Source of the DNA: Syntrophorhabdaceae bacterium
Lineage (GTDB): Bacteria > Desulfobacterota > Syntrophorhabdia > Syntrophorhabdales > Syntrophorhabdaceae
Direction of reading: 5' to 3'
Assembly (NCBI GenBank): GCA_963665295.1
Contig: OY762209.1
Coordinates: 1,728,001 to 1,792,000 of the forward strand
Length of the DNA: 64,000 nt
Below, piece by piece: positions 1 through 64,000 of this stretch; the stretch's first letter is position 1; each line of letters begins with the position of its first letter. The position numbers and the translations under genes are program-made. The notes beneath the pieces were generated by a model that saw only the letters and a list, made by a program, of their open reading frames with translations, was not told the DNA's origin and searched no databases.

Positions 1-350
1 CGTGTTCTCATGGTTTTTCTTGCGAAATAATGGAATAGTTGGTTTACCGCCTGCGTCAACCGCGACGATATAGGACGAGTATCGGCGTGACTTTGTGTGC
101 ACTTCCAGGGCGATTGGCATCGTAGTTATTGCACTTGTAAGCATCCATAGGGTCGGAAAAAGACCGACTGGTTGGATTATTCTAACCGCCTCCCGCAACG
201 GGTGTCAAGGAAAAAGGAGGAAAAGAGCGGCCGCCCTCCCGGAACGCACGGGTTACCGGGCGCGCGACGCGACGCGCCGGCGCCTTTGACCCCGCCGGCC
301 TATTTATGCTAATCTGTGTCGTTTCGAAAGACAATGAAGGTTTGGAGAAT

Positions 351-896
351 ATGGGAAAGAACCGACAACGGGCAAAGGCCTTCCTTCTCGCGGCCCTACT
401 GTGGGTAGCCCCATGCATGCCGGTCCATGGGGGTAACAGCATCGAGGCAGCCGGCGAAGTGCTCACCCTGCTCCTGCCTGCCACGGCAGCAGGGATGACG
501 GTGGGATTCAAGGATAAGGAGGGTGCCATTCAACTCGGAAAGTCGGGGGCCCTCACCCTTGGGGTCACGTACGGCATAAAATATGCGCTGGACGAGACGG
601 CGCCGAACGGTGACAAGTATTCCTTTCCATCGGCGCATACCTCCGTTTCTTTTACTTCCGCTGAGTTTATGCGCGCCCGTTACGGCTGGGAGTACGGCAT
701 ACCCGCCTACGTGGCGGCCACGTTCGTGGCCGTGAGCAGGGTGGAGGCGAGAGACCATTACGTCCACGACGTGATAGCAGGGGCAGCCATCGGCGTCATA
801 TCGAGCTATATCTTTACCCGGCCGTATAAGGGCTTGCACGTTCAGCCCGACGTGGGCCGCGACTACTACGGCATAAGGCTGAGCCGCGTCTGGTAG
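351..896 (+). CDS. PAP2-family phosphatase (LpxE-like)
   Basis: PAP2 motifs SFPSAH and SRVEARDHYVHDV; hydrophobic segments; ATG 351 preferred over the ORF-track start at 306. Confidence 0.85.
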   Translation: MGKNRQRAKAFLLAALLWVAPCMPVHGGNSIEAAGEVLTLLLPATAAGMTVGFKDKEGAIQLGKSGALTLGVTYGIKYALDETAPNGDKYSFPSAHTSVSFTSAEFMRARYGWEYGIPAYVAATFVAVSRVEARDHYVHDVIAGAAIGVISSYIFTRPYKGLHVQPDVGRDYYGIRLSRVW

Positions 897-1099
897 CGCC
901 GGGTCTCCTCCGTCTCTCCCTTTGACGAGTATCCGGACGGGCCCTGAGTAATGCCGGGGGCTTGCGCTTTCCTTCCCGTCTTCGTATAATAAAGCATATT
1001 GGCACGAACGTGGTGTATGCATCAAACGGGAGGTTTGTCCTTGTGTCGGGCGAAGAGCGGCATCATAAATCATGTATACAAGGTTAGGGCCCCGGTAAG

Positions 1100-4090
1100 G
1101 TGTCCAGGGTAAGGCACGACCGGATCGCCGCGACCCGGCTCATGGGGCCGCACTCCTTCACGGCCGTCGCGGTGGCACTGTTCCTCATCACCTTCGGAGC
1201 GGGCCTTTTTGTGTGGCAGTTGCACTTCAAGGGCGATCTGCAAAGCGCCCTGAATTCGGACAGGACTGCCGCGAACCTCCTCTCGGAGCTTCTCTCGGAA
1301 CACGAGAGGACCACCATCGCCCTCCTTCAATCCTACGCGAGTCGCCCTTTGTTCATCCGCGCCGTTCGGGAAAAAGACTCCCGCAGCGTCCTTCCCCACC
1401 TTACACAACTAAAGGACAGCAGCAGGAAGATAGATATATTGTTCGTGACGGACAAGGACGGGACGCTTTGGGTGAGCTATCCCGGCGACCCTTCGCCTCT
1501 CGGGAAGAATTTTTCTTACCGGGACTGGTACAAAGGGGTGAGCAAGGGCTGGAAACCGTATATTTCGAACGTCTACAGGAGGGCTATCGGCAGCCGGGAT
1601 CTGGCCGTGGCGACCTGTGTGCCCGTTTTTGACGACAGGGGCCGCCCCATAGGCATCCTCGCAACCCCCCAATCACTGCCGTTCCTCGCTTCCCTCATCA
1701 GGCAAGTGCCTTTCGACAGACATACGGACGTAACCCTCATCGACCATGAGGGATATATCATCTATCGAAGCGATTTGCCTTCCGGAGTGGAACCGGGCCT
1801 GTACTCCCATTCCTCTCTCGTCCGGGACGGCCTCAGGGATAAGGAATATTTCATTGAAACGATCCGTTCCGGCAAGGGCGAGGGGAAAAGCTATCTCACC
1901 GTTGCCCCTTTACCCGGTATGGGCTGGACCCTTGTCGTGGAAAGGACCCGCATGGACGTGCTGGCCGCAAATTGGGGATATACCCTTGCGACCGGGGGGT
2001 TTTCGCTTCTTTTCTTCGTTCTTCTCCTCTTGTCCGTACTCTATATAAGAAAAAGACTCCAGCTCGCCGAGACCGAGGAGTTGCTGGATCTGGAGAAGAA
2101 ACTTCGGGAAGACGAGGAGAAGTTCGGGGAGCTCTTCGAGCACATGAGCAGCGGCGTCGCGGTTTACGACGCGGTTGACGGCGGCAAGGATTTTATCATT
2201 CACAGTTTCAACGCCGCCTCGGAGAAGATCGAGCATGTGTCGAGAACGGAGGTTATAGGAAAACGGCTCCTCGAAGCCTTCCCGGGCGCCGGAGACTTCG
2301 GCCTTTTCGATGTCCTCAGCCGCGTGTACCGGACGGGCCGGGCGGAGGAATATCCCGCCAGGTTCTACACGGACGGGCACATCAGCGGCTGGCGTGAAAA
2401 CTACGTGTACAAATTAGCCACCGGAGAGGTGGTGGCCATATACGACGATGTGACGGAACGCAAAGTGGGTGAGAAAAGACAGGAAATCACCAACAGGATA
2501 CTGGAGGCATTGAACAGGCCCAATGAGATTGTTCTTCTCACGCACCACATCCTGCTTCTCCTGAAGGAGCACATCGGCGCCGGGGCCGTGGGTATCCGGC
2601 TGCGCGAGGGCGAGGATTACCCCTACATGGAGACCGCGGGATTATCGGAAGACTTCGTTGAAAAAGAGAACCACCTCTGTGAGCGTGACCTGGAAGGCAT
2701 GATCGTCCGCGACGCCGCAGGCAATCCGACCCTCGAGTGCATGTGCGGCAACGTGATACTGGGACGGACCGATCCCTCCTTTCCTTTCTTCACCAAAGGG
2801 GGGAGTTTCTGGACGAACAGCACCACCAGGCTTCTCGCGAGTACGACGGATGAGGACCGCCAAACGCGCACACGGAACCGTTGCAATGGCGAAGGGTACG
2901 AGTCCGTCGCCCTTATCCCGCTCAAGGCAGGCGATAAGACAGTGGGACTCATGCAATTCAACGACCGGCGGCCCGGACTCTTTTCCCTCGATACCATCGA
3001 ATTCCTTGAAGGGATTGCGGCAAGCGTGGGGGTCGCTGTCTTAAGAAAACAGGCGGCTGATCTCATTCGCAAAAGCGAGGAGAATTACCGGTCCATTTTC
3101 GAAAATGCCGTGGAGGGAATGTTCAGAACTTCCCCCCAGGGACGCATATTGAGCGCCAACCCCGCGGTTGCCCGCATACACGGGTACGACACCCCGGAGG
3201 AGATGATGGCCCTTGTTACCGACACAGGGCGGCAGCTTTATGTAAACCCCGACGATAAGGAGAGGTACAAGGCGGTCCTTCAGGAGAAAGGGGAGATAAA
3301 GGGGTTCGAGGCGCAATACCGGAGAAAAGACGGCAGCGTCTTCTGGGGCAGCATGGATGCCCGCGCGGCCAGGGATGCAACGGGCAAGGTCCTCTACTAC
3401 GAGGGTGCCATAGAAGATATCACATCCCGCAAACTTGCGGAGGAAGAACTTACCCGGACCCTGGAAAAACTGCAAAAGAGCCTTGTCGGCACCATTCAGG
3501 CCATATCGTTGATGGTGGAGACGAGAGACCCCTATACAGCGGGCCACCAGAGGAGGGTATCCGACCTTGCCCGGGCCATCGCCGAGGAGATGGGCCTGCC
3601 CGAAAGCACCGTTGACACCATCCGCATGGCGAGCCTCATCCATGACATAGGAAAGATGTCGGTGCCCGCCGAGATACTGAGTAAGCCCACCAGGCTTACC
3701 GAAATGGAGTACGGCCTCATCAAGGTGCATCCCGCCTCCGGGTTTGACATCCTGAAAGGGGCGGAGCTGCCCTATCCCGTCGCGGAAATAGTGCTTCAAC
3801 ACCATGAGCGGCTGGACGGGTCAGGTTACCCCGATGGCATAAAAGGCGGACAGATCCTGCTCGAAGCCGAGATCGTTGCCGTGGCCGACGTGGTGGAAGC
3901 AATCGCCTCCCACCGTCCATACAGGCCCGCCCACGGGATCGACGCCGCCCTCGATGAGATCAAGAGGCACGAGGGCGTTCTCTACAACGTCGAGGCGGTC
4001 GAGGCGTGCTTGAGGCTGTTCAGGGAAAAGGGGTTTACCCTCGACCAGACCCGGGGTTCCATGTCAAATCTCCCGGCGAAGGAGAAATGA
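1100..4090 (+). CDS. Membrane HD-GYP c-di-GMP phosphodiesterase with Cache, PAS, GAF and PAS sensor domains
   Basis: TM-Cache (NFSYRDWY)-TM, PAS, GAF, PAS, then RDPYTAGHQRRV, HDIGK and HHERLDGSGYP; start uncertain (GTG 1100 or ATG 1142). Confidence 0.9.
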   Translation: MSRVRHDRIAATRLMGPHSFTAVAVALFLITFGAGLFVWQLHFKGDLQSALNSDRTAANLLSELLSEHERTTIALLQSYASRPLFIRAVREKDSRSVLPHLTQLKDSSRKIDILFVTDKDGTLWVSYPGDPSPLGKNFSYRDWYKGVSKGWKPYISNVYRRAIGSRDLAVATCVPVFDDRGRPIGILATPQSLPFLASLIRQVPFDRHTDVTLIDHEGYIIYRSDLPSGVEPGLYSHSSLVRDGLRDKEYFIETIRSGKGEGKSYLTVAPLPGMGWTLVVERTRMDVLAANWGYTLATGGFSLLFFVLLLLSVLYIRKRLQLAETEELLDLEKKLREDEEKFGELFEHMSSGVAVYDAVDGGKDFIIHSFNAASEKIEHVSRTEVIGKRLLEAFPGAGDFGLFDVLSRVYRTGRAEEYPARFYTDGHISGWRENYVYKLATGEVVAIYDDVTERKVGEKRQEITNRILEALNRPNEIVLLTHHILLLLKEHIGAGAVGIRLREGEDYPYMETAGLSEDFVEKENHLCERDLEGMIVRDAAGNPTLECMCGNVILGRTDPSFPFFTKGGSFWTNSTTRLLASTTDEDRQTRTRNRCNGEGYESVALIPLKAGDKTVGLMQFNDRRPGLFSLDTIEFLEGIAASVGVAVLRKQAADLIRKSEENYRSIFENAVEGMFRTSPQGRILSANPAVARIHGYDTPEEMMALVTDTGRQLYVNPDDKERYKAVLQEKGEIKGFEAQYRRKDGSVFWGSMDARAARDATGKVLYYEGAIEDITSRKLAEEELTRTLEKLQKSLVGTIQAISLMVETRDPYTAGHQRRVSDLARAIAEEMGLPESTVDTIRMASLIHDIGKMSVPAEILSKPTRLTEMEYGLIKVHPASGFDILKGAELPYPVAEIVLQHHERLDGSGYPDGIKGGQILLEAEIVAVADVVEAIASHRPYRPAHGIDAALDEIKRHEGVLYNVEAVEACLRLFREKGFTLDQTRGSMSNLPAKEK

Positions 4091-4219
4091 GGCGGTTATC
4101 GGCGTTCGCAGACGTGGCGGCACAGGCTTCCTTCGATGGGCGGCCCCGGCCGGGCAAAGGAACGTATCAGGGTTATGCGCGTTGCACCCGGCGCGCCTCA
4201 GGGCGCGTATTTGCCTGCT

Positions 4220-5038
4220 TTACTTGTGGTATGGTGTAAGCATCTCGTCGGGCCTGTCGGGATTGACGTATCCGCCCCTTGCCGCGTTATAGTCTCCGAG
4301 AGGCGTATTGCGCTGCTTCCCTGTTTTCGGGTCGATAGTAGGTTCCGTGCCCATCATCCCCTCACGCCATCCCTCACTCGCGTGCTCCCTTACCCGGTCA
4401 CGGTTCTTCCCTGCCTGGATTATCGCGGAGTTGTCGAGGGGGTTGTTCCTGGGGCGTATGACCGTGTTGTTCCCATTCGCCTCAGCCGCGTTGGTAAGGA
4501 TAATGCTCTCCGCTATCCGGGGCAGGAAGGACCGGGCCCCCTCGAAGTCGACCTTTGCCGCCCGGTAGCCCGTGATCATGGCGTCGTTCATCCCGTAGTA
4601 ATTCGCCGTTCCCACCTTGTAGACGCCTGTCACGGGGAGGCCCTTGTCCGTGTAGGAGACCTTCGCTTCTATAAACCGCCATACCTGGTAGGACATGCGT
4701 TGGGCGGGCATATTCTTTACAGAGATGACCCTTGCCTTCGTATAGGCCGGAACATGGCTGAAGACCCACCTCAGGAACTCCTCGGGCGTCCTGGTCCCCC
4801 GGGAGCGGAGCAGCGTGGCAAGAGAGGCGCTCAGCCTGCCGTCGGGCGAGGTGAGTGTCACCCCCGAGTTGGTTTCGCTTACCCGCCAATCCGGCGGAGC
4901 GGCCCACTTGAAGTATCTCCCCTGGCGAGGCTGGTGGGAGGCCCCGGATGAGGCCGCCTGTCCGGGATACCCGCCTATGACCACGGCAAGAAGAACCACT
5001 GCCGATAACAGGAAGAACGCAATAGAACGGCCCCTCAT
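4220..5038 (-). CDS. Secreted hypothetical protein, third gene of the motB-motA operon
   Basis: N-terminal hydrophobic signal; AAGGAGG RBS abuts the motA stop. Confidence 0.7.
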   Translation of the reverse strand: MRGRSIAFFLLSAVVLLAVVIGGYPGQAASSGASHQPRQGRYFKWAAPPDWRVSETNSGVTLTSPDGRLSASLATLLRSRGTRTPEEFLRWVFSHVPAYTKARVISVKNMPAQRMSYQVWRFIEAKVSYTDKGLPVTGVYKVGTANYYGMNDAMITGYRAAKVDFEGARSFLPRIAESIILTNAAEANGNNTVIRPRNNPLDNSAIIQAGKNRDRVREHASEGWREGMMGTEPTIDPKTGKQRNTPLGDYNAARGGYVNPDRPDEMLTPYHK

Positions 5039-5048
5039 GTAGCCTCCT

Positions 5049-5876
5049 TTACTTGCCGGCAGCCTTTTTCATCGCCACGTACCGCCTCTGGATCTGCCGG
5101 ATGCTCTGTCCCGCGTCTTCCCTTAGAGAGGGGGTGAGGAATATGGAGAGTTTCTTTTCCAATTTGTACACATTCTTTTCCCGCGCTATCTCCATCACTC
5201 CTTCGCTGATTATACTCTGGAGATAGAGTTCCCGCTGGGTCTTGGAATAAATGGCTTCCGCAATGGGTATGAGGATGAAATAACTGAGTATTATGGCATA
5301 AAGGGTTGAGGTGAGCGCGAGGGGGATGGTCTTCAGGATAATCCCCGTATCACCCATGCCCACGAGCATCCCGATGAGGCCGATGATGCTCCCCGCTACC
5401 CCGAAGGGGGGCGCCACCGCCGCCATGGTCCTGAAAACCCTTTCGGACTGCTGCCGCCTCAGTTTGAAGAAGTACATCTCCGTATGGAGTATGTCTTTTA
5501 TCTCCTCGTCCGAGTACCCGTCCACCAGCATGGCGAGGGCATCCTTGAGAAAGGAGACGGTAATCTGTTTTTCATATTTTTCGAGAGAGAGTATGCCGTC
5601 GTATTTTGACCGGACGGCGAGGTCGAGGAGTATGTTCACCACCTCGTCCGAGGAAGAGATGATGTCTTTCGAGTACACGTTCTTGGCAACCTTGAAGGCG
5701 CTGCTGAGCCTGCTGAAGGGGTGGCTCAGGAAGACGGCCCCCAGGGTCCCCGACACTACCACGAGGAGGCTCACCATGTTGAGGTAGAAGACGACCGTGC
5801 CGCCTTCGCCCCAGAAGAAGCAGCCCACGAATATGAGGAGGCAGATGAGCGCCCCGAGGTAATTATGCTTGATCAT
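5049..5876 (-). CDS. motA: MotA/TolQ/ExbB proton-channel protein (MotA/PomA-like)
   Basis: SLLVVVSGT, GILSLE, LVDG, APPFGVAGSIIGLIGML and ALTSTLY motifs. Confidence 0.85.
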   Translation of the reverse strand: MIKHNYLGALICLLIFVGCFFWGEGGTVVFYLNMVSLLVVVSGTLGAVFLSHPFSRLSSAFKVAKNVYSKDIISSSDEVVNILLDLAVRSKYDGILSLEKYEKQITVSFLKDALAMLVDGYSDEEIKDILHTEMYFFKLRRQQSERVFRTMAAVAPPFGVAGSIIGLIGMLVGMGDTGIILKTIPLALTSTLYAIILSYFILIPIAEAIYSKTQRELYLQSIISEGVMEIAREKNVYKLEKKLSIFLTPSLREDAGQSIRQIQRRYVAMKKAAGK

Positions 5877-5891
5877 GACGCGGGGCCCCGC

Positions 5892-6641
5892 TCATTGCGC
5901 GATTTTATCCTTTGTAATGACAATCTCCACTCTCCTGTTTTTCGCCTTGTTTCTTGTCGTGGAATTGGGGACGACCGGCTTGTACATGGCGTAGCCCGTG
6001 ACGCTGAAACGCTCCGGTTCAAGCCCCCCGTCCTCCATGAGGAACCGGGCCACATTGATGGCCCTTATTGCCGACAACTCCCAGTTGGTGGGAAAGGCCG
6101 TGTTGTGGACGGGGAAGGAATCCGTATGGCCTTCGACCGCTATCTTGTACTTCGTGTCCCGCACCTTGTCGGCCAGTCTCACGAGGAAACGTTTGGATTC
6201 GGGCTTGAGGTCGGCCCGTCCGAGATCGAATATCATGTGCTCGCTCACGCTCACCTTGATGCTCCTGTTCTGGTCGAGGGCCACCGTCACATCGTCCACG
6301 TTCGCCACGGTGACCGTGCTCCGGAGGGCCTCGTAAAGATCCTCCATGGGGATGTTGCCGGGCGCGTTCACCTCGTGAGACTTGCCCGTGAGAGGGTCCG
6401 GCGGCACGTTGGGGACCTTGGGCAGGGCGTTGATGGGTGATCTGGAGACCATGTTCTTCGAAGGCCTTGCGAGGGCGTCGCCCAGCTCCCGGTGGGACAG
6501 CACATAGGAGTAGAGGACGGCAAAGAGGACAAAGGCCACCATCATCAGGTCGGACCAAGGGACCGCCCAATGGCTTGACGGCATGGAATCTTCGTCAAGG
6601 TCGAAGATCTTCCTCTCGTAAGTCTCCCTTTTCTCTCTCAT
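5892..6641 (-). CDS. motB: MotB-like stator protein with OmpA-like peptidoglycan-binding domain
   Basis: WAVPWSDLMM TM segment with the conserved Asp; VEGHTD, NWELSAIRA, NRRVEI; likely start ATG 6641 (the track ORF to 7700 is an antisense extension). Confidence 0.85.
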   Translation of the reverse strand: MREKRETYERKIFDLDEDSMPSSHWAVPWSDLMMVAFVLFAVLYSYVLSHRELGDALARPSKNMVSRSPINALPKVPNVPPDPLTGKSHEVNAPGNIPMEDLYEALRSTVTVANVDDVTVALDQNRSIKVSVSEHMIFDLGRADLKPESKRFLVRLADKVRDTKYKIAVEGHTDSFPVHNTAFPTNWELSAIRAINVARFLMEDGGLEPERFSVTGYAMYKPVVPNSTTRNKAKNRRVEIVITKDKIAQ

Positions 6642-6815
6642 CTTTCCCGTTTTTTTACCACGCACATAGTAAATCAACGGGCACAAGAAATCAAGGCGTT
6701 CCGCGGGTTCCGGGTGATGGAAGGAGGCGGGAGGACCCGAAATTGAGCCGCCCTGTTGACGGGGCCGAAACGACGGGCGTATATTCAAACCATACCAAAG
6801 ACAAAGGAGGCGGCC

Positions 6816-8351
6816 ATGGCGGATGACAAGAATGACGGTCGGGAGAAAAAGAAACACCTGGTGACGCGGAGGCAGTTCATTACCCGGGCAGGAGTGCTTA
6901 CTGCGGGGGCAATGGCGGTGAATCAGGCTTTTCCGGGAGAGTTGAAAGCGGTGCCTCCGCCCCGGAAGTGGGACAAACAGACGGACGTCGTCATAGTGGG
7001 TACCGGATATGCGGGTCTGTCGGCGGCCATAGAGGCTCACGACGGGGGCGCCAAGGTTGTAGTCATCGACAAGGCCAAGATAATGGGAGGCAACTCGGCC
7101 ATTGCAAGCGGGGCGTATAATGCGGTGGACCCCGAAAGGCAGAAGAAGCAGGGTATCGAAGATTCCATCGAACTGCACTACAAGCAGACACTCGAGGGAG
7201 GAGATTACAAAGCTGATCCCGAAAAGGTCAAATACCTGGTCGATCACGCGTTGGAAGGCCTCCAATGGCTGGAGAGACAGGGCGTCGAGTTTGAACCGAC
7301 GGTGTATACGGTGGTGGGCGCATTGTGGCCCCGGAGCCATGACCCGGTGAAGAAGGGAAGGGGCGGCGCCATTATCAGGACCCTCAAGGAGCAGTGCGAC
7401 AAGCGGTCGATCCCCGTGCTCATGCAACATACCATGACGGGGATTGTGAGGGAAAAGCCCCTCACCGGTGCGGTGCTGGGCGTGCAGGTAGAGACAGGCG
7501 GCAAGAAGATGTTCCTCAAGGCGAAGAAAGCCGTGGTCCTCGGTTCGGGCGGGTTCGGGGCGGATGTGCCCATGCGGAGCAAGTACGACCCTCGCCTGGG
7601 ACCCGACATTCCCACCACGAATGTGCCGACAGCGACGGGAGAAGCCATCACCTTCGCGGAAGACACGGGCGCCGACGTAATTGGAATGGATTATATCCAA
7701 CTCCTCATCGCATGTAATTACTACACCAGGAAATACGGTTCACTCACGAACCTGGGGATCGACTCCGCTATCTACGTCAACACGAAGGGCGTGAGATTCG
7801 TAGCCGAGGACGCGCGGCGCGACGTGATGGCCGCCGGCGTGTTGAAGCAGCCCAAGAGCGTGCTTCTCTGGGTGGCGGACGAGAAGTGCACCAAGAGATT
7901 CGACCCGGCCACCACGGAAAGGATATTGAAGGACGGCCTGTCCTTCCGGGCGAACACCCTGGAGGAACTGGCTAAGATACTCAACGAGAAGTTTCAGGTA
8001 CCCGTGGATACCTTTCTCGCGACCGTGGCAAAATACAATGACTATGCGAAGGCGGGGAAGGACCCGGACTTCGGGAAACAGGCGCGGAACCTGAAACCTA
8101 TCGTGGAGCCGCCTTTCTACGCGAGCCCCACCCAGGCGGGGGTGCACCATACTATGGGAGGGCTCAGGACAAAAGGGACCACAGGGCAGGTGATCGACAG
8201 GTACGATAGGCCTATCCCCCGGCTTTATGCGGCAGGCGAGGTAACAGGCGGGGTACATGGAACGAACCGGCTCGGCGGCAATGCCACGGCCGATTGCATA
8301 GTCTTCGGGAGAGAGGTGGGCAGGAAGGCGGCGGCGGAAAAGAGCCTGTAA
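6816..8351 (+). CDS. Tat-exported flavocytochrome c / fumarate-reductase-family flavoprotein without heme domain
   Basis: TRRQFI twin-arginine signal; DVVIVGTGYAGLSAA FAD-binding motif; HHTMGG; GGVHGTNRLGGN; RBS AAGGAGG. Confidence 0.9.
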   Translation: MADDKNDGREKKKHLVTRRQFITRAGVLTAGAMAVNQAFPGELKAVPPPRKWDKQTDVVIVGTGYAGLSAAIEAHDGGAKVVVIDKAKIMGGNSAIASGAYNAVDPERQKKQGIEDSIELHYKQTLEGGDYKADPEKVKYLVDHALEGLQWLERQGVEFEPTVYTVVGALWPRSHDPVKKGRGGAIIRTLKEQCDKRSIPVLMQHTMTGIVREKPLTGAVLGVQVETGGKKMFLKAKKAVVLGSGGFGADVPMRSKYDPRLGPDIPTTNVPTATGEAITFAEDTGADVIGMDYIQLLIACNYYTRKYGSLTNLGIDSAIYVNTKGVRFVAEDARRDVMAAGVLKQPKSVLLWVADEKCTKRFDPATTERILKDGLSFRANTLEELAKILNEKFQVPVDTFLATVAKYNDYAKAGKDPDFGKQARNLKPIVEPPFYASPTQAGVHHTMGGLRTKGTTGQVIDRYDRPIPRLYAAGEVTGGVHGTNRLGGNATADCIVFGREVGRKAAAEKSL

Positions 8352-8503
8352 AGGAATGGTTTCCCCGCACCATCGGTCAGGCGGGTTTGAGGGCTATTGA
8401 CACTCCGGGGGCCATTGCCTTAGAATTGTGCTTATCCACGCGCCGTTCCTGAAACGATGAAACGGGCGCAACGGAGACGTTCCGGTTCTTCAGGAGGATC
8501 CAG

Positions 8504-9094
8504 ATGCTCAATGGAAAACTACCCGCCTTGCTTCTTGCAACCGCCCTTTTCGGGTTCGGTTGCGCTCCCTCAGTCCTGAGGCAGGATGTGCCCGTGAGCA
8601 CCAACCCCATGGGGGCGAAGATCTACGCGAACGGGCAACTGGTGGGGCAGACGCCTTCCACGGTTTCCCTTGAACGCAACCGCGACCACATTCTCACACT
8701 GGTGAGGGAAGATTACCGGCAGGCCGACGTGATAATCAAGAGAGAGTACCAATCAGACAAGGTGCTCCTGAAGGCCATCGGGGCCGGGGTTAACGCGGGG
8801 ACCTTCTTCAAGGACGCGGGGATGGGACTTAACAGCGGTTTCAGTTCCATCTCCCGGCAGGAAGAATCAGGGGAGGCCTACCTCCTTGTACCGCGCGCGG
8901 TAAAGGTGAATCTTGTGCCTGTCTCCGCCCCGTCAACGGACGTTCCGGGAGACCGGGACGCCCTCACGGAACAGCCCGGTCTTATCCCGAGGAGCGGTTC
9001 TCCGGGCGCCCGGCAGGACCTTCAGGATGCCCTCGAAGCGGCTGCTGCCGCAGTAGCCGGAGCCACCGAGGCGAGACCGGTTGAAAAGAAATGA
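8504..9094 (+). CDS. PEGA-domain lipoprotein
   Basis: Lipobox-like FGFGC; VSTNPMGAKIYANGQLVGQTP. Confidence 0.8.
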   Translation: MLNGKLPALLLATALFGFGCAPSVLRQDVPVSTNPMGAKIYANGQLVGQTPSTVSLERNRDHILTLVREDYRQADVIIKREYQSDKVLLKAIGAGVNAGTFFKDAGMGLNSGFSSISRQEESGEAYLLVPRAVKVNLVPVSAPSTDVPGDRDALTEQPGLIPRSGSPGARQDLQDALEAAAAAVAGATEARPVEKK

Positions 9095-9160
9095 GGACTA
9101 TTGTCCCCCCATGGGCCGTATCCCTGGGGACACAGGCAGGAATATAAGGAGGTAGGTGCC

Positions 9161-9451
9161 ATGTTTATCGTTCTGATCGATTTCCCGCCTGTAAAGCCGG
9201 GAAAAGAGGGTGAGTTCAAGGAATGGTTTGTCTGGTCGAACCGGGAGTTCGCTACGTTCAAGGGTTTTATCGGGCGTCGCCTGCTGAAGCCGCGGGATGG
9301 GGAGAACTACGCGTCCCTTGTGGAGTTCGAAAGCGGGGAGGACTTCGCCGCCTTGCAAACGAGTCCCCTCCACAAAGAAGCGGCCGCCAGGGTTGCGCCC
9401 TTGCTCGACGGCGGCCCGACCCCTCATTTCTACGATGTGCTCACGGAATGA
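9161..9451 (+). CDS. Antibiotic biosynthesis monooxygenase (ABM) family protein
   Basis: VKPGKEGEF...GFIGRRLL...SPLH pattern; AAGGAGGT RBS before ATG 9161. Confidence 0.8.
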   Translation: MFIVLIDFPPVKPGKEGEFKEWFVWSNREFATFKGFIGRRLLKPRDGENYASLVEFESGEDFAALQTSPLHKEAAARVAPLLDGGPTPHFYDVLTE

Positions 9452-9677
9452 GAAACAGGGTACGTCGCGCCTGCGTCAGGCGGCCTTTCTCTTTTTTCCA
9501 AACGTTCTCACAAGACCCTATTAATCAATTCCACGTAACGGACGATAACGTTGAGAGAGGGACAGATATGTCCATGTAATTCGTGAGGAAGGCACCGGGG
9601 CCGTCTGTCACAGGAAGCCCGGCCGGCGGCGTCTTTCTCCGGCGGCGATTATACTGTAGTCTCTTTCAGGAGGGGAT

Positions 9678-9938
9678 ATGTTGAGGATGTTGAAGTCAAG
9701 CAGGGTCATCGTGTTGGTAGCCATGATGTCGTTCGTGTGTGCTTTTGTGATCCCCACATTAAGTTTTGCCGAAGATACGGCGGGGAAAGGGGAAAGCACG
9801 GCAGACCGAGGCTCCGGATCGACAGGTGCGGCGGCGGACGCCGGTGCGGCCGCGAATGTGACAAGTGACACATGGACCTGGGTCGCCTTGATCGTGGCGG
9901 CCATTCTGGCAGGTCTGGCAGCGGCGACCGGGGGCTGA
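9678..9938 (+). CDS. Small exported/membrane hypothetical protein
   Basis: RBS GGAGGGG; signal peptide ending LSFA; C-terminal TM segment. Confidence 0.6.
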   Translation: MLRMLKSSRVIVLVAMMSFVCAFVIPTLSFAEDTAGKGESTADRGSGSTGAAADAGAAANVTSDTWTWVALIVAAILAGLAAATGG

Positions 9939-10058
9939 AAGGGCGACGGAGAAATTGCGCCACGCTATGAACTGCCTTTATACCCGGAGGCTTTCCGCGA
10001 ACTGAAGCCCGCATTGTCGCGATGGACACAAACCGGCGCGGACATTTTCCGTATCTCC

Positions 10059-11909
10059 CTAATTGTCCCTGAACGTCGTGCCCGGGCTATCAACCTTCGA
10101 GTCGAGTGGAAAATACGCATGAATTATCGTGCCTTTGCCGGGCTTTGACGTGAGTTCCAGGCGTCCCCCCGCAAGAGAAGCACGCTCGCGCATACCAAGC
10201 AGGCCGAAGCTCTCGCCCTTTGACGCCCTTATGCGGGATTCGTCGATGTTAAAGCCTTTTCCGTCATCCCTCACGGTAAGACGAAGCTCTCCGCTCATTA
10301 CTTCGAGATGGACGTGCACGGTCTTCGCGTCGGAGTGCCGGGCCACGTTCGTGAGCGCTTCCTGGGTAATTCGAAAACATGTCAGTTCAAGAACGGGGGA
10401 GAATCGTTCCTCCGTGAGGGCGGTATCGAATACCGCCCTGAACCCCGCCTTGGCGGACAGCCGGTTGACGTACCAGTCCAGCGCCGCAGTCAAACCAAAG
10501 TCGTCAAGTACGGAAGGGCGAAGTTCGATGGAAAGGTTGCGTACCTTATTTATCAGTTCCCCCACTGTGGGTGTGTTTTCATGTATCGAGGCCAGTGCCG
10601 ATGCCAGAGTCTTGGAACGCTCCGTCCGCTTGAGGCCGATCCTGAGCGCGGTAAGGGCCTGGCCGATTTCATCGTGAAGCTCGAGGGCTATATAACGACG
10701 CTCTGTCTCCTGTATTTCGAGAAGACGGTGCGAAAGGGTTCTCAACTGCTCCATGGTGCGCTGGAGTCTCTCCTCGGTCATCCTTTTCTTGGTCACGTCC
10801 TCCACCGTTCCGTCCAAATGATGGGGGACACCGTTCTCGTCATTGATTATGCGCATAGTGAGATGGCCTATCCCCTTTCCGCCGTCTTTACGGAGATACT
10901 CGTTCTCGTATATTGTCCGTCCCCCGTTGCCCCGTATCCGGCCAAGAATTCCCGCCCGGGCTTCCGGGTCGGCATAGACCTGTCCGGCGATGTCGGAGAT
11001 GGAGCCGATCAGGTCCCCAGGCGATTCATACCCCAGAATGGCGGCAAGGGCGGGGTTTACTCTCAGGAACCTGCCTTCGAAGGTGGACTGAAATATTCCA
11101 AGGGGGGAGTTCTCGAATATGCTGCGGTATCTTTCTTCACTTTCTTTCAGAGCTGCCTCAACATGTTTGCGCTCGGTGATGTCATGAACGGTCCCTATTG
11201 AACCGAGCGGGGTCCCGTCCGGGCTGTAGGTGGTCTCGCAGAGTTCATGGACATATTTCAAGCGTCCCCCGGAGAGCAACAACCGGTAGGCGATGTCATA
11301 GGGCTCCTTTGTTCTGAGGGAGGTAGTGTAAGCCTGGTTGACAAATTCCCGGTCCTCCGGATGAACCGCATCCAAAAAGGCTTCGCGGGTTGCAGTGAAT
11401 CCCTGCGGGTCCAACTCGAGCATGCGGTAGATCTCGTCCGACCAGATCAACACATTCCGGACAAGGTCCAACCCCCAGTTGCCGATGTGGGCAATTCTCT
11501 GCGCCTCCTTCAGGCTGTTCTCACTGCGACGCAGCGCAGCTTCCATCTTCTTGTTCTTGTCAAGCTCCAGGATGCAGTCCGTCACTTTCCTCTCCAGTTC
11601 CTCCTGAGTTTTCAAAAGCTCATCCTGAACGCGATAGAGGGAACGGGTCACATTGAGAATTGTCGAGCAGACTATGGGCACAAGTATTGCGGGGATGAAG
11701 AGGGAGCCGAATATACCCATGGGGCGGATAGAACCAACGGAAAGGGCTGCTATGAGGTAGATGCCGAAGGACAGGAGGACAACGAATGGAGTGAGAATGA
11801 GTGTGAGGGTTGTCACACTGAACCGCTTGATCACGCTCTGCACAAACACGGTACACTCCTGCAATGAAATTAGTACATTGTCGGATTTCGGGTTGCTCCT
11901 GTCAAGCAT
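10059..11909 (-). CDS. PAS-PAS sensor histidine kinase (NarX/UhpB, HisKA_3 type)
   Basis: ERRYIALELHDEIGQ, LRPSVLDDFGL, QEALTNVARHS, DDGKGF, FGLLGMRER. Confidence 0.9.
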   Translation of the reverse strand: MLDRSNPKSDNVLISLQECTVFVQSVIKRFSVTTLTLILTPFVVLLSFGIYLIAALSVGSIRPMGIFGSLFIPAILVPIVCSTILNVTRSLYRVQDELLKTQEELERKVTDCILELDKNKKMEAALRRSENSLKEAQRIAHIGNWGLDLVRNVLIWSDEIYRMLELDPQGFTATREAFLDAVHPEDREFVNQAYTTSLRTKEPYDIAYRLLLSGGRLKYVHELCETTYSPDGTPLGSIGTVHDITERKHVEAALKESEERYRSIFENSPLGIFQSTFEGRFLRVNPALAAILGYESPGDLIGSISDIAGQVYADPEARAGILGRIRGNGGRTIYENEYLRKDGGKGIGHLTMRIINDENGVPHHLDGTVEDVTKKRMTEERLQRTMEQLRTLSHRLLEIQETERRYIALELHDEIGQALTALRIGLKRTERSKTLASALASIHENTPTVGELINKVRNLSIELRPSVLDDFGLTAALDWYVNRLSAKAGFRAVFDTALTEERFSPVLELTCFRITQEALTNVARHSDAKTVHVHLEVMSGELRLTVRDDGKGFNIDESRIRASKGESFGLLGMRERASLAGGRLELTSKPGKGTIIHAYFPLDSKVDSPGTTFRDN

Positions 11910-12012
11910 TGTCTCGATCCCACTGCCTCAAAAGAACCTGATTGAGCCGATCGCGCGTCCGGCCATGCCCCTATTCCGGAGGCCCATGCGGATAATTGCC
12001 GGTTTTGCCCTG

Positions 12013-12789
12013 TCATGCCAGTCTGGTGACATCCTCGGCCACCAACGGGTAATTGTTGAGCATCAGCGCATCGTGGCCCGGGAATATAAGGTCCGTGGAG
12101 GCCCGGGCCCTCAACTTGTCATATGTCTTCATCAAGGCTGCCAGGTCCGTGATGAAATAGCTCGGTATGTCGTCCCTGAAGCTCTTTGCGACATGGGCGC
12201 AATCCGACGCGACAATCGCGGGGCCTGCCGCTGTTGTGACCGCCACCGCCTGCATTCCGACGGTGTGTCCCGGGGCAAGGAGGAGTTCCATGCCGGGCAT
12301 GATCTCCCTGTCTCCATCCACCAGCACCAGACGATTCGATGCTTCCATGGAGACAAGGGTTTCGATGGCCATATCGTCTGTAACGGCCGCGAAGGGAGCC
12401 TTTTTCGCGATAGGGTTCCTGGTCCAGAATGCGAATTCCTTTCTTTGAACGTAGAATACAGCCCGTGGAAAGGCCGCGGGGAACATCTCCATGCCGCCGG
12501 CATGGTCGAAATGGATATGGGTGATGACTACCTTTGTCACCTTCGATTCATCGGCGCCTATCCTTGCCAGGACGTCGACGGGGTTCACATATCCCTTCAG
12601 TTTCATGGCCGCCGCCATGGTTATTCCGACGCCCGTATCCACTACTGTGAACCCCTCTTTGCCTTTGATCGCCCAGATATAGTAATTCCTCTCCACTTCC
12701 TCTTCCCAGCCTTCGTTCCATCGGAGCAGTGCGAGCTTACTCAGGAAAGGCCCCGCATATTTAAGGGCATAGATTTCATATATGGGCAC
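12013..12789 (-). CDS. N-acyl homoserine lactonase-family metallo-beta-lactamase
   Basis: THIHFDHAG, PGHT, SD and PGHD metal motifs; GTG start with AAGGAG RBS. Confidence 0.85.
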   Translation of the reverse strand: MPIYEIYALKYAGPFLSKLALLRWNEGWEEEVERNYYIWAIKGKEGFTVVDTGVGITMAAAMKLKGYVNPVDVLARIGADESKVTKVVITHIHFDHAGGMEMFPAAFPRAVFYVQRKEFAFWTRNPIAKKAPFAAVTDDMAIETLVSMEASNRLVLVDGDREIMPGMELLLAPGHTVGMQAVAVTTAAGPAIVASDCAHVAKSFRDDIPSYFITDLAALMKTYDKLRARASTDLIFPGHDALMLNNYPLVAEDVTRLA

Positions 12790-13159
12790 AGTCTCTCCTT
12801 TTGCGTATCAGAGTCTTGTCCGGTCCGACCGCTCACTCATTTTCCCGCTAATCCGGATATTTCTCAAGCAAAAATGAGGGTCCCGGCGCACATTATTTGA
12901 AATCACCCATATGGTGAAGGGTCCCGGAACAGGACTTTCAGTGAAGTTCCATCGGCTTCACGGACCTCCATGGCGGCCCGGCAATATGGCCTCTACAGCA
13001 AAATAGCCGGATTACTACGAGAACGGTCAAACTTCAACTACAGACAGGAAGAGGCCGCCGGGTTACCCTATGTCTGCCGGAGCGCACCGGGGACTGCCGG
13101 GCGGAAGAGCCCGCCGGACAAGACCCGGTGCGAATAAAGAATAAAAGGGGGTCACCGAT

Positions 13160-13870
13160 TTGAAGGACGTGAAGTTTACCCACATCATATGGGACTGGAA
13201 CGGGACCCTTCTGAACGACGCCCCTTTTTCCTTTTTTCGTACATGCGAGGTTCTCCGGAAGAACGGGTTGCCTTTCCCGAGTTTTGATTACTATCTCGAC
13301 CATTTCACCTTTCCCGTTGAGAGTTTCCTGGCTCCTCTACTCGCGGGAGAACCGTCAGCGTCCGTGGGCAGGCTGGTAAGGGAATTCAACGATCTGTATA
13401 ACAGAGGGTTTCGTTATAATTGCGCCCTGCACCCGGGGGTAGAACCGGTCCTCTCCCGGTTGAAGGAGCAGGGAATCGTGCAGCATGTTCTTTCCTCGCG
13501 GGATCACGGCTCGCTTGTGGATGATCTCCGCCACTACGGGATTGCCCCTTACTTCGATTGCATCCTGGGAAGCGAAAAGAGGTCACGCTGCGGCAAAATG
13601 GCCCAGGGACGTAAGTTGATCGCGTCAATCGCGGAAGCGCCGTCCGACACGGTCCTTATCGGCGACACCGTGCATGATTTTGCCGTGTCCCAAGAACTGG
13701 GAACGGATTGTATTCTTCTGGCCACGGGCAGCAACTCGTTCAGAGTCTTGAGCAAGACAGGGGCTCCTGTCGTTGTAAGGGAGCATGAAGAGTTGATGGA
13801 CCATCTCTCGTTGCACCGGTCTCCCAACGGGAAGAGAATTTCCATGGAATACACGTGCAGCGCAGGGTAG
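13160..13870 (+). CDS. HAD-family hydrolase (phosphoglycolate phosphatase-like)
   Basis: IIWDWNGTLLND motif I; IGDTVHD motif IV. Confidence 0.85.
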   Translation: MKDVKFTHIIWDWNGTLLNDAPFSFFRTCEVLRKNGLPFPSFDYYLDHFTFPVESFLAPLLAGEPSASVGRLVREFNDLYNRGFRYNCALHPGVEPVLSRLKEQGIVQHVLSSRDHGSLVDDLRHYGIAPYFDCILGSEKRSRCGKMAQGRKLIASIAEAPSDTVLIGDTVHDFAVSQELGTDCILLATGSNSFRVLSKTGAPVVVREHEELMDHLSLHRSPNGKRISMEYTCSAG

Positions 13871-14168
13871 CGGCATGGGAGCCGCCTTCTTTTACGCCGG
13901 CCACGCCAAAGGCCGGTAAAGGCTAAGCCTCTCTTTTCGGCGTGGCGTGTGGACATCCAGTCCGGCGCCCGTCGTTTTTTATCACAGTCCCAACCCCGGA
14001 CTGGCCATAGCAGAACCAGGCCGGGAGGGAAGCAACGACAACGCTGAGACGCAGTTCCCTGAGCTTCCCTTCCGGCACATCTGTTCGTCTGAAGAACTCC
14101 ATAATAACCGTGTCGCGACCTCCGGCCGCTCTTCCGGAATGAAGTGACCCCTGTTTCGCCCCTTGACC

Positions 14169-14999
14169 TCACCTCAGGAATTCGAGGAGCGCCTCATTGA
14201 CTTCCGCCGCGTGGGTCCAGTTGAGACCGTGGGGTCCGCCTTCCACCTCCACGAGCCTGCTTCCCCTGACTGCCTCATGGGTGCGTTTCCCCGTGGCGGC
14301 AATGGGGAGTATCCTGTCCGAATCCCCATGGATGACGAGGGTAGGTATGTCGATCCGTGCGAGGTCCTGCCGGAAGTCCGTGAGCCACGCCTGGACACAG
14401 TCGAGAGTGCCTTTCGCGGAGGCCGAGGCCGCCACGTTCCAGCACATCCGGACCACGTCGTCGCTCACCCTCGTGCCCTTCAGCACATCGACATTGAAGA
14501 AATCCGCGATAAAGGCGGACAGGAGGGCCGGCCGGTCTTTTTGAACGGCTTCCTTGATCCCGTCGAAGATGCTGCCGTCCACTCCGTCAGGGTTACCGGG
14601 TGTCTTGAGCAGGAATGGCGGAATGGCGGCCATGAACACGGCCTTGCTTACCCGTTCGGCGCCGTAAGCGCCGAGATAGCGGGCCACTTCGCCTCCGCCC
14701 ATGGAAAAGCCCACGAGGGTCACGTCGCTAAGCGCCAGTTTGGTCATGAGTATATTGAGGTCTTCGGCAAGAGTATCGTAGTCGTAACCGGAGAAGGGCC
14801 TGCTCGATCTACCGAATCCCCTGCGGTCATAGGTGATGACCCTGTAGCCCGCATCGACGAGGGCGGGCGCTTGTCTCTCCCAGGAATCGCCCGAGAGGGG
14901 CCAGCCGTGGATCAGCACTACGGGCCTTCCCGCACCGTGGTCCTCGTAGTAAAGGTCGATGGCGCCGGAGTTCTCTTTACCGACATTGATGTAATTCAT
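14169..14999 (-). CDS. Alpha/beta hydrolase, non-heme haloperoxidase/arylesterase family
   Basis: HGWPLSG, YDRRGFGRS, GFSMGGG, HGDSD, GPHG. Confidence 0.9.
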   Translation of the reverse strand: MNYINVGKENSGAIDLYYEDHGAGRPVVLIHGWPLSGDSWERQAPALVDAGYRVITYDRRGFGRSSRPFSGYDYDTLAEDLNILMTKLALSDVTLVGFSMGGGEVARYLGAYGAERVSKAVFMAAIPPFLLKTPGNPDGVDGSIFDGIKEAVQKDRPALLSAFIADFFNVDVLKGTRVSDDVVRMCWNVAASASAKGTLDCVQAWLTDFRQDLARIDIPTLVIHGDSDRILPIAATGKRTHEAVRGSRLVEVEGGPHGLNWTHAAEVNEALLEFLR

Positions 15000-15288
15000 T
15001 GGAGCCTCCTTGGGTTTTGCGAACGGATTCGCGGATGCGCCTGTGTCCGCGCAGGCGGGTACAGGCGTGGATGCGGGCCTGTTTTGACATTCCGGACAAA
15101 GAAGACAGGTGGGGGGACCGGCAACCTTATAGAGGAAGCCTAAGCACGGGCGTCCCGGCAGTCAAGCAGGAGGACACCTGCCGTGGAAAACCACTTTTTT
15201 CAACCCCTTTGGACGACGCGGAAGGCCTGATACCGTAGACTCTTCCCATGAGCGCGTTACCAAAAACAGATTACGAAAGGACGGCATT

Positions 15289-15756
15289 ATGAAAGAGAAT
15301 TTTGAATCCACGGTCCGGTTCATCCTGAAAGAGGAAGGGGGCTACGTGACGGACCACGCGGGGGCCACGAAGATGGGCCTTACCGTCGGACTTATGAAGG
15401 CGCTGAAGCTTGACCTTAACCACGACGGGGCGGTGGACGGGAAAGACGTCACCCTTGTGGACGAGGAACTTGTGAGAAAGGTGTTCCTGGAGCAGTTCTG
15501 GAACCCTGTAGGCGGAGACGACCTCCCTCCCGGCATGGACCTCATGGCAGCGGATTTCGCCTATAACGCGGGCCCCAAGGCGGCGAGAGGGCTCCTTGCC
15601 CATGGGGACGTGAGGGATTATACCCTCGGGCGCATCAGGTATTACTGGCAGCTCAGGTGCAAGAATCCCGGGAAGTACAGGGATGATTTCGACGGCTGGA
15701 TAGGCCGCTCGATCCGTGCCTGGCAGAAGGCCGTGGAAATGCGGGCGGGGTCGTAA
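15289..15756 (+). CDS. Glycoside hydrolase family 108 endolysin
   Basis: ILKEEGGYV...GATKMGLT, FW..., DFAYNAGP, FDGWIGR; EF-hand-like DLNHDGAVDGKD insert. Confidence 0.85.
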   Translation: MKENFESTVRFILKEEGGYVTDHAGATKMGLTVGLMKALKLDLNHDGAVDGKDVTLVDEELVRKVFLEQFWNPVGGDDLPPGMDLMAADFAYNAGPKAARGLLAHGDVRDYTLGRIRYYWQLRCKNPGKYRDDFDGWIGRSIRAWQKAVEMRAGS

Positions 15757-15827
15757 GGTAAAGAAAAGTTTGCCGGGGCCTTCCCGGTGTGAAGGACACA
15801 TCAAATACCATACACGGAGGTTACTAC

Positions 15828-16277
15828 ATGGTGAAGGTTTTGGAAAGCTGGTTCGAGGAAGGGTTGCGGTTCGTGGAACACGATATTCTGCCTGTCGCGG
15901 GTCTTGCCCTCAATTTCATCCCCGCCGTCCCGAAGGTGGTGCCCGCAATCCTCTCAAAGATGCCGGAGCTTATCGCCACAGCGGAGAAGATGTTTCCGGG
16001 CAGCGGCAAGGGCGGACTCAAGCAGGATTTCTTCATGAAAACCGCGGAGCTTGTGGCAGCCGATGTGGAGAGCCTTTCCACAGGCGGTCAGGCGGGCACA
16101 TGGAAAGCTCTTCAGCCGAAGATAGAGCCCATCCTCTCCATGGCGATCACAGCCATCAACAGGTTCAGGCCCGGGACTTTCGATTGTGAGGCTGCGGATG
16201 ACGGCGCGGCCCTGTCGGTCGAGAGGCGCCAGGAGGATGAAATGAGGCGTGAGGAAGACCGGGGGCTCTCCCGGTGA
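15828..16277 (+). CDS. Phage hypothetical protein (possibly holin-like)
   Basis: GGAGG RBS; LIATAEKMFPGSGKGGLKQ resembles holin LL-H-like motifs; position after the lysin. Confidence 0.5.
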   Translation: MVKVLESWFEEGLRFVEHDILPVAGLALNFIPAVPKVVPAILSKMPELIATAEKMFPGSGKGGLKQDFFMKTAELVAADVESLSTGGQAGTWKALQPKIEPILSMAITAINRFRPGTFDCEAADDGAALSVERRQEDEMRREEDRGLSR

Positions 16278-16570
16278 GCTGGGCGGAGGTGTTGAAATCC
16301 CTCTCATTCTGGGGGCCGGGCATGGTGATCGCGGGGACTATGGTCGCCGCACTTTACAAACTTGCGGACAAGTATCTCGGCGAATTCATCAAAGCCCAGC
16401 AGGGACAGGCCTCCTCCCTCGCGGCCCTTGCTCAGGGCACGGAGGGCCTGCGGGATTCGGTGCAGGGTTTTGTAGCCGGGGATAACCGGGAGCACCGGGA
16501 AATGATCATTCTTCTCAAATGTGTGACGGAGAAACTGGAACGAATCGAGGAGCAAGTCTATGGATGTTAA
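16274..16570 (+). CDS. Single-TM coiled-coil phage protein (Mu gp25-like position)
   Basis: N-terminal TM segment plus heptad region; GTGA overlap with the upstream gene. Confidence 0.55.
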   Translation: MSWAEVLKSLSFWGPGMVIAGTMVAALYKLADKYLGEFIKAQQGQASSLAALAQGTEGLRDSVQGFVAGDNREHREMIILLKCVTEKLERIEEQVYGC

Positions 16571-16859
16571 GAGAGAAAAATACCGCAGGATCAGGGGGGC
16601 CATGCTCAAATTCCTTGCCAAGGCCCACCCCGGCACCATCGACTCCAGGGTCCTCTACTACCTGCTGGACGACGTGAGATACACCATGACGGAGGACGAG
16701 TTCCTAAGCCACGTGATCTATCTCTCGGAACTCGGATACATGAGGATTGAGAGGCGGGAAGCGACGGGCGTGGAGGTGACCATGTATGTCATCACGCCCC
16801 AGGGTCTGAACCTTCTCGACGGCTTTGTCGCCGACGTCGGTGTGGACGTGAGGTTCTGA
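16560..16859 (+). CDS. Winged-HTH phage protein (Mu gp26-like)
   Basis: IRGAMLKFL...YLSELGY...ITPQGLNLLDG...GV pattern; position before the terminase. Confidence 0.65.
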   Translation: MDVKREKYRRIRGAMLKFLAKAHPGTIDSRVLYYLLDDVRYTMTEDEFLSHVIYLSELGYMRIERREATGVEVTMYVITPQGLNLLDGFVADVGVDVRF

Positions 16860-16911
16860 TGGGCTGTCCAGGGTGCGCCGCACTTCCTGCGGCCTTGCAA
16901 GGCGGCGATGA

Positions 16912-17448
16912 ATGACCCGGAAGGCCTATGGGACGAAAGTACGGGAAGAGGCATACAGGATATGGCTCTCCTCGGGGAAAGACATGGCGAAAACGGTTCG
17001 GGAACTGGAGAAAAAATGCCTCCCTGTGGCGAGGCGGACGGTGGCGGCCTGGAGAGACCGGTATGGCTGGAGGGACCGCGCCCCCGCAATAAAGGAAGAG
17101 CCGGAGGAGGCCCGGACCGATGACGCGGCCCGCCTGATCGCCGACCTGGAGAAACAGAAGGCGAGATACGACAGTTTCTTTGACAGCCTCGGAGAAGCGG
17201 GGATCGACAATCAGGCCACCTACGCCTATACGACCCTCGTGAAAACCATTGCCGAGGTGCGCAAGAAAGCGGCGGAAAAGCCCGACCTCTATGCCATGAC
17301 GCCCGTGGTCATGGATGAGTTCGTGAAGTTCATCAAGGGAAAGGCTTCGAAGGGTTCAGGCAGTCCCGGCGGTTTGAACGGGAAGGACCTGACTGCCTTA
17401 GTCTTCGACCTTATCGACCGGTTTTTCGAAGAGGTCAAACCGGGCTGA
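16912..17448 (+). CDS. Terminase small subunit (Mu gp27-like position, N-terminal HTH)
   Basis: REEAYRIW...RRTVAAWRDRYGW HTH; precedes the large terminase. Confidence 0.7.
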   Translation: MTRKAYGTKVREEAYRIWLSSGKDMAKTVRELEKKCLPVARRTVAAWRDRYGWRDRAPAIKEEPEEARTDDAARLIADLEKQKARYDSFFDSLGEAGIDNQATYAYTTLVKTIAEVRKKAAEKPDLYAMTPVVMDEFVKFIKGKASKGSGSPGGLNGKDLTALVFDLIDRFFEEVKPG

Positions 17449-17526
17449 AGACGGCGGCGAGCCCGGAGCCTGAAAGACGGGCGGAAGTCATGAGCCGGAA
17501 GAGGCAAAAGATAGTGAAGAGTATGA

Positions 17527-19053
17527 ATGAAAGGGGTAGTGAGGACGGCTATGGCGAGTAAAATGGAGATCAAGCGAAAGATCGAGGCGGTTCGGGCCCA
17601 TATGCGCGCGGAGGCGACGCCCTTCGGGAACACCTCGGCGGAGGCGCGGGACGAAAGGGTCAGGAGGTGCCGGGCGGAAGACGGGTATTTCGCGAGGACC
17701 TATCTTCCCCATTACTTCAACCGCCCGTCGCCCGCGTTTCACCGGGAGATCTACGAGTTCGCGAAGGTAGAAGACGAGCCTGTCTTCATCGCGGCCCCGC
17801 GGGAGCATGCGAAGTCTACCATTGTGAGTTTCGAGACCCCTATCGAGGACATCTGTCTCGAGCGGAAGCAGTTCATCATCCTCATTTCCGACACGGAGGA
17901 CCTTGCCGCGGATTTCAATGTCTTCATCATGCTCGAACTGGAAGAAAACGAGCGGATAAGGGCGGACTTCGGGGATTTGAAAGGTCGTCAATGGAAAGCG
18001 GAGGATTTTACCACGAAAAACGGCATCCGGGTCAAGGCGCGGGGCCGCGGACAGCGACTGAGGGGCTTGAGAAACAGGCAGTACAGGCCGGACAGGGTTA
18101 TCATCGACGACCTGGAAAATGACAAGAACGTGAAAAACCCGAAGCTCGTCAAAGAGACGGTCAACTGGATTCTCACCACCGTCATGGGGTCCCTGGAAAG
18201 AAACTTTTCCATGATGATGATCGGGACCATCCTCGCGAGGAATTCCGTCCTCTCCCGGTTTATCGACGCCCTTGACGAGAAGGGGCGGGCCCTCTACCTG
18301 AGCCGGATATACCGCGCCGTCAGGGAAGACGGGACGCCCCTGTGGCCTGACAAGTGGCCCCTCGAAAGGCTCGAAAAGAAGAAGCGGCAGATAGGCTCCG
18401 TCAACTTCAACCAGGAATTCATGAACGACCCCAGGGACGATGAGGGCATGTTCCGGGAGGAATGGATCAGGCCCTACTATCCGGAGGAACTGTCAGGCAG
18501 GCAGCTCAGGGCATACACCTACATCGACCCGTCCATGGAGAATGGGGCGTCCACGGACTACAAGGCAATTATCACCATCGGCATGGACGGGGAAGGCGTA
18601 ATCTACATCCTCGACGCCTTCATCGGCCGGTGCAGTATAGACGCCATGGCGCGGATCGGCTATTCCCGGTACGAGGAATTCCGGCCCCTCGGGTTCGGCA
18701 TGGAAGAAAACGCCCTCGGAGAATTTGCACGGAGCCCTTTCAAGCTTGTGGCAAGGGAGAAGAACTACCAGCTCCCCATACGGGGGATCAAACACTCCAC
18801 ATCCAAGGAAGCCCGGATCGGGAGGCTGTCGGCCTTTGTGGAGAGGGGCATTATAAGGTTCCGGAGGGGCCAGGGGAACCAGGACCTCCTGGTGGAACAG
18901 CTTATCGCCTTTCCGTCGTCCACTGTCAATGACGACGGTCCCGATGCCCTGGAAGGGGCGGTGGCCATGGCCGAAGAAGGCGCGGGAGGCGTGGTGGAGT
19001 TCCAGTCCACGGGCAGGAGAAGGGAATCGACACGAATGGAGGCATATTTTTGA
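17527..19053 (+). CDS. Terminase large subunit
   Basis: Walker A APREHAKST; RGLR...RPDRVIIDDLE; IDPS and DDGPDAL nuclease motifs; start 17527 or 17551. Confidence 0.92.
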   Translation: MKGVVRTAMASKMEIKRKIEAVRAHMRAEATPFGNTSAEARDERVRRCRAEDGYFARTYLPHYFNRPSPAFHREIYEFAKVEDEPVFIAAPREHAKSTIVSFETPIEDICLERKQFIILISDTEDLAADFNVFIMLELEENERIRADFGDLKGRQWKAEDFTTKNGIRVKARGRGQRLRGLRNRQYRPDRVIIDDLENDKNVKNPKLVKETVNWILTTVMGSLERNFSMMMIGTILARNSVLSRFIDALDEKGRALYLSRIYRAVREDGTPLWPDKWPLERLEKKKRQIGSVNFNQEFMNDPRDDEGMFREEWIRPYYPEELSGRQLRAYTYIDPSMENGASTDYKAIITIGMDGEGVIYILDAFIGRCSIDAMARIGYSRYEEFRPLGFGMEENALGEFARSPFKLVAREKNYQLPIRGIKHSTSKEARIGRLSAFVERGIIRFRRGQGNQDLLVEQLIAFPSSTVNDDGPDALEGAVAMAEEGAGGVVEFQSTGRRRESTRMEAYF

Positions 19054-20393
19054 AAGACCGGATATTGAGACCTGTGACCGATGAAATCGCGACCGCGGAG
19101 AAGGACATCTACCAGGACTATATGGGAAAGATCAGGATCAACCCCGACCGGTTGCTCAGGCGGGAGTCCGGCGGAAAAGGCATCGAGCTTTACGAAGACC
19201 TGCTTCGCGACGACCAGGTGGGATCGAACCTCAATACGCGCAAGCTCGCGGTGGTGGGAAAGGAATGGGAGGTTGTCCCCGCCTCGGAAAGAAAACAGGA
19301 CCAGCGGATCGCGGGGTTCGTCAAAGAGGTGCTCCTCAGATGCAATTACGACGATGCCCGAAGGACTCTCCTCTCCGGCCTCGTCCTCGGGTTCAAACCC
19401 GTGGAGGTCATGTGGGAATATTCAGAAGGTGACGTCTGGATCAGGGAGATCATCGGCAAGGCTTCCCGGCGGTTTGTATTCGACCTCGCGGGACGGCTCC
19501 GCCTCCTGACGACCCGGGATATGGTCCAGGGCGAGGAGGTGCCGGAGAGGAAATTCATGGTCTACGCGAATGCCTCCGACAACGGTTCGCCCTACGGCGA
19601 CGGCCTGGGGAGGCTCCTTTACTGGCCCGTGTGGTTCAAGAAGAACGCCATCAAGTTCTGGATGACCTTTGCCGACAAGTTCGGGAGTCCCACTGCCATA
19701 GGAAAGTATCCGCCCGGCACGCCCGAGGCTCAGCAGGACCAGCTTTTGTGGGCCATTGACGCCATACAGCAGGAATCGGCCATCAAAATACCGAACAACG
19801 TGGAGATCGGTTTCCTGGAAGCGACCCGCTCCGGGTCGGTGAACACCTACGAGAGCCTTTGCGCATTCATGAACGCCGCCATATCCAAGGTGCTCCTCGG
19901 CCAAACCCTCACCACGGAGGTGGGCGCAGCAGGGAGCTACGCGGCCTCGCGCACCCACGAGACGGTGCGGGAGGATTACGTCAAGGCCGACGCGGACTCC
20001 CTGTGCGCCGCCCTCAACCGTCAACTCGTGCGCTGGATCGTGGACTACAACTTCCCCGGCGTGACCCGGTACCCCTTGGTCTGGATCAGGACGGAGGCGG
20101 AAAAGGACCTTAAACTCCTTGCCGACCGGGACAAGGTGATCATCGTAGACATGGGGGTGCCTGTAACCGCCGATTACATCTATAACACCTATGGAATCCC
20201 GAAGCCCGAGGACGGCGAGAAGCTTATAAATGCCCCTGCAAAAGGGCCTGTAAGCCCACAACCGGATCAGCCAAACCCGCAAAATGATAGGTCCGCAAGT
20301 TTTGCAGAACAGACCCCTGGGAACTCCGCGCTCATCGAGGCGCAACGGAACATAGACACTCTCGCGGGTAATGCCGTGAAACAGGCAGAATAG
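19050..20393 (+). CDS. Mu gp29-like portal protein (DUF935), C-terminus probably clipped by a deletion
   Basis: PYGDGL, FKKNAIKFW, KFGSPTAIGKY, ISKVLLGQTLTTE, GSYAASRTH. Confidence 0.9.
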   Translation: MKDRILRPVTDEIATAEKDIYQDYMGKIRINPDRLLRRESGGKGIELYEDLLRDDQVGSNLNTRKLAVVGKEWEVVPASERKQDQRIAGFVKEVLLRCNYDDARRTLLSGLVLGFKPVEVMWEYSEGDVWIREIIGKASRRFVFDLAGRLRLLTTRDMVQGEEVPERKFMVYANASDNGSPYGDGLGRLLYWPVWFKKNAIKFWMTFADKFGSPTAIGKYPPGTPEAQQDQLLWAIDAIQQESAIKIPNNVEIGFLEATRSGSVNTYESLCAFMNAAISKVLLGQTLTTEVGAAGSYAASRTHETVREDYVKADADSLCAALNRQLVRWIVDYNFPGVTRYPLVWIRTEAEKDLKLLADRDKVIIVDMGVPVTADYIYNTYGIPKPEDGEKLINAPAKGPVSPQPDQPNPQNDRSASFAEQTPGNSALIEAQRNIDTLAGNAVKQAE

Positions 20394-20560
20394 TCATGAG
20401 AAAACGTTATGTTTCGTCTATCGATGCGGGCGGAAATCGGCAGATGCTGCTTGTCGCGGAGAGCGCCCGAGGGCAATGGACGGGGTACACAGCCTTCTAT
20501 ACGCGGAATTACGGCTACATTGACGGCATTCGGAACGGGGTATTGCTCTATGGAAAATAG
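20378..20560 (+). pseudogene. C-terminal remnant of a MuF-associated PBECR2-like nuclease/toxin domain
   Basis: Frame of ATG 20396 reads RETGRIVMRKRYVSSIDAGGNRQMLLVAESARGQWTGYTAFYTRNYGYIDGIRNGVLLYGK*; RxRY...WxGxT...Y...RxGxLLY pattern; occupies the gpF slot. Confidence 0.6.
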
Positions 20561-20639
20561 ACGGGGTCAGGCGTCCCCCGTGCGGAACGTGGCCGGTCTT
20601 TGCTGTGTCGGGTGCACGGCCCACAGCATCGACATCACA

Positions 20640-20667
20640 AGTATAACACAGCAAAAGGACGTGTCAA
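20640..20667 (-). promoter_or_regulatory. Near-consensus sigma70 promoter, antisense to the phage operon
   Basis: Minus strand TTGACA-N16-TATACT with extended -10 (TGTTATACT). Confidence 0.7.
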
Positions 20668-20671
20668 GGGG

Positions 20672-20899
20672 CCGATCGACACCGCCCGGCTTCGGAACGC
20701 CACAAATTACAGAGCCTATGCGAACAGGGTGAAAATAGGCACGAATGCAGTGTATTCCGCCATTCATCAGTTCGGAGGCAAGACAGGCAGGAGCCCTAAA
20801 GTTACGATTCCCGCCCGGCCGTATCTCGCGGTCCACGATGAGGATTGGCCGGAGATCAAAAGGGTAATTGAGAACTATCTCACGAGGAGGAACGCATAA
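20672..20899 (+). pseudogene. C-terminal half of a Mu gpG-like virion morphogenesis (tail-completion) gene
   Basis: IDTARLRN...IGTNAVYSAIHQFGG...IPARPYL motifs; N-terminal half and a credible start are absent. Confidence 0.75.
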
Positions 20900-22062
20900 T
20901 GCCAAACTACATCGAGCGCCGATTCCCCGTCTTTAAGGCGGGCACACACACGGATTCGGGAGGGCAGCAAAGAACCTGGACCCCTGCCGATCTCGACCAT
21001 ATGGCTTCGGCCTACGATCCCGCTCACCACGAAGCCCCCGTGGTGATAGGTCACCCCAAAGACAATTCACCGGCCTTCGGCTGGGTCAAGGGCTTGAGCC
21101 ACGAGGACGGCATGATCTACGCCCGGGCGGAACTTGTTCCGGAATTCGATGAAATGGTGCGGAAGGGCCTTTTCAAGAAGCGTTCCATCTCGCTCTATGA
21201 AGACGGCTCGCTGAGACATATCGGGTTCCTCGGGGCAAGGCCGCCCGCGGTAAAGGGGCTCCCTGATATCCGGTTCAACGACGGGAAGGAGGCTGCGGTC
21301 GTCATCGTGACGAACAGTCTCCAGGGACCGAACGGAAACGAAGTGCCCCGCGGCAAACCAAGGGGTTTCAAAGGCGATTACCCCGCCTTGACACTGTTTC
21401 GAAGCACGCTTCGGGGTATGGGCCCGCGGGGCAATCAACCACAAGGAGGTAGAGAAATGAAATTTTTCGAATGGGCCAGACAACTGGCCGGCAAGGAAGG
21501 GGTCACCCTCGAAGACCTGCCCCCGTCCTTTTCCGAGGCGGAGATTGAGAAGAGGATCGAAAAGGCCTTGACGGAGGAGCGAACGAGGATTGCCACGGGG
21601 TTTGCCGAGGCGCGGAAGGCGGAGGAGGAAAAACTGAGAAAGAGGGAAGAGGACCTCAACGCAAAGGAAAGAGAGGCGAGAAACAAGGGCATCGCCTCAT
21701 TCTGCGAGGCCCTGGAAAGGGAGGGGAGGCTTACCCCGGCTATGATGAAGGCGGGTATGGGCATGACGAACTTCCTCACCGCCATCGGTTCCATGGATGG
21801 GACCATCGAGTTCGGGGAGACAGACCACAAGACCTCGCAGACCCCCCTCGAGTTCATGGAGATGTTTCTCCGAGGGCTCCCCAAAGCCATAGAATTCGGC
21901 GAAGTGGCCTTTGCGGGCAAGGACCCCGGGGCAAAGGGGGACTCCGGGAAATGGGAAAGGCTCGTGGAGAGCTACATGGAAAAGAATCCCTCGGCGTCAT
22001 ACAGGGAAGCGATACTCATTGTGTCGAAGGAGAACCCGGAGCTTTTTCAGGAAAGGGAGTAG
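20899..22062 (+). CDS. Mu gpI-like prohead protease with C-terminal scaffold
   Basis: APVVIGHP, PAFGWV, FKKRSIS, LRHIGFLGARPPAVKGL. Confidence 0.88.
   Translation: MPNYIERRFPVFKAGTHTDSGGQQRTWTPADLDHMASAYDPAHHEAPVVIGHPKDNSPAFGWVKGLSHEDGMIYARAELVPEFDEMVRKGLFKKRSISLYEDGSLRHIGFLGARPPAVKGLPDIRFNDGKEAAVVIVTNSLQGPNGNEVPRGKPRGFKGDYPALTLFRSTLRGMGPRGNQPQGGREMKFFEWARQLAGKEGVTLEDLPPSFSEAEIEKRIEKALTEERTRIATGFAEARKAEEEKLRKREEDLNAKEREARNKGIASFCEALEREGRLTPAMMKAGMGMTNFLTAIGSMDGTIEFGETDHKTSQTPLEFMEMFLRGLPKAIEFGEVAFAGKDPGAKGDSGKWERLVESYMEKNPSASYREAILIVSKENPELFQERE
21457..22062 (+). CDS. Nested in-frame scaffolding protein (Mu gpZ-like)
   Basis: AAGGAGGT RBS six nt before the in-frame ATG 21457; coiled-coil product. 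Confidence 0.65.
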   Translation: MKFFEWARQLAGKEGVTLEDLPPSFSEAEIEKRIEKALTEERTRIATGFAEARKAEEEKLRKREEDLNAKEREARNKGIASFCEALEREGRLTPAMMKAGMGMTNFLTAIGSMDGTIEFGETDHKTSQTPLEFMEMFLRGLPKAIEFGEVAFAGKDPGAKGDSGKWERLVESYMEKNPSASYREAILIVSKENPELFQERE

Positions 22063-22109
22063 AGGGTCCGCGGTTCCAACGACCTAAAGGGTTAATACAA
22101 GGAGGCAAT

Positions 22110-22493
22110 ATGATAGGACAGACCACAGGATTGGAGAAATCGGTAAAGTGCGGGGCAGCCGTACCTGAGGCGTATACCATCGCCAAATTCGGCGCGGACG
22201 ACGATACCATGTCCCTTGCCACAGGGGCATCGGACATGCTCGCCGGTGTTTTCCAGCATACCACCACGGAGGCGGGAGAAGAGGTGCGCCTTATGATGGG
22301 AGGGGTGACGAAGATCAGACTCGGCGGGTCGGTCACCAGGGGGCATGCCCTCACGTCCGACGCGTCGGGCCGGGGAATCTCCGCCGCCCCCGCAACGGGA
22401 AGCAACGCCCGCGTTATTGGTGTGAGTCTCGCGAGCGGTGCCTCGGGAGACATTGTCACCATGCTCATCGCCCCGTCCGTAATACAGGGGTAA
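22110..22493 (+). CDS. Capsid decoration/cement protein (DUF2190-like)
   Basis: GGSVTRGHALTSDASGRG...ASGASGDIV; AAGGAGG RBS. Confidence 0.8.
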   Translation: MIGQTTGLEKSVKCGAAVPEAYTIAKFGADDDTMSLATGASDMLAGVFQHTTTEAGEEVRLMMGGVTKIRLGGSVTRGHALTSDASGRGISAAPATGSNARVIGVSLASGASGDIVTMLIAPSVIQG

Positions 22494-22549
22494 GAGCCAT
22501 TCAGGCGGCTTAAAGACGTTCGAGGGATTAAGAAAAGGAGGAAGACCAC

Positions 22550-23488
22550 ATGTCCGAACCGAGACAATTGCACGTAGACAGCGTATTATCGAATCTTTCC
22601 ATCAAATACAGGAACGAAGCCATGATCTGGCCCAGGGTCCTGCCCCAGGTTAAAGTGGGTTTCCGGTCAAACAAGTTCGACAGGTATAACAAAGAGGACA
22701 GCTACCGCCTCGCCGCCGACCATATCGGCCCGAAATCTCTCCCCAACGAAGCGGAGTGGGGAGTGACCCAGGACAACTATTCCGTGAAGGACCACGCCCT
22801 CGGGGAATGGCTCCCTCAGGAAAGCATAGACAACGCGGACAATCCCCTTCAGCCGGAGATGGATACCAACGATTTCCTGAACCTTCTCCTCGATATTGCC
22901 CAGGAGAGAAGAGTGGCGAACCTGGTTTTCAGCGCCGCCGCCTATCCCACGGGGAACAGGGTCAGCCTCTCGGGTACCTCCCAGTGGGGCGGGTCCGCGG
23001 ACGACCCCATAGGGAACCTCCTCACTGCGGTGGAATCCTGTTTCATCCGGGCCAACACAGTGGTAATGGGGGCGGAAACGTGGCTCACCTTCCGCAAGTT
23101 GCCGGAAATCCTCGACGCGGTAAAAGGAGGGTCCCGCTACCAGGGGAGCCCCGGAGGGCTTGCCACCACAGACGAGTGCCGGGGCCTCTTCGAAGTGGAG
23201 AACTGGCTCGTGGGGAGGGGCCGCTACATTACCTCTCCCGAAGGGCAGACCTCCGCGTTTTCAAGGCTGTGGGGCAAGCATTGCGCGGCCCTCTACGTGG
23301 ACCCGAACCCGGGGGTTAAGACCGTCACTTTCGGGGTTACCTTTTCCGAGATGCTCCGCCAGACCCAGCGCGATTTCGACCCCAAAAGGGGCATTAAGGG
23401 TGCCCACTATTTCAAGGTAGCCTGGAACTCGGACGAGAAGATCATCGCAAGCGACCTGGGGTATTTGATCGAGAACGCGGTACCGTAA
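22550..23488 (+). CDS. Major capsid protein (HK97 fold)
   Basis: HVDSVLSNLSIKYRN, ERRVANLV, LSGTSQW, DPI, LWG, GYLIENAV. Confidence 0.88.
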   Translation: MSEPRQLHVDSVLSNLSIKYRNEAMIWPRVLPQVKVGFRSNKFDRYNKEDSYRLAADHIGPKSLPNEAEWGVTQDNYSVKDHALGEWLPQESIDNADNPLQPEMDTNDFLNLLLDIAQERRVANLVFSAAAYPTGNRVSLSGTSQWGGSADDPIGNLLTAVESCFIRANTVVMGAETWLTFRKLPEILDAVKGGSRYQGSPGGLATTDECRGLFEVENWLVGRGRYITSPEGQTSAFSRLWGKHCAALYVDPNPGVKTVTFGVTFSEMLRQTQRDFDPKRGIKGAHYFKVAWNSDEKIIASDLGYLIENAVP

Positions 23489-23504
23489 GAAAGGAGCTGA
23501 TCGA

Positions 23505-23669
23505 ATGCCCGCATACAGAGTGTTGGATGCACATATATACCACGACGGGGCCATGTACGGTCCCGGCGACATGGTGGAGCTTACGGAGGAACAGGCGGAA
23601 AAACTTCGTGTGGCAAAGGTGGCGGAGGGCCGGAAGAATCAGGAAAAGGGCGGCACGAGGAAACGATAG
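23505..23669 (+). CDS. Small head-associated protein (Mu gp35-like position), 54 aa, absent from the ORF track
   Basis: AAGGAG RBS; MPAYRVLDAHIYHDGAMYGPGDMVELTEEQAEKL... Confidence 0.65.
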   Translation: MPAYRVLDAHIYHDGAMYGPGDMVELTEEQAEKLRVAKVAEGRKNQEKGGTRKR

Positions 23670-23686
23670 CGCGTCCCGGAGGAACC

Positions 23687-24118
23687 ATGTACAGTACCAT
23701 CGATGATTTGAAAAAACTGATCCCGGAGGAAACCCTCATCCAACTCACGGACGACGAGGGGAAAGGGGTGGTAGTGGTCACCCGGGCGGAAGAGGCTATA
23801 GCGCAGGCGGATGGGGAGATTGATTCGTATTGCGCCGTGAAATACGCGGTTCCCCTCGTCCCCGTCCCCGGGATCGTGAAGAAATGTTCCGTCGACATGG
23901 CCCTCTATAACCTTTACAGTCGTCGCGTGGAGGAGATCCCTTCCACCCGCGCCGACCGTTACCGGAATGCGGTCCGCCTTCTCGAGGGAATAGTGAAAGG
24001 GACCGTATCCCTCGGAGAGGTCCCCGGAGCGGAGGCTCCAAGGCAGGGCGATTGGATCGAATCGACCCGGGAGGAAAGTGAAAGGACCGTGACGAGGTCG
24101 AGGCTGGAGGGATTCTGA
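23687..24118 (+). CDS. Mu gp36-like head-tail adaptor (DUF1320)
   Basis: MYSTIDDL...LIQLTDD...ADGEIDSY...YAVPL...RYRNAVRLLE...GTVSLG. Confidence 0.88.
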   Translation: MYSTIDDLKKLIPEETLIQLTDDEGKGVVVVTRAEEAIAQADGEIDSYCAVKYAVPLVPVPGIVKKCSVDMALYNLYSRRVEEIPSTRADRYRNAVRLLEGIVKGTVSLGEVPGAEAPRQGDWIESTREESERTVTRSRLEGF

Positions 24119-24120
24119 CA

Positions 24121-24627
24121 ATGAGGACAGACACGGACGCGGGATGGGGGAGGGATGAATGGGCCGACCAGCCCTACGGCGGGTTATTGGATACCGTTGT
24201 CGCCATAGAAGAGGCGATAAAGGCCGGGATCAGGGATGCCATGCCCTATGTGAAGACGGTGGATACCTACGCGGGCCAGCTCGAAGAGGATATCTCCCGC
24301 CTTGTCCAACCCTTTCCCGCGGTCTTCGTTACTTACGGAGGCTCGGCGTTTGAGTGGGTGGACGGCCGCAGTTTCAGCGCTGCACCGGATTTTTCGGTTA
24401 TCGTGGCGGCCAGGGATTTGAGGGGCAAAGAGGATTTGAGGAAGGCCGAATACGGTTGCTACCGGATGGTCGCAGACGCCCTCGCCGCCATCGCCAACCA
24501 GACCTTCGGGCTGGACATCCTGCCCATGAAGCCCGTCAAGGTGGCGCTCATGCTGGTTTCAAGGACCGTGGCAGCCTATGGCATAGATTTTCAGACCGCC
24601 TTCGACACCGTCTATCCCCCGCAATAG
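24121..24627 (+). CDS. Mu gp37-like neck/tail-terminator protein (DUF1834)
   Basis: IEEAI, VDTYAGQL, FPAVFVTYGG; synteny after gp36. Confidence 0.75.
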   Translation: MRTDTDAGWGRDEWADQPYGGLLDTVVAIEEAIKAGIRDAMPYVKTVDTYAGQLEEDISRLVQPFPAVFVTYGGSAFEWVDGRSFSAAPDFSVIVAARDLRGKEDLRKAEYGCYRMVADALAAIANQTFGLDILPMKPVKVALMLVSRTVAAYGIDFQTAFDTVYPPQ

Positions 24628-24763
24628 AAGAAAGAGGAGGAAAGATAAGGAATATGAAGGAGGCGGAACCCGGTTCAGGGACGAGGTATTTGAAAGAGCC
24701 GCGAATACGGGGAATGCGACTGAAGGCAGCGATGATATGACAAGTTCAGAGGAGGGATAAACC

Positions 24764-25825
24764 ATGCCAAGCGGAGTGGCGGGAGTAGAAGTAAGAGGGG
24801 CATTGAAAAAGGCCTCGGCGTGGGGCGCGGCGGTGGCGTGCGCAACGGGTGACGGAATACTGATGTTGCCGTCGAGCCTCAGGAAGGACGCACCGATCGA
24901 AATCGACGATTCAATGGGCACATTTTTCAGCAAGGACGGCCTTCCCGGCACCATCAAGGTGGAGGGGGACCTTCTCGCGTATTTGAGGTATGACGGCCTG
25001 GACGTGCCCATCGCCCTTGCCATGGGCATTGCGGGCGCGCCGGCCCAGCAGGGGGCTGCCGCCGCCTATGGGTTCACCTACAGGTTCGCCACGTCGGTGG
25101 ATGGTTTGTTCGCGAGCTTCGCGCAACACATGAAGAACTACATCATGGAAATCCCGTCCCTCAAGGTGACCGGATTCACCATCAAGGGGGAAACGGGCAA
25201 AGCCGTGGAGATCACCTTTCACACGATCTCAATCAACAAGGTCTATGACTCGGCAGTCAATACGACTGCCACATTCGATAATGTCACCTATTTCGAGCAG
25301 CAGAACCGTATAAAGTTCTCCGAGTCGGTGTTCCGGATGAACGACCAGGGCGGCGCGGCCCTCGGCTCCGGTGACAGGATATACCCGAGTTCCTTTGAGC
25401 TTTCAGTGAAGAGGAAGCTGAAAGGAGAGTATACGGGGGAGTTCAAATACACCGGCGGCTCGAATGTGCAGGATTTGATTGATGAGCCCACCAATGACGG
25501 CATGCCGGAAATCAGTCTGAAAATAGTTTTTCCGAGGCACACGGGCACGACGTATCTCGCGGCCCTCGGCACGGATACGCGAAAGAAGATGGACATTACC
25601 TTTACGGGAGCGAATATCGCCTCCGCCTACAACAGGACTTTTGCGCTCCGGTTCCCCCACCTGCAACTCAGGAACGACGATCCCGCGGATGCGGCGGGGA
25701 TCATCAGGGAACCCCTGGAATTTATCGTTCACGGGGCAGTGACCGCGCCCGTGGGTATGACGGGGTGTACGGACCCCCTGTGGATAAGCGGGATCAATAA
25801 GCGCTCCACCGACCCTCTGGCATAG
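24764..25825 (+). CDS. Major tail tube protein (non-contractile)
   Basis: Beta-rich, siphoviral tube-like sequence; position before the chaperones and tape measure; no sheath gene. Confidence 0.7.
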   Translation: MPSGVAGVEVRGALKKASAWGAAVACATGDGILMLPSSLRKDAPIEIDDSMGTFFSKDGLPGTIKVEGDLLAYLRYDGLDVPIALAMGIAGAPAQQGAAAAYGFTYRFATSVDGLFASFAQHMKNYIMEIPSLKVTGFTIKGETGKAVEITFHTISINKVYDSAVNTTATFDNVTYFEQQNRIKFSESVFRMNDQGGAALGSGDRIYPSSFELSVKRKLKGEYTGEFKYTGGSNVQDLIDEPTNDGMPEISLKIVFPRHTGTTYLAALGTDTRKKMDITFTGANIASAYNRTFALRFPHLQLRNDDPADAAGIIREPLEFIVHGAVTAPVGMTGCTDPLWISGINKRSTDPLA

Positions 25826-25950
25826 GTGGCGTGTCTGAGGCGCATCCTCGATCGTTCCCTCGCGGACCGTGCCGTTTCGACCTTTGTCGTACCCACGGTG
25901 CCGGGGACTTAGGGGTTTCACGGAATAAGAACTGTCATAAGGAGGTATAC

Positions 25951-26364
25951 ATGGAGTTACGGGGATTGAAGAATGAAAGTTTACAGGGTTGGGTGCCCTT
26001 TGATGATGATACGGAGATACTCATTGCCTATGTGTCGAGGGAGGACCTGAGGGTGCTCAGAAAAGAGGCTACTTCCCTGAAGTTCATGAGGCACGGGAAG
26101 TCGGAAGAGACCGATGCGAAAGAGGCGGACAGGCTCCTGGGAAGAAAGGCCGTCAAGGACTGGCGGGCGCTTCCCGGGAGAAAGGGTTTTACCATGGGTG
26201 GAGAGCCCTTCAGGTATTCTCCGGAGAACTGTGATTTCCTCATGGAGAGGTTCAACGAATTCGCGAATTTCGTGAATGAGACCGCCATCGATTTTGTGAC
26301 CTTCGTGGAGGAGGAGAAGGAAGAAACGCTAAAAAACTCCTCAGCCACATCAGGGCAAGGATAG
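25951..26364 (+). CDS. Tail assembly chaperone (gpG-type)
   Basis: TAAGGAGGT RBS; ends at a slippery A-AAA-AAC site. Confidence 0.75.
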   Translation: MELRGLKNESLQGWVPFDDDTEILIAYVSREDLRVLRKEATSLKFMRHGKSEETDAKEADRLLGRKAVKDWRALPGRKGFTMGGEPFRYSPENCDFLMERFNEFANFVNETAIDFVTFVEEEKEETLKNSSATSGQG

Positions 26365-26645
26365 ACTTTCCTGGTGTGTCGTGCGAGGAATGCGAGCGGG
26401 GCCGGCAGATCGACGGCGACGTGCCCCGTTGCGAGACGGAGCAGGGCTGCATCATTCCGTCCCTGGAGGGGACGGGCGCGCGGGTCATGGCGATGAGGGA
26501 AAGATTGACAAGCCTCAAGGGCCTGGTCGACAGCGGAACTGTCCTGGCCTTATACGAAGCGACGAGGGAAGACCTGGAAATGCTTGCGAAGGTGGAAGAG
26601 GCGATGGGAACAATGAAACAACCGGGGAGTATGAAAAATGGCTGA
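26337..26645 (+). CDS. -1 frameshift extension of the tail assembly chaperone (gpT-type)
   Basis: -1 frame is open from the slippery site 26331-26337 into track ORF 26376-26645 (CEEC...C...C). Confidence 0.75.
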   Translation, partial: LLSHIRARIDFPGVSCEECERGRQIDGDVPRCETEQGCIIPSLEGTGARVMAMRERLTSLKGLVDSGTVLALYEATREDLEMLAKVEEAMGTMKQPGSMKNG

Positions 26646-28338
26646 GCTGAGGATCACAGGCACCGGGGACAAGGACATCCGGAGAGGGCCCTTAGCGGTG
26701 AAGGACAACCTGCCATCTGCCTTTCGCCGGGCGGGGTGCGCCAGGTTCATCTCCGCTTTCGACATGCTGAAGACCGGGTTCGGCCCAATCATCACGGCCG
26801 GTCCCGTGTCTGCGCCCCTTATGATCGATTTGCCGGCCAGGCCAATGGATGATGTGGTGGAGGCGCAAATGCCCGACGCCATAATCAGTGCGCCCCGCAA
26901 CAGGGGATGTGGCACGCAGCAGGGCGGGCAACATGGGAATCCGCCAAAGGAGAAGGGCGTGGATTTCGTGTCACCCCTCTCTGTGGTGACGTCCACGGAC
27001 CGGCCGTGCGCCGGGACCCGTGGGTTGACCGGCGGCCGTATATGGGCCGCGCCGGGTGTGGCTGTACCAGGGGATACCCGCATATTACAGGCGACGGAAA
27101 CGTGCGGCCGTGACGGGCAATCCCGAAGAAGGGAGCCCACCGGATGCACGGGCATCGATACGGGGAGGGACCGGGCATGTCACGAGCCTGTCCTGTTCCT
27201 CGATAGGCGGGCGGCCGCGCCTCGGGTGACGGAGAAAGGCGTGACGAGTTGGATGGTCCCGAAAAACCCGGGCAGGACGTCTTCCAAAGTCCGTGTCCCG
27301 GCCATGGACAGGGTGGAGACGGAGGCTCGGGAGCCTTCCGGGTATCGCACCCGGTCCGGAGGATTGGGCGAGGCTGCCAACGGGACTGTCCGCCTCTTTG
27401 CCCCCTCTCCCGTCGCCCGCCTTGACGCGGGTGCGCCCAGACCCGAACACCGGTCCAGGTCCGGCAATATTGAAACAAGGGGCGTCAAAACAAGCCTTGC
27501 AGTCGATAGGCGGGCGGCCGGGACGGACCGGATCAGCCGGGCCTTTTCGAAATCCCCCAACCAGGCCAAGGAAGCGCTTGTGCATCAAATTCCCGCGCCG
27601 AGCCGCATCCTTCGGGAAAGAGGGGGCGTCCGGCACGTCGAGCTCCCGGAATTGAAGGGTGGAGAGGGGGCAAGGACGCCTGAAGGCTTCCGGAGAAGGA
27701 CCTTTGCCTCGTTGAGGGAGGTATTTCGTGTTGAAAGGGAAAAACTTCCTGCGAAAGGAAGAGCGGGTTTGGACGTCTTCGGGGAATTCCGGGACCCCGG
27801 GATGGCGGGGGCATACCAAACGATGGTGAAACAGGACAAGGGAGAGGTTTACAGGAAGGGTTATGACCCCATGTCCTTCCATGAACAATACGGTCTCCGG
27901 GGCAAGGTCCCGGAGTCGTCCCGTGTTATCGGCTCTCAGAAAACGGGCTCGACCGACCGGTTCGGGCGAATGGGCGTCCCTCCTCTTCGCGAGGGGGCGC
28001 ACATCGTGCCCGTGAAGAAAGACGTGAGGTCCGCGGTTATCGAGGTCCACGGGACGATTGAGACCACAGGGCTTATAACGGGCTATGCCGCGGGCACGGA
28101 CTATGTGCCCCGGACAGGCCTCTATCAGCTCCACAAAGGCGAGGCGGTAATACCCGCGAAAGAAAACAGGCGGGGCGGTTCGGGCCGTTCGGAGGACCCG
28201 CGCTCCCCGGCACCTTCCATTATCCTGTCGCCGGGGGCCATAGTCATCAATGGCGCCGACAAATCGCCCGAGGAACTGGCCCGCCTCATCGTAAAGCCTC
28301 TTGACAGGGAACTCAAAAGACTGGGGTATAGGTCATGA
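26638..28338 (+). CDS. Degenerate tape-measure-like protein
   Basis: TMP position; TMP-like termini (MAELRIT...; GYAAGTDYVPRTGLYQLHKGEAVIP...IVINGA); core rich in Arg/Pro/Gly. Confidence 0.6.
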   Translation: MAELRITGTGDKDIRRGPLAVKDNLPSAFRRAGCARFISAFDMLKTGFGPIITAGPVSAPLMIDLPARPMDDVVEAQMPDAIISAPRNRGCGTQQGGQHGNPPKEKGVDFVSPLSVVTSTDRPCAGTRGLTGGRIWAAPGVAVPGDTRILQATETCGRDGQSRRREPTGCTGIDTGRDRACHEPVLFLDRRAAAPRVTEKGVTSWMVPKNPGRTSSKVRVPAMDRVETEAREPSGYRTRSGGLGEAANGTVRLFAPSPVARLDAGAPRPEHRSRSGNIETRGVKTSLAVDRRAAGTDRISRAFSKSPNQAKEALVHQIPAPSRILRERGGVRHVELPELKGGEGARTPEGFRRRTFASLREVFRVEREKLPAKGRAGLDVFGEFRDPGMAGAYQTMVKQDKGEVYRKGYDPMSFHEQYGLRGKVPESSRVIGSQKTGSTDRFGRMGVPPLREGAHIVPVKKDVRSAVIEVHGTIETTGLITGYAAGTDYVPRTGLYQLHKGEAVIPAKENRRGGSGRSEDPRSPAPSIILSPGAIVINGADKSPEELARLIVKPLDRELKRLGYRS

Positions 28339-30521
28339 AGACCTTTCCTGCAAATTTTACCGCAGAAAAGGACAGGAAGACAGGCGCGGCCCCCGTGTGG
28401 ATACTCAAGTGCCCTTTCACAACCGGCACCGTCTATCTGAGCGACATGGTCTTTTCCCTTTCGTCCTGGAATGGGGGTATCACCACGAAGTCGTGGGTAA
28501 AAGAGTGGGGCGTGATCGATGAGGACATCTCCGGAGACCTGAGCCTCACCAAGGTGTCCGATTTCTCACTGGAGGTGATTATAGACCCCCACGCCTCGCC
28601 TCACATCGAGACGATCCTCGACGACCCCGCGAACAGTATCGAAACCACGGACATTGAACTCTACCTGTGGTTTCGGGGCCTCGATCCTTCGACGGACCCG
28701 CCCCAATTGATGTGGGTCGGGAACATCACGGACTACACAAAGCTCAATGAACTGGTCTACCGGCTCGATCTCGTGGACCAGTCAATGAAGCTCAACAAAT
28801 ACGTGGGCACCCTTCTGAACCAGGACCTTTTTCCGAGGATGGACCCGGCCGACGTGGGGAAGACAGCCAACATCATGATGGGGGAGGTGAAAGGGGTCCC
28901 CTGCCACGCGATAATCGCCGGGGGTGTGAGCACTCTCACCCAGGATATGAGCGCAACCTTTACAGGTACGAGGACCGTTGCGGACGGTTCACGGTTTCCC
29001 GACACGGATACCTTCTGGGTGAAGATAGGAGACGAGATCATCCGATGCTCCGGAGCGAGCGCCACCTATATCTACGTGACTGCCAGGGGAGAATACAACA
29101 CGACCCCCGCGGCCCATGGGATGGATGAGACCGTGATCGAATACACCCCGTCCGGTTTCACGTACCTCGTGGCCGATCACCAGGTTATCGATATCGAAAA
29201 TATCTATGTGGACGGGGAACTGGTGACAGAGGGCGTGACAAAGTATCCGTCCGGCCACGGCGCATGGACCACGAAGGCACAGGTTCTCCTGGCCCATGGC
29301 CCCTATAACCCCAACCCGGAGTATCTGAGCCCTGCGAGTACGGAGAGCAACAACATGACTGCGGGAAACCCCTCATACGCGATCGACGGGGATGAACACA
29401 CCCGCGCCGCATTCCCTGTGGCAGGCTATACCGCTTGGCTCCAGATCAACTTTTCCGCATCCCCGAGGAAGGATACGGTGATAAAACAGGAAGTGGAAGT
29501 ACTTCTTGAAGTGCCCTCGGGGTTGACTATTACGGTTACAGGGTGGACGCCCTCAAGCGTGGCCAACACGTCGGGCGTGAAACGGATGACCTTCACAAAG
29601 ACGGGCGGGGCGAGGACCGACCCCATTAACTTCACCAAGGCCACAAGTGCTCAGCCTGCGGGATACATCTACGAGGTTAAGCCCAAAAAGGTCTACGCCT
29701 ACAAGATCAGCCCGGGGGCCGGGACGGCCGCGAAAGTCAGCGTGGGGAGCGTGGTCACGGCGGATGTCCTCGCGACGGCCACGAACCTCCATTATCCGGA
29801 CATGGTGATCAGGAATTTCTTGAGCACCTATGGGGGATGGCCGGCCGACAATTTCGTTACCGACGTAGCCGCCCTGTTTGTCGCAAAGGGGTACCGGCTT
29901 TCCGTGGTAATCAACGAGTACAGGACCCTCAAGCAGTGGCTTTCAAGGATGGCCTTTCAGTGCCGGTGCTACTTCCGTTTCGCCCACGGCAAGGCGTACC
30001 TCCTCTATCGTCCCGACGCGATCACGAGCGGCAAGACGATCACCGACGCCATGGTCCGCATGGAAGAGAATTACAAGACCACGGTAAGGCTCGAAAGGTC
30101 CCGCCTCGATGAGGTGATAAACAAGATCAACCTCAGATTCTGTCGGGACTGGGCAAAATCGGGCAATGCCGCCTACAGGTATCTCTGCCGGGGGGACTCG
30201 ACCCACACGGACGGCTACGATGCGGCGAGCGTGACCCGCTATGGAGAAAAGGAACGGGCTGATCTCTTCAACTTCGATTTCGTGACCGTCTCCGCCATGG
30301 CCCGGGACCTCCAGGCCTTTTATCTGGCCCGGTATAAGGACAGAAAGCGGATCGTGACCGTGGAGGTCTTTCTTGACAACGGGGAACTTGAATTCGGGGA
30401 CGGCGTCGCCTTCGCTTCCATGGGAGATATGGCCGGGGAAGTCCAAAAGGTAAACATCACACCCGGAAGCGGGAGGGACATGAGAAACGACAAAATACAG
30501 TTAGTGATAAAGGAGTATTGA
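28335..30521 (+). CDS. Tail tip / hub protein
   Basis: Follows the TMP; KIGDEII...RGEYNTTPAAHG tail motif; discoidin-like YAIDGD; C-terminal SVTRYGEKE segment. Confidence 0.65.
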   Translation: MKTFPANFTAEKDRKTGAAPVWILKCPFTTGTVYLSDMVFSLSSWNGGITTKSWVKEWGVIDEDISGDLSLTKVSDFSLEVIIDPHASPHIETILDDPANSIETTDIELYLWFRGLDPSTDPPQLMWVGNITDYTKLNELVYRLDLVDQSMKLNKYVGTLLNQDLFPRMDPADVGKTANIMMGEVKGVPCHAIIAGGVSTLTQDMSATFTGTRTVADGSRFPDTDTFWVKIGDEIIRCSGASATYIYVTARGEYNTTPAAHGMDETVIEYTPSGFTYLVADHQVIDIENIYVDGELVTEGVTKYPSGHGAWTTKAQVLLAHGPYNPNPEYLSPASTESNNMTAGNPSYAIDGDEHTRAAFPVAGYTAWLQINFSASPRKDTVIKQEVEVLLEVPSGLTITVTGWTPSSVANTSGVKRMTFTKTGGARTDPINFTKATSAQPAGYIYEVKPKKVYAYKISPGAGTAAKVSVGSVVTADVLATATNLHYPDMVIRNFLSTYGGWPADNFVTDVAALFVAKGYRLSVVINEYRTLKQWLSRMAFQCRCYFRFAHGKAYLLYRPDAITSGKTITDAMVRMEENYKTTVRLERSRLDEVINKINLRFCRDWAKSGNAAYRYLCRGDSTHTDGYDAASVTRYGEKERADLFNFDFVTVSAMARDLQAFYLARYKDRKRIVTVEVFLDNGELEFGDGVAFASMGDMAGEVQKVNITPGSGRDMRNDKIQLVIKEY

Positions 30522-30955
30522 TGGCATTACCGGCAGATTCGGACTGGGGTGAAAGCGCCTGGGGAGGCTTCCTGTACGGAGCGGGGGGCCGGGGGATATT
30601 CGGCCATCCTGCCGATGATCCCACGGTGACGGTCGCAGTGAGGGTGCTCAGGGCATATCGTGACCCCGTGAAGAAGAAACAGCCCGTGGACTATTCCAAC
30701 GGGAACGACCCCTACATCTACGACAAGGGACTTACGGAGTATTCTTTCGTCGCACCCCTCAAGCTTTCCAGGGCGGATAAGACTGCGCTCAAAGCGTTTT
30801 ACGATACCTCGGCAAACGGCAAGGCCAACCAGGTCTATTACGCCGATCCGGAGGGAAATGAGCACGTGGTGCGCATCATGAACGATGAATTCGACTTCCC
30901 CGAAGAGGCATATGACAAATTCACGGGAACTCTCAACTTACGCAAGGAGGGATAA
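30521..30955 (+). CDS. Distal-tail-like protein
   Basis: ALKAFYD...GKAN...Y.DP.G...VR pattern typical of Dit/gpM-like proteins. Confidence 0.5.
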   Translation: MALPADSDWGESAWGGFLYGAGGRGIFGHPADDPTVTVAVRVLRAYRDPVKKKQPVDYSNGNDPYIYDKGLTEYSFVAPLKLSRADKTALKAFYDTSANGKANQVYYADPEGNEHVVRIMNDEFDFPEEAYDKFTGTLNLRKEG

Positions 30956-32749
30956 ATGGGATACGACGAAACAACAAATTTGAAGCTCAAGAAACCCACG
31001 GTGGGCACGGTGAAAACCGAGTGGCCCGGCTATATTAACGGCAATTTCGACACCTTGGACGCAGAGGTAGCCTCCCGGCACAAATCGGGAGACACATTCC
31101 CGGAGAATATAGTTCCCGACGCCGACAATACCCGCTCCGTAGGCTCGGCGATCAGGCGGTTTCTCGGCGGCTTCTTCAACGAGATTACCCTGGGCGGCGT
31201 GACGCGTTCGACTTGGCCATCTCCCGGATCAGGATCACAGAGCATGGACGATACGTATAACAACGGGAGTCAGGTGGATGTGGACAACACGGACGAAGTG
31301 CGCCGCCTGGGAGCGGGCAAAAAGTGGAAACTGGTGAACGCTGACGGGTCAATCACCTACATGGAAGCGGAGGGAGGGGCCGGGATTACCCTCACCCCTC
31401 ACAATGACGTAACCCATGCCAATGAGATCGCCGGTGCGCGATTCGGGGAGTGGAGCCAGGGAACCCTCGAAAACGTGGGGGCTGATCTCGCCTCGAACGG
31501 GGGATTCACGGCCGATACAACGGGCTGGACCCCTGACCTTGCCGCCCTTGCGAGCATAGCCGGGGGGCAAAGCGGAAACTGCCTCGAATTGACCCGGTCG
31601 AGTTGGAGCATTCAGACGGCAAGGACAGCGCTGACAGGGCTCACCATAGGGAAGCTGTACCGGATGACCGTGTATGTCAAGAGCGGTACTTCCGGCAATG
31701 AACCGTTCAATATATCCGTCCTCGATGCTTCGGGCGCTACGCGTTATGGTCTCACATCCGGAGTATCATCCGGTTCCTGGGTGTCATATTCAGTGACAAT
31801 CACCGCCCCCGCGACAACCGCCATGCTCTCCCTGGAGAAGAACACCGCCACTGCCGGGACCATGCTGTTCGATTCGGTATCCTTCTACGAAGTGACGCCC
31901 GGCTGCGTGGGAGCCGACACTAAAGGGCCTGATGGCTGGCTCAAAAGCGTGGGACTGACAATCTACAGGGAGCATCCGGGGACAAACACGCAAAGCGGGT
32001 CATTCTATTCCCTGAAAGGGGTGAGCCCCGATGCTTCCGGATACGCCACATACTGCAATCCGGGGGCCAATCCCTCGGTTCTTGCAAAGCTACGGGGACG
32101 GACTATCGCCCTGGGCGCGTGGGTAAAATCGTCGGTAGCCGCCTCGGAGAGATTATCATTTTATGACGACGTCTCCGGGGAAACTGCGTCCCCGTACCAT
32201 TCCGGAGGAGGGGGATGGGAATGGCTGGAGGTTACAAAGACCGTGTCTGTCGCTGCAACGCTTATCTATGGTCGGCTTAACCAGATGAAGGCAGGCACGG
32301 CCCATTTTTCCCAGCCCATGCTCATCGTCGGCAAGGTGATCGGGGCAGGCAACTATGGCCCCCGTCCGGGAGAAATCATATGGCTCGATGCGCCGGTGGC
32401 GCTTTCGACCCTCCATGACAAGGCGGGGTTAAGCACCGCAGCCGCCGCAGCCCTCAGTCTGGAACCGGATTCAGAAGGGTTGATCGGGAAGGGCGTGAAG
32501 GCGGTCTACTTGAGCATGGAGGCAAATGACAGCGCGAGCGCGGGCGGCGATTGCAATGTGAGCCTCGGCCCGGTGAGCGGCAATCAACCCTTTTGTTGTT
32601 CACCCGCAGGCCTCGCCAACAGCAGGGCTGCGCGGGCTCAAGGATGGGTGCCGCCGGCAGCAGACGGCACGTTGAGCTATGCCCTCACCGCCACGGGAAG
32701 CGCCACCATGGCTATCACGAAGGCAAAGGTAATAGCGGTACAGTACTAA
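30956..32749 (+). CDS. Tail fibre / receptor-binding protein with carbohydrate-binding-module-like domains
   Basis: TTNLKLKKP...INGNFDTLD anchor; LASNGGF..DTTGW...FDSVS CBM4/9-like domain; HSGGGGWEWL. Confidence 0.7.
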   Translation: MGYDETTNLKLKKPTVGTVKTEWPGYINGNFDTLDAEVASRHKSGDTFPENIVPDADNTRSVGSAIRRFLGGFFNEITLGGVTRSTWPSPGSGSQSMDDTYNNGSQVDVDNTDEVRRLGAGKKWKLVNADGSITYMEAEGGAGITLTPHNDVTHANEIAGARFGEWSQGTLENVGADLASNGGFTADTTGWTPDLAALASIAGGQSGNCLELTRSSWSIQTARTALTGLTIGKLYRMTVYVKSGTSGNEPFNISVLDASGATRYGLTSGVSSGSWVSYSVTITAPATTAMLSLEKNTATAGTMLFDSVSFYEVTPGCVGADTKGPDGWLKSVGLTIYREHPGTNTQSGSFYSLKGVSPDASGYATYCNPGANPSVLAKLRGRTIALGAWVKSSVAASERLSFYDDVSGETASPYHSGGGGWEWLEVTKTVSVAATLIYGRLNQMKAGTAHFSQPMLIVGKVIGAGNYGPRPGEIIWLDAPVALSTLHDKAGLSTAAAAALSLEPDSEGLIGKGVKAVYLSMEANDSASAGGDCNVSLGPVSGNQPFCCSPAGLANSRAARAQGWVPPAADGTLSYALTATGSATMAITKAKVIAVQY

Positions 32750-32760
32750 GAGGAGGATAC

Positions 32761-33159
32761 ATGGATATCACGATCAGCCCGAACGGCTATAGACCCATAG
32801 ACGATGCAAATCAGGTCACCTATTTTACGCTTACGGCGGCCGGCACAGCCTATAAATGGCACGGGAATACACCCGTTCTCACCGGTCAGGACCTTTCGGA
32901 TTATCTTGCTGCCCATGCGGGGCAGTACCTGTGCGGCATCTATCGGAAGATGTACGTGGAGGCCATAGTCGTGCCACAGCCCGGCGAGACCGAATTAACC
33001 GCGTGGACCCGATGGGTTTCGGAAGGATGCAAGAATACCCGGGAGATCGAGGCTATGGTGGATGGCGAGGTGACGAGCCGGGTCGTTGAAGAGCCGGTCC
33101 CATTGAAACCCTGGAAGGACACCCACCCGATGAGTGAAAACCCGATTATATGGGAGTGA
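32761..33159 (+). CDS. Hypothetical protein (fibre-associated)
   Basis: GAGGAGG RBS; follows the fibre gene. Confidence 0.55.
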   Translation: MDITISPNGYRPIDDANQVTYFTLTAAGTAYKWHGNTPVLTGQDLSDYLAAHAGQYLCGIYRKMYVEAIVVPQPGETELTAWTRWVSEGCKNTREIEAMVDGEVTSRVVEEPVPLKPWKDTHPMSENPIIWE

Positions 33160-33339
33160 AAAGCTCGGGAGGACCGCACTTCCGGTCCGCGCCCACTCAA
33201 ACCATGGGTGACCGTCGAGACCGGGCCTTGCCGCGGGCCGTGAATCCGTGCTAAAAGAGATCAAGGCAACGGAAAACGGCGTCACGATTCGGCCCCGGGA
33301 CGGGGGCGACTCACAGCCGGGAGCCACATAACAGGGAGG

Positions 33340-35187
33340 ATGGACATGAAATCATGGGAAAACGGCATAATGGGGCGTTGCGCGGTGGGCTTGGTCGTCA
33401 TAGCAGCGATGCTGTGCATGGGTGCAGCACTTCAAGCCGCTTATGGCGCCCCGGTCGTCACGGCAGACTTAGTCACAACCGGCCCCTGGGTCGATTCGAG
33501 GGCCTATGCCACGATCAACGCCGCCGAAGCAGCGGCATACGCGGCGGGAAAGACCTTGAAAGTGTTCGTGCCCCAAGTGCTTGCGGCGAGCCTCACGGTG
33601 AGGTGCGCCCTCGACATCGAGCCCGGGGGGAAGATCATCAAGGCGTCGGGCCACACCCTTACCGTCAACGGCCCCTTCAGGGCCCCGGATCAACAGGTCT
33701 TCCAGGGTTTCGGCACTAGGGACATCAAATTCGGGAGTGCGGCAATCAGCGAAGCCGTGCGGGTCAACTGGTTTGCCGCCAACACGACGCCGGGCACGAC
33801 GGACATGGCGGACGCCGCCCACACGGCGATCAATGCCGCGGCGGGGCGTCTGGTCCTCTTCGGGATAGGCGAATACCGTATGACCTCTTCCCTCGATCAC
33901 AACGTGACGGCCACGGAGATCAGAGTCAGGGGCGCGGTGCCCGCCTATATCACCCATGGCGTGCTGAAACCTGCCTATACTTATTCAGCGGACTACACCC
34001 CTCAGAGCATCGATATCCCGTCAGACCGGTTCACCGTCATTCAGATGGACGGCGCGAACCTCATAGGGGCGGACGACGCCGCGTCCGTCGGGTCATCGGG
34101 TAAACTCAGATATTTGGCGAATATCCTCGCTTACGGGAAGAACAACGCGAAGATAGGCATTTATGCACAAACCTATGACACGGTGATCGAGGACTCCCAC
34201 TTTGCGTTGTTCAGGAATTTCGGCATACTGTTTCGAGGTGGAATGACGGGAACGGTCCGGAGGGTCGCTTATACGGATAACGGTTGGGGACTGACAGAGT
34301 CGGGGACTACGGCATACCCGTATACCTATTACTCGGGATGCCAGTACAAGGTAGTGTCGAACTATGTCCCGGGGGATTACGCGTCCATAGACCCCGCCAA
34401 GAGGGCTACTACCATAAATACGGATACCACGTTCTTCACCGTGCGGGGCCATATGGTCCGGAATATGAGCGGCTACCGGGGAGCCCAGGTATCAGGACTG
34501 TACAACAGCTCGATGAGGGCTATGCAGGGTTATATAGGGTCTCTCTTTGTTGTTTCAACGGTTAGCCTTGACGGACTCTATGTCGAGAACTACGCCATGC
34601 ATGGCCTGAGCCGGTCGGACTCTCTGCCACACTGCATTTACAGCGTGTTTTCCAATCTTGCCATAACCACGCCGTTTATGGCCAACAATGGGGTTCCGTC
34701 TATGCCCGTGGTTTTTCAGAACTCGAATGGCACGGGAGGGGGCGTGAGCAACGCGATTACGCAGATGGACGCTCTCGGGCTGAAAGGAGCCATCATACGC
34801 TCCGAAAAACAGGCGGTAATCACGGTAGGGACTCCCGGGGGCGCACCCGCATACAGGCTGTTCAGCGAACTGTTCAGCGACTTGGAGGGGTTCACAGGCC
34901 TCATATTCGTGACCATCGTGCAGAGGAACAATAGCGCAAATTACGCCACCGCAATCTACGCGGCCCATCGGCATACCGTTGCGGGAGTGCTGAAGGCGCC
35001 CGCGTCCCTTCGACTACAGGAATATCACAGCAGCGCCGCGGGCTACCTCGCCCGGATTGCCGGTGTAGCCCCGAACGCGACCCGGGGTCTCGACATTACG
35101 ATCGACTGGGGCGCTTCATGGGACGCAAAGACGGAATTTCACGTAACGGCAGGCGTAATCGGAAGCACCTCGTTGAGCAGCCCATGA
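33340..35187 (+). CDS. Pectate-lyase-3 / tailspike-like beta-helix protein with N-terminal signal-like segment
   Basis: VRVNWFAANTTPGTTDMADAAHTAINAA...GEYRMTSSL entry motif; hydrophobic N-terminus ending AAYGA. Confidence 0.65.
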   Translation: MDMKSWENGIMGRCAVGLVVIAAMLCMGAALQAAYGAPVVTADLVTTGPWVDSRAYATINAAEAAAYAAGKTLKVFVPQVLAASLTVRCALDIEPGGKIIKASGHTLTVNGPFRAPDQQVFQGFGTRDIKFGSAAISEAVRVNWFAANTTPGTTDMADAAHTAINAAAGRLVLFGIGEYRMTSSLDHNVTATEIRVRGAVPAYITHGVLKPAYTYSADYTPQSIDIPSDRFTVIQMDGANLIGADDAASVGSSGKLRYLANILAYGKNNAKIGIYAQTYDTVIEDSHFALFRNFGILFRGGMTGTVRRVAYTDNGWGLTESGTTAYPYTYYSGCQYKVVSNYVPGDYASIDPAKRATTINTDTTFFTVRGHMVRNMSGYRGAQVSGLYNSSMRAMQGYIGSLFVVSTVSLDGLYVENYAMHGLSRSDSLPHCIYSVFSNLAITTPFMANNGVPSMPVVFQNSNGTGGGVSNAITQMDALGLKGAIIRSEKQAVITVGTPGGAPAYRLFSELFSDLEGFTGLIFVTIVQRNNSANYATAIYAAHRHTVAGVLKAPASLRLQEYHSSAAGYLARIAGVAPNATRGLDITIDWGASWDAKTEFHVTAGVIGSTSLSSP

Positions 35188-35221
35188 AACGGGCAAAGGG
35201 GGGAAGGGCTGTCGCTTCCAA

Positions 35222-36181
35222 TCAGCAGGCGCCCACGATTTCCGTGCCTGCCTTTCCTGCCAGGGCGTCGGCGATGTGCTCTATGGAGGTGATGATTGCC
35301 CTCTTGCCGCCGCTTTGGATGAATTCTATGGCCGCCTCGACCTTGGGACCCATGGTGCCGGGTGGAAATTGACCTTCCATGAGGTATCGGGCTGCGTCCC
35401 CGGTGGTGAGGCGGCGAAGGAAATTTTCGCCGGGTTTACCGTACTCCACGGCAACCCCCGGGACGTCGGTGGCAATCATGAATATATCCACCCCTGTCTC
35501 CTTTGCGAGAACGGCGCTTGCGAGGTCTTTGTCGATAACTGCATCTACGCCGCAAAAGGTCCTTCCCTCCCGGATCACGGGAATGCCCCCTCCTCCGCAG
35601 CATATGACGATGAAATCCATCCCGATGAGGGTCCTGATTTCCTTCTTTTCCACGATGGTAACCGGCCTCGGGGACGCGACTACCCGGCGATAGCCCTTGG
35701 GGGTGCTCCGGACGGGAAAAGGGAGAGACGCGACCTTTTCCTCGGTGTAAACCGGACCTATCGGTTTAGAAGGGTCGCGAAAAGACGGGTCCTTTTCGTC
35801 AACCACCACGTAACTTATGAGGCTCACGATACACTTCTTGTTATCCATTCCGTCGGTCATCAACTCGCTGTCAAGGGTTGATTCGATCATGTAACCGATC
35901 TCTCCCTGGGTTTGGGCCACGAGGATTTCGAGGGGCATGGGAGGGACTGCATGGCAGCACTCCTGTTGGAGGAGCAGGTTGCCCACCTGAGGGCCGTTTC
36001 CGTGGGTAATGATCACCCTATAGTCCCGGGAAAGGCGCGCAATCTGACGGATCGGTGTTCTGAGGTTTTGGAGTTGTTCTTCCATGGTCCCCCTCTCACC
36101 CTCGCGGATGAGGGCATTACCGCCCAGGGCCACAAGGAGAACCTCCTTCTTCTTATTCCCGCCCGTCTTCATCGTGACCAT
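35222..36181 (-). CDS. arcC: Carbamate kinase
   Basis: VALGGNAL, THGNGPQVG, PSKPIGP, RRVVASP, GGGGIPV, AVIDKD, GTMGPKV. Confidence 0.95.
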   Translation of the reverse strand: MVTMKTGGNKKKEVLLVALGGNALIREGERGTMEEQLQNLRTPIRQIARLSRDYRVIITHGNGPQVGNLLLQQECCHAVPPMPLEILVAQTQGEIGYMIESTLDSELMTDGMDNKKCIVSLISYVVVDEKDPSFRDPSKPIGPVYTEEKVASLPFPVRSTPKGYRRVVASPRPVTIVEKKEIRTLIGMDFIVICCGGGGIPVIREGRTFCGVDAVIDKDLASAVLAKETGVDIFMIATDVPGVAVEYGKPGENFLRRLTTGDAARYLMEGQFPPGTMGPKVEAAIEFIQSGGKRAIITSIEHIADALAGKAGTEIVGAC

Positions 36182-36350
36182 ATACTACCATGCATCGCGC
36201 CGGTGTCAAAGGTCGATTCGCGAATAGATGCAGCACCCCGCTACGGGGAAAGAAGGCTTCCCGCCTTCACGGCGCGCCGTCCGGACGGGTCCGGTCGATG
36301 ATGCTGGAAAACCGGCGGCGCGGCGTGTATAATTACCTTGAGGAAAGAGA

Positions 36351-36881
36351 ATGAAAACGGTTGAAGGGACACTGAAGGAAATCTACAAGCACTCCCTGGA
36401 AATGCTGAAGCATGCGGAAACGAAGAACGCCGCCCTCATTTCCTTTAACGGGGTGATAATCATCGTCCTCATCAAGATGGCCGTGGATTTCAAGGATTAC
36501 ACCTTCTTTTTCTACTATTTCTGCTTTACCATCGCCGTCTGTTGCGTGTCCACATTCCTCAGCCTCACTTCCCTTGTGGCCCAGCTTAAGGACAAGGAGA
36601 ATGAACTGGAACTGCCTGAAGACGCGAACCTTATGTTTTTCGGCAATATCGCCCATTTTTCCCCGGAAGAACTCCTCAAGACCCTCAAGTCCAGATATAA
36701 CCTCCGGAGTAAAGACGACAACTACGAGAGAGACCTCGCCCGGGCGGTCATTGTTACTGCCCAGATCGCCAAAAGGAAACACAAGACCTTCAATACGGCC
36801 ATGGCCTGGACCTTCTCGGGGGTAGCCACCCCGCTGAGTGTTTTGATCTATAAGCTATTCTTCGATCCGAACCGGAAATAA
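36351..36881 (+). CDS. Pycsar effector (PycTM/DUF5706-like) membrane protein
   Basis: HAETKNAALISFNG, NLMFFGNIA, IAKRKHKTFN; three TM segments; upstream TGTATAAT. Confidence 0.75.
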   Translation: MKTVEGTLKEIYKHSLEMLKHAETKNAALISFNGVIIIVLIKMAVDFKDYTFFFYYFCFTIAVCCVSTFLSLTSLVAQLKDKENELELPEDANLMFFGNIAHFSPEELLKTLKSRYNLRSKDDNYERDLARAVIVTAQIAKRKHKTFNTAMAWTFSGVATPLSVLIYKLFFDPNRK

Positions 36882-37215
36882 AGAAGACCTGTCACGCAGG
36901 GAGGAAGATACCCAGCCTGTCCCGGAGGGTGAAAAAGTGCCCCGGCCCAGGCGTGAAGCCTTCTTGCTTTTTGGGGGGACAAGATTTGCCGGGGCAGCAC
37001 CATATTCACGTTGTTGTCTTCGCAAGGCCGACAATCGACCGGTATATACATAATTAGTCGGAAGAACTCGCCCATAGGTTACAGCCCCGAAAAAGTGTTT
37101 TCCCACGGGGCCGCCCTGCGCCGGTGGTTGCCGTTCTCACCCCATGAAGAGGGCCCGCCACACACGGCCCCCCATGTTTCCCATATAACCTGAAGAGGTC
37201 CCCTTACCCGTCCTG

Positions 37216-38406
37216 TTACGATGCGTAGACATGCTCCCTGGTGAGGGGGAATCCGTTATTGAGCCCCTTGGTGAAAAGTATCTGATATACACGTATATCT
37301 CCACTCCGGAAAGCCGCGGCGCTGCCGTTCAGGTACATGCGCCACATGCGGACAAATTTGTCTCCGAATTTCCCCTTGATCTCTTCCACATGGGCCTCGA
37401 ACCGTCTTGCCCATTCGTCGAGGGTAAGGGCATAGTGGACCCGCAGGTTTTCCACGTCCTGGGGGACAAGCCCGATCTCCCCCATGGCGTTAAGCATATT
37501 GCCAAGGACGGGGAGGTAGGTGCCGGGGAAGATATATTTCAGAGTCCACGGGTCGCCCTGGGTCTCCCGTTCCTTGCCTATGGTGTGAAGGAGTCCCGCG
37601 CCTCCCGGCTTCAGCATGGTACGCATCCTGTCCATGAATACGGGGATAAAGCCCTTACCCACGTGCTCGAACATGCCTATGGAGACGAGCTTGTCAAAGG
37701 GGGTATTTATGTCGCGGTAGTCTTTGAGAAGTATCTCCACTTTGTTTTCCAGCCCCGCGTCCTTCACCCTCTGCTTCGCGAGATTGACCTGTTCCACGGA
37801 AAGGCTGCATCCCACCCCTTTCACCCCATAATGACTTGCTGCATAAATGAGCATCCCACCCCAGCCGCAGCCGATATCGATGAGAGTTTCCCCTTCCGCA
37901 AGTTGGAGCTTCCTGCAGATATGCTCGTATTTATTAGCCTGGGCCTCTTCTAGGGAATCGTCGGGATTGCGGAAATAGGCACACGAGTATGTCATGCTTC
38001 TGTCCAGAAAGAGACGGTAGAGATCGTTGCCCCTGTCGTAATGGTGCTCTATGTTCCTTGCCGAACCCCTGGTTGTGTTCAATGACTTCAGGTGTTGGGC
38101 CAGAACAGCGGCCCGCGTCAAGGGGGATAGTTTCATGTTCTGGAAATGGGGGTCCATTCCCAAACGCATCAGTTCCCGGAAATCTCCTTCCACGGCGATG
38201 TTCCCGTCCACGTACTCCTCGCCGAACCCGAGGGTGCCCTTTTTAAAGACACGGCGTGCCGTCTCCTCGTTCTTGAGCTTGAGAGTGAAGGCAGGTTCAC
38301 CGTCTCCTGCGTAAAACAGGTCTCCATCCCAAAACTGGACTGCGAAGGGGATATCCGGAACATTGTTGCTGAGTGTATCGAGCAGACGCTGAAGTGTTTT
38401 TTTCAC
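37216..38406 (-). CDS. cfa: Cyclopropane-fatty-acyl-phospholipid synthase
   Basis: HHYDRGND, MTYSCAYF, DIGCGWG, SIGMFEHVG, KYIFPG. Confidence 0.93.
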   Translation of the reverse strand: MKKTLQRLLDTLSNNVPDIPFAVQFWDGDLFYAGDGEPAFTLKLKNEETARRVFKKGTLGFGEEYVDGNIAVEGDFRELMRLGMDPHFQNMKLSPLTRAAVLAQHLKSLNTTRGSARNIEHHYDRGNDLYRLFLDRSMTYSCAYFRNPDDSLEEAQANKYEHICRKLQLAEGETLIDIGCGWGGMLIYAASHYGVKGVGCSLSVEQVNLAKQRVKDAGLENKVEILLKDYRDINTPFDKLVSIGMFEHVGKGFIPVFMDRMRTMLKPGGAGLLHTIGKERETQGDPWTLKYIFPGTYLPVLGNMLNAMGEIGLVPQDVENLRVHYALTLDEWARRFEAHVEEIKGKFGDKFVRMWRMYLNGSAAAFRSGDIRVYQILFTKGLNNGFPLTREHVYAS

Positions 38407-38548
38407 GACCTCACCTCCGGCGTGTACATAAAATGATGCGGCCTCACTACAAGCTACACAACGGGGAATGGTTTGTCAACCGTGAGGGAGGATAATTTTT
38501 ACCCTTCCCCGCATTGACCGGAGGACGGGTAATGCCCATATTGCAAAT

Positions 38549-39004
38549 ATGTCGTCGAGCTTCATTATTCGTTGCCCCCGCTGTGGGGCGAAGAACCGGA
38601 TACCCGGAGAGCGGCGGGGAGAACGGGCCCGTTGCGGGAAATGCGGGAACCCCCTTTCCCTGAAAGGCGCTTTCCCGGAGAGGGCCATCACGGTGACGGA
38701 CTGGAGCTTCCGGGAGGAAGTGATCGATTTCCCCGGGCCCGTAATGATGGAATTCTATTCTCCCGGTTGAGGCTACAGCCAGAGACTGGCCCCGGTTCTG
38801 GAGGAACTGGTACCGCGCTACGCAGGAAGGATAAAGTTCGTGAAGATGGACATAACGTCAAACCGCCTCGTCCCTTCCGAGTACGAGGTCCAGGGCACGC
38901 CCACGCTCATTTTCTTCAAGGGGGGAAGGGTCATCAACAGGGTAACGGGTCTGCTCCCCCGGCAGGACATCGAGAGGGACCTCAATTATCTTGCAAGTCT
39001 ATAG
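38549..39004 (+). CDS. Selenocysteine-containing thioredoxin with N-terminal zinc ribbon (TrxC/Trx2-like), 151 aa
   Basis: CPRC...CGKC ribbon; in-frame TGA 38768-38770 at the catalytic position (FYSPG-U-GYS); the frame continues as a Trx fold (YEVQGTPTLIFFKGG) to TAG 39004. Confidence 0.85.
38779..38801 (+). promoter_or_regulatory. Candidate bacterial SECIS hairpin
   Basis: CCAG-A-GACUG[GCCC]CGGUU-CUGG; apical loop begins with G, 19 nt after the UGA. Confidence 0.65.
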
Positions 39005-39091
39005 ACACGGGCGGGTTGCCGGCCCCCGTACGGACGGATGCACATAACATAAAACATCATTGTCCTGCAACGGATCTGTCTTATTGCGGGA

Positions 39092-40057
39092 TCAGTGCTT
39101 CTTCTTCAGGATCAGCTCGGGCCTTTTGAGAAAAACGTTCATATCGGGAGGCACGGATTCCGTGAGCCACACGTTTCCCCCGATGACCGAGCGCGCGCCG
39201 ATCACCGTGTCGCCGCCGAGGATGGTGGCATTCGCGTAGATGATCACGTCGTCCTCGATGGTGGGGTGGCGCTTCTTGTCCCGGAGCACTTCGCACTCTT
39301 CCTTGGACAGGGACAGGGCCCCGAGGGTGACGCCCTGGTATATCCTCACCCGGTTGCCTATATCCGTGGTTTCTCCGATTACCACGCCCGTGCCGTGGTC
39401 GATGAAGAAGCTTTCCCCCACATGAACGCCGGGGTGGATGTCGATCCCCGTAAGACCGTGGGCATATTCCGTCATCATCCTGGGAATAAGGGGCACCCCC
39501 TGCTCGTGAAGTTGATGGGCCATGCGGTAGACGGTAACGGCAAAGAGGCCGGGGTAGCTGAAGATGATCTCGTCATAGTATTTCGATGCGGGGTCGCCCT
39601 CGTAGGCGGCCTGGATGTCCTTTGCAAGCATTGCCTGCAGGCGGGGTATGTCGTCGAGAAAGTTTATTGCCGCCCTCATGCCCCGTTCTTCGCATTTCGT
39701 GCAGTCGAGGTCGAACCTCAGGCAGTCGTGCCGTACGGCGAAGGTGATCTGGTCCGAGAGTATCTGGTAAAGTTCTACGATATGCTGCCCGAAATAGTAG
39801 GGGAGGTTGACCTCGTCGAGGCATGTCTGTGAAAAATATCCCGGGTAGATGATCCTGAGGGCCCGCCCGATGACATCGATGACCGTTATCCTTGAGGGAA
39901 CAGGCTCAAGCCCCAGGTGGCTGAACCTGCCTTCCTTGTTGTGGACATCAACGATTCTTTGGACTATGGAGGGGATTTCGCTGCGAAAGTCATGGGCGGC
40001 GGACATGTCGATCTTACATTGTCCCTTGTCTTTCTCCTCGTTTCTTCCAGTGCTCAT
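39092..40057 (-). CDS. cysE: Serine O-acetyltransferase
   Basis: GDPA, YPG, TGIDIHPG, FFIDHGTGVVIGET, YQGVTLG, KRHPT; GGAGGAG RBS before ATG 40057. Confidence 0.93.
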   Translation of the reverse strand: MSTGRNEEKDKGQCKIDMSAAHDFRSEIPSIVQRIVDVHNKEGRFSHLGLEPVPSRITVIDVIGRALRIIYPGYFSQTCLDEVNLPYYFGQHIVELYQILSDQITFAVRHDCLRFDLDCTKCEERGMRAAINFLDDIPRLQAMLAKDIQAAYEGDPASKYYDEIIFSYPGLFAVTVYRMAHQLHEQGVPLIPRMMTEYAHGLTGIDIHPGVHVGESFFIDHGTGVVIGETTDIGNRVRIYQGVTLGALSLSKEECEVLRDKKRHPTIEDDVIIYANATILGGDTVIGARSVIGGNVWLTESVPPDMNVFLKRPELILKKKH

Positions 40058-40154
40058 AGCTCCTCCCCGCGCAATATGGTATCTGTGCCAAGTAATAGCA
40101 CAGATCATGCCCGTCTTCAAGCCCCATGAGCGCGGGCGACTTGCCCCTCAAGAG

Positions 40155-40185
40155 AAAAAAGGCAGGGTCTTTCGGCCCTGCCTTT
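40155..40185 (-). terminator. Rho-independent terminator of the DUF1566 gene
   Basis: Minus strand GGCAGGGCC-GAAA-GACCCTGCC followed by T6. Confidence 0.8.
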
Positions 40186-40208
40186 CGTTGCAGCGGAATC
40201 GTGAAGGC

Positions 40209-42182
40209 TTACTTTGTTTTCCCTTTGCCCTTGATGGCCGTTACCACGGGGTTTCTCTTCGGTTCCGGATCGTTTGTGGTGATTTCGAGAGAGGCGTTGA
40301 TTTGCTGCGTGTTGCCAGGGGCAAACTGGATTGATACATCGCAGTAACCGTTCTTCGGCAGCGAGGTGCATGTGCTCGAGTCGACGATCTGAAGGGTCCC
40401 GCTCGTGTCCTTCAGGACTATGGCGGTAAAGGTGAGGTTGGAGACCCCCGTGTTCTTTATACGGATCGACTTGGAAGGCGTGGTGCCCACCTTCACGGCG
40501 CCGAAGTTGAGGCTCGCAGGCGCCGATACCTTGGGTGCGATAAAGCTGACCGCAAGTTTCACCGAGGCGGGGGATTTCGGGTCGTTGGACTCGATTTTGA
40601 GGGACGCGGCTTTTGTGCCCCAGGAATTGGGAGAGGCGGGAAGAGGGGCAACGGCTATCGTGCATGACTCGTTCTTTGCAAGAATGGTCCCTGAGACGCA
40701 CGGGTTTGTCTCGGGGACGATCAACTCGAACTCCGCATCGGAAGGGGCCAGATAGGGAGGTGTGGTGATGGTGAGATGGGATTTTCCCGTGTTTTTCACC
40801 GCAACCGTCTTCGAGGTGAAAGGACCGGCGATATTGAGGTTTCCGAAGCTGAGCGACTGAGGGGCGGCCGCGGCCTTGGGCGGGGTATCGAAGGTGGCGG
40901 TGACGGTCACGTCCGAGGTTATGGTCATGTGGCATGTTGCGCCGTCAGGGGAGGTACAGTTGGTCCACCCGTCAAAGAAAGAGCCTGACGCGACCGTGGC
41001 CGTTATATCCACAACAGCCCCCGTGGAGTAGGTTCCTGTGCAGACCTTCGTTTTTGTGGAGCACGTGAGGCCGTCGGCGCTCACGGTTCCCTTCTTGCTG
41101 CCCCCGAGGATCACGGTGAGCGTGGCTGTTGCCCCAGGCGAACTGACGGGCCAGACAAAAGCGGAGCTACTCTTGTTGTTTCGCCGGGGGGTTCCATGGT
41201 ACATGTCCAACTGCCATGCCCAATTGGTATCCGCCATGCTCGTGGTGGACGACCAGTAGGCGCTCGACTGCACGTTGGTGAAGGGGTGGCCTTCGGGGAG
41301 GCCCGGTTCGTACCGTGACAGATCGCCGAGACTCACCAACTCCTCCCGGTTCGGAAGCCGCCAGTCCGAGGACCCGCAAAGGGTAAGGTCCTTTGCGTAA
41401 CCAAGGGCCTCCTCCCACGTCTTCGAGGCATTGAGGAGGTTTGCATTCTGGGGCCACATAAGGCCCGTAAGGTTATCGGTGACGCACTGGCCGCTCACGA
41501 CGAAGCGTGGGGAAGGCCAGGCAACGCCTTGTTTAAGCGCCCCGTCATCGCCGGTTCCATAAGTAGTCGTCTGACCCGTCCTCCAGAGCTGCGCAGGCAA
41601 CGCCGTATCGCCATGGACAGGCCACACGAAGGCTGTTTCGTTTTCTTTCTCCTTGGTGCTGACGCCTCCCCACCACATCGGCACGACCCATGCGGCGGTG
41701 GAGTCGTAGCATTTTGTGGTGGACGACCAGTAGTAGGGGTAGTCACTCAGACCGGTGAAACCCTGGTTCGTGAGCCAGCCCATGATATCGGCCTCGCCTG
41801 CGTTAAAGAGACTCTCCATCTCGACGATGTTGGGAAGACGCCACCCCGTGGAATAGCCGCAGGCGCTGAAGCTGTTTGCAAAGGCGAGGGCCGCACTCCA
41901 TTTCTTCTCCCCCGAGGGTTTCGCGTTCTTTGTCCACGTGAGCCCGGTGAGGTTGTCGGTGATGCAATCGCCGTTTACCGTGAACCTCGGCTCCGGCCAC
42001 TCGACCCCTGAGCGTACATCCCCGTCCTGCCCTGTGCCCGCGCAAGCGATCTCACTGCCCGCCTCGTTGTAGCACTTCTGTTGTCCTGTCTGAGGAAGCT
42101 GGATTGTGCCTGCCCCGGCAATACCTGCCCATAGACATAGAAAGATGACCGCGGTAACAAAAGATATGATCTTACGTGCCAT
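40209..42182 (-). CDS. Secreted protein with two DUF1566 (Lcl C-terminal) domains plus Ig-like (InlB B-repeat / ASH-type) domains
   Basis: Signal peptide; two copies of DNLTGLxW...WRLPN..E...YWSSTT...AW...VWPV; GSFFDGW; SLSFG/SLNFG Ig repeats. Confidence 0.85.
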   Translation of the reverse strand: MARKIISFVTAVIFLCLWAGIAGAGTIQLPQTGQQKCYNEAGSEIACAGTGQDGDVRSGVEWPEPRFTVNGDCITDNLTGLTWTKNAKPSGEKKWSAALAFANSFSACGYSTGWRLPNIVEMESLFNAGEADIMGWLTNQGFTGLSDYPYYWSSTTKCYDSTAAWVVPMWWGGVSTKEKENETAFVWPVHGDTALPAQLWRTGQTTTYGTGDDGALKQGVAWPSPRFVVSGQCVTDNLTGLMWPQNANLLNASKTWEEALGYAKDLTLCGSSDWRLPNREELVSLGDLSRYEPGLPEGHPFTNVQSSAYWSSTTSMADTNWAWQLDMYHGTPRRNNKSSSAFVWPVSSPGATATLTVILGGSKKGTVSADGLTCSTKTKVCTGTYSTGAVVDITATVASGSFFDGWTNCTSPDGATCHMTITSDVTVTATFDTPPKAAAAPQSLSFGNLNIAGPFTSKTVAVKNTGKSHLTITTPPYLAPSDAEFELIVPETNPCVSGTILAKNESCTIAVAPLPASPNSWGTKAASLKIESNDPKSPASVKLAVSFIAPKVSAPASLNFGAVKVGTTPSKSIRIKNTGVSNLTFTAIVLKDTSGTLQIVDSSTCTSLPKNGYCDVSIQFAPGNTQQINASLEITTNDPEPKRNPVVTAIKGKGKTK

Positions 42183-42443
42183 ATCGTCCCCCCCCTGTTC
42201 GATATTTTGTGAATATGGACCGTCCCGCAGTTAGACTGCGAAGGACTGTCCGAAAACTCAAATGGGATAACAGCGCGTTGTTTTCTCTCGGGAGCCCCCA
42301 CTCCACGTTCCTGATTTATAAGGTATATTTTACACCCCTCGCCTCCCCGTTTCAAGAATTAAAAATTCTGCTCCCGCCAAAACCAAGGCAGCGCAAGGTG
42401 CCACAGATTTTTGTTTCATGGGCCGGTAGTCTTGCCTTATACT

Positions 42444-43439
42444 ATGACCATGAAAAATATTCTTGAGTATCTTCAAACCATAGGTCTTTACGACAGGCTT
42501 TTTGATTCCGCTCTGGCTGTCGTGTTCTTTATCTTCCTTCACCGGTTGCTTGTAAAGGTTTTTCTCCAGTTCTCCCACGACAAGCAGAGAGAGTTCCTGT
42601 GGCGGAAAGGGGCCATGTACTGCTCCGTATTCGTCCTCGGTTTCCTTCTGTCATTTATCTGGCTTCGCGGTTTCCATGCCTTGAGTACCTACTTCGGCCT
42701 CCTGTCGGCAGGCCTGGCCGTTGCCCTCAAGGACCCCCTCACGAACCTTGCGGGATGGCTGTTTATCATTGCCCGAAAGCCCTTCGAGACGGGGGACAGG
42801 GTGCAGGTCGGGGATTACGCGGGGGACGTGATCGACATCGACATTTTTCAGTTTACCCTGATGGAATCGGGTACCTCCGGGATTGACAAGGACATGCGGA
42901 CGGGAAGGCTCGTAAAGATTTCCAACAGTGCCGTATTTACGGAACCCCAGGTCAATTTCACCAAGGGCTGGTTTGAATACATCTGGAGTATCATTGAGGT
43001 ACATATTACCTTGGAGAGTAACTGGAAGAAGGCCAAAGCCATAGTCGAGGAGATAATCAACGCCGAGGGCATGGATGCGTGCGCAAAGGCCAGGGTGACC
43101 ATGAGCGAGGCATCGGAGACATGCATGGTCCTCGAAATGTCCGTGGAACCCCGGGTCCTCATGGAGGTGGATGAGAAGGGCGTGAAGCTCACGGCCCTTT
43201 ATCTTTGCGACCCCCGCGTCCAGAGGTCATCGACCAGCGAGGTCTGGGAGCGCCTGCTGGACAGGTTTTTGACGGAAGACGACATATCTTTCGCCTATGT
43301 AACGCAGAGAAGCTTCAACAATCTCACTGAAGGAAAACAGGCGACCGGGGCCGGGGCTGCCCGGACTCCCAAGAAGAAGATGGGCGAAAAACCTCCTCAG
43401 CAATCCGGTGGCCCTCTTTTTGAGAACAAGACGACCTGA
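42444..43439 (+). CDS. MscS-family mechanosensitive channel
   Basis: GLAVALKDPLTNLAGW, PFETGDRV..GDVIDI. Confidence 0.88.
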   Translation: MTMKNILEYLQTIGLYDRLFDSALAVVFFIFLHRLLVKVFLQFSHDKQREFLWRKGAMYCSVFVLGFLLSFIWLRGFHALSTYFGLLSAGLAVALKDPLTNLAGWLFIIARKPFETGDRVQVGDYAGDVIDIDIFQFTLMESGTSGIDKDMRTGRLVKISNSAVFTEPQVNFTKGWFEYIWSIIEVHITLESNWKKAKAIVEEIINAEGMDACAKARVTMSEASETCMVLEMSVEPRVLMEVDEKGVKLTALYLCDPRVQRSSTSEVWERLLDRFLTEDDISFAYVTQRSFNNLTEGKQATGAGAARTPKKKMGEKPPQQSGGPLFENKTT

Positions 43440-43442
43440 TCC

Positions 43443-43910
43443 ATGGGATATTTTGCCGTCATAGGAAAAGTGAAGGGCCTCCCCGTTCTTTGCGCCCTGC
43501 TCGGCGCGTCGCTGCTCATTCCCTGCCCTTTGTGCGCGTTCAAGGCAGCGGATGTGGATAAGCTGATGAAAACAAAGAAATGCCAGTGGTGCGATCTCGG
43601 TAACGCGGACCTTTCGGGGGCAAAGCTCTCCGGCGCGGACCTCTCGGGCTCCAATTTGGCCGGAGCCGTGCTCGCCGGAGCGGACCTCTCGCAAGCCGAC
43701 CTGTCAAGCGCGTACCTGCGTAAGGCAAACCTCTCGGGCGCAAATCTTACGGATGCCTATCTGAACGACGCGAATCTGACAGGGGCCGATATGACGGACG
43801 CCAACCTGTCCGATGCGGAACTTACGGGCGCCATCTGGACGAACGGGGCAAAGTGCGACACGGGTTCGGTGGAAAAGTGCAAGATCCCCAATCTCCTCGG
43901 CTGGGAATGA
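43443..43910 (+). CDS. Exported pentapeptide-repeat protein
   Basis: CQWCDL followed by A(D/N)LSG repeats. Confidence 0.9.
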
Positions 43911-43929
43911 CTCCGGGTTCCGGTGGGCC

Positions 43930-44223
43930 TTACTTTACGGGTATCACGTCACGGCATTCGGTAAGGCAGCGGGAGTACTCCCCTATCTCCAGTTCAACCT
44001 CGTCCTGATATTTCGTTTTGTTCAGCGTTCCGGCGTATTCTTCAGAGAGTTTTGCCATCTTCTCCGAATGACGGGCAAGGCACTGCTGCTGGCATTGAGG
44101 TGCGTCACCCCTCTTTACCTTCCCGCGAGCCGCCGAGGGTGAAAGGGTGAGAAAAAAGAAGGCCGATACGAGGAGAATAATCATTATTGCGACACAACGT
44201 GATGTTTTCATTGAATACCCCAT
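43930..44223 (-). CDS. Small secreted Cys-containing helical protein
   Basis: Signal peptide; CQQQC...CLTEC; AGAAAGGA RBS. Confidence 0.6.
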   Translation of the reverse strand: MGYSMKTSRCVAIMIILLVSAFFFLTLSPSAARGKVKRGDAPQCQQQCLARHSEKMAKLSEEYAGTLNKTKYQDEVELEIGEYSRCLTECRDVIPVK

Positions 44224-44380
44224 CCTTTCTCCAATTTTAGAAGAACCTGCGTAAAGATGGTATCAAAATATTTGTGGGCCCCATAAAGATAATATAAGGA
44301 CGGACCGGGGGATTTTCTCGTGCGGCGGACGCCGGGACGGACGTTTTCCCGCCGCCGTGGGGCGCGACCTGCAAAAACGA

Positions 44381-44409
44381 TTGACAGCCCTGGAACTTTT
44401 GATTAGATT
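44381..44409 (+). promoter_or_regulatory. sigma70 promoter of the gap operon
   Basis: TTGACA-N17-TAGATT with TGn extension. Confidence 0.7.
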
Positions 44410-44459
44410 AGTACTATCACAAAAAATTCAGTGCTACAAAAATCAAGGAGGAGGTTTCC

Positions 44460-45455
44460 ATGTCTATCAGAGTCGGCATCAACGGATTTGGCAGAATAGG
44501 GCGGCTGGTCTTCAGGGCGGGCTTCAGGAACAAAGATGTGGAATTCGTTGCAGCGAACGACCTCACGGACGCAAAGACACTTGGACACCTCTTGAAATAC
44601 GATTCGGTCCACGGGATTCTCGACGCGGAGGTCAAGACGACGGAGAATTCGATCATCGTGGACGGGAAAGAGATGAAAACGCTGTCGGTGAGAGACCCGG
44701 CCACGTTGCCCTGGAAAGACCTGGACATAGATGTGGCCCTTGACTCAACCGGGCGGTTTACGGACAGGGAAGGGGCTGAGAAGCACATCACGGCGGGAGC
44801 GAAGAAGGTTGTTATCTCCGCGCCGGCCAAGAATCCTGATGTGACTTTTGTCCTTGGTGTGAACCAGGAGGTTTACGACAAGACGAAGCATCACATTATC
44901 TCCATGGGCTCCTGCACCACGAACGGTCTCGCCCCCATCGTGAAGATCCTTCATAACGAATTCGGCATCGATTATGGTCTCATGACCACGATTCACGCAT
45001 ATACCAACGATCAGGTGATCCAGGACGAGCCCCACAAGGACTTGAGAAGGGCCAGGGCGGCAGGCCTGTCCATGATCCCCACTACGACGGGCGCGGCCAA
45101 GGCCATCGGAGAGATAATCCCCGAGTTGAAAGGAAGACTGGACGGTTTTTCTGTCCGGGTGCCTCTCCCCAACGTATCTCTCGTCGATTTTGTCGCCACC
45201 TTGCAGAGACATGTGACCAAGGAGGAAGTGAACGCAAAACTGGTGCAGTACGCGGAAGGCCCCATGAAGGGCTATCTCTTCTGCAGCAACGAGCCCCTCG
45301 TTTCGAGGGACTACAACCACAACCCCGCCTCCAGCACCGTGGACCTGCCCAATACCATGGCCATCGGCAACACGGTGAAGGTAGTCTCCTGGTATGACAA
45401 TGAGTGGGGTTTTTCGAGCAGAATGGCTGAGCTTCTTACTTTCATCATGAAATGA
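44460..45455 (+). CDS. gap: Glyceraldehyde-3-phosphate dehydrogenase, type I
   Basis: GINGFGRIGR, SCTTN, WYDNEWG. Confidence 0.97.
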   Translation: MSIRVGINGFGRIGRLVFRAGFRNKDVEFVAANDLTDAKTLGHLLKYDSVHGILDAEVKTTENSIIVDGKEMKTLSVRDPATLPWKDLDIDVALDSTGRFTDREGAEKHITAGAKKVVISAPAKNPDVTFVLGVNQEVYDKTKHHIISMGSCTTNGLAPIVKILHNEFGIDYGLMTTIHAYTNDQVIQDEPHKDLRRARAAGLSMIPTTTGAAKAIGEIIPELKGRLDGFSVRVPLPNVSLVDFVATLQRHVTKEEVNAKLVQYAEGPMKGYLFCSNEPLVSRDYNHNPASSTVDLPNTMAIGNTVKVVSWYDNEWGFSSRMAELLTFIMK

Positions 45456-45508
45456 GGGTTTGCAGTCTGAGGCTCCGCTTGTCTTCAATAAATCGATAGG
45501 AGCGAAGC

Positions 45509-46687
45509 ATGAAAAGTATAGACCAGATAGACCTTGGCGGTAAAAAGGTTCTCATCCGTGTTGATTTCAATGTGCCGACGGATGATCAGGGCAACATTAC
45601 GGATGACACGAGAGTAAAGGCACATTTACGGACCATCGATTACGCGGTGGGCAAGGGCGCAAAAGTGATCCTTGCATCCCACATGGGGAGACCCAAGGGG
45701 AAGAAGAACGATAAATACAGCCTGAAACAGGTGGCAGTGCGGTTGGCGGAGCTTTCGGGAAAGAAAGTAACCTTCATCGACGATTGCGTCGGCGAGAAGG
45801 TGGAGAGTGCCGTGGCGGCAATGAAGGACGGCGACGTGATACTCCTCGAGAACCTCAGGTTCTACATCGGCGAGGAAAAGAACGACCCCGAGTTTGCGAA
45901 ACAGCTTGCGGGGCTTTGCGATGTGTATATCGACGATGCCTTTGCCGTTTCCCACAGAGCAGCCGCATCGAACACGGCAATCACGGGCTTTGTGAAGACC
46001 TGCGCTGCAGGCTTCCTGCTCAAAGACGAAATCGAATATTTCAACAAGGCCATGGGTAATCCCGTGAGACCTCTCGCCGCCATCATCGGCGGGGCAAAGG
46101 TCTCGGACAAGATAGGGGTCCTCGAAAAGGTGATCGAGAAGGTTGACACCCTCATTGTCGGCGGGGCAATGGCTTTCACCTTCCTGAAGGCAAAAGGTTA
46201 CGAGATAGGAAAGTCCCGGTGCGAAGAGGACATGCTCGACCTCGCGCGGGGCATCATGGAGAAGGCGAAAGGCCGCAACGTGAAGCTCTGTCTTCCCGTG
46301 GACACGGTAATTGCCGAGCAGCCGGCGGCCGACGCGGTGGTGAAGGTCTGCACCGTGGAAGAGATGCCGAAAGACTGGATGGGCCTCGACATCGGGCCGA
46401 AGACAATCGAGATGTTTTCCGAGGCAGTCAAGGAAGCAAAGACCATCGTCTGGAACGGACCTCTCGGCATGTTCGAGCTCGCGCCCTTCAGCAAGGGCAC
46501 CTTCAGCCTGGTGCACGCGGTAGCGAACTCCGGCGCACTCACCATAGTGGGCGGAGGGGATACGGATACGGCGGTCCATCAGGCCGGTGAAAGCGCGAAG
46601 ATATCTTATATCTCCACCGGCGGCGGCGCATTCCTTGAACTGCTTGAAGGCAAGACCCTGCCCGGAGTAGCCGCTCTGGAAGGATGA
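45509..46687 (+). CDS. pgk: Phosphoglycerate kinase
   Basis: RVDFNVP, LLENLRF, GGAKVSDKI, STGGGAFLE. Confidence 0.97.
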   Translation: MKSIDQIDLGGKKVLIRVDFNVPTDDQGNITDDTRVKAHLRTIDYAVGKGAKVILASHMGRPKGKKNDKYSLKQVAVRLAELSGKKVTFIDDCVGEKVESAVAAMKDGDVILLENLRFYIGEEKNDPEFAKQLAGLCDVYIDDAFAVSHRAAASNTAITGFVKTCAAGFLLKDEIEYFNKAMGNPVRPLAAIIGGAKVSDKIGVLEKVIEKVDTLIVGGAMAFTFLKAKGYEIGKSRCEEDMLDLARGIMEKAKGRNVKLCLPVDTVIAEQPAADAVVKVCTVEEMPKDWMGLDIGPKTIEMFSEAVKEAKTIVWNGPLGMFELAPFSKGTFSLVHAVANSGALTIVGGGDTDTAVHQAGESAKISYISTGGGAFLELLEGKTLPGVAALEG

Positions 46688-46698
46688 GGAGGTAACCC

Positions 46699-47478
46699 GT
46701 GGTAAACTGGAAACCCGTGAGAACGTGGATGGTTGCAGGGAACTGGAAGATGCACAATACGATCCCTGAAGCAGTGGCCCTGGCCGGAGAGCTTAAGAGA
46801 GAGACCATGGCGGTCGAGAGAGGCGAGGTGGTGATCGCGCCTGCTTTTACCGCGCTACGGGCCGTGTACGATGTGATCAAGGTCTCCCGTGTAACCCTCG
46901 CGGCGCAGAATATGTTTTACGAGGAAAAAGGGGCGTACACAGGAGAAATCTCCCCCCTTATGCTCAAAGACGCGGGCTGCACCTATGCGATCATAGGTCA
47001 TTCGGAACGAAGGAAGTATTTCCATGAAACGGATGAGACGGTGAATCTCAAGATAAAGAAGTGCCTGGCCCTCGGCCTCAAGCCGATCCTTTGCGTAGGG
47101 GAAACCCTCGAGGAACGCGAACAGGGAGTGACCGAATTCGTAGTGGGCAATCAGGTGAAGAGAGGGCTTTACGGCGTGAAGGACCTTGGCGACGTGGTCG
47201 TTGCCTACGAGCCCGTATGGGCCATCGGAACAGGCAAGAATGCGCTCCCCATAGAGGCCGAGGAAGTCCACAGGTTCATACGGCAGGTGGTGGGCGTGAC
47301 CTTCGGCGACGCATGCAAAGAATTAAGAATATTATATGGAGGGAGTGTAACTCCTGAGAATATCGCCGATTTAATCGATATGGAAGACATAGACGGCGCA
47401 TTGGTAGGCGGAGCATCCTTGAAAGCCGAGAACTTTCTTGGTATAATAAGAAAAGTCGTGGAGAGAAGAGAATGTTGA
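46699..47478 (+). CDS. tpiA: Triosephosphate isomerase
   Basis: AGNWKM, GHSERR, AYEPVWAIGTG, LVGGASL. Confidence 0.97.
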   Translation: MVNWKPVRTWMVAGNWKMHNTIPEAVALAGELKRETMAVERGEVVIAPAFTALRAVYDVIKVSRVTLAAQNMFYEEKGAYTGEISPLMLKDAGCTYAIIGHSERRKYFHETDETVNLKIKKCLALGLKPILCVGETLEEREQGVTEFVVGNQVKRGLYGVKDLGDVVVAYEPVWAIGTGKNALPIEAEEVHRFIRQVVGVTFGDACKELRILYGGSVTPENIADLIDMEDIDGALVGGASLKAENFLGIIRKVVERREC

Positions 47479-47705
47479 CAGCAATAGGCATAGTTCATGT
47501 GTTGGTTTCGATAGCCCTTATATTCATAGTGCTCCTGCAGACAGGGAGAGGCTCGGAGATCGGGGCGGCTTTTGGCAGCGGTTCGAGCCAGACCCTTTTC
47601 GGAAGTTCGGGCTCGTCGGTCTTCATGACCAAGATGACCACCGCGGCGGTAGTAATTTTTATGGTTACAAGCATGTTGCTTGCATATTTTTATAGCCATA
47701 GGTAG
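47472..47705 (+). CDS. secG: Preprotein translocase subunit SecG
   Basis: VLLQTGRG...FGSG.SQTLFG; canonical tpiA-secG-tRNA-Leu synteny. Confidence 0.93.
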   Translation: MLTAIGIVHVLVSIALIFIVLLQTGRGSEIGAAFGSGSSQTLFGSSGSSVFMTKMTTAAVVIFMVTSMLLAYFYSHR

Positions 47706-47769
47706 TCGTTTTGTGGTAAAAGTTTTCGTCGGACGTTTCCGGCGAGAAGTGATAGAGAAAACGTTTGAT

Positions 47770-47854
47770 GCCGAAGTGGTGGAATTGGCAGACACACCAT
47801 CTTGAGGGGGTGGCGGGGAGACTCGTGCGGGTTCAAATCCCGCCTTCGGCACCA
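47770..47854 (+). tRNA. tRNA-Leu (GAG)
   Basis: Acceptor GCCGAAG/CTTCGGC, anticodon arm CCATC-TTGAGGG-GGTGG, long variable arm, GGTTCAAATCC, encoded CCA. Confidence 0.96.
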
Positions 47855-47872
47855 TTAACATTTACGCAGTGC

Positions 47873-47902
47873 AAGGGCTACCGGTAAGGTGGCCCTTTTT
47901 TT
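47873..47902 (+). terminator. Rho-independent terminator after tRNA-Leu
   Basis: AAGGGCTACC-GGTAA-GGTGGCCCTT followed by a T run. Confidence 0.85.
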
Positions 47903-48169
47903 ATGCCTTACCCTTACCCGGGTTGTCGGCAATATTCAATCCCTCCGTGGCCGGTAATTCGATTTGCGTCCGTCAATATGCGTGACTGGCCGCCCCTGCC
48001 CGCTTCACTCCACCTTTGTGAGGGTTGCGGTGATGCTTCCCGGGTGTTTTTCTTCGCGTCGCGGTAAGGCTGGTCCCCACCTTCTTCCGAGGGTAAAACC
48101 TGGGTCCTATTCCCTGTTCGGGGAAACTTCGGGCTGAAAGGGCTCTTTTCTATTTACACATGTTTTCAT

Positions 48170-48190
48170 TTGACAATAAACTACTGTCAA
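48170..48190. promoter_or_regulatory. Inverted repeat TTGACA-N9-TGTCAA, putative operator overlapping a -35 element
   Basis: Perfect 6-bp inverted repeat about 60 nt upstream of the SNF2 start. Confidence 0.5.
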
Positions 48191-48252
48191 GGTTGATGAC
48201 CGCCTGGACGACACGGCATCGGGATTGGGAATTACGCGGAGGAGAGGACGGG

Positions 48253-50937
48253 GTGTTGACGACTTTGGAAGACAATAATCGTCTTGATACGAAGAGGGAA
48301 CTGGTCGCCCTTATTCACGGGGAGGGCTTTGACCTCGACTGGCAGGAAACAGAGGAAGAACCGGATGGGAGTCGGTTTCATGCACAGAAGGATCTGTATG
48401 ACAGATTCCGGGAGCATCCATATAGGGCTGTTTTCCGTCTCGGCTTTACCGGTCTGCCCGTGCCCGTGTCCCCTTCGGTGGGTTTTCTCTCTACCGTGGC
48501 TTCCGCTTTTGTGAAGGCCCTCTCAAAGATACCGGATATAGAGTTTTTGAGGGAAAGGGCCGTTGTTGAGCCGCAAGAAGAGGATATCGAGCATGTCTTG
48601 CGCAGCGCGCCCTATATGAACGGACAGGAGCACCTCGACCGGGAATGGGTCGAAAGGACATGGGACAGGCTGCATGCGGTTTTCAAGGATGAAATAGGGC
48701 ATCACAAAGGGAGCGTGACGGAGTATTTTGCTTCTCTGAACCCCCTTGTGCATGCCGTGGGACGCATATTCTTCCATCTCGTGGAAAGCAGGAAGGAAGA
48801 GTATCCCTTTGCCTTTCTTGCGACCTATTCGTCCGTTGTCTCCGGCAAAGGAAAATCAAAACATCTGCCCCTCAAGAATGCGCTGGTCGAATATAAGGGC
48901 AATAACAAGAAGCTGTTGGAGTTGTTATCCACCGTCAACAAGGCTTCACAGAAAAGCGTCTTTATTGCGGAGCTTATTGAATCCGGGGAGATATTCCATC
49001 CCATAGGCCTTTCAAGTAATGAAGCGTACACCCTTCTCAGGGAAATACCGCTCTATGAAGAAGCGGGCATCCTCTGCCGCATTCCGAACTGGTGGAAAGC
49101 CAAATCAAATTCCCTGAGGCTATCCGTAAAGATCGGCACAAAACCGCCTTCACAACTGGGGTTTGACGCGCTTGTCGATTTTGACGCCCAACTGTCCATC
49201 GGCGATGACAGGGTGACGGTCGCCGAGTTGCAGAAACTCCTGGGGGAAACGGAAGGGCTTGCGTTCATAAAGGGCAAGTGGGTCGAGGTGGACCACGAAA
49301 AGCTGAAAGAAACCCTTAAGGCCTATGAACGGGCAGAGAAGCTTATGGGCAAAACGGACATGACCATGCTCGAAGCCATGCGGTTTCAACTAAACCCGTC
49401 GGAAATGCTGAAAATATCCGGGGATGCGGATGAACTTGAAGTGACAAACGGCGAATGGCTGAATACGGTCGTTTCCAGGCTGACGCACCCTGAGGGGATA
49501 GAGGCGGTTTCAAAGGGGGACGATTTTACGGCCACCCTGAGGACATACCAGGAAAAGGGATTGTCCTGGCTTCATTTTATGAAGACCCTCGGCCTGGGGG
49601 CCTGCCTTGCGGACGATATGGGACTTGGAAAAACGGTTCAGGTTGTCGCCCTCCTCAATTACATAAGGACTCAAAGACGGGAAAAGACGCTTCTCGTTAT
49701 CCCCGCGTCGCTCATAGGAAACTGGGTGAAGGAAATAGCAGGGTTCGCGCCGTCCCTCACGTATTGCGTGTTGCACCCTTCCGAACGCAATGGGGCAGGA
49801 GCGGAAGGGAAAGATCCGACCGGGCGGTACGATGTGTTCATCACGACCTACGGCATGGTTTCGCGATACGGTTGGCTCAAGGAAGTGACCTGGGATACGC
49901 TGGTGCTGGACGAAGCCCAGGCAATAAAAAACCCCGGGACAAAACAGACAAAAGCCGTAAAGCAGTTAAAGGCGGTCTATAAGATTGCAATGACCGGCAC
50001 ACCGATTGAAAACAGGCTTTCGGACCTGTGGTCACTCTTTGATTTCCTGAACAGGGGGCTTCTGGGAAGCCCGAAGGAGTTTACGAAGTTTACCGGGAGG
50101 TTAAAAGAAGACCAGGAGGGTTATTCCCGGCTGAAGAGGGTGGTAAGTCCCTTTGTATTGAGAAGGCTCAAGACGGACAAAGCCGTAATCGCAGACCTGC
50201 CCGAAAAGATAGAAATGAAGACGTTTTCAACACTGACCAAAAAACAGGCGGCCCTCTACAGCGCCCACGTAAAAGAGCTTCAGGTAAAACTGGAGTCCGC
50301 GGAAGACGATATCGGAAGGAAAGGGTTGGTCCTTTCCTCCATTATGAAGTTCAAACAGATATGCAATCATCCTGATCAATATCTCGGACAGTCTCTTTAT
50401 GCAGGCGATGAGAGCGGCAAGTATATAAGGCTTCGCGAGATCTGTGAGACTATCTACGAGAAAAGGGAGAGGGTCCTTGTCTTCACGCAGTTCAAAGAGA
50501 TTACGGAGCCCCTGAAAGAGTTCCTCGAAACCGTCTTTCACCACAAGGGACTCGTGTTGCATGGAGGGACGGCGGTGGCGAAAAGGCGTGAAATCGTCGA
50601 GAAGTTTCAAGGGCAGGAATACGTGCCGTTCCTCGTGCTTTCCATTAAGGCCGGAGGCGTCGGTCTAAATCTTACCTCCGCGAACCATGTGGTCCACTTC
50701 GACCGGTGGTGGAATCCCGCAGTGGAGAATCAGGCGACGGACAGGGCGTTCAGAATCGGTCAGCAGAAGAACGTCGTGGTTCACAAGTTCATTACAAGGG
50801 GCACAATAGAAGAGAAGATAGACCTGATGATCGAGGAAAAGACCAGACTGGCAAAAGACATAATCCCGGACATGCAGGAAAACTGGATTACCGAAATGGA
50901 CAACAGGCAACTCATGGATTTGTTCAGGCTCGAATAA
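48253..50937 (+). CDS. SNF2-family (DEAD/DEAH) helicase-like ATPase
   Basis: LADDMGLGKT, LDEAQAIKN, TGTPIEN, LRRLK, GGVGLNLT, DRAFRIGQ; GTG 48253 with GGAGGAG RBS. Confidence 0.93.
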   Translation: MLTTLEDNNRLDTKRELVALIHGEGFDLDWQETEEEPDGSRFHAQKDLYDRFREHPYRAVFRLGFTGLPVPVSPSVGFLSTVASAFVKALSKIPDIEFLRERAVVEPQEEDIEHVLRSAPYMNGQEHLDREWVERTWDRLHAVFKDEIGHHKGSVTEYFASLNPLVHAVGRIFFHLVESRKEEYPFAFLATYSSVVSGKGKSKHLPLKNALVEYKGNNKKLLELLSTVNKASQKSVFIAELIESGEIFHPIGLSSNEAYTLLREIPLYEEAGILCRIPNWWKAKSNSLRLSVKIGTKPPSQLGFDALVDFDAQLSIGDDRVTVAELQKLLGETEGLAFIKGKWVEVDHEKLKETLKAYERAEKLMGKTDMTMLEAMRFQLNPSEMLKISGDADELEVTNGEWLNTVVSRLTHPEGIEAVSKGDDFTATLRTYQEKGLSWLHFMKTLGLGACLADDMGLGKTVQVVALLNYIRTQRREKTLLVIPASLIGNWVKEIAGFAPSLTYCVLHPSERNGAGAEGKDPTGRYDVFITTYGMVSRYGWLKEVTWDTLVLDEAQAIKNPGTKQTKAVKQLKAVYKIAMTGTPIENRLSDLWSLFDFLNRGLLGSPKEFTKFTGRLKEDQEGYSRLKRVVSPFVLRRLKTDKAVIADLPEKIEMKTFSTLTKKQAALYSAHVKELQVKLESAEDDIGRKGLVLSSIMKFKQICNHPDQYLGQSLYAGDESGKYIRLREICETIYEKRERVLVFTQFKEITEPLKEFLETVFHHKGLVLHGGTAVAKRREIVEKFQGQEYVPFLVLSIKAGGVGLNLTSANHVVHFDRWWNPAVENQATDRAFRIGQQKNVVVHKFITRGTIEEKIDLMIEEKTRLAKDIIPDMQENWITEMDNRQLMDLFRLE

Positions 50938-51009
50938 AGGTGCATGCCGGAAAAACGAAGGCCGGGTGTCGGGAACAGGATGCCGAAGGCGGAATGTGAG
51001 GCAATAAGG

Positions 51010-51819
51010 ATGTCGCACCACTACGGATTTTTTGAATACGTTACGGTGGCGGAAAAGCAGGCTCGCAACCGGAAAGCGATTGAAAAACTGAGGAAAAAGA
51101 ATCCCCATATTGCGCCTGTAGTAATAAGCGGGAAACGGCTTGCCGCCACATGGTGGGGCAAAGCATGGGGCGATAATCTGGAGAGCTACTCCGATTACGC
51201 AAACCGCATGGGCAGGGGGCGCAGTTATGTCCGGCACGGCGCGATCCTGGACCTTCAGATCACCCCGGCAAAAATAACCGCTCTTGTGCAGGGGAGCGAG
51301 AATAAACCATACGAAATTAACATTGCCATCAAACCGCTCAACAAGGATGCATGGAAGAAGATTGCCGAAGCCTGCGAAGGTAAGATCGAGTCGTTGCAGG
51401 AATTGATGGAAGGCGGGTTCCCGAAGGCCCTCAATGAGTTGTTTACCGCCAAAGGGAAAGGACTTTTCCCGGCGCCCGGGGAAATCACCCTGCAGTGCAG
51501 TTGCCCCGATTACGCAACCATGTGCAAGCATGTGGCGGCAACCCTCTACGGCGTCGGCGCCAGGCTGGACGAGGACCCCGGGCTGTTCTTCGTGCTCCGT
51601 GACGTAAATATGGACGACCTCGTTTCAAAGGCGATTGCGCAAAAGTCGGAGACCCTTCTCAAGAAATCCGGCAGGAGAAGCAGCAGGATCATCGACAGTG
51701 ACGACATCCTGGGTATGTTCGGTATCGAGATGGAGGTTGAAAAACCCGAAATGAAAGAAGGGATAGCAAAGAAAAAGGTTGCGGGCAAAAGGGGGAGGAA
51801 ACCAAAAGACAATACATGA
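51010..51819 (+). CDS. SWIM zinc-finger protein, partner of the SNF2 ATPase
   Basis: WWGKAW, NRMGRGRSY, CSCPD...CKHVAA. Confidence 0.9.
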   Translation: MSHHYGFFEYVTVAEKQARNRKAIEKLRKKNPHIAPVVISGKRLAATWWGKAWGDNLESYSDYANRMGRGRSYVRHGAILDLQITPAKITALVQGSENKPYEINIAIKPLNKDAWKKIAEACEGKIESLQELMEGGFPKALNELFTAKGKGLFPAPGEITLQCSCPDYATMCKHVAATLYGVGARLDEDPGLFFVLRDVNMDDLVSKAIAQKSETLLKKSGRRSSRIIDSDDILGMFGIEMEVEKPEMKEGIAKKKVAGKRGRKPKDNT

Positions 51820-51954
51820 AGCAGTAGAACACTGCCGGTGAACGATGACGAGGATGACAGGAAATAGAGTTGCTGATTACACACGCCTGTGCGTGAGGTG
51901 TGCGCTTACAGATACAAGAAGAATTACCAAAGGTGCTTCGGAAAACCATATCCG

Positions 51955-51986
51955 GGCACTACCATAGGGGACGTAGTTGACTATCT
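51955..51986 (+). repeat. 32-bp direct repeat, copy 1
   Basis: GGCACTACCATAGGGGACGTAGTTGACTATCT; 31/32 identical to 55994-56025. Confidence 0.9.
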
Positions 51987-52042
51987 GATCCCCGAGAACC
52001 AACCGCCCTTTTTGGAGCCAATCCTCAACAACCATTGTTCTC

Positions 52043-52060
52043 CGTCCCTATTGTTCTCCA
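52043..52060 (+). repeat. 18-bp direct repeat, copy 1
   Basis: CGTCCCTATTGTTCTCCA; 17/18 identical to 53313-53330. Confidence 0.8.
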
Positions 52061-52193
52061 GTTTCTTTGCCTACTGCTTCCCAGTATTCACTTTGAATTG
52101 TCTCGCATCTATGCCATAGTGTAATGGTAACCCTGTAACCATGGAATTAAATGGTGTAAATACAATTTTGATGATGTCACCGGAAGGAACCCG

Positions 52194-52865
52194 ATGAACA
52201 AATACAGCATAATCAGGCTTTATCTCAAACGTTCAGAATCGTTCACCGCTAGAGCAATATCTCTTCTCAAACAGGTGCAGCTTGAGGAGGGCTTCGATAA
52301 AGAGGTTGACGATTTTCGGGAGGGGATGTCAGGCGCTGGAGTCCCAGACGAAGTAGTCTCGGATCAGATAATCGACTTTAGTTCTTCCCTTGCTGATGAG
52401 TATCTGGTCCTAACCAACGGCATATACTCCGCCGTTCTTACAAGTATGTACCACCTTTGGGAGCACGATGCCAAGGAGTTGTGTAAATGGATTCCGCGGC
52501 TCCGGGATATCGAAGTGTCGGACGGGGACAGGCCCATCACAGAGCAAGCAATTCAAAGCTACAGATACGAAAAAACAAAGGACTTACTTGTCTTCTTGGG
52601 AGCGCAAGAGTCCATTTTTGATCAGGTCAATCTTCTGAGGCTTGTTGCGAACACCGCCAAGCATGGCGCAGGGCCTTCGGCGACTGAACTGATGAGGGTT
52701 GGTAGGGAGTACTACTGCAAATTGGCTTATTTCAAAGGTTTGGAGATCACCGAAGCTGGGTTAACCTATGGTGACATAGGGGCTCTTGAGGTTGGCGATA
52801 TAGAGTACTTCGCCGGGATTTTAAATGCATTTTGGACCGAACTGGGCGAGCAAATAAGGCTCTGA
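52194..52865 (+). CDS. Hypothetical protein, possible HEPN-fold RNase
   Basis: Helical; YHLWE and RLVANTAKH (R...H) motifs. Confidence 0.5.
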   Translation: MNKYSIIRLYLKRSESFTARAISLLKQVQLEEGFDKEVDDFREGMSGAGVPDEVVSDQIIDFSSSLADEYLVLTNGIYSAVLTSMYHLWEHDAKELCKWIPRLRDIEVSDGDRPITEQAIQSYRYEKTKDLLVFLGAQESIFDQVNLLRLVANTAKHGAGPSATELMRVGREYYCKLAYFKGLEITEAGLTYGDIGALEVGDIEYFAGILNAFWTELGEQIRL

Positions 52866-52886
52866 AGGCACGGGACGAGAAAAACT

Positions 52887-53444
52887 ATGGCAACCATCAT
52901 CCAAGAAGACAAAGGTCGAAGAAAAAATAGTCGAGAGTTTCTCCAACTCCTGTGCGATCGAACTGCCTCTCCCGCCAGTTTCACGGCAGACTATCGTTAT
53001 TACATGAATATTGACGACGTTTCTGATCCGGACCGGCTGGCGACGATCTTGGGTATCGACGATGGTTTCCTTTCGGACCGTGAAAGGAAAGTACTTTCGT
53101 TTCTCGAGGGCAATAAAAGACGTAGACCCGATACCAGCTATTCGGAATTCAAATGGAAAGTCGTTGCCTTTCTATCCGTGCAGGACATTTTCGACGCACC
53201 TCTTGTATTAGGATCAGACCTTCGGTCCCTCTTCCGCCAGTGGTACTTCTACTACGAAGCCAAATTCCTCTTGGTTGAAACCATCCTTTGCGGCCTGAAT
53301 GGCTCATGGGGACGGCCCTATTGTTCTCCATTTGCGGGATACTCGGCCGCCGTCTATCATTATCAGGCAAAGTGGCTGAATGCTTTTTGGCCAGCGACGG
53401 TCCGCTCAGGGTCCGAATGCATAGGCTATTCCAACAAAGAATAG
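52887..53444 (+). pseudogene. Hypothetical gene, probably truncated or chimeric at the GGGGAC motif (53308)
   Basis: Protein-like up to ETILCGLNG, then reads through the repeat into atypical sequence. Confidence 0.45.
53308..53330 (+). repeat. GGGGAC plus 18-bp repeat, copy 2
   Basis: GGGGACGGCCCTATTGTTCTCCA. Confidence 0.8.
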
Positions 53445-53522
53445 GAATAGTGCCGGGAAAAGGCGGTGCAGGAAGTGACAATTGGGGGGTTAAGGACGCA
53501 TCCCGAAGAAGGCAGGCGACAT

Positions 53523-53825
53523 ATGGTCAATCATGATACGGTCTACACAGCTTTATTAGCTGTACACGGCTTGGGGTCTTTGGGTACCGGACTTTACGGA
53601 TTTTACTACCTGGAGCGATCACAAGGCAGCAACACTGCGTTCCTTCTTTTGATACTTCAGTTCTTGATGGCGCTTTTCATCCTCATTCTCCGGTTAGGGA
53701 AGTCTAAATATGCGCGGATAGCAACACGAGTCGTGAACATACTTTTTTTGCCGTTCGTATTCCCTGGAACTGCTTTAGGTATTTACGGCCTTTTGAAAGT
53801 TGATCGAAAACGAAGCAGCAAGTAA
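53523..53825 (+). CDS. Small membrane protein
   Basis: Three TM segments; PGTALGIYGL. Confidence 0.65.
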   Translation: MVNHDTVYTALLAVHGLGSLGTGLYGFYYLERSQGSNTAFLLLILQFLMALFILILRLGKSKYARIATRVVNILFLPFVFPGTALGIYGLLKVDRKRSSK

Positions 53826-53945
53826 AGACCATTAGGGGCTTATTACGAGTGGAAGACGAAGAGATGATATGCCTGGACCGGGTTTAGCGGACAGATATGA
53901 GAAGATTGAGTATCCATTTCCGAGACTGGTGAGGGAGGAACAGAC

Positions 53946-54527
53946 ATGTATTTGAAGAGATTTGCGAAGATATTGTTTGCGGTAGTGATGGTGATATTTG
54001 CGGTGAGCGGTCCATGCGGAGCGGAAGCTATAGTAGAGAAAGTCCCTGTCCCGGGTCATGGCTACCTGTTGCTGGAGGTGCCATCCGGCTGGGTCATGAC
54101 GGTAAATCAACCGCAAAACGAAGTGCCGCCCACGATTGTCTTTCAGCCGGGTGACGGCAAGCGGTTCAAACTTTCAGTAACTGCACTGTGGAACCCCAAG
54201 AACGAAAAGGGATTTGCCGAGGACGACCTCAGACGTCTCATCGAGACCGACAAAAACAGGATGTCCGCCGGCGCCAAGGAAACGCAGATAGAAATAAAAA
54301 GGATGGATGGCAAGGGAGCAAAAGGTTTTTACTATTCCGCGACGGACAAAGCTCCGAAACCGGGTGATTATGAGCACCTGACGCGAGCCGCGGTTAGCGT
54401 TGGTAACCTTCTCTTGAGTGCCACATTGTTGAGTCACCCCGAGAACACAAAAGATGCGGATTTGACAATTGAGATGCTTCGTAGTGCGAGTCAGGCCGAT
54501 CCGATCGCAACTGGTAGGGGACATTAG
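53946..54527 (+). CDS. Secreted hypothetical protein
   Basis: GGAGG RBS; signal peptide ending AEA. Confidence 0.7.
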   Translation: MYLKRFAKILFAVVMVIFAVSGPCGAEAIVEKVPVPGHGYLLLEVPSGWVMTVNQPQNEVPPTIVFQPGDGKRFKLSVTALWNPKNEKGFAEDDLRRLIETDKNRMSAGAKETQIEIKRMDGKGAKGFYYSATDKAPKPGDYEHLTRAAVSVGNLLLSATLLSHPENTKDADLTIEMLRSASQADPIATGRGH

Positions 54528-54705
54528 GGGAGGCGGTGCGGACCAGTTAGGTGGCAATTTGGAGCAACGGGCTGAGATCTTTAAGGCGATCGGCATATTT
54601 GGGTTCGAGCGTATAATGGACTGCTTTATGCCACGCGGTCCTCGGGTTCCATCGTTTCCCTGGCAGGTCCCCAACCAACGTTTACACAAGACTTAGGGGT
54701 GGTTC

Positions 54706-55404
54706 ATGAAAAGCGCATTGATTGCGGGATCGATTCAAGTCGCCTTGTTGCTGTTGCTATTGGTTAGAGACAGAAACGATGGCGGTAGAGAGCTTTTTCG
54801 GAAACAGCATTGGGGCAACTCCGATGTGGTAACCGTGGTCTTAAGTTTGATACTGCTTCGTTTTGCATGGGAATTGGCAGGCCAAGCGCATATCTTCGGA
54901 TCACACCCGGAAGAACGGATTGGGCGTTATACCCCGCATCTCCTTATGTTAGTCGTTGTATTGATTATATTCCGCCTGAAAATCAAGCAACCGATTAAGG
55001 ACCTCGGCTTCCCTTATGGCAAATTCCTTAAGATTTTCTTTCTTTGTGCTCTTCCGGTCTTTTTCCTTGTCCGCTTGTTTGTATGCGTCAAGTTCCATGG
55101 CTATTTCTTCATTTGGATGGAATATATCCTCAACTCCCTGGTGGTCGCTCCGGTCGCTGAAGAAATTGCTTTTCGAGGCATTCTATACACTCCCTTTCGA
55201 AGGAAATATGGACCTGCCGGCGCTATTCTCATCACTGCGCTCTTTTTCATGGTATGCCACGAGGAAACTACTTTACGCGGCAATTTCGGCCTATTTCTTT
55301 ACGGGGTGTTATTTGCGTGGTCCTACGAAAGAAAACAGTCAATGCTCTACCCTATCATTCTGCATAGCCTCGTGGGCATTCCCTATTTGTTCCGTGGCAG
55401 GTAA
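54706..55404 (+). CDS. CPBP (CAAX protease / Abi family) intramembrane metalloprotease
   Basis: EEIAFRG, FxxxH and ILHS motifs. Confidence 0.85.
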   Translation: MKSALIAGSIQVALLLLLLVRDRNDGGRELFRKQHWGNSDVVTVVLSLILLRFAWELAGQAHIFGSHPEERIGRYTPHLLMLVVVLIIFRLKIKQPIKDLGFPYGKFLKIFFLCALPVFFLVRLFVCVKFHGYFFIWMEYILNSLVVAPVAEEIAFRGILYTPFRRKYGPAGAILITALFFMVCHEETTLRGNFGLFLYGVLFAWSYERKQSMLYPIILHSLVGIPYLFRGR

Positions 55405-55475
55405 CAGTTTATGGGGGTAATAGGGGAGGCGGATGTTTGTCGCCAGGAAAATATGCGGTGACACCGAGGGTTATC

Positions 55476-55943
55476 ATGTCAAAGGTTGCGATGAAATCAG
55501 GAAATTTAGCTTTATTTGCTATTTTCGTCCTTGTTGTGCCAAATATCGTCAGTACTGTAGCTTTGATCAGGAGTATAACACTACATTTGCCCGTGGATTC
55601 GGGATTAGTAGCCTTTGCGGGTCATTGTTTTGTTATCGTCGTCGGCCTGCTGATGATCGACGAGAGACATTGGAGGTATGCCTTCTACTGTTTAATTGTG
55701 AGCATTGTGATTAAGTACGTTTCTAAGATCCTTTATCAGATGGCGAGTGAAGGGGCCATATACCTGGCCTTGGTATCGGCCCTTCCTTTGCTTCCAGCGC
55801 TCTTCTTCTTCTGGAAATTCAGGACGACTCAAAACGTTGAAATAAGGGGGTTACACGGACATGGCCTTCCCGGCAGGATTATAAAAATACTGATCGGTTT
55901 GGGCATTGTGTTTTTGATTTTTTATGGACTCCGTGCGAGATAG
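55476..55943 (+). CDS. Membrane hypothetical protein
   Basis: About five TM segments. Confidence 0.6.
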   Translation: MSKVAMKSGNLALFAIFVLVVPNIVSTVALIRSITLHLPVDSGLVAFAGHCFVIVVGLLMIDERHWRYAFYCLIVSIVIKYVSKILYQMASEGAIYLALVSALPLLPALFFFWKFRTTQNVEIRGLHGHGLPGRIIKILIGLGIVFLIFYGLRAR

Positions 55944-55993
55944 TTGGAGTTGCCGTCGTTAAACCAGACTTTTTCCAACTTACCATCCCCCCT

Positions 55994-56025
55994 GGCACTA
56001 CCATAGCGGACGTAGTTGACTATCT
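55994..56025 (+). repeat. 32-bp direct repeat, copy 2
   Basis: GGCACTACCATAGCGGACGTAGTTGACTATCT. Confidence 0.9.
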
Positions 56026-56098
56026 TGATAAGACGCAGTAGATATGTTTTCTTGTCCATGTACCCTAAAACTGTCCTTCTAGGGTGAGGAGCGTAGCA

Positions 56099-56638
56099 AT
56101 GTCCGTGAATGTTTTACGAATGGTTTTGTGTTTAATTGTAGCCTTATCGGCAGGTTGCGTGACAAAAGCACCAGAGTGGCCTCCGTATGTAGTCGATAAC
56201 ATGTGGATCCCCAAGAATGCCTTAGTCGGTACTCGCGACAGTCGCAGTTCCTATAAAGTATTCTATACAGTAAACATGTGCTACCCGGCAAAGGATCTAA
56301 TAAGTGAAATGGCGAAAACCATGACGGCTAAAGGTTGGAGGAGGCTATCTTTAGATCCCGTCAACCCATCCATCGAACTGAAGCTAAATCACGCACTGGG
56401 GCCTGACGGCAACTGGAGTCACGGCGTTGATCCCAACATGGTTGCAGGGTATGATTGGAGAGAGTTTTGGGAAGATGGCGATAAGAATGTCATTCACTAT
56501 GTTTTCAAATATAAACTGGGGGAAAATGAACATATTGAGAATGCCTGCACGCTTTCAGGGTATACATCATACATGTCGGCAGAACAGGTTCATGCATTAC
56601 TAAAGGCTTTCCAAGAGATGCCCATTACGCCGCCATGA
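56099..56638 (+). CDS. Hypothetical lipoprotein
   Basis: Lipobox LSAGC; GAGGAG RBS. Confidence 0.7.
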   Translation: MSVNVLRMVLCLIVALSAGCVTKAPEWPPYVVDNMWIPKNALVGTRDSRSSYKVFYTVNMCYPAKDLISEMAKTMTAKGWRRLSLDPVNPSIELKLNHALGPDGNWSHGVDPNMVAGYDWREFWEDGDKNVIHYVFKYKLGENEHIENACTLSGYTSYMSAEQVHALLKAFQEMPITPP

Positions 56639-56982
56639 GCAGAACAAAGGCAGGATGGAACGCTTTATGGCGGACAATATCTCTGGATTGTGCAGATGGG
56701 TGGCACTATCAGCGGTGGAGCGGCAGGCGGAGCAATGGCCGGTTGAATTCGCCTCCTCTCACCTTTCATTTCAAGTTCACCTGGTCGGACTTCGGCTTTG
56801 GCGGCCGAGAAGAGTAGATGGCGGAGGGGGAGGAGGCGATTAAAGAGTTCAATTTCGACTTTCGCCGGGACGACAAGAGCTTTTTGTGGGACTCTTGCCG
56901 AAGGGCGCTACCGGGCGCCGAATGTTGCGCGGCACCCGGATAAAGAACCGACGCAGACGTTTGTTTTTGAGGAGGAACGGGA

Positions 56983-57369
56983 TTGAGACTGCTCACCATT
57001 GACGAATTTACGGTCATTTTGCCGAAATTGATAGTCGTCGCTTTTCTCCTCATCTTTGTGGTGATGGCCTATGCTGCGGCGAAGAAGACCATCAGCTTCG
57101 CCTATAGGGACCTTTCAAAAACCTTACAGTTTGTTGTTATGAGGGCAGCCATCATATCGACGCTTTTCGTCAACATTCTCTTTTGGCTGACTGACTTTCC
57201 GCTTAAGGGAAAGATCGGTTGCACCATTGGGGGGCTTCTCTTTTGCGCCTTTGTCCAAGGGGTCCTTAAATTGCGAATGAAACTGGACGAGGCCACCGAT
57301 CGGATGATCAAGGCGAAAAAGGAGAGTGAAGAGAAATCCGGTAAAAGCACGGGAGACCGAGGGGCTTAG
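56983..57369 (+). CDS. Membrane hypothetical protein
   Basis: GAGGAGG RBS, TTG start, three TM segments. Confidence 0.65.
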   Translation: MRLLTIDEFTVILPKLIVVAFLLIFVVMAYAAAKKTISFAYRDLSKTLQFVVMRAAIISTLFVNILFWLTDFPLKGKIGCTIGGLLFCAFVQGVLKLRMKLDEATDRMIKAKKESEEKSGKSTGDRGA

Positions 57370-57438
57370 CCCATCTTCCGCAGTTACCCATTGTTTTTCA
57401 TGAGCGTACAGATGGCATTCCGCGCCGCGACGAAGAGG

Positions 57439-60400
57439 TTACATTTCCTCTTTTCCTTCTTCAAACCATTTGTAGAAGGTGGGAAGCACGAAGATGGTGA
57501 GCAGGGTCGAGGTGATAAGACCGCCCACTACCACCACGGCAAGGGGTTTTTGTATTTCCGAGCCTATTCCGGAAGAGAGGAGGAGCGGCACAAGGCCCAG
57601 CAGGGTGACGGAAGCGGTCATGAGGACCGGCCTCAGCCGGAGTTCAGTGCCTTTTCGCACTGCTTCATCAAGGGGCATGCCCTCCCTTCTGAGCTGGTTG
57701 AGACATGAAACCAGGACGATCCCATTGAGCGCGGCTATACCGAAGAGGGCGATGAAACCCACCGACGCGGGGACGCTCAGGTACTGGCCGGACAGGAAGA
57801 GGGCCATGATTCCACCTATGAGGGAAAAAGGAATATTCAGGATAATGAGAAGCGCATTCCTTATGGAATTGAAAGTGAAATAGAGAAGGGCAAATATGAG
57901 AACCAGGGTGATGGGCACAATAATGACAAGCCGGTTCATGGCGCGCTGCTGGTTTTCGAATTGTCCTCCCCATTTCATGGTGTACCCGGGGGGAAAGGTG
58001 ACCCGGGCGGCTATCTTCTCCTGGGCCTCTTTGACGAAGCTCCCCATGTCGCGGCCCTTCAGGTTACACTCGATGACGATCCTTCTCTGACCGTTCTCCC
58101 TGCTTATCTGATTCGGCCCTTCGAGAAGTTCGAGGCGTGCAAGCTGATTGAGGGGTATGCCCCTCCCTTCCTGGACCGGCGCGAGAAGCATGCCTATAGA
58201 CTCGGCGCTGTCCCGTTTCCCTTCGGGAAAGCGGAGCCTCACGGCAAACCTCTTGTCTCCTTCAAATATTTCGGTAGGCAGGCCTCCTCGCATGGCCGTC
58301 TCTATCATGTCCTGAACATCGGAGATATTGATCCCGTAACGGGCTGTCACCTTCCGGTTGAAGTCGATATGGAGATAGGGCTGACCCGACACCTGCTCGA
58401 CCCGGAGGTCCATGGTCCCTTTTATGGTGGACATGATCCGGGCGACTTCTTCAGCCTTTTTCTTGAGCACGTCGAGGTCGTCGCCGAAGATCTTTATGGC
58501 AAGCTGGGATTTCACGCCCGAGATCAACTCGTCCACTCTAAGCGCGATGGGCTGGGTAAAATTGAAGGTCATGCCCGGCATGGAGGCCTCCAGTCTCTCT
58601 CTCATCTTCGCGATAAGCGCTTCCTGCGTCTTTGCCGTCTTCCACTGAGAGCGTGCCTTGAGTGTGATGATAGGGTCCGATATCTCGGGACCCTGGGGAT
58701 CGGTGGCGATGCCGCCTGCCCCTATCCGGGAGACGATGGTTTCCACCTCAGGAAAGGTAAACAGCACCTTCTGAAATCGTTTCTCTATCTCCACGGATTC
58801 TTCCAGGGAGACACTGGGAAACCTTATGGGCTGAATAACCAGGGAGCCTTCCTGCATGGTGGGCATGAACTCCCTGCCTATAAATGGAAGGATAGCGAGG
58901 CTCACGCCAAGAAGCGCGCAGGAAGCCACCACCACCTTTTTCCTGTTTTGGAGCGTCCAGTCGAGGGCAGGCCTGAACCGGCGCTTGATCATGGAAAGGA
59001 GCTTCGTGTCCTCTTCCTTCCCCGGCTTGAGTATGTAGAGTGAAAAAACAGGGATAAAGACAAAGGAGACAATGAGCGAGCTTACGAGGGCCATCACTAC
59101 GGTCATGGCCAGGGGAGTAAACATTTTCCCTTCCACATCGGTGAGAGTGAAAAGAGGCAGGAAGACGATGGTAATAATGAGAATCCCGAAGAATACGGGC
59201 CGGACCACCTCTTTCGATGCCTCCGCCACAATATGGACCCGTGACCCGCCTTTGTTTTCCGACAACTGGCGAAACACGTTTTCCACGATCACCACCGCGC
59301 CGTCCACGATCATGCCTATGGCTATGGTAAGCCCTCCCAGGGACATGAGGTTTGCAGTGAGGCCCCATTGTTTCATGAAGACAAAGGTCAGGAGTACGGT
59401 GAGGGGCAGGGAAAGGGTGACGACGAGGGCCGTCCTCACGCTCCCCAGAAAGATGAAGAGTACGATGACCACGAGGATGGACCCTTCCGCCAGGGCCTTT
59501 GTGATGGTGGAAAGGACCCGTTTCACAAGGTCCGCGCGATCGTAGTATGGTATGGCGCGGACTCCGTCGGGAAGCGTCTTGTTAATCTCCTTGATCTTTT
59601 GTTTTACTTTGTCGACCACGACCATGGAGTTGCCGCCCTTTACCAGGAGGACGATCCCCGTTACCGCCTCCTCCCCGTTCTTTACCGCGGCACCCAGGGT
59701 TAGCGCGGGCCCGAGTTTAAGGTCTGCAATATCCTTTATAAAAACCGGTGTTCCCCGGGAAGAGGCAACCACGACGTCGCCGATATCCTCCAGGGTCTTG
59801 AGGAGTCCCAATCCCCGGATTATGTATCTTTCACCGCCTATGTTCATATAGCTGCCGCTTGCGTTCGCATTGTTGCGCGCCACGGACTCGAAGACCTGCC
59901 GGAGGGAAAGGCCGTATTTTATGAGTTTTTCCGGGCTTACGATAATCTGGTACTCTTTTACGTCACCGCCGTGGGAATTTACATCAATGACGCCGGGCAC
60001 GGTTTTGAGGGCCTTTTTTACCGCCCAGTCCTGCAGGGTCCTCAGGTCCATGAGGCTCTTCCCCTTTCCCTCAAGGGTATACTGGTAGACCTCGCCGAGA
60101 CCCGTGGAGATCGGCCCGAAGGTAGGTTCCACCCCCTTGGGAAGTCTGTCTTTCACCTCTATGAGGCGCTCCAGCACGAGTTGACGCGCAAAATAGATAT
60201 CTACCTTGTCTTCAAACACGAGGGTCACGAGGGAAAGGCCGTATTTGGATATGGACCGGGTCTCTTTAAGCCCCGTCAGGCCGCTCATCTGAAGTTCAAT
60301 AGGCGCGGTCACGAATTTCTCGGTTTCGAGGGGGGACATGCCGGGAGTCTGAGATATGATCTGGACCTGCACGTTCGTTACATCGGGGAACGCGTCGATA

Positions 60401-60501
60401 GAGATTGTTTTATAACAGAAGAGGCCGGCCCCCACGAGAACCACCACCCCGAGCATGACGAGCAGACGCTGTTTCAACACATAATCGACAATTCTTTGCA
60501 T
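57439..60501 (-). CDS. CusA/CzcA-family heavy-metal efflux RND transporter
   Basis: IDAFPDVTNVQVQI, GPISTGLGEVYQY, GMIVDGAVVIVEN, RLRPVLMTA. Confidence 0.95.
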   Translation of the reverse strand: MQRIVDYVLKQRLLVMLGVVVLVGAGLFCYKTISIDAFPDVTNVQVQIISQTPGMSPLETEKFVTAPIELQMSGLTGLKETRSISKYGLSLVTLVFEDKVDIYFARQLVLERLIEVKDRLPKGVEPTFGPISTGLGEVYQYTLEGKGKSLMDLRTLQDWAVKKALKTVPGVIDVNSHGGDVKEYQIIVSPEKLIKYGLSLRQVFESVARNNANASGSYMNIGGERYIIRGLGLLKTLEDIGDVVVASSRGTPVFIKDIADLKLGPALTLGAAVKNGEEAVTGIVLLVKGGNSMVVVDKVKQKIKEINKTLPDGVRAIPYYDRADLVKRVLSTITKALAEGSILVVIVLFIFLGSVRTALVVTLSLPLTVLLTFVFMKQWGLTANLMSLGGLTIAIGMIVDGAVVIVENVFRQLSENKGGSRVHIVAEASKEVVRPVFFGILIITIVFLPLFTLTDVEGKMFTPLAMTVVMALVSSLIVSFVFIPVFSLYILKPGKEEDTKLLSMIKRRFRPALDWTLQNRKKVVVASCALLGVSLAILPFIGREFMPTMQEGSLVIQPIRFPSVSLEESVEIEKRFQKVLFTFPEVETIVSRIGAGGIATDPQGPEISDPIITLKARSQWKTAKTQEALIAKMRERLEASMPGMTFNFTQPIALRVDELISGVKSQLAIKIFGDDLDVLKKKAEEVARIMSTIKGTMDLRVEQVSGQPYLHIDFNRKVTARYGINISDVQDMIETAMRGGLPTEIFEGDKRFAVRLRFPEGKRDSAESIGMLLAPVQEGRGIPLNQLARLELLEGPNQISRENGQRRIVIECNLKGRDMGSFVKEAQEKIAARVTFPPGYTMKWGGQFENQQRAMNRLVIIVPITLVLIFALLYFTFNSIRNALLIILNIPFSLIGGIMALFLSGQYLSVPASVGFIALFGIAALNGIVLVSCLNQLRREGMPLDEAVRKGTELRLRPVLMTASVTLLGLVPLLLSSGIGSEIQKPLAVVVVGGLITSTLLTIFVLPTFYKWFEEGKEEM

Positions 60502-60509
60502 GGCTTCCC

Positions 60510-61733
60510 TTATTCGGCCTTAAGCGACATCTTCTTGAGCTCGGACTTGATGGGGAATGTGCCTTTCACTACCAGCATGTCCCCTTCCTTCAGGCCCTGG
60601 GTCACTTCGACTTTCTTGCCCAGGGAGCGTCCCAGTACCACGTCCGTTTGTGCGAACTTCCCCTCGCCCACCCGGAGGAACACGTACCGGTCCGAGCCGT
60701 CTACGAGCACGGCCTCACGGGGAACTGCAATTACTGAATCCGACCCGGCATTTTTTTGGGCGTGTATGGAAACGGCGGCAAACATGCCCGGTTTCAGTAA
60801 GCCCTCCGGATTATCTATAGTGACCCGCACCTTGACCGTCCTCGTCCGTTCACTCACCACGTCCCCCATGTACGAAACCTTGCCCTGGAAGGTCTTGTAG
60901 GGAAAGGCGTTTACGGAAACGTTGACCATGGCGCCCTGTCGGAGCCTCGGCAGGTCCTTTTCGTAAACATCCACGAGGACCCACAAGGTTGCGAGGTCGG
61001 CGACGACAAAGAGCAGCTTTTCGGGATTTACCACTTCCCCCTGTGTAACCGACTTCTCTATGACAACCCCTCCCACGGACGAAACGATGGGTATGCGGGG
61101 CCTGAGAGCGGCATCGCCGTTCTTCCGGTTCTCTATGGCGTCTACATCGACCCCCAGAAGGCGGAAGCGCTCCCTGGAGTATACGAGGTCCGCCTCGGCC
61201 TCGCTCAGTTCCTGGCGCGCCTTGAAGACATCCTTCTCGGGGGCCACGTCCTTTTCGAAGAGCGATTGTTCCCGTTTGAGGCTTCTCCTCGCCAGCTCGC
61301 ACCTGCCTTTGCTTTTTCTGTATTCGGCCCATATCTGATCGAGCTCGACCGTGTCTATGAACGCCAGAGGCTGTCCGGCCTTCACCCTGTCCCCCTGGGA
61401 TACGGGGACCTGCACAATGCGACCCGTGACCCTCGAGCTCACTCTGGAGGCCCGGTCGGCGTTGAGTTCTATGGCCGCAGTGGCCGCAAGGGGCACGTCA
61501 ACCTCTTCCCGGGAGACCCGCACAATTTCCACCCCTGATGCAGTGAGTTTTTCAGGCGAAAGGGAGACGCTCACGGGCTCTCTGTCCGCTACACCGGCTG
61601 CCGCGCTCCCCGGCTTTGCTCCACCATCGGTCGTCCCCTTCCGGGCGAGTACCGTTATTGCGGAGGCGGACCCGAGAAACAGGCACACCAGAACGATCAC
61701 TACCTGCTTCTTGTGCCGCGCCAAGTACTCCAT
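60510..61733 (-). CDS. CusB/CzcB-family efflux periplasmic adaptor (MFP)
   Basis: GDRVKAGQPL, TRTVKVR, LKPGMF, GLKEGD; ATG 61733 with GGGGAGG RBS. Confidence 0.92.
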   Translation of the reverse strand: MEYLARHKKQVVIVLVCLFLGSASAITVLARKGTTDGGAKPGSAAAGVADREPVSVSLSPEKLTASGVEIVRVSREEVDVPLAATAAIELNADRASRVSSRVTGRIVQVPVSQGDRVKAGQPLAFIDTVELDQIWAEYRKSKGRCELARRSLKREQSLFEKDVAPEKDVFKARQELSEAEADLVYSRERFRLLGVDVDAIENRKNGDAALRPRIPIVSSVGGVVIEKSVTQGEVVNPEKLLFVVADLATLWVLVDVYEKDLPRLRQGAMVNVSVNAFPYKTFQGKVSYMGDVVSERTRTVKVRVTIDNPEGLLKPGMFAAVSIHAQKNAGSDSVIAVPREAVLVDGSDRYVFLRVGEGKFAQTDVVLGRSLGKKVEVTQGLKEGDMLVVKGTFPIKSELKKMSLKAE

Positions 61734-61881
61734 CACTCTATACTTCCTCCCCTGTAATCCCTTTGAACGGCAAATCCATTGTGGCGCCTGGAATCCCGCC
61801 ATTTTTTCGCCGCAACGGGGTGTACCGGCACAGCGCCCCGAATGCGTCGCCCACAAGTGTACCAGAGGAGACGTTACCGTA

Positions 61882-61903
61882 TGATTACAATTTGATTACA
61901 ATT
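61882..61903 (-). promoter_or_regulatory. Tandem 11-bp direct repeat, putative CusR/CzcR/CopR box
   Basis: TGATTACAATT twice in perfect tandem upstream of the efflux genes. Confidence 0.65.
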
Positions 61904-61918
61904 GTTTAATGAAATGAA

Positions 61919-63382
61919 CTAGGAATGAGGGAATACGAGGGTAACCGTGGTGCCTTTATCCACCTCGCTCCGCACAGTCACTGTCCCTCCGTGGAGGTCC
62001 ATGATGGACTTGACGATAGAGAAACCGAGGCCGGTTCCCTGCGGATGCTCCGTCCGCGCACGGTCGGTCCTGAAAAAACGGTCAAATATCCGGCCCAGAC
62101 TTTCCGGCTCGATGCCTATGCCCGTATCTTCAACGCTTATCCGGACGGATTGGTCGTCAAGTTCCTCCGCGGTTACCGTGACTTTCCCTCCTTTCGGCGT
62201 GTACTGAAAGGCGTTTGAGAGGATGTTGCTCAGGGTGTGGCGGAACGAGGTGAGGTCCGCCTTAAGCGTCGCATGGCCCTTGCACGCGACCTCTATCTCC
62301 TTTTCCTCCGCAACGGCATTGAAGAATTCCAGGAGGGCCTCCGTTTCTTTACGCACGTCAATGCGCGAGGGCTTGAAAACTACATTGGCGTTTTCCGTAC
62401 CGGCCAGAAAAAGAAGGTTTTCAATCATGCGGGAGAGCCGTTCGTATTCTTCCAGGCTTGACTCGAGGACTTGCCGGTATTCTTGCGTTGACCGGGCTTT
62501 ATACAGAGCCACTTCCGCTTCTCCCCGGAGGTTATTGATGGGCGTTCTCAGTTCGTGGGTAAGGTTGGCCGAGAACTGGGACAGGGCCACGAAGGAATTC
62601 TGGAGTCTCTCAAGCATCTTGTCAAAGGCCCGGGCAAGCACCGCGATTTCATCGGGCCATTGTCTCGGGCCTAACCGGTCATCGAGCCTCTTTGCGCCGA
62701 TGCGCGTGAAGGCTCTCCCCATCTCCTTCAAGGGGCGCAACCCTTCCCGGGCCACGGAAAATCCTATGAAAGTCGACAGGACCATGCCTGCAAAGAGAAC
62801 GAGCACCATCTTTTCCCTGTAATCGGCGACAATAGCCTCATCGTGGGAAATGTCCAGCGCTATCTGGATAAGCTTTCTTCCGGTTATGGAGGGGCGCGGC
62901 TCGACCCACGCCGCTATCAGGAGAAGTGGACTATCATCCATTCCCACGGCTCTGACACCCTTTTCCAAAGCCTCACCCGGCGAGGAGGGAACCGGAAAGG
63001 ATGGATTTGTGATAATCCGGTCCATACCCGGACTCTCGGCTTCCGTTTTGTTGTCCTTATCGAGAACCCTCACATAGTACTTCGTGTAGGCCATTGCCGG
63101 GGCCTGGGTTTCTCTTTCCATCTCTTCCTTCCAGACGCCCACATTATCCGGATACCTCTCCAAAAGCATACGAATGTGATAGACTTCACCAAAGAGGAAT
63201 TGGTTGTTTTCCCGGGACATATCGGCCACCAGGATCTGGTCGAGAAAAGCGGCGGAAGCGGCAAGCAGGAAGAGGCTGCACAGGGTATAAAGGATGGTGA
63301 GCCTTCTCGTGATGGATAAGGTTCTTAAGTAAGATAAGCGTTCTCTAAAGGTCAATTTCTTCCGACCGCTCTTCGAGGACAT
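61919..63382 (-). CDS. Heavy-metal sensor histidine kinase (CusS/CzcS type)
   Basis: TM-periplasmic-[33 protein letters not shown]. Confidence 0.92.
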
Positions 63383-64000
63383 ACCCTACGCCTCGCACCG
63401 TATGAATCAGTTTTACGGGGAAGGGATCGTCGGCTTTTCTGCGCAACCTCAGAACAGCGACATCCACGACGTTGGTGTCGCTATCGAAATTTATATCCCA
63501 AACCTGTTCGGAAATAAAGGTTCTGGTCAATACCTCGCCCGAATGCCGGGCGAAAAGCCATAAGGTGAGGAACTCTTTCGGCGACAGGTCCAGGCGTTTT
63601 CCTCCCCGGGTCGCCTTGCGTTTCACGGGATCGATCTCGAGGTCCGCAATACGGATGGCGTCGGCTTGTCTGTCCGGACCACGGCGAAGAATTGTCCGAA
63701 CCCGGGCGAGCAGTTCCGAAAACGCAAAGGGCTTCACAAGGTAGTCGTCCCCGCCCAGTTCGAGTCCGGTAATCCTGTCCTGTACGGAATCCCTTGCCGT
63801 GAGGAAGAGAACCGGGGTCTGCTTTCCCTTCCTGCGAAGCTCACCTATGACCGACCAGCCATCCCGTCCGGGAAGCATGACGTCAAGGATAATTATCGCG
63901 TAATTGCCTGTTACCGCCAAATGGAGGCCGTCTTCGCCGTTCTCCGCCACGTCCACCACAAACCCGTGCTCCGACAACCCTTTCTTGAGATACCGGTGAG
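63345..64000 (-). CDS. Heavy-metal response regulator (CusR/CzcR type), 5' end outside the window
   Basis: [42 protein letters not shown]; frame open to the window edge. Confidence 0.93.

Follow-up and report, generated by a model that had tools for sequence, protein, structure and literature searches.

A Mu-type late-gene cluster in a Syntrophorhabdaceae genome as a candidate domesticated particle system

Introduction

Is a block of phage late genes lying among host metabolic genes the residue of a decaying prophage, or part of a particle system that the host has kept? This question is raised by a cluster in the genome of a Syntrophorhabdaceae bacterium (G000), within a window of 64,000 nucleotides of contig OY762209.1, and it bears on two matters that PMC11841831 treats as open: how gene transfer agents (GTAs) arise from phages, and how they can be told from remnants by sequence. 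A preliminary description of the window had proposed a domesticated, possibly GTA-like system. We compare the cluster here with that of a sister species (G001), with two complete Mu-like prophages resident in G000 (A and B), with a complete prophage in G002, and with related modules in other genomes.

Results

A cluster containing only late genes

The cluster lies at positions 15289-35187 of the window with all genes on the + strand, and family matches across it (GH108 lysin, TerL, portal, protease, major capsid, Mu gp36/gp37, tail tube and chaperone) bear out the earlier reading of about 20 kb of late genes only. From left to right, the features are:

15185-15252, +, predicted late promoter, with TAGACT resembling a -10 element at 15236-15241 and, upstream, a box that the G001 module also has; a likely Mor target
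15289-15756, +, endolysin, glycosyl hydrolase 108 (PF05838, phrog_315)
15789-16277, +, lysis-region protein of no assigned family (no family match; 31% to the G001 counterpart at the same position)
16274-16570, +, small membrane protein, holin-like by position and hydrophobic N-terminus (no family match; 86% to G001)
16560-16859, +, winged-helix protein of Mu-like phages (phrog_436; 79% to G001)
16912-17448, +, small terminase (TerS), full-length at 178 aa with the N-terminal part present (weak PHROG TerS matches; 56% to G002 prophage, 38% to G001)
17527-19053, +, large terminase (TerL), intact (phrog_38, E 2e-95; 76-78% to G001 and G002)
19050-20393, +, Mu-type portal, 447 aa, full core with C-terminal part cut (PF06074, profile 2-336 of 336)
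20375-20560, +, MuF remnant, the final 61 of 376 residues of a G002-type gene, PBECR2 end (64% to G002 MuF 316-376; PF18810)
20639-20899, +, gpG (tail-completion) remnant, 5' part deleted (PF05069, profile 76-147 only)
20899-22062, +, head maturation protease / scaffold (phrog_976)
22110-22493, +, small head protein of decoration or scaffold type (matches phrog_673, whose annotation is head scaffolding protein)
22550-23488, +, major capsid protein, intact (phrog_1005; 87% to G001, 77% to G002)
23505-23669, +, small DUF7210-like protein (PF23843, slightly below cut-off)
23687-24118, +, head-tail adaptor, Mu gp36 (PF07030, phrog_195)
24196-24627, +, Mu gp37, tail-terminator type, start approximate (PF08873, weak PF23840)
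24764-25825, +, tail tube protein (PF18906)
25951-26645, +, two tail-assembly chaperone genes (first phrog_313, start approximate; second positional; both also in G001, G002 and prophage B)
26638-28338, +, tape-measure gene, 566 codons in one open frame (ends conserved, middle unrecognisable, hydrophobic segments lacking)
28335-30955, +, two tail-tip genes, 728 and 145 aa, labelled by position (weak phrog_11439; 79% and 93% to prophage B versus 53% and 62% to G001)
30956-33159, +, fibre-like protein containing a carbohydrate-binding domain, followed by a small gene (PF02018; 79% to prophage B)
33340-35187, +, final gene, 615 aa, putatively fibre- or depolymerase-like (no family match; 70% to prophage A's final gene)

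Family matches stand behind the names of the lysin, TerL, portal, protease, capsid, gp36, tube and first chaperone genes, whereas those of the holin, decoration, tip and fibre genes are positional only, the family match being absent, weak or differently named. TerL, the portal core, protease and major capsid are complete, as had been claimed for the packaging and capsid genes. Haloperoxidase-like and carbamate-kinase genes form the immediate flanks, arcC starting 34 bases past the final cluster gene, and GC content per kb is 0.55-0.64 in the cluster, similar to 0.54-0.62 upstream; the direct host metabolic flanks and host-like composition described earlier both hold. Family searches of 15289-35187 found no transposase, MuB, repressor or Mor, and the cluster shows no resemblance to the terminal regions of prophages A and B, which lie elsewhere in G000 and do carry transposases. 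The reported lack of replication and control genes is thus true of the cluster but not of the genome, where a repressor, Gam and Mor are found in trans (see below).

At the left junction, positions 13500-20192 are covered with zero differences by a single 29-kb contig in each of two runs, which may be from the source strain itself; because contigs from two studies span the junction, an assembly error there is ruled out. Read mapping revealed no strain variation usable for measuring selection, and most of the differences listed match prophage B.

Reduction of the portal, MuF and gpG, and an altered tape measure

The portal stops at 447 aa compared with 510-517 aa in the G002 prophage and prophage B, MuF and gpG survive as remnants, and the gpG remnant is about 200 bases shorter than its prophage B counterpart, with a pN/pS of 0.39 against it. 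All three had been listed as damaged, to which another small gene, between gp37 and the tube, should be added since it too appears decayed. The tape measure, listed with them, does not belong there: we reject a broken gene in favour of one uninterrupted frame with conserved ends, whose middle has drifted beyond recognition without losing its reading frame (0, 0 and 2 of 3000 shuffles). A homologue search over 8000 scored candidates returned only the tape measure itself and one weak match over 12% of its length. Hydrophobic segments are present in none of five stripped tape measures versus both of the complete ones. Between portal residue 400 and protease residue 60, pS relative to prophage B is only 0.15-0.30, and from these low values the losses of MuF and gpG appear to be recent and separate from those in G001. 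With gene roles taken from the accounts in PMC11099176 and PMC6316719, the lost genes are those for DNA delivery, and the packaging and head genes are retained.

PMC6854486 offers the hypothesis that GTA small terminases lack the DNA-binding domain at their N-terminus, as in RcGTA of Rhodobacter capsulatus. TerS in G000 and G001 (178 and 181 aa) retains its N-terminus, with no GTA-type truncation. Shorter forms of 82-91 aa occur in G096, G486, G487, L048 and L181, and one of 93 aa in G488, although G488 keeps MuF.

A repressor and Gam-Mor cassette in trans

The preliminary description suggested searching for a trans-acting activator, and a candidate was found 51 kb upstream of the late cluster in a stand-alone cassette of a repressor and Gam-Mor (G000:C1:1689851-1692001). 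Family matches identify cI (PF00717 and PF07022), Gam (PF07352) and Mor (PF08765), all in open frames. The cassette is present in G001 at the orthologous chromosomal site with the same neighbours, where it is also unlinked to the late cluster, and G000 and G001 are sisters in both cI and Mor trees (97 and 98). Between the two, pN is 0.17, 0.19 and 0.08 for cI, Gam and Mor, with pS of 0.68-0.81, compared with median pN of 0.18 and pS of 0.63 for 21 flanking host genes. Judged from its site and these substitution levels, the cassette is vertically kept and conserved at host-gene level. Its -35 box is overlain by a perfect inverted repeat (at G000:1690601), which occurs nowhere else in G000 and is conserved in G001.

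Upstream of the lysin genes, G000 and G001 align with a score of 64, matched by 0 of 500 shuffles, whereas the same comparison is matched by 59 and 64 of 500 shuffles for prophages A and B and by 5 of 500 for G002; the DNA 5' of the cluster lysin is without the promoter box of A and B. A loose genome scan with the cluster promoter motif yielded 13 sites that looked unrelated, and it missed the promoter itself. We infer that the cassette regulates the late cluster. Elsewhere, Mor matches in L114-L120 mostly adjoin gemA.

The G001 counterpart and mosaic ancestry

G001 also carries a late-only cluster, in which the portal ends near 400 aa, MuF and gpG are absent and the tape measure is 197 aa; two Mu transposase protein queries have no match in G001. 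However, the suggestion that the cluster be sought at the same locus in relatives met with failure: it sits at a different chromosomal site in G001, and the genes flanking it in G000 are without clear orthologues in three congeners, in which arcC has no real match and the best haloperoxidase only 47%. Gene order from lysin to fibres is that of prophage B and of the complete G002 prophage, which has transposase, MuB and Mu ends linked to its late genes, and protein identities are 53-93%. The portal, chaperone, tip and fibre genes are nearer to prophage B (79-93%) than to G001, and the portal, neck and tail of prophage B are of the cluster type, with MuF and gpG intact. The capsid tree joins G000 and G001 as weakly supported sisters (87/33), and the portal tree places them neither together nor apart. 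The closest named capsids are those of Pseudomonas phages JD18, JBD67 and PM105, at 33-34%. Synonymous sites are near saturation between the G000 and G001 clusters, and selection after immobilisation was measured on other modules.

Because the nearest counterparts of several cluster genes belong to a complete prophage of G000 itself, it could be that the cluster is a decaying prophage of the local Mu-like pool, with the cassette retained in its own right, for immunity or DNA-end protection, and not driving the cluster. The differing site in G001, the mosaic closeness to prophages A and B and the G002 prophage, and the recent look of the MuF and gpG remnants all favour this. We nonetheless consider it unlikely, since Mor, as the most conserved gene of the cassette, would need a target, and since the tape-measure frame stayed open through its unrecognisable middle.

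Recurrence and selection in other genomes

Eleven modules have a portal of 385-441 aa and no MuF gene, and nine of these are also without an intact tail-completion gene; they fall at at least four places among complete phages in the tree. Left out of the counts are L045, L065, L039 and L063 (duplicates of G487, G096, G017 and L055) and the ambiguous G509, with a 438-aa portal of another type and a contig that begins near the lysin. By comparison, 42 of 46 viral-contig portals are long or have MuF directly after them, three are cut by contig ends and one is short; all five of the long ones examined are portal-MuF fusions. G488 is intermediate, having cI with Gam-Mor, MuF and gpG, no transposase found, and a flank shared with stripped G485 and G495. 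In genomes related to G096, a Mor match is present in 10/10 that bear the capsid versus 3/20 that do not.

Among stripped sister pairs, pS is 0.18 and pN 0.021 over six genes in G492/G489, and 0.51 and 0.10 over nine genes in G495/G485, which share a locus; these values indicate that the pairs are under purifying selection. For the tail genes of G096/G486 the raw pN/pS is 0.5-0.66, at saturation. Purifying selection is called pervasive on defective prophages (PMC13626063, citing Bobay 2014), and the spread of the system is patchy (two of four genomes of the genus, with close capsids in 4/96 genomes of the order and 2/401 of a phylum sample), both of which suit a decaying prophage. Against this, the same few genes have been lost repeatedly, and the core genes found in the ten stripped or partly stripped modules scanned are full open frames.

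Neither MuF nor the queried transposases were found anywhere in the genomes of G001, G486, G487 and G492. The transposase result depends on two protein queries, one without a positive control genome, because the profiles failed: PF02914 matched nothing, controls included, and PF09299 misses both G000 transposases. The lack of both in these genomes argues against an anti-phage or parasitic module, in which the short portal and odd tape measure would spoil related Mu-like particles, or MuF and gpG would be borrowed. Prophage B could supply both genes within G000, and parasites of this kind do occur here, as seen from small terS elements whose late promoter is of the prophage type; but the module encodes a lysin, TerL and capsid of its own and does not have the prophage A and B promoter box, and we regard this role as improbable.

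Loss of delivery genes would also suit a PBSX-like weapon or decoy that packages host DNA without delivering it and kills or disturbs related cells on binding. SPP1 without its tail-completion protein spills DNA outside the cell (as reported in PMC11099176), PBSX packages 13.4-kb host fragments and works as a tailocin (according to PMC12946183), and fibre genes here are swapped with phages. Yet it is the tail that erodes, with no chaperone or tape-measure gene found in G486 and no tube in G487, while terminase, portal core and capsid persist; tailocins, as PMC4542187 describes them, shed head and packaging genes. A weapon is rather unlikely.

Discussion

The late cluster is not a lone remnant. 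Domestication is better supported because of the vertically kept trans activator, the same stripped cluster in a congener, and recurrence with purifying selection in a second lineage, and these strengthen the original proposal; the different locus, the mosaic with prophage B and the full-length small terminase do not fit it. Domestication in some role is probable, and a domesticated, likely inducible, GTA-like particle is the best explanation of the genes we describe, although we hold it at slightly under an even chance.

A GTA-like cluster would represent the structural half of a Mu-type phage, an operon for lysis, packaging, head and tail that lacks transposase, MuB and ends. DNA damage would lead to cleavage of the S24 repressor and production of Gam and Mor, and Mor would fire the promoter at 15185-15252. 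Since there is no excision or transposition, the terminase could fill heads only with chromosomal DNA; Gam would shield the cut DNA ends, and lysis would then free the particles, which would likely serve as a gene transfer agent bringing host DNA to other cells. RcGTA is described as having a short tape measure and periplasmic DNA delivery (PMC7296036). Here the genes that direct DNA into the cytoplasm are lost, so that DNA would remain on the outer side of the inner membrane, and we propose its uptake by ComEC and DprA, as for RcGTA; comEC and dprA are present, and all five genomes examined have them, whether or not they carry the module. Fibre, tip and portal parts have likely been refreshed by recombination with resident Mu-like prophages.

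With complete phages, the G488 intermediate and stripped modules side by side, the steps can be read. More tentatively, Mu-type phages may have been repeatedly tamed into GTAs by one route, in which the early region is reduced to a vertically kept cI-(Gam)-Mor switch, cytoplasmic-delivery parts are shed, incoming phages supply replacements or patches for the structural payload with the switch left in place, and small mobile terS elements ride the packaging machines. The parts shed along such a route would be the portal tail, MuF, the tail-completion protein, the tape-measure membrane segments and, at the extreme, the tube. We suggest that a phage becomes a harmless DNA carrier at the step where its cytoplasmic-delivery genes are lost. 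A short Mu portal directly before the protease, together with an unlinked cI-Mor pair, provides a sequence signature, and expression of the single gene mor should turn the system on.

Among the nearest known systems is RcGTA, which in the accounts of PMC7296036, PMC5026251 and PMC11841831 shares a head-tail cluster that lacks replication genes, regulators encoded elsewhere, a short tape measure and a predicted dependence on competence genes. Neither cluster nor cassette here has replication, excision or transposition genes, and the system occupies several loci with regulators in trans, to which the tie is predicted. Vertical descent with purifying selection is seen for the cassette and in other stripped pairs, whereas the late cluster is mosaic. 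Unlike RcGTA, the system has Mu-type portal, gp36 and gp37 families, a phage-own cI and Mor switch, a TerS without the N-terminal loss, and a narrow, patchy spread. Complete Mu-like siphophages (the G002 prophage and prophage B) share its late gene order and the protein identities given above, but here transposase, MuB and ends are not linked to the late genes, the early region is an unlinked cI, Gam and Mor, the portal tail, MuF and gpG are lost and the tape measure is altered. The Bacillus subtilis element PBSX and the Faecalibacterium element FpGTA belong to other hosts and other phage ancestries. Both are nonetheless similar in being defective and phage-like, and in packaging host DNA with delivery absent or unproven, as PMC12946183 presents them. 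The R-type syringacin of Pseudomonas syringae is likewise a co-opted phage with a Mu-like tail and SOS-type repressor induction, but in the description of PMC4542187 it keeps the tail and drops head and packaging genes. A plain tailocin is rejected for the present system, in which TerL, portal core, protease and capsid are intact, and which keeps the head and packaging genes and trims the tail.

The late cluster and its missing parts

All genes between 15289 and 35187 of the window (G000:C1:1728001-1792000, from a closed 5.5-Mb genome) lie on the + strand, and the preliminary description of them as late genes only, flanked by host genes and host-like in composition, was largely right. Host-type genes border the cluster, GC is unchanged across the borders, and Pfam and PHROGs name a GH108 lysin, large terminase, Mu-type portal, protease, capsid, Mu gp36, gp37, tube and chaperone, whereas the holin, tip and fibre names are assigned by position. 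As had been stated, these family searches found no transposase, MuB, repressor or Mor within the cluster, and no similarity was found there to the end regions of prophages A and B. G000 carries these large prophages:

G000:C1: about 434500-474400, prophage A, Mu-like and complete-looking, with transposase and MuB and a contractile-type tail
G000:C1: about 2446000-2530000, a further prophage with fibre-region genes similar to the window's
G000:C1: about 5432300-5466300, prophage B, Mu-like and complete-looking, with transposase and MuB and the window's tail type

The assembly is supported on the left, where two runs, one from each of two studies, both yield a 29-kb contig that covers 13500-20192 with zero differences, possibly from the source strain itself. 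The reported damage is evident in the portal, which stops at 447 aa, in MuF, of which only the final 61 residues remain, and in the tail-completion gene gpG, whose 5' part is gone; the small terminase is full length. The tape measure, however, remains unbroken: its middle is open over all 441 codons, an outcome that three kinds of shuffling gave in only 0, 0 and 2 of 3000 trials. A homologue search with the tape measure found no close relative.

At window 24627-24764 lies a decayed gene whose 59-62 aa counterpart stands between gp37 and tube in prophage B and the congener G002; the corresponding gap in the congener G001 is ~20 bases. Just past arcC, 36351-36881 encodes a lone Pycsar-effector-like membrane protein (PF18967), and no cyclase was seen beside it.

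A related cluster and a separate regulatory cassette

G001 (100% complete, 140 contigs) shows the same operon, lysin through fibre, bordered by host genes at both edges. Its portal stops near 400 aa with the protease directly after, its late cluster contains neither MuF nor gpG, and two Mu transposase queries and the MuF family gave zero matches in the genome. Its tape measure is open at 197 aa and has the same ends as the window's. The pre-lysin DNA of the two clusters is similar (score matched by 0 of 500 shuffles), and the box upstream of the prophage A and B lysins, a pattern derived from those sites, is missing before both cluster lysins. The complete relative in G002 has transposase, MuB, Gam, GemA, Mor, MuF, gpG and a 908 aa tape measure; its winged-helix gene is interrupted by a gene pair (G002:C53:85100-87000; L008:15117-16963; L009:17-2kb upstream region) that is presumably IS607-type. 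G003 (93% complete) gave zero matches to terminase, capsid, Gam and Mor queries.

A trans-acting activator had been proposed as something to seek, and a candidate, Mor, is present in G000 and G001 in an unlinked cassette:

G000:1689851-1692001, S24 repressor (cI) divergent from gam and mor, 51 kb upstream of the lysin

None of the three frames is interrupted, the gap to host genes is ~30 bases at either edge, and the three genes have identical neighbours in G001. G000 has a single copy of an inverted repeat that spans the -35 box, and G001 retains it. Between the two genomes the cassette genes show pN of 0.17, 0.19 and 0.08 and pS of 0.72, 0.68 and 0.81, and the medians for 21 flanking host genes are 0.18 and 0.63. 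In trees the two Mor proteins are sisters, as are the two repressors, separate from the prophage copies. Because divergence at the host-gene level coincides with a shared site and sister proteins, these comparisons indicate that the cassette is vertically inherited and selected, Mor most strongly. In phage Mu, Mor-family proteins activate late promoters and Gam binds DNA ends. Mor may activate the late cluster, and self-cleavage of the repressor, as its S24 domain suggests, would induce the system.

Mosaicism and terS elements

The expectation that the cluster would occupy one locus in relatives fails: its site differs in G001, and the genes that flank it in G000 are themselves not conserved in the congeners. 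The cluster is also mosaic. Its nearest relatives are in G001 for the holin-like, winged-helix and capsid genes, in prophage B for portal, chaperones, tip and first fibre, in G002 for the terminases and in prophage A for the last gene. The G000-G001 capsid sisterhood is weak (87/33), and the portal tree leaves the pairing without resolution; the distribution is narrow, with close capsids in 4 of the order's 96 genomes and in 2 of 401 sampled from the phylum. The stretch between portal residue 400 and protease residue 60 has a pS against prophage B of just 0.15-0.30, and pN/pS is raised (0.39 and 0.54) in its dead sections. Two histories would fit: an old module received a recent patch and afterwards lost MuF and gpG a second time, or the module is a remnant of more recent date. 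The tape measure, long drifted yet open, would favour the old module with its recent patch. Simple decay of a prophage is rather unlikely.

A ~920-base element carries a window-type small-terminase gene (terS) alone, preceded by a prophage-type late promoter:

G000:C1:687563-688480 (L018, L133), terS element
G000:C1:813105-814024 (L136), terS element, 96% like the first
G001 contigs C134, C89, C50, C40 and C33, six loci examined, several broken

Elements of G000 and G001 are 80-88% alike, and in G000 the box pattern matches only the two elements and prophages A and B. The element is possibly a minimal packaging parasite or phage trap. That the late cluster itself interferes with helper phages, or depends on them, is improbable; candidate helpers reside in G000, and G001 yielded no match to the two transposase queries.

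Recurrence of stripped modules

Capsid searches led to G096, a genome recorded as a Nitrospirae bacterium, and its relatives, where 10 genomes out of 81 carry a single capsid gene of this kind (nine of these within the first 12 listed). All ten have a Mor match, compared with 3 of 20 others tested, but these kin are not independent, and two of them, G491 and G489, contain complete prophages. Stand-alone cI-Mor pairs adjoin cysK in G096, G486, G492 and G489 and lie elsewhere in G487, G485, G490 and G495; G488 and G491 have cI with Gam-Mor.

In eleven stripped modules the portal measures 385-441 aa and a MuF gene is absent; in nine of them the tail-completion gene is missing or not intact, and G096 and L181 retain a short one. 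Host genes directly precede the lysis region in six, cI-Mor lies ~4.6 kb upstream in two, and in three the contig begins too near to judge. Among 46 related portals on viral contigs, taken as a control, 42 are long or followed by MuF, three are cut off and one (L181) is short. G001, G096, G489 and G495 have tape measures of 183-279 aa; no tape measure was seen in the G486 module, nor a tube in that of G487. A hydrophobic segment is present in both complete tape measures examined and in 0 of 5 stripped ones. Capsid and portal trees place stripped modules at at least four positions among complete phages. Sister pairs stripped on both sides show purifying selection (G492/G489, pS 0.18 and pN 0.021; G495/G485, with a common flank, pS 0.51 and pN 0.10); G488 shares that flank, yet retains MuF and gpG. 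With the cassette, G001 and this recurrence, domestication is better supported than it was at first reading, although same-site evidence fails and the cluster is mosaic.

Many related phages (L143, L151, L055, L156, L049) encode a single portal-MuF fusion of 680-790 aa. The complete prophage at L113 (G489:C10) has a Mor-like gene separating its large terminase from its portal, and in a Mu-like prophage of G017:C169 (L079, L080) the terminase-portal-MuF-gpG block runs in the opposite orientation to the other genes.

Possible function

With excision and transposition apparently impossible, the terminase would take chromosomal DNA only. SPP1 particles without the tail-completion protein, a class that includes Mu gpG, look normal and release DNA outside the cell (PMC11099176); gp7/MuF binds the portal, and without it ~25% of virions are infectious (PMC6316719); and the Rhodobacter capsulatus gene transfer agent (RcGTA), whose tape measure is short, releases its DNA into the periplasm and depends on competence proteins (PMC7296036). 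Judged by these roles, the parts lost here are those serving DNA delivery to the cytoplasm, with head filling retained. A PBSX-like weapon seems rather unlikely. A role in gene transfer is the reading favoured here, though tentatively; comEC and dprA are present in G000, but likewise in genomes without the module. No Mu-derived gene transfer agent or split cI-Mor system appeared among the titles and abstracts, mainly of open literature, that were searched. The shortened tape measures of the stripped modules resemble the short tape measure described for RcGTA (PMC7296036).

Follow-up and report, generated by a model that had tools for sequence, protein, structure and literature searches.

A widespread gene for a structured RNA, linked to the BECR-fold RNase domains of phages: a candidate RNA antitoxin

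Comparative sequence analysis points to a real and widespread structured RNA gene that is tied to the BECR-fold RNase domains of phages, and of which no earlier description was found. Its product is probably a protein-binding RNA antitoxin, type III-like in action without being a member of type III. To our knowledge, protein-binding RNA antitoxins are known from few toxin families. In the accessible text of PMC5576092 and PMC11699363, the immunity factors of polymorphic toxins are proteins. If the antitoxin reading is correct, an unrelated RNase fold and an RNA family distributed across several phyla would be added to the RNA antitoxins; it would also account for the way in which a phage can carry an RNase in its virion and leave the producing cell alive, and for the lack of immunity ORFs with PBECR genes. 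Moreover, PBECR function would become directly testable, as the RNA should allow cloning of the toxin and reveal the shape of its substrate.

The locus in a decaying Mu-like prophage

The element is located in the head module of a decaying Mu-like prophage, within the window, that is the whole stretch of 64,000 nucleotides that was analysed (1728001-1792000, C1). The module includes a terminase (17527-19053) and a Mu-type portal gene with a truncated C-terminus (19050..20393, plus strand; PF06074, E 1e-112). Comparison with a sister prophage and with locus L006 places a first deletion junction at 20385/20386, where about 1.1 kb is gone, comprising the portal end, MuF and about two thirds of PBECR2 including the conserved His. 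What is left of the MuF-PBECR2 gene are its final 58 codons (20386..20560, plus strand), containing an ATG-led 54-aa ORF (20396-20560). PBECR2 is the sole Pfam match of this remnant, which covers only positions 71-119 of the 120 of PF18810 (E 7.7e-8, 33 bits; curated cut-off 27.1). In particular, the comparison with the intact L006, L007 and A1 indicates that both the conserved His, a putative active-site residue of the N-terminal helix, as well as the EIW motif have been deleted, and the toxin remnant of the window is presumed to be inactive. The original prediction had placed a structured RNA just behind a nuclease domain: the RNA holds, while the domain is here a 58-codon deletion remnant, which had gone unstated.

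A second junction, at 20676/20677, removed 200 bp of the 5′ end of the virion morphogenesis gene gpG, of which a remnant persists (20668..20899, plus strand; PF05069, E 4.9e-17) with GGG in place of the GTG start codon of the sister prophage. DNA contigs from two of four runs, whose kind is unrecorded and which may equal the source sample, cross both junctions with no differences. Between the two deletions 291 bp are preserved, corresponding to the toxin tail, the ~70-nt RNA and its minus-strand promoter. The survival of this island is suggestive of retention, but it is a single instance, and other parts of the prophage show decay as well. As had been predicted, no ORF for a protein immunity factor lies between the toxin tail and gpG, and PADLOC returned nothing. 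On the 3′ side of the gpG remnant follow a probable head protease, named from its position with no Pfam match, then gp36, gp37 and the tail tube. Close intact relatives of the MuF-PBECR2 protein are named from Syntrophorhabdus and Syntrophobacterales.

Some further features of the prophage were noticed. The tape-measure region (26601-28207) fails to align with its counterpart in the sister prophage and falls short of it by about 1.4 kb; the terminase region is also unlike the sister's, so that the two prophages are mosaic relatives. In addition, the stretch 21256-21455, within the head-protease ORF, has matches of 75-83% at three further sites in the genome, which suggests a small repeated element inserted in the head-protease gene.

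A reverse promoter behind PBECR2 genes

Facing the late operon on the minus strand, the window carries a sigma-70-type promoter with a TTGACA -35 box (20662..20667) and an extended -10 element (20640..20648), the latter formed by a TG (20648-20647) and the box TATACT (20645-20640; TATAAT in the sister prophage). The site is thus as originally predicted, with 11 of 12 consensus matches and a 16-nt spacer with TG. Although it is the best of three sites in the region 15000-26000, the promoter of the window alone is only suggestive, because shuffled sequences yield as many sites (3.9 of any grade). Its non-random nature emerges from conservation, since the same site is found in the sister prophage and in relatives.

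Relatives were gathered from genomes, viral contigs and metagenomes through family searches and profile searches. These gave 179 loci with a profile match, of which 69 were dropped (near-duplicates, contig ends, missing C-terminus and one low score), leaving 110 with the window included. A reverse site was sought within 220 nt of the stop codon and scored against an unfitted consensus of 13 points. At a score of at least 10/13, a reverse promoter is present behind 58 of the 110 PBECR2 genes, against 2/110 on the forward strand, 1.5% of shuffles, 2/20 MuF genes lacking a toxin and 0/12 MuF genes with other extensions (two ADP-ribosyltransferase, one papain-fold, the remainder unnamed). The conserved reverse promoter for which the original prediction had asked is borne out, and in 45 of the 58 cases it sits 80-99 nt from the end of the PBECR2 domain. 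At nine points the contrast is weaker (79/110 versus 6/20 toxin-less MuF and 17% of shuffles), and the 52 loci that remain below 10/13 count against the antitoxin reading.

Fold and strand of the RNA

The predicted RNA of the window, here called class I, is a ~70-nt structured molecule (20560..20633, minus strand) that would start near 20633, as judged from promoter spacing. A covariance model matches 20560-20639 on the minus strand with 46.5 bits, the window being part of its training set. The predicted transcript (20633-20556), with a minimum free energy of -25.9, is not more stably folded than its own shuffles (z = 0.08) and Rfam 15 gives no match over the element at E <=10, so the window by itself decides little. 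Among related loci, no Rfam 15 family reached its gathering score in 20, and ARAGORN reported 0 tRNA or tmRNA genes in 15.

An anchor search proposed a loop-loop candidate in 77 of the 110 loci; 16 were removed by eye (second class or wrong anchor), and the remaining 61 class I RNAs were aligned by sequence only. Read on the minus strand, they consist of two hairpins, 1 and 2, separated by a short linker; a 6-bp helix joins their loops, and a GGGCC core is near-invariant. The paired cells of this model amount to 86.6%, compared with 62.5% in shuffles and 40-52% in slid registers, and two-sided changes occur at 18 of its 19 pairs. Specifically, hairpin 1 (20596..20633) is formed by the stem P1 (20633-20623/20606-20596), a 3-nt bulge and a GGG/CCC stem (20622-20620/20612-20610) that closes a loop of 7 nt in the window and 7-8 nt among relatives; 82-97% of its cells are paired, eight of nine counted pairs show two-sided changes, and it also appears in the RNAalifold consensus. 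Hairpin 2 (20565..20594) has an inner stem (20589-20584/20577-20572), whose inner four pairs are 76.7% paired with two-sided changes in all, and an outer stem (20594-20590/20569-20565) derived from the sequence and from per-sequence pairing, apart from the alignment count. The kissing helix joins the hexamer CCGUGC of loop 1 (20614..20619) to GCACGG of loop 2 (20578..20583). It shows two-sided changes in six of six pairs and 86.9% pairing, counts that are inflated because loop complementarity was partly a selection criterion for the 61, and its covariation is blind to whether the contact is intra- or intermolecular. The 61 loci contain 34 different loop hexamers; each locus's own partner fits at 6/6 positions in 40 loci and at 5/6 in 21, whereas foreign hexamers reach 6/6 in 1.1% of 3518 cross pairs. 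The kiss is also seen, by eye, in the held-out loci L017, L331, L335, L325, L190 and L360, which were found with a model built without it.

All four complementary segment pairs of the original prediction are present where it had placed them. Its TGCTGTG/CACAGCA stem is borne out by covariation in the 61 relatives. The pairing of GCACGG, located at 20614-20619, with 20578-20583 is likewise borne out, not as an alternative contact but as the main loop-loop helix. On the other hand, the ACGGGG/CCCCGU and GGCCG/CGGCC helices, proposed as an ACGGGG/CCCCGT hairpin and a pairing of CGGCC with 20591-20595, were rejected, their pairing being close to shuffle level (57.4% versus 55.7%, with 22 of 500 shuffles as high).

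The structure covaries as the original prediction had foreseen, and the wobble pairs favour the strand of the reverse promoter: internal wobbles read as G·U in 60 cells on the minus strand and in 32 on the plus strand. This bears on a reading in which the conserved element would act in the plus-strand mRNA, as a processing site, a terminator or a translational control of gpG, and the reverse promoter would be a by-product or serve transcriptional interference only. The -35 box indeed adjoins the gpG start codon in many loci, and folding is seen on either strand (mean z of -2.1 for plus and -3.0 for minus), the minus strand being lower in 46/61. The wobble excess, however, is concentrated in hairpin 1 (38 versus 12), where 22 G·U cells of the GGG/CCC stem favour the minus strand; hairpin 2 has no strand bias (22 versus 20), a result that counts against the antitoxin reading. 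In addition, the promoter keeps its 16-17-nt spacing and its TG and stands at a constant distance from the fold, irrespective of the gene that comes next and also inside long ORFs. We hold an mRNA element to be very improbable.

The class I RNA lies 3′ of the toxin stop codon in 61/61 loci, its folded core clear of the coding region. Regarding competing coding capacity, a Shine-Dalgarno-led ORF of at least 50 aa occurs in 3/61 class I loci, the three being mutually unlike and overlapping the RNA, versus 6/12 MuF genes with other extensions. This fits the earlier observation of a missing protein immunity gene.

The nuclease domain

The intact relatives are 376-aa MuF-PBECR2 fusions, and some relatives are much larger virion proteins. 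When an intact domain was modelled with AlphaFold2 (pLDDT 82), the best fold match was the tRNase domain of colicin D (Z 5.2; rmsd 3.0, 80 aligned residues), followed by CdiA toxins and other RNases (Z 4.0-4.5). These scores are low, and they agree with the BECR assignment given in the accessible text of PMC5512222 and bioRxiv 10.64898/2026.08.28.747851. Foldseek gave no match at E <=0.001 and no solved-structure relative was found by sequence. ToxN-family structures are absent among the fold matches listed, an absence that excludes nothing. All of 18 close intact relatives have the conserved His, as do 73% of the 110 rows. According to the part of Iyer et al. (PMC5512222) that was available, PBECR domains may spare tRNA and need not be toxic, and they are found in up to 26% of polyvalent proteins.

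Linkage of RNA and toxin

In a search of 93 sources, the class I model gave nine matches at E <=1; each lies behind a PBECR2 gene or the remnant of one, on the minus strand, and none is in the 32 control loci. A find made from the RNA side, L190, leads back to an intact MuF-PBECR2 gene upstream. A search of 151 genomes with the RNA model was insensitive, because it missed the window's own copy, and single-protein scans of viral contigs returned nothing. A scan with a degenerate DNA pattern produced mostly chance hits: of its 120 stretches, 80 were passed through the RNA model, and one was real.

The sister prophage, located at 5.44-5.47 Mb of C1 in the same genome, offers a direct view of cassette exchange. 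It is 89-95% identical to the window on both flanks; specifically, a 91% match extends up to the portal end and resumes from the -10 box. Between these flanks it carries another toxin domain and a different RNA, closed by a stem, behind a perfect TTGACA-16-TATAAT promoter. This domain matches PBECR3 below the cut-off (E 0.014), and it shows no profile alignment with PBECR2 (probability 0.2%). The locus (L002; G000:C1:5450809-5452104) encodes an intact MuF fused to the weakly PBECR3-like domain, and its RNA of ~110 nt, closed by a stem around three inner hairpins or stems, is of the same type as that of L067.

In general, RNA identity tracks the toxin more closely than the MuF N-terminus, with partial rho values of 0.34 and 0.06, respectively, in 47 loci among which kin are not independent. 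Nearest-neighbour agreement of the RNA is 24 for the toxin and 6 for the MuF N-terminus, and in pairs with 90-93% MuF identity and 31-33% toxin identity the RNA identity is at background; the gpG control of this comparison is weak, as it includes badly aligned rows. A second RNA class coincides with one His-less toxin clade (15/16 rows; support 99 in a quick tree, with classes labelled by eye). In this class II two stems covary, and a putative kissing register is 52% paired on a MAFFT alignment. RNA type would consequently follow the toxin and not the phage chassis, as far as sequence comparison goes, while joint movement of toxin and RNA could equally be expected from mere adjacency.

The linkage has exceptions. 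PBECR2 genes with no visible RNA, which count against the antitoxin reading, include L336, where the conserved His and Arg are kept, L262, L345 and L023; further cases are L104 (no His, gpG directly next), L053 (insertion) and L290 (tRNA-like end next). In L270 and L328 one or two small ORFs, membrane-protein-like in L270, lie between toxin and RNA gene, and may be either passengers or added protein immunity. In L008 (1660-1850), L009, L010 and L013, two different folded units appear by eye to be stacked behind one toxin, with one promoter in L008 and L009 and separate reverse promoters in L010 and L013; these are possibly arrays of orphan RNAs, like poly-immunity loci. Other RNA types with reverse promoters were observed behind 2634 in L079 and behind 2643 in L090 (unnamed MuF extension), and in L116 a reverse promoter and an RNA with a cloverleaf-like fold follow a MuF_C-like domain, behind 2649. 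Class I RNAs are kept behind broken PBECR2 genes in L360 (1501-1581) and in L017/L286 (1879-1959), the latter having an internal stop; L360 retains a short tail near CRISPR-like repeats and is probably broken, a remnant judged by eye and carrying no profile score.

These data can be confronted with the possibility that the RNA is a cis-antisense silencer of the type I kind. In such a case, the RNA or a longer transcript would curb leaky toxin expression in the lysogen, by pairing with the toxin mRNA in its 3′ region or by colliding with late transcription. A long antisense transcript is conceivable because there is no strong conserved intrinsic terminator 3′ of class I, a U-rich tract (at least 5 of 8) being found in 25/61. 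The convergent geometry right behind the stop codon is that of Clostridia type I loci (PMC6563280, in its accessible part), complementarity to the operon mRNA is full and automatic, and the restriction of the element to RNase-type domains agrees with a role in guarding against a toxin. Nevertheless, antisense action would have no need of a tertiary fold that covaries and has an almost invariant GGGCC core; an intramolecular kiss would take up the very loops that an antisense RNA needs to seed pairing. The RNA also lies beyond the stop codon in every class I locus, separated from the toxin by inserted ORFs in L270 and L328, and other MuF toxins at the same position manage with no RNA. Silencing of head-gene mRNA would, in addition, oppose lytic growth, and it would not stop a protein already delivered. 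The RNA's change with the toxin and the scarcity of the promoter in toxin-less MuF and Mu weaken the originally proposed role of keeping the virion operon quiet, and we regard an antisense silencer as unlikely.

A different possibility is that the RNA is a positive partner of the nuclease, namely a cofactor, an activator, a guide or a dedicated substrate, or that it is associated with the head and forms oligomers through intermolecular kisses, perhaps after the manner of the phi29 pRNA. One co-inherited, structurally conserved RNA per nuclease domain would fit any cognate ribonucleoprotein, RNA binding has been proposed for Mu gpF (in the accessible part of PMC5512222), and the covariation is compatible with an intermolecular kiss. 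Against a guide speaks the lack of an unpaired variable segment, as the variable loop bases pair with each other, and absence from toxin-less heads and from Mu argues against a general packaging RNA. The RNA also persists where the nuclease is broken (the window, L017/L286 and probably L360) and occupies the immunity slot. A positive partner is, in our estimate, quite unlikely.

A candidate mechanism

According to the favoured antitoxin reading, the small folded RNA would serve as immunity factor against a PBECR2 RNase domain that is joined to MuF, a head protein; the domain is assumed to be an active, toxic RNase that would be delivered with the virion. A host sigma-70 promoter facing the late operon would allow constitutive transcription of the RNA, independently of late transcription, and for this reason the RNA could be present in the lysogen and during early infection. 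Two hairpins locked by the 6-bp loop-loop helix would give the RNA a compact shape, and in this form it would bind directly to the cognate colicin-D-like RNase and block it, perhaps acting as decoy of a substrate that resembles tRNA. As a cassette, toxin tail and RNA move together; the flanks in common on either side are the MuF N-terminus and the promoter/gpG junction. In the window, where the toxin is deleted, the orphan RNA could still protect the lysogen against superinfection by related phages. The original idea of a convergent RNA that replaces protein immunity has come through the comparative analyses, with the exception of its second hairpin, which is not conserved in the form proposed.

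Comparison with known systems

In type III toxin-antitoxin systems, the antitoxin RNA is pseudoknotted and is encoded upstream of the toxin, in the same transcript; it inhibits the toxin protein by binding and is in turn cleaved by this protein. The present element resembles these systems (ToxIN, TenpIN, CptIN and AbiQ, as described in the accessible part of PMC10853763) in the combination of an RNase toxin with a small RNA antitoxin and no protein partner, and its loop-loop helix of the kissing type provides a pseudoknot feature. Unlike type III with its tandem array, however, the window and the class I loci have a single RNA unit between the toxin's stop codon and the promoter, and the stacked units of L008, L010 and L013 are, by eye, unlike each other. 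The RNA gene lies downstream, on the opposite strand, with its own promoter; the toxin is probably a BECR/colicin-D-like domain fused to a virion protein and not ToxN; and the setting is a phage late region instead of a host defence module. Since neither the array nor the upstream position is found, the element was not filed as type III.

Small, hydrophobic proteins are the rule among type I toxins. In the present case, the toxin would be the RNase domain of a virion protein of 376 aa or much more, and the RNA has a conserved tertiary fold; the likeness to type I is the convergent small RNA gene at the 3′ end of the toxin (PMC6563280, accessible text).

With the MuF polymorphic toxins (PMC5576092; Bxa and Apk2, PMC11699363; both in part), the locus shares a MuF N-terminal domain, an exchangeable C-terminal toxin, both seen in intact relatives and the sister prophage and deleted in the window, and a temperate-phage head module. 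A cognate partner directly downstream and the occurrence of orphan partners are further points in common. In the accessible part of PMC5576092, MuF toxin immunity is a small protein, and a small ORF follows 89.4% of 191 toxin genes; the immunity slot is instead occupied here by a convergent RNA gene, with the Shine-Dalgarno-led ORFs limited to the three class I loci mentioned above. The nuclease belongs to the same family as the PBECR domains of polyvalent proteins, as indicated by the PF18810 match, the MuF fusion and the conserved His of the main clade, and the accessible text of PMC5512222 and bioRxiv 10.64898/2026.08.28.747851 mentions no RNA partner, reverse promoter or inhibitor. An RNA partner of PBECR or MuF toxins was not found in the literature searched, which included PMC11318856 and few subscription papers and consisted of main texts, the supplements of PMC5512222 and PMC5576092 being places that may list relevant neighbourhoods.

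Extension to polyvalent proteins

A promoter matrix derived from 74 PBECR2 sites was run on 16 PBECR1/3 domains from genomes and phages, most of them inside very long ORFs; L365 and L366, weak PBECR3 matches below the cut-off with an ORF next and no promoter, were left out. The stretch 65-130 nt behind the PBECR1/3 domain ranks in the top 5% of its locus in 11/16 cases and is the best in 10/16, compared with 3/20 toxin-less MuF and 3/12 other extensions in controls by rank only. At a matrix score of at least 10 bits, the counts are 11/16 for PBECR1/3, 1/20 for toxin-less MuF, 0/12 for other extensions and none for Mu. In phage Mu gene F overlaps G and the promoter is absent; the Mu MuF-C domain is called inactive in the accessible part of PMC5512222. 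The minus-strand segment behind 14 of the 16 PBECR1/3 domains (two loci without a promoter being omitted, and one distance set by eye) has a mean z of -1.9, with -1.3 on the plus strand, versus 0.06 in 69 control windows. Such segments often correspond to a closed three-way junction with a pyrimidine tail.

A broader, tentative proposal, which we would place somewhat short of an even chance, is that a general layer of RNA immunity exists. Every virion-borne BECR-fold RNase domain, whether in MuF, a portal or a polyvalent protein of several thousand residues, would have its own structured RNA inhibitor, transcribed from a reverse host-type promoter that is sometimes hidden in a protein linker. 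Cassettes would be swapped like polymorphic toxin-immunity pairs, lysogens would keep or stack orphan RNAs against related phages, and the RNAs would be evolving decoys of tRNA-cutting nucleases.

The RNA family extends across several phyla and into cultured phages, namely Thermus phage Riverbug and Meiothermus phage MMP7, and similar promoters are found in Itty13 and PBC5. Reverse promoters within long ORFs for polyvalent proteins were seen in L363, L368-L371, L373-L378, L380 and L382, with three sites within 2 kb in L380, and the promoters internal to ORFs encode linker peptides of the type S-I/L-x(5-7)-V/K.
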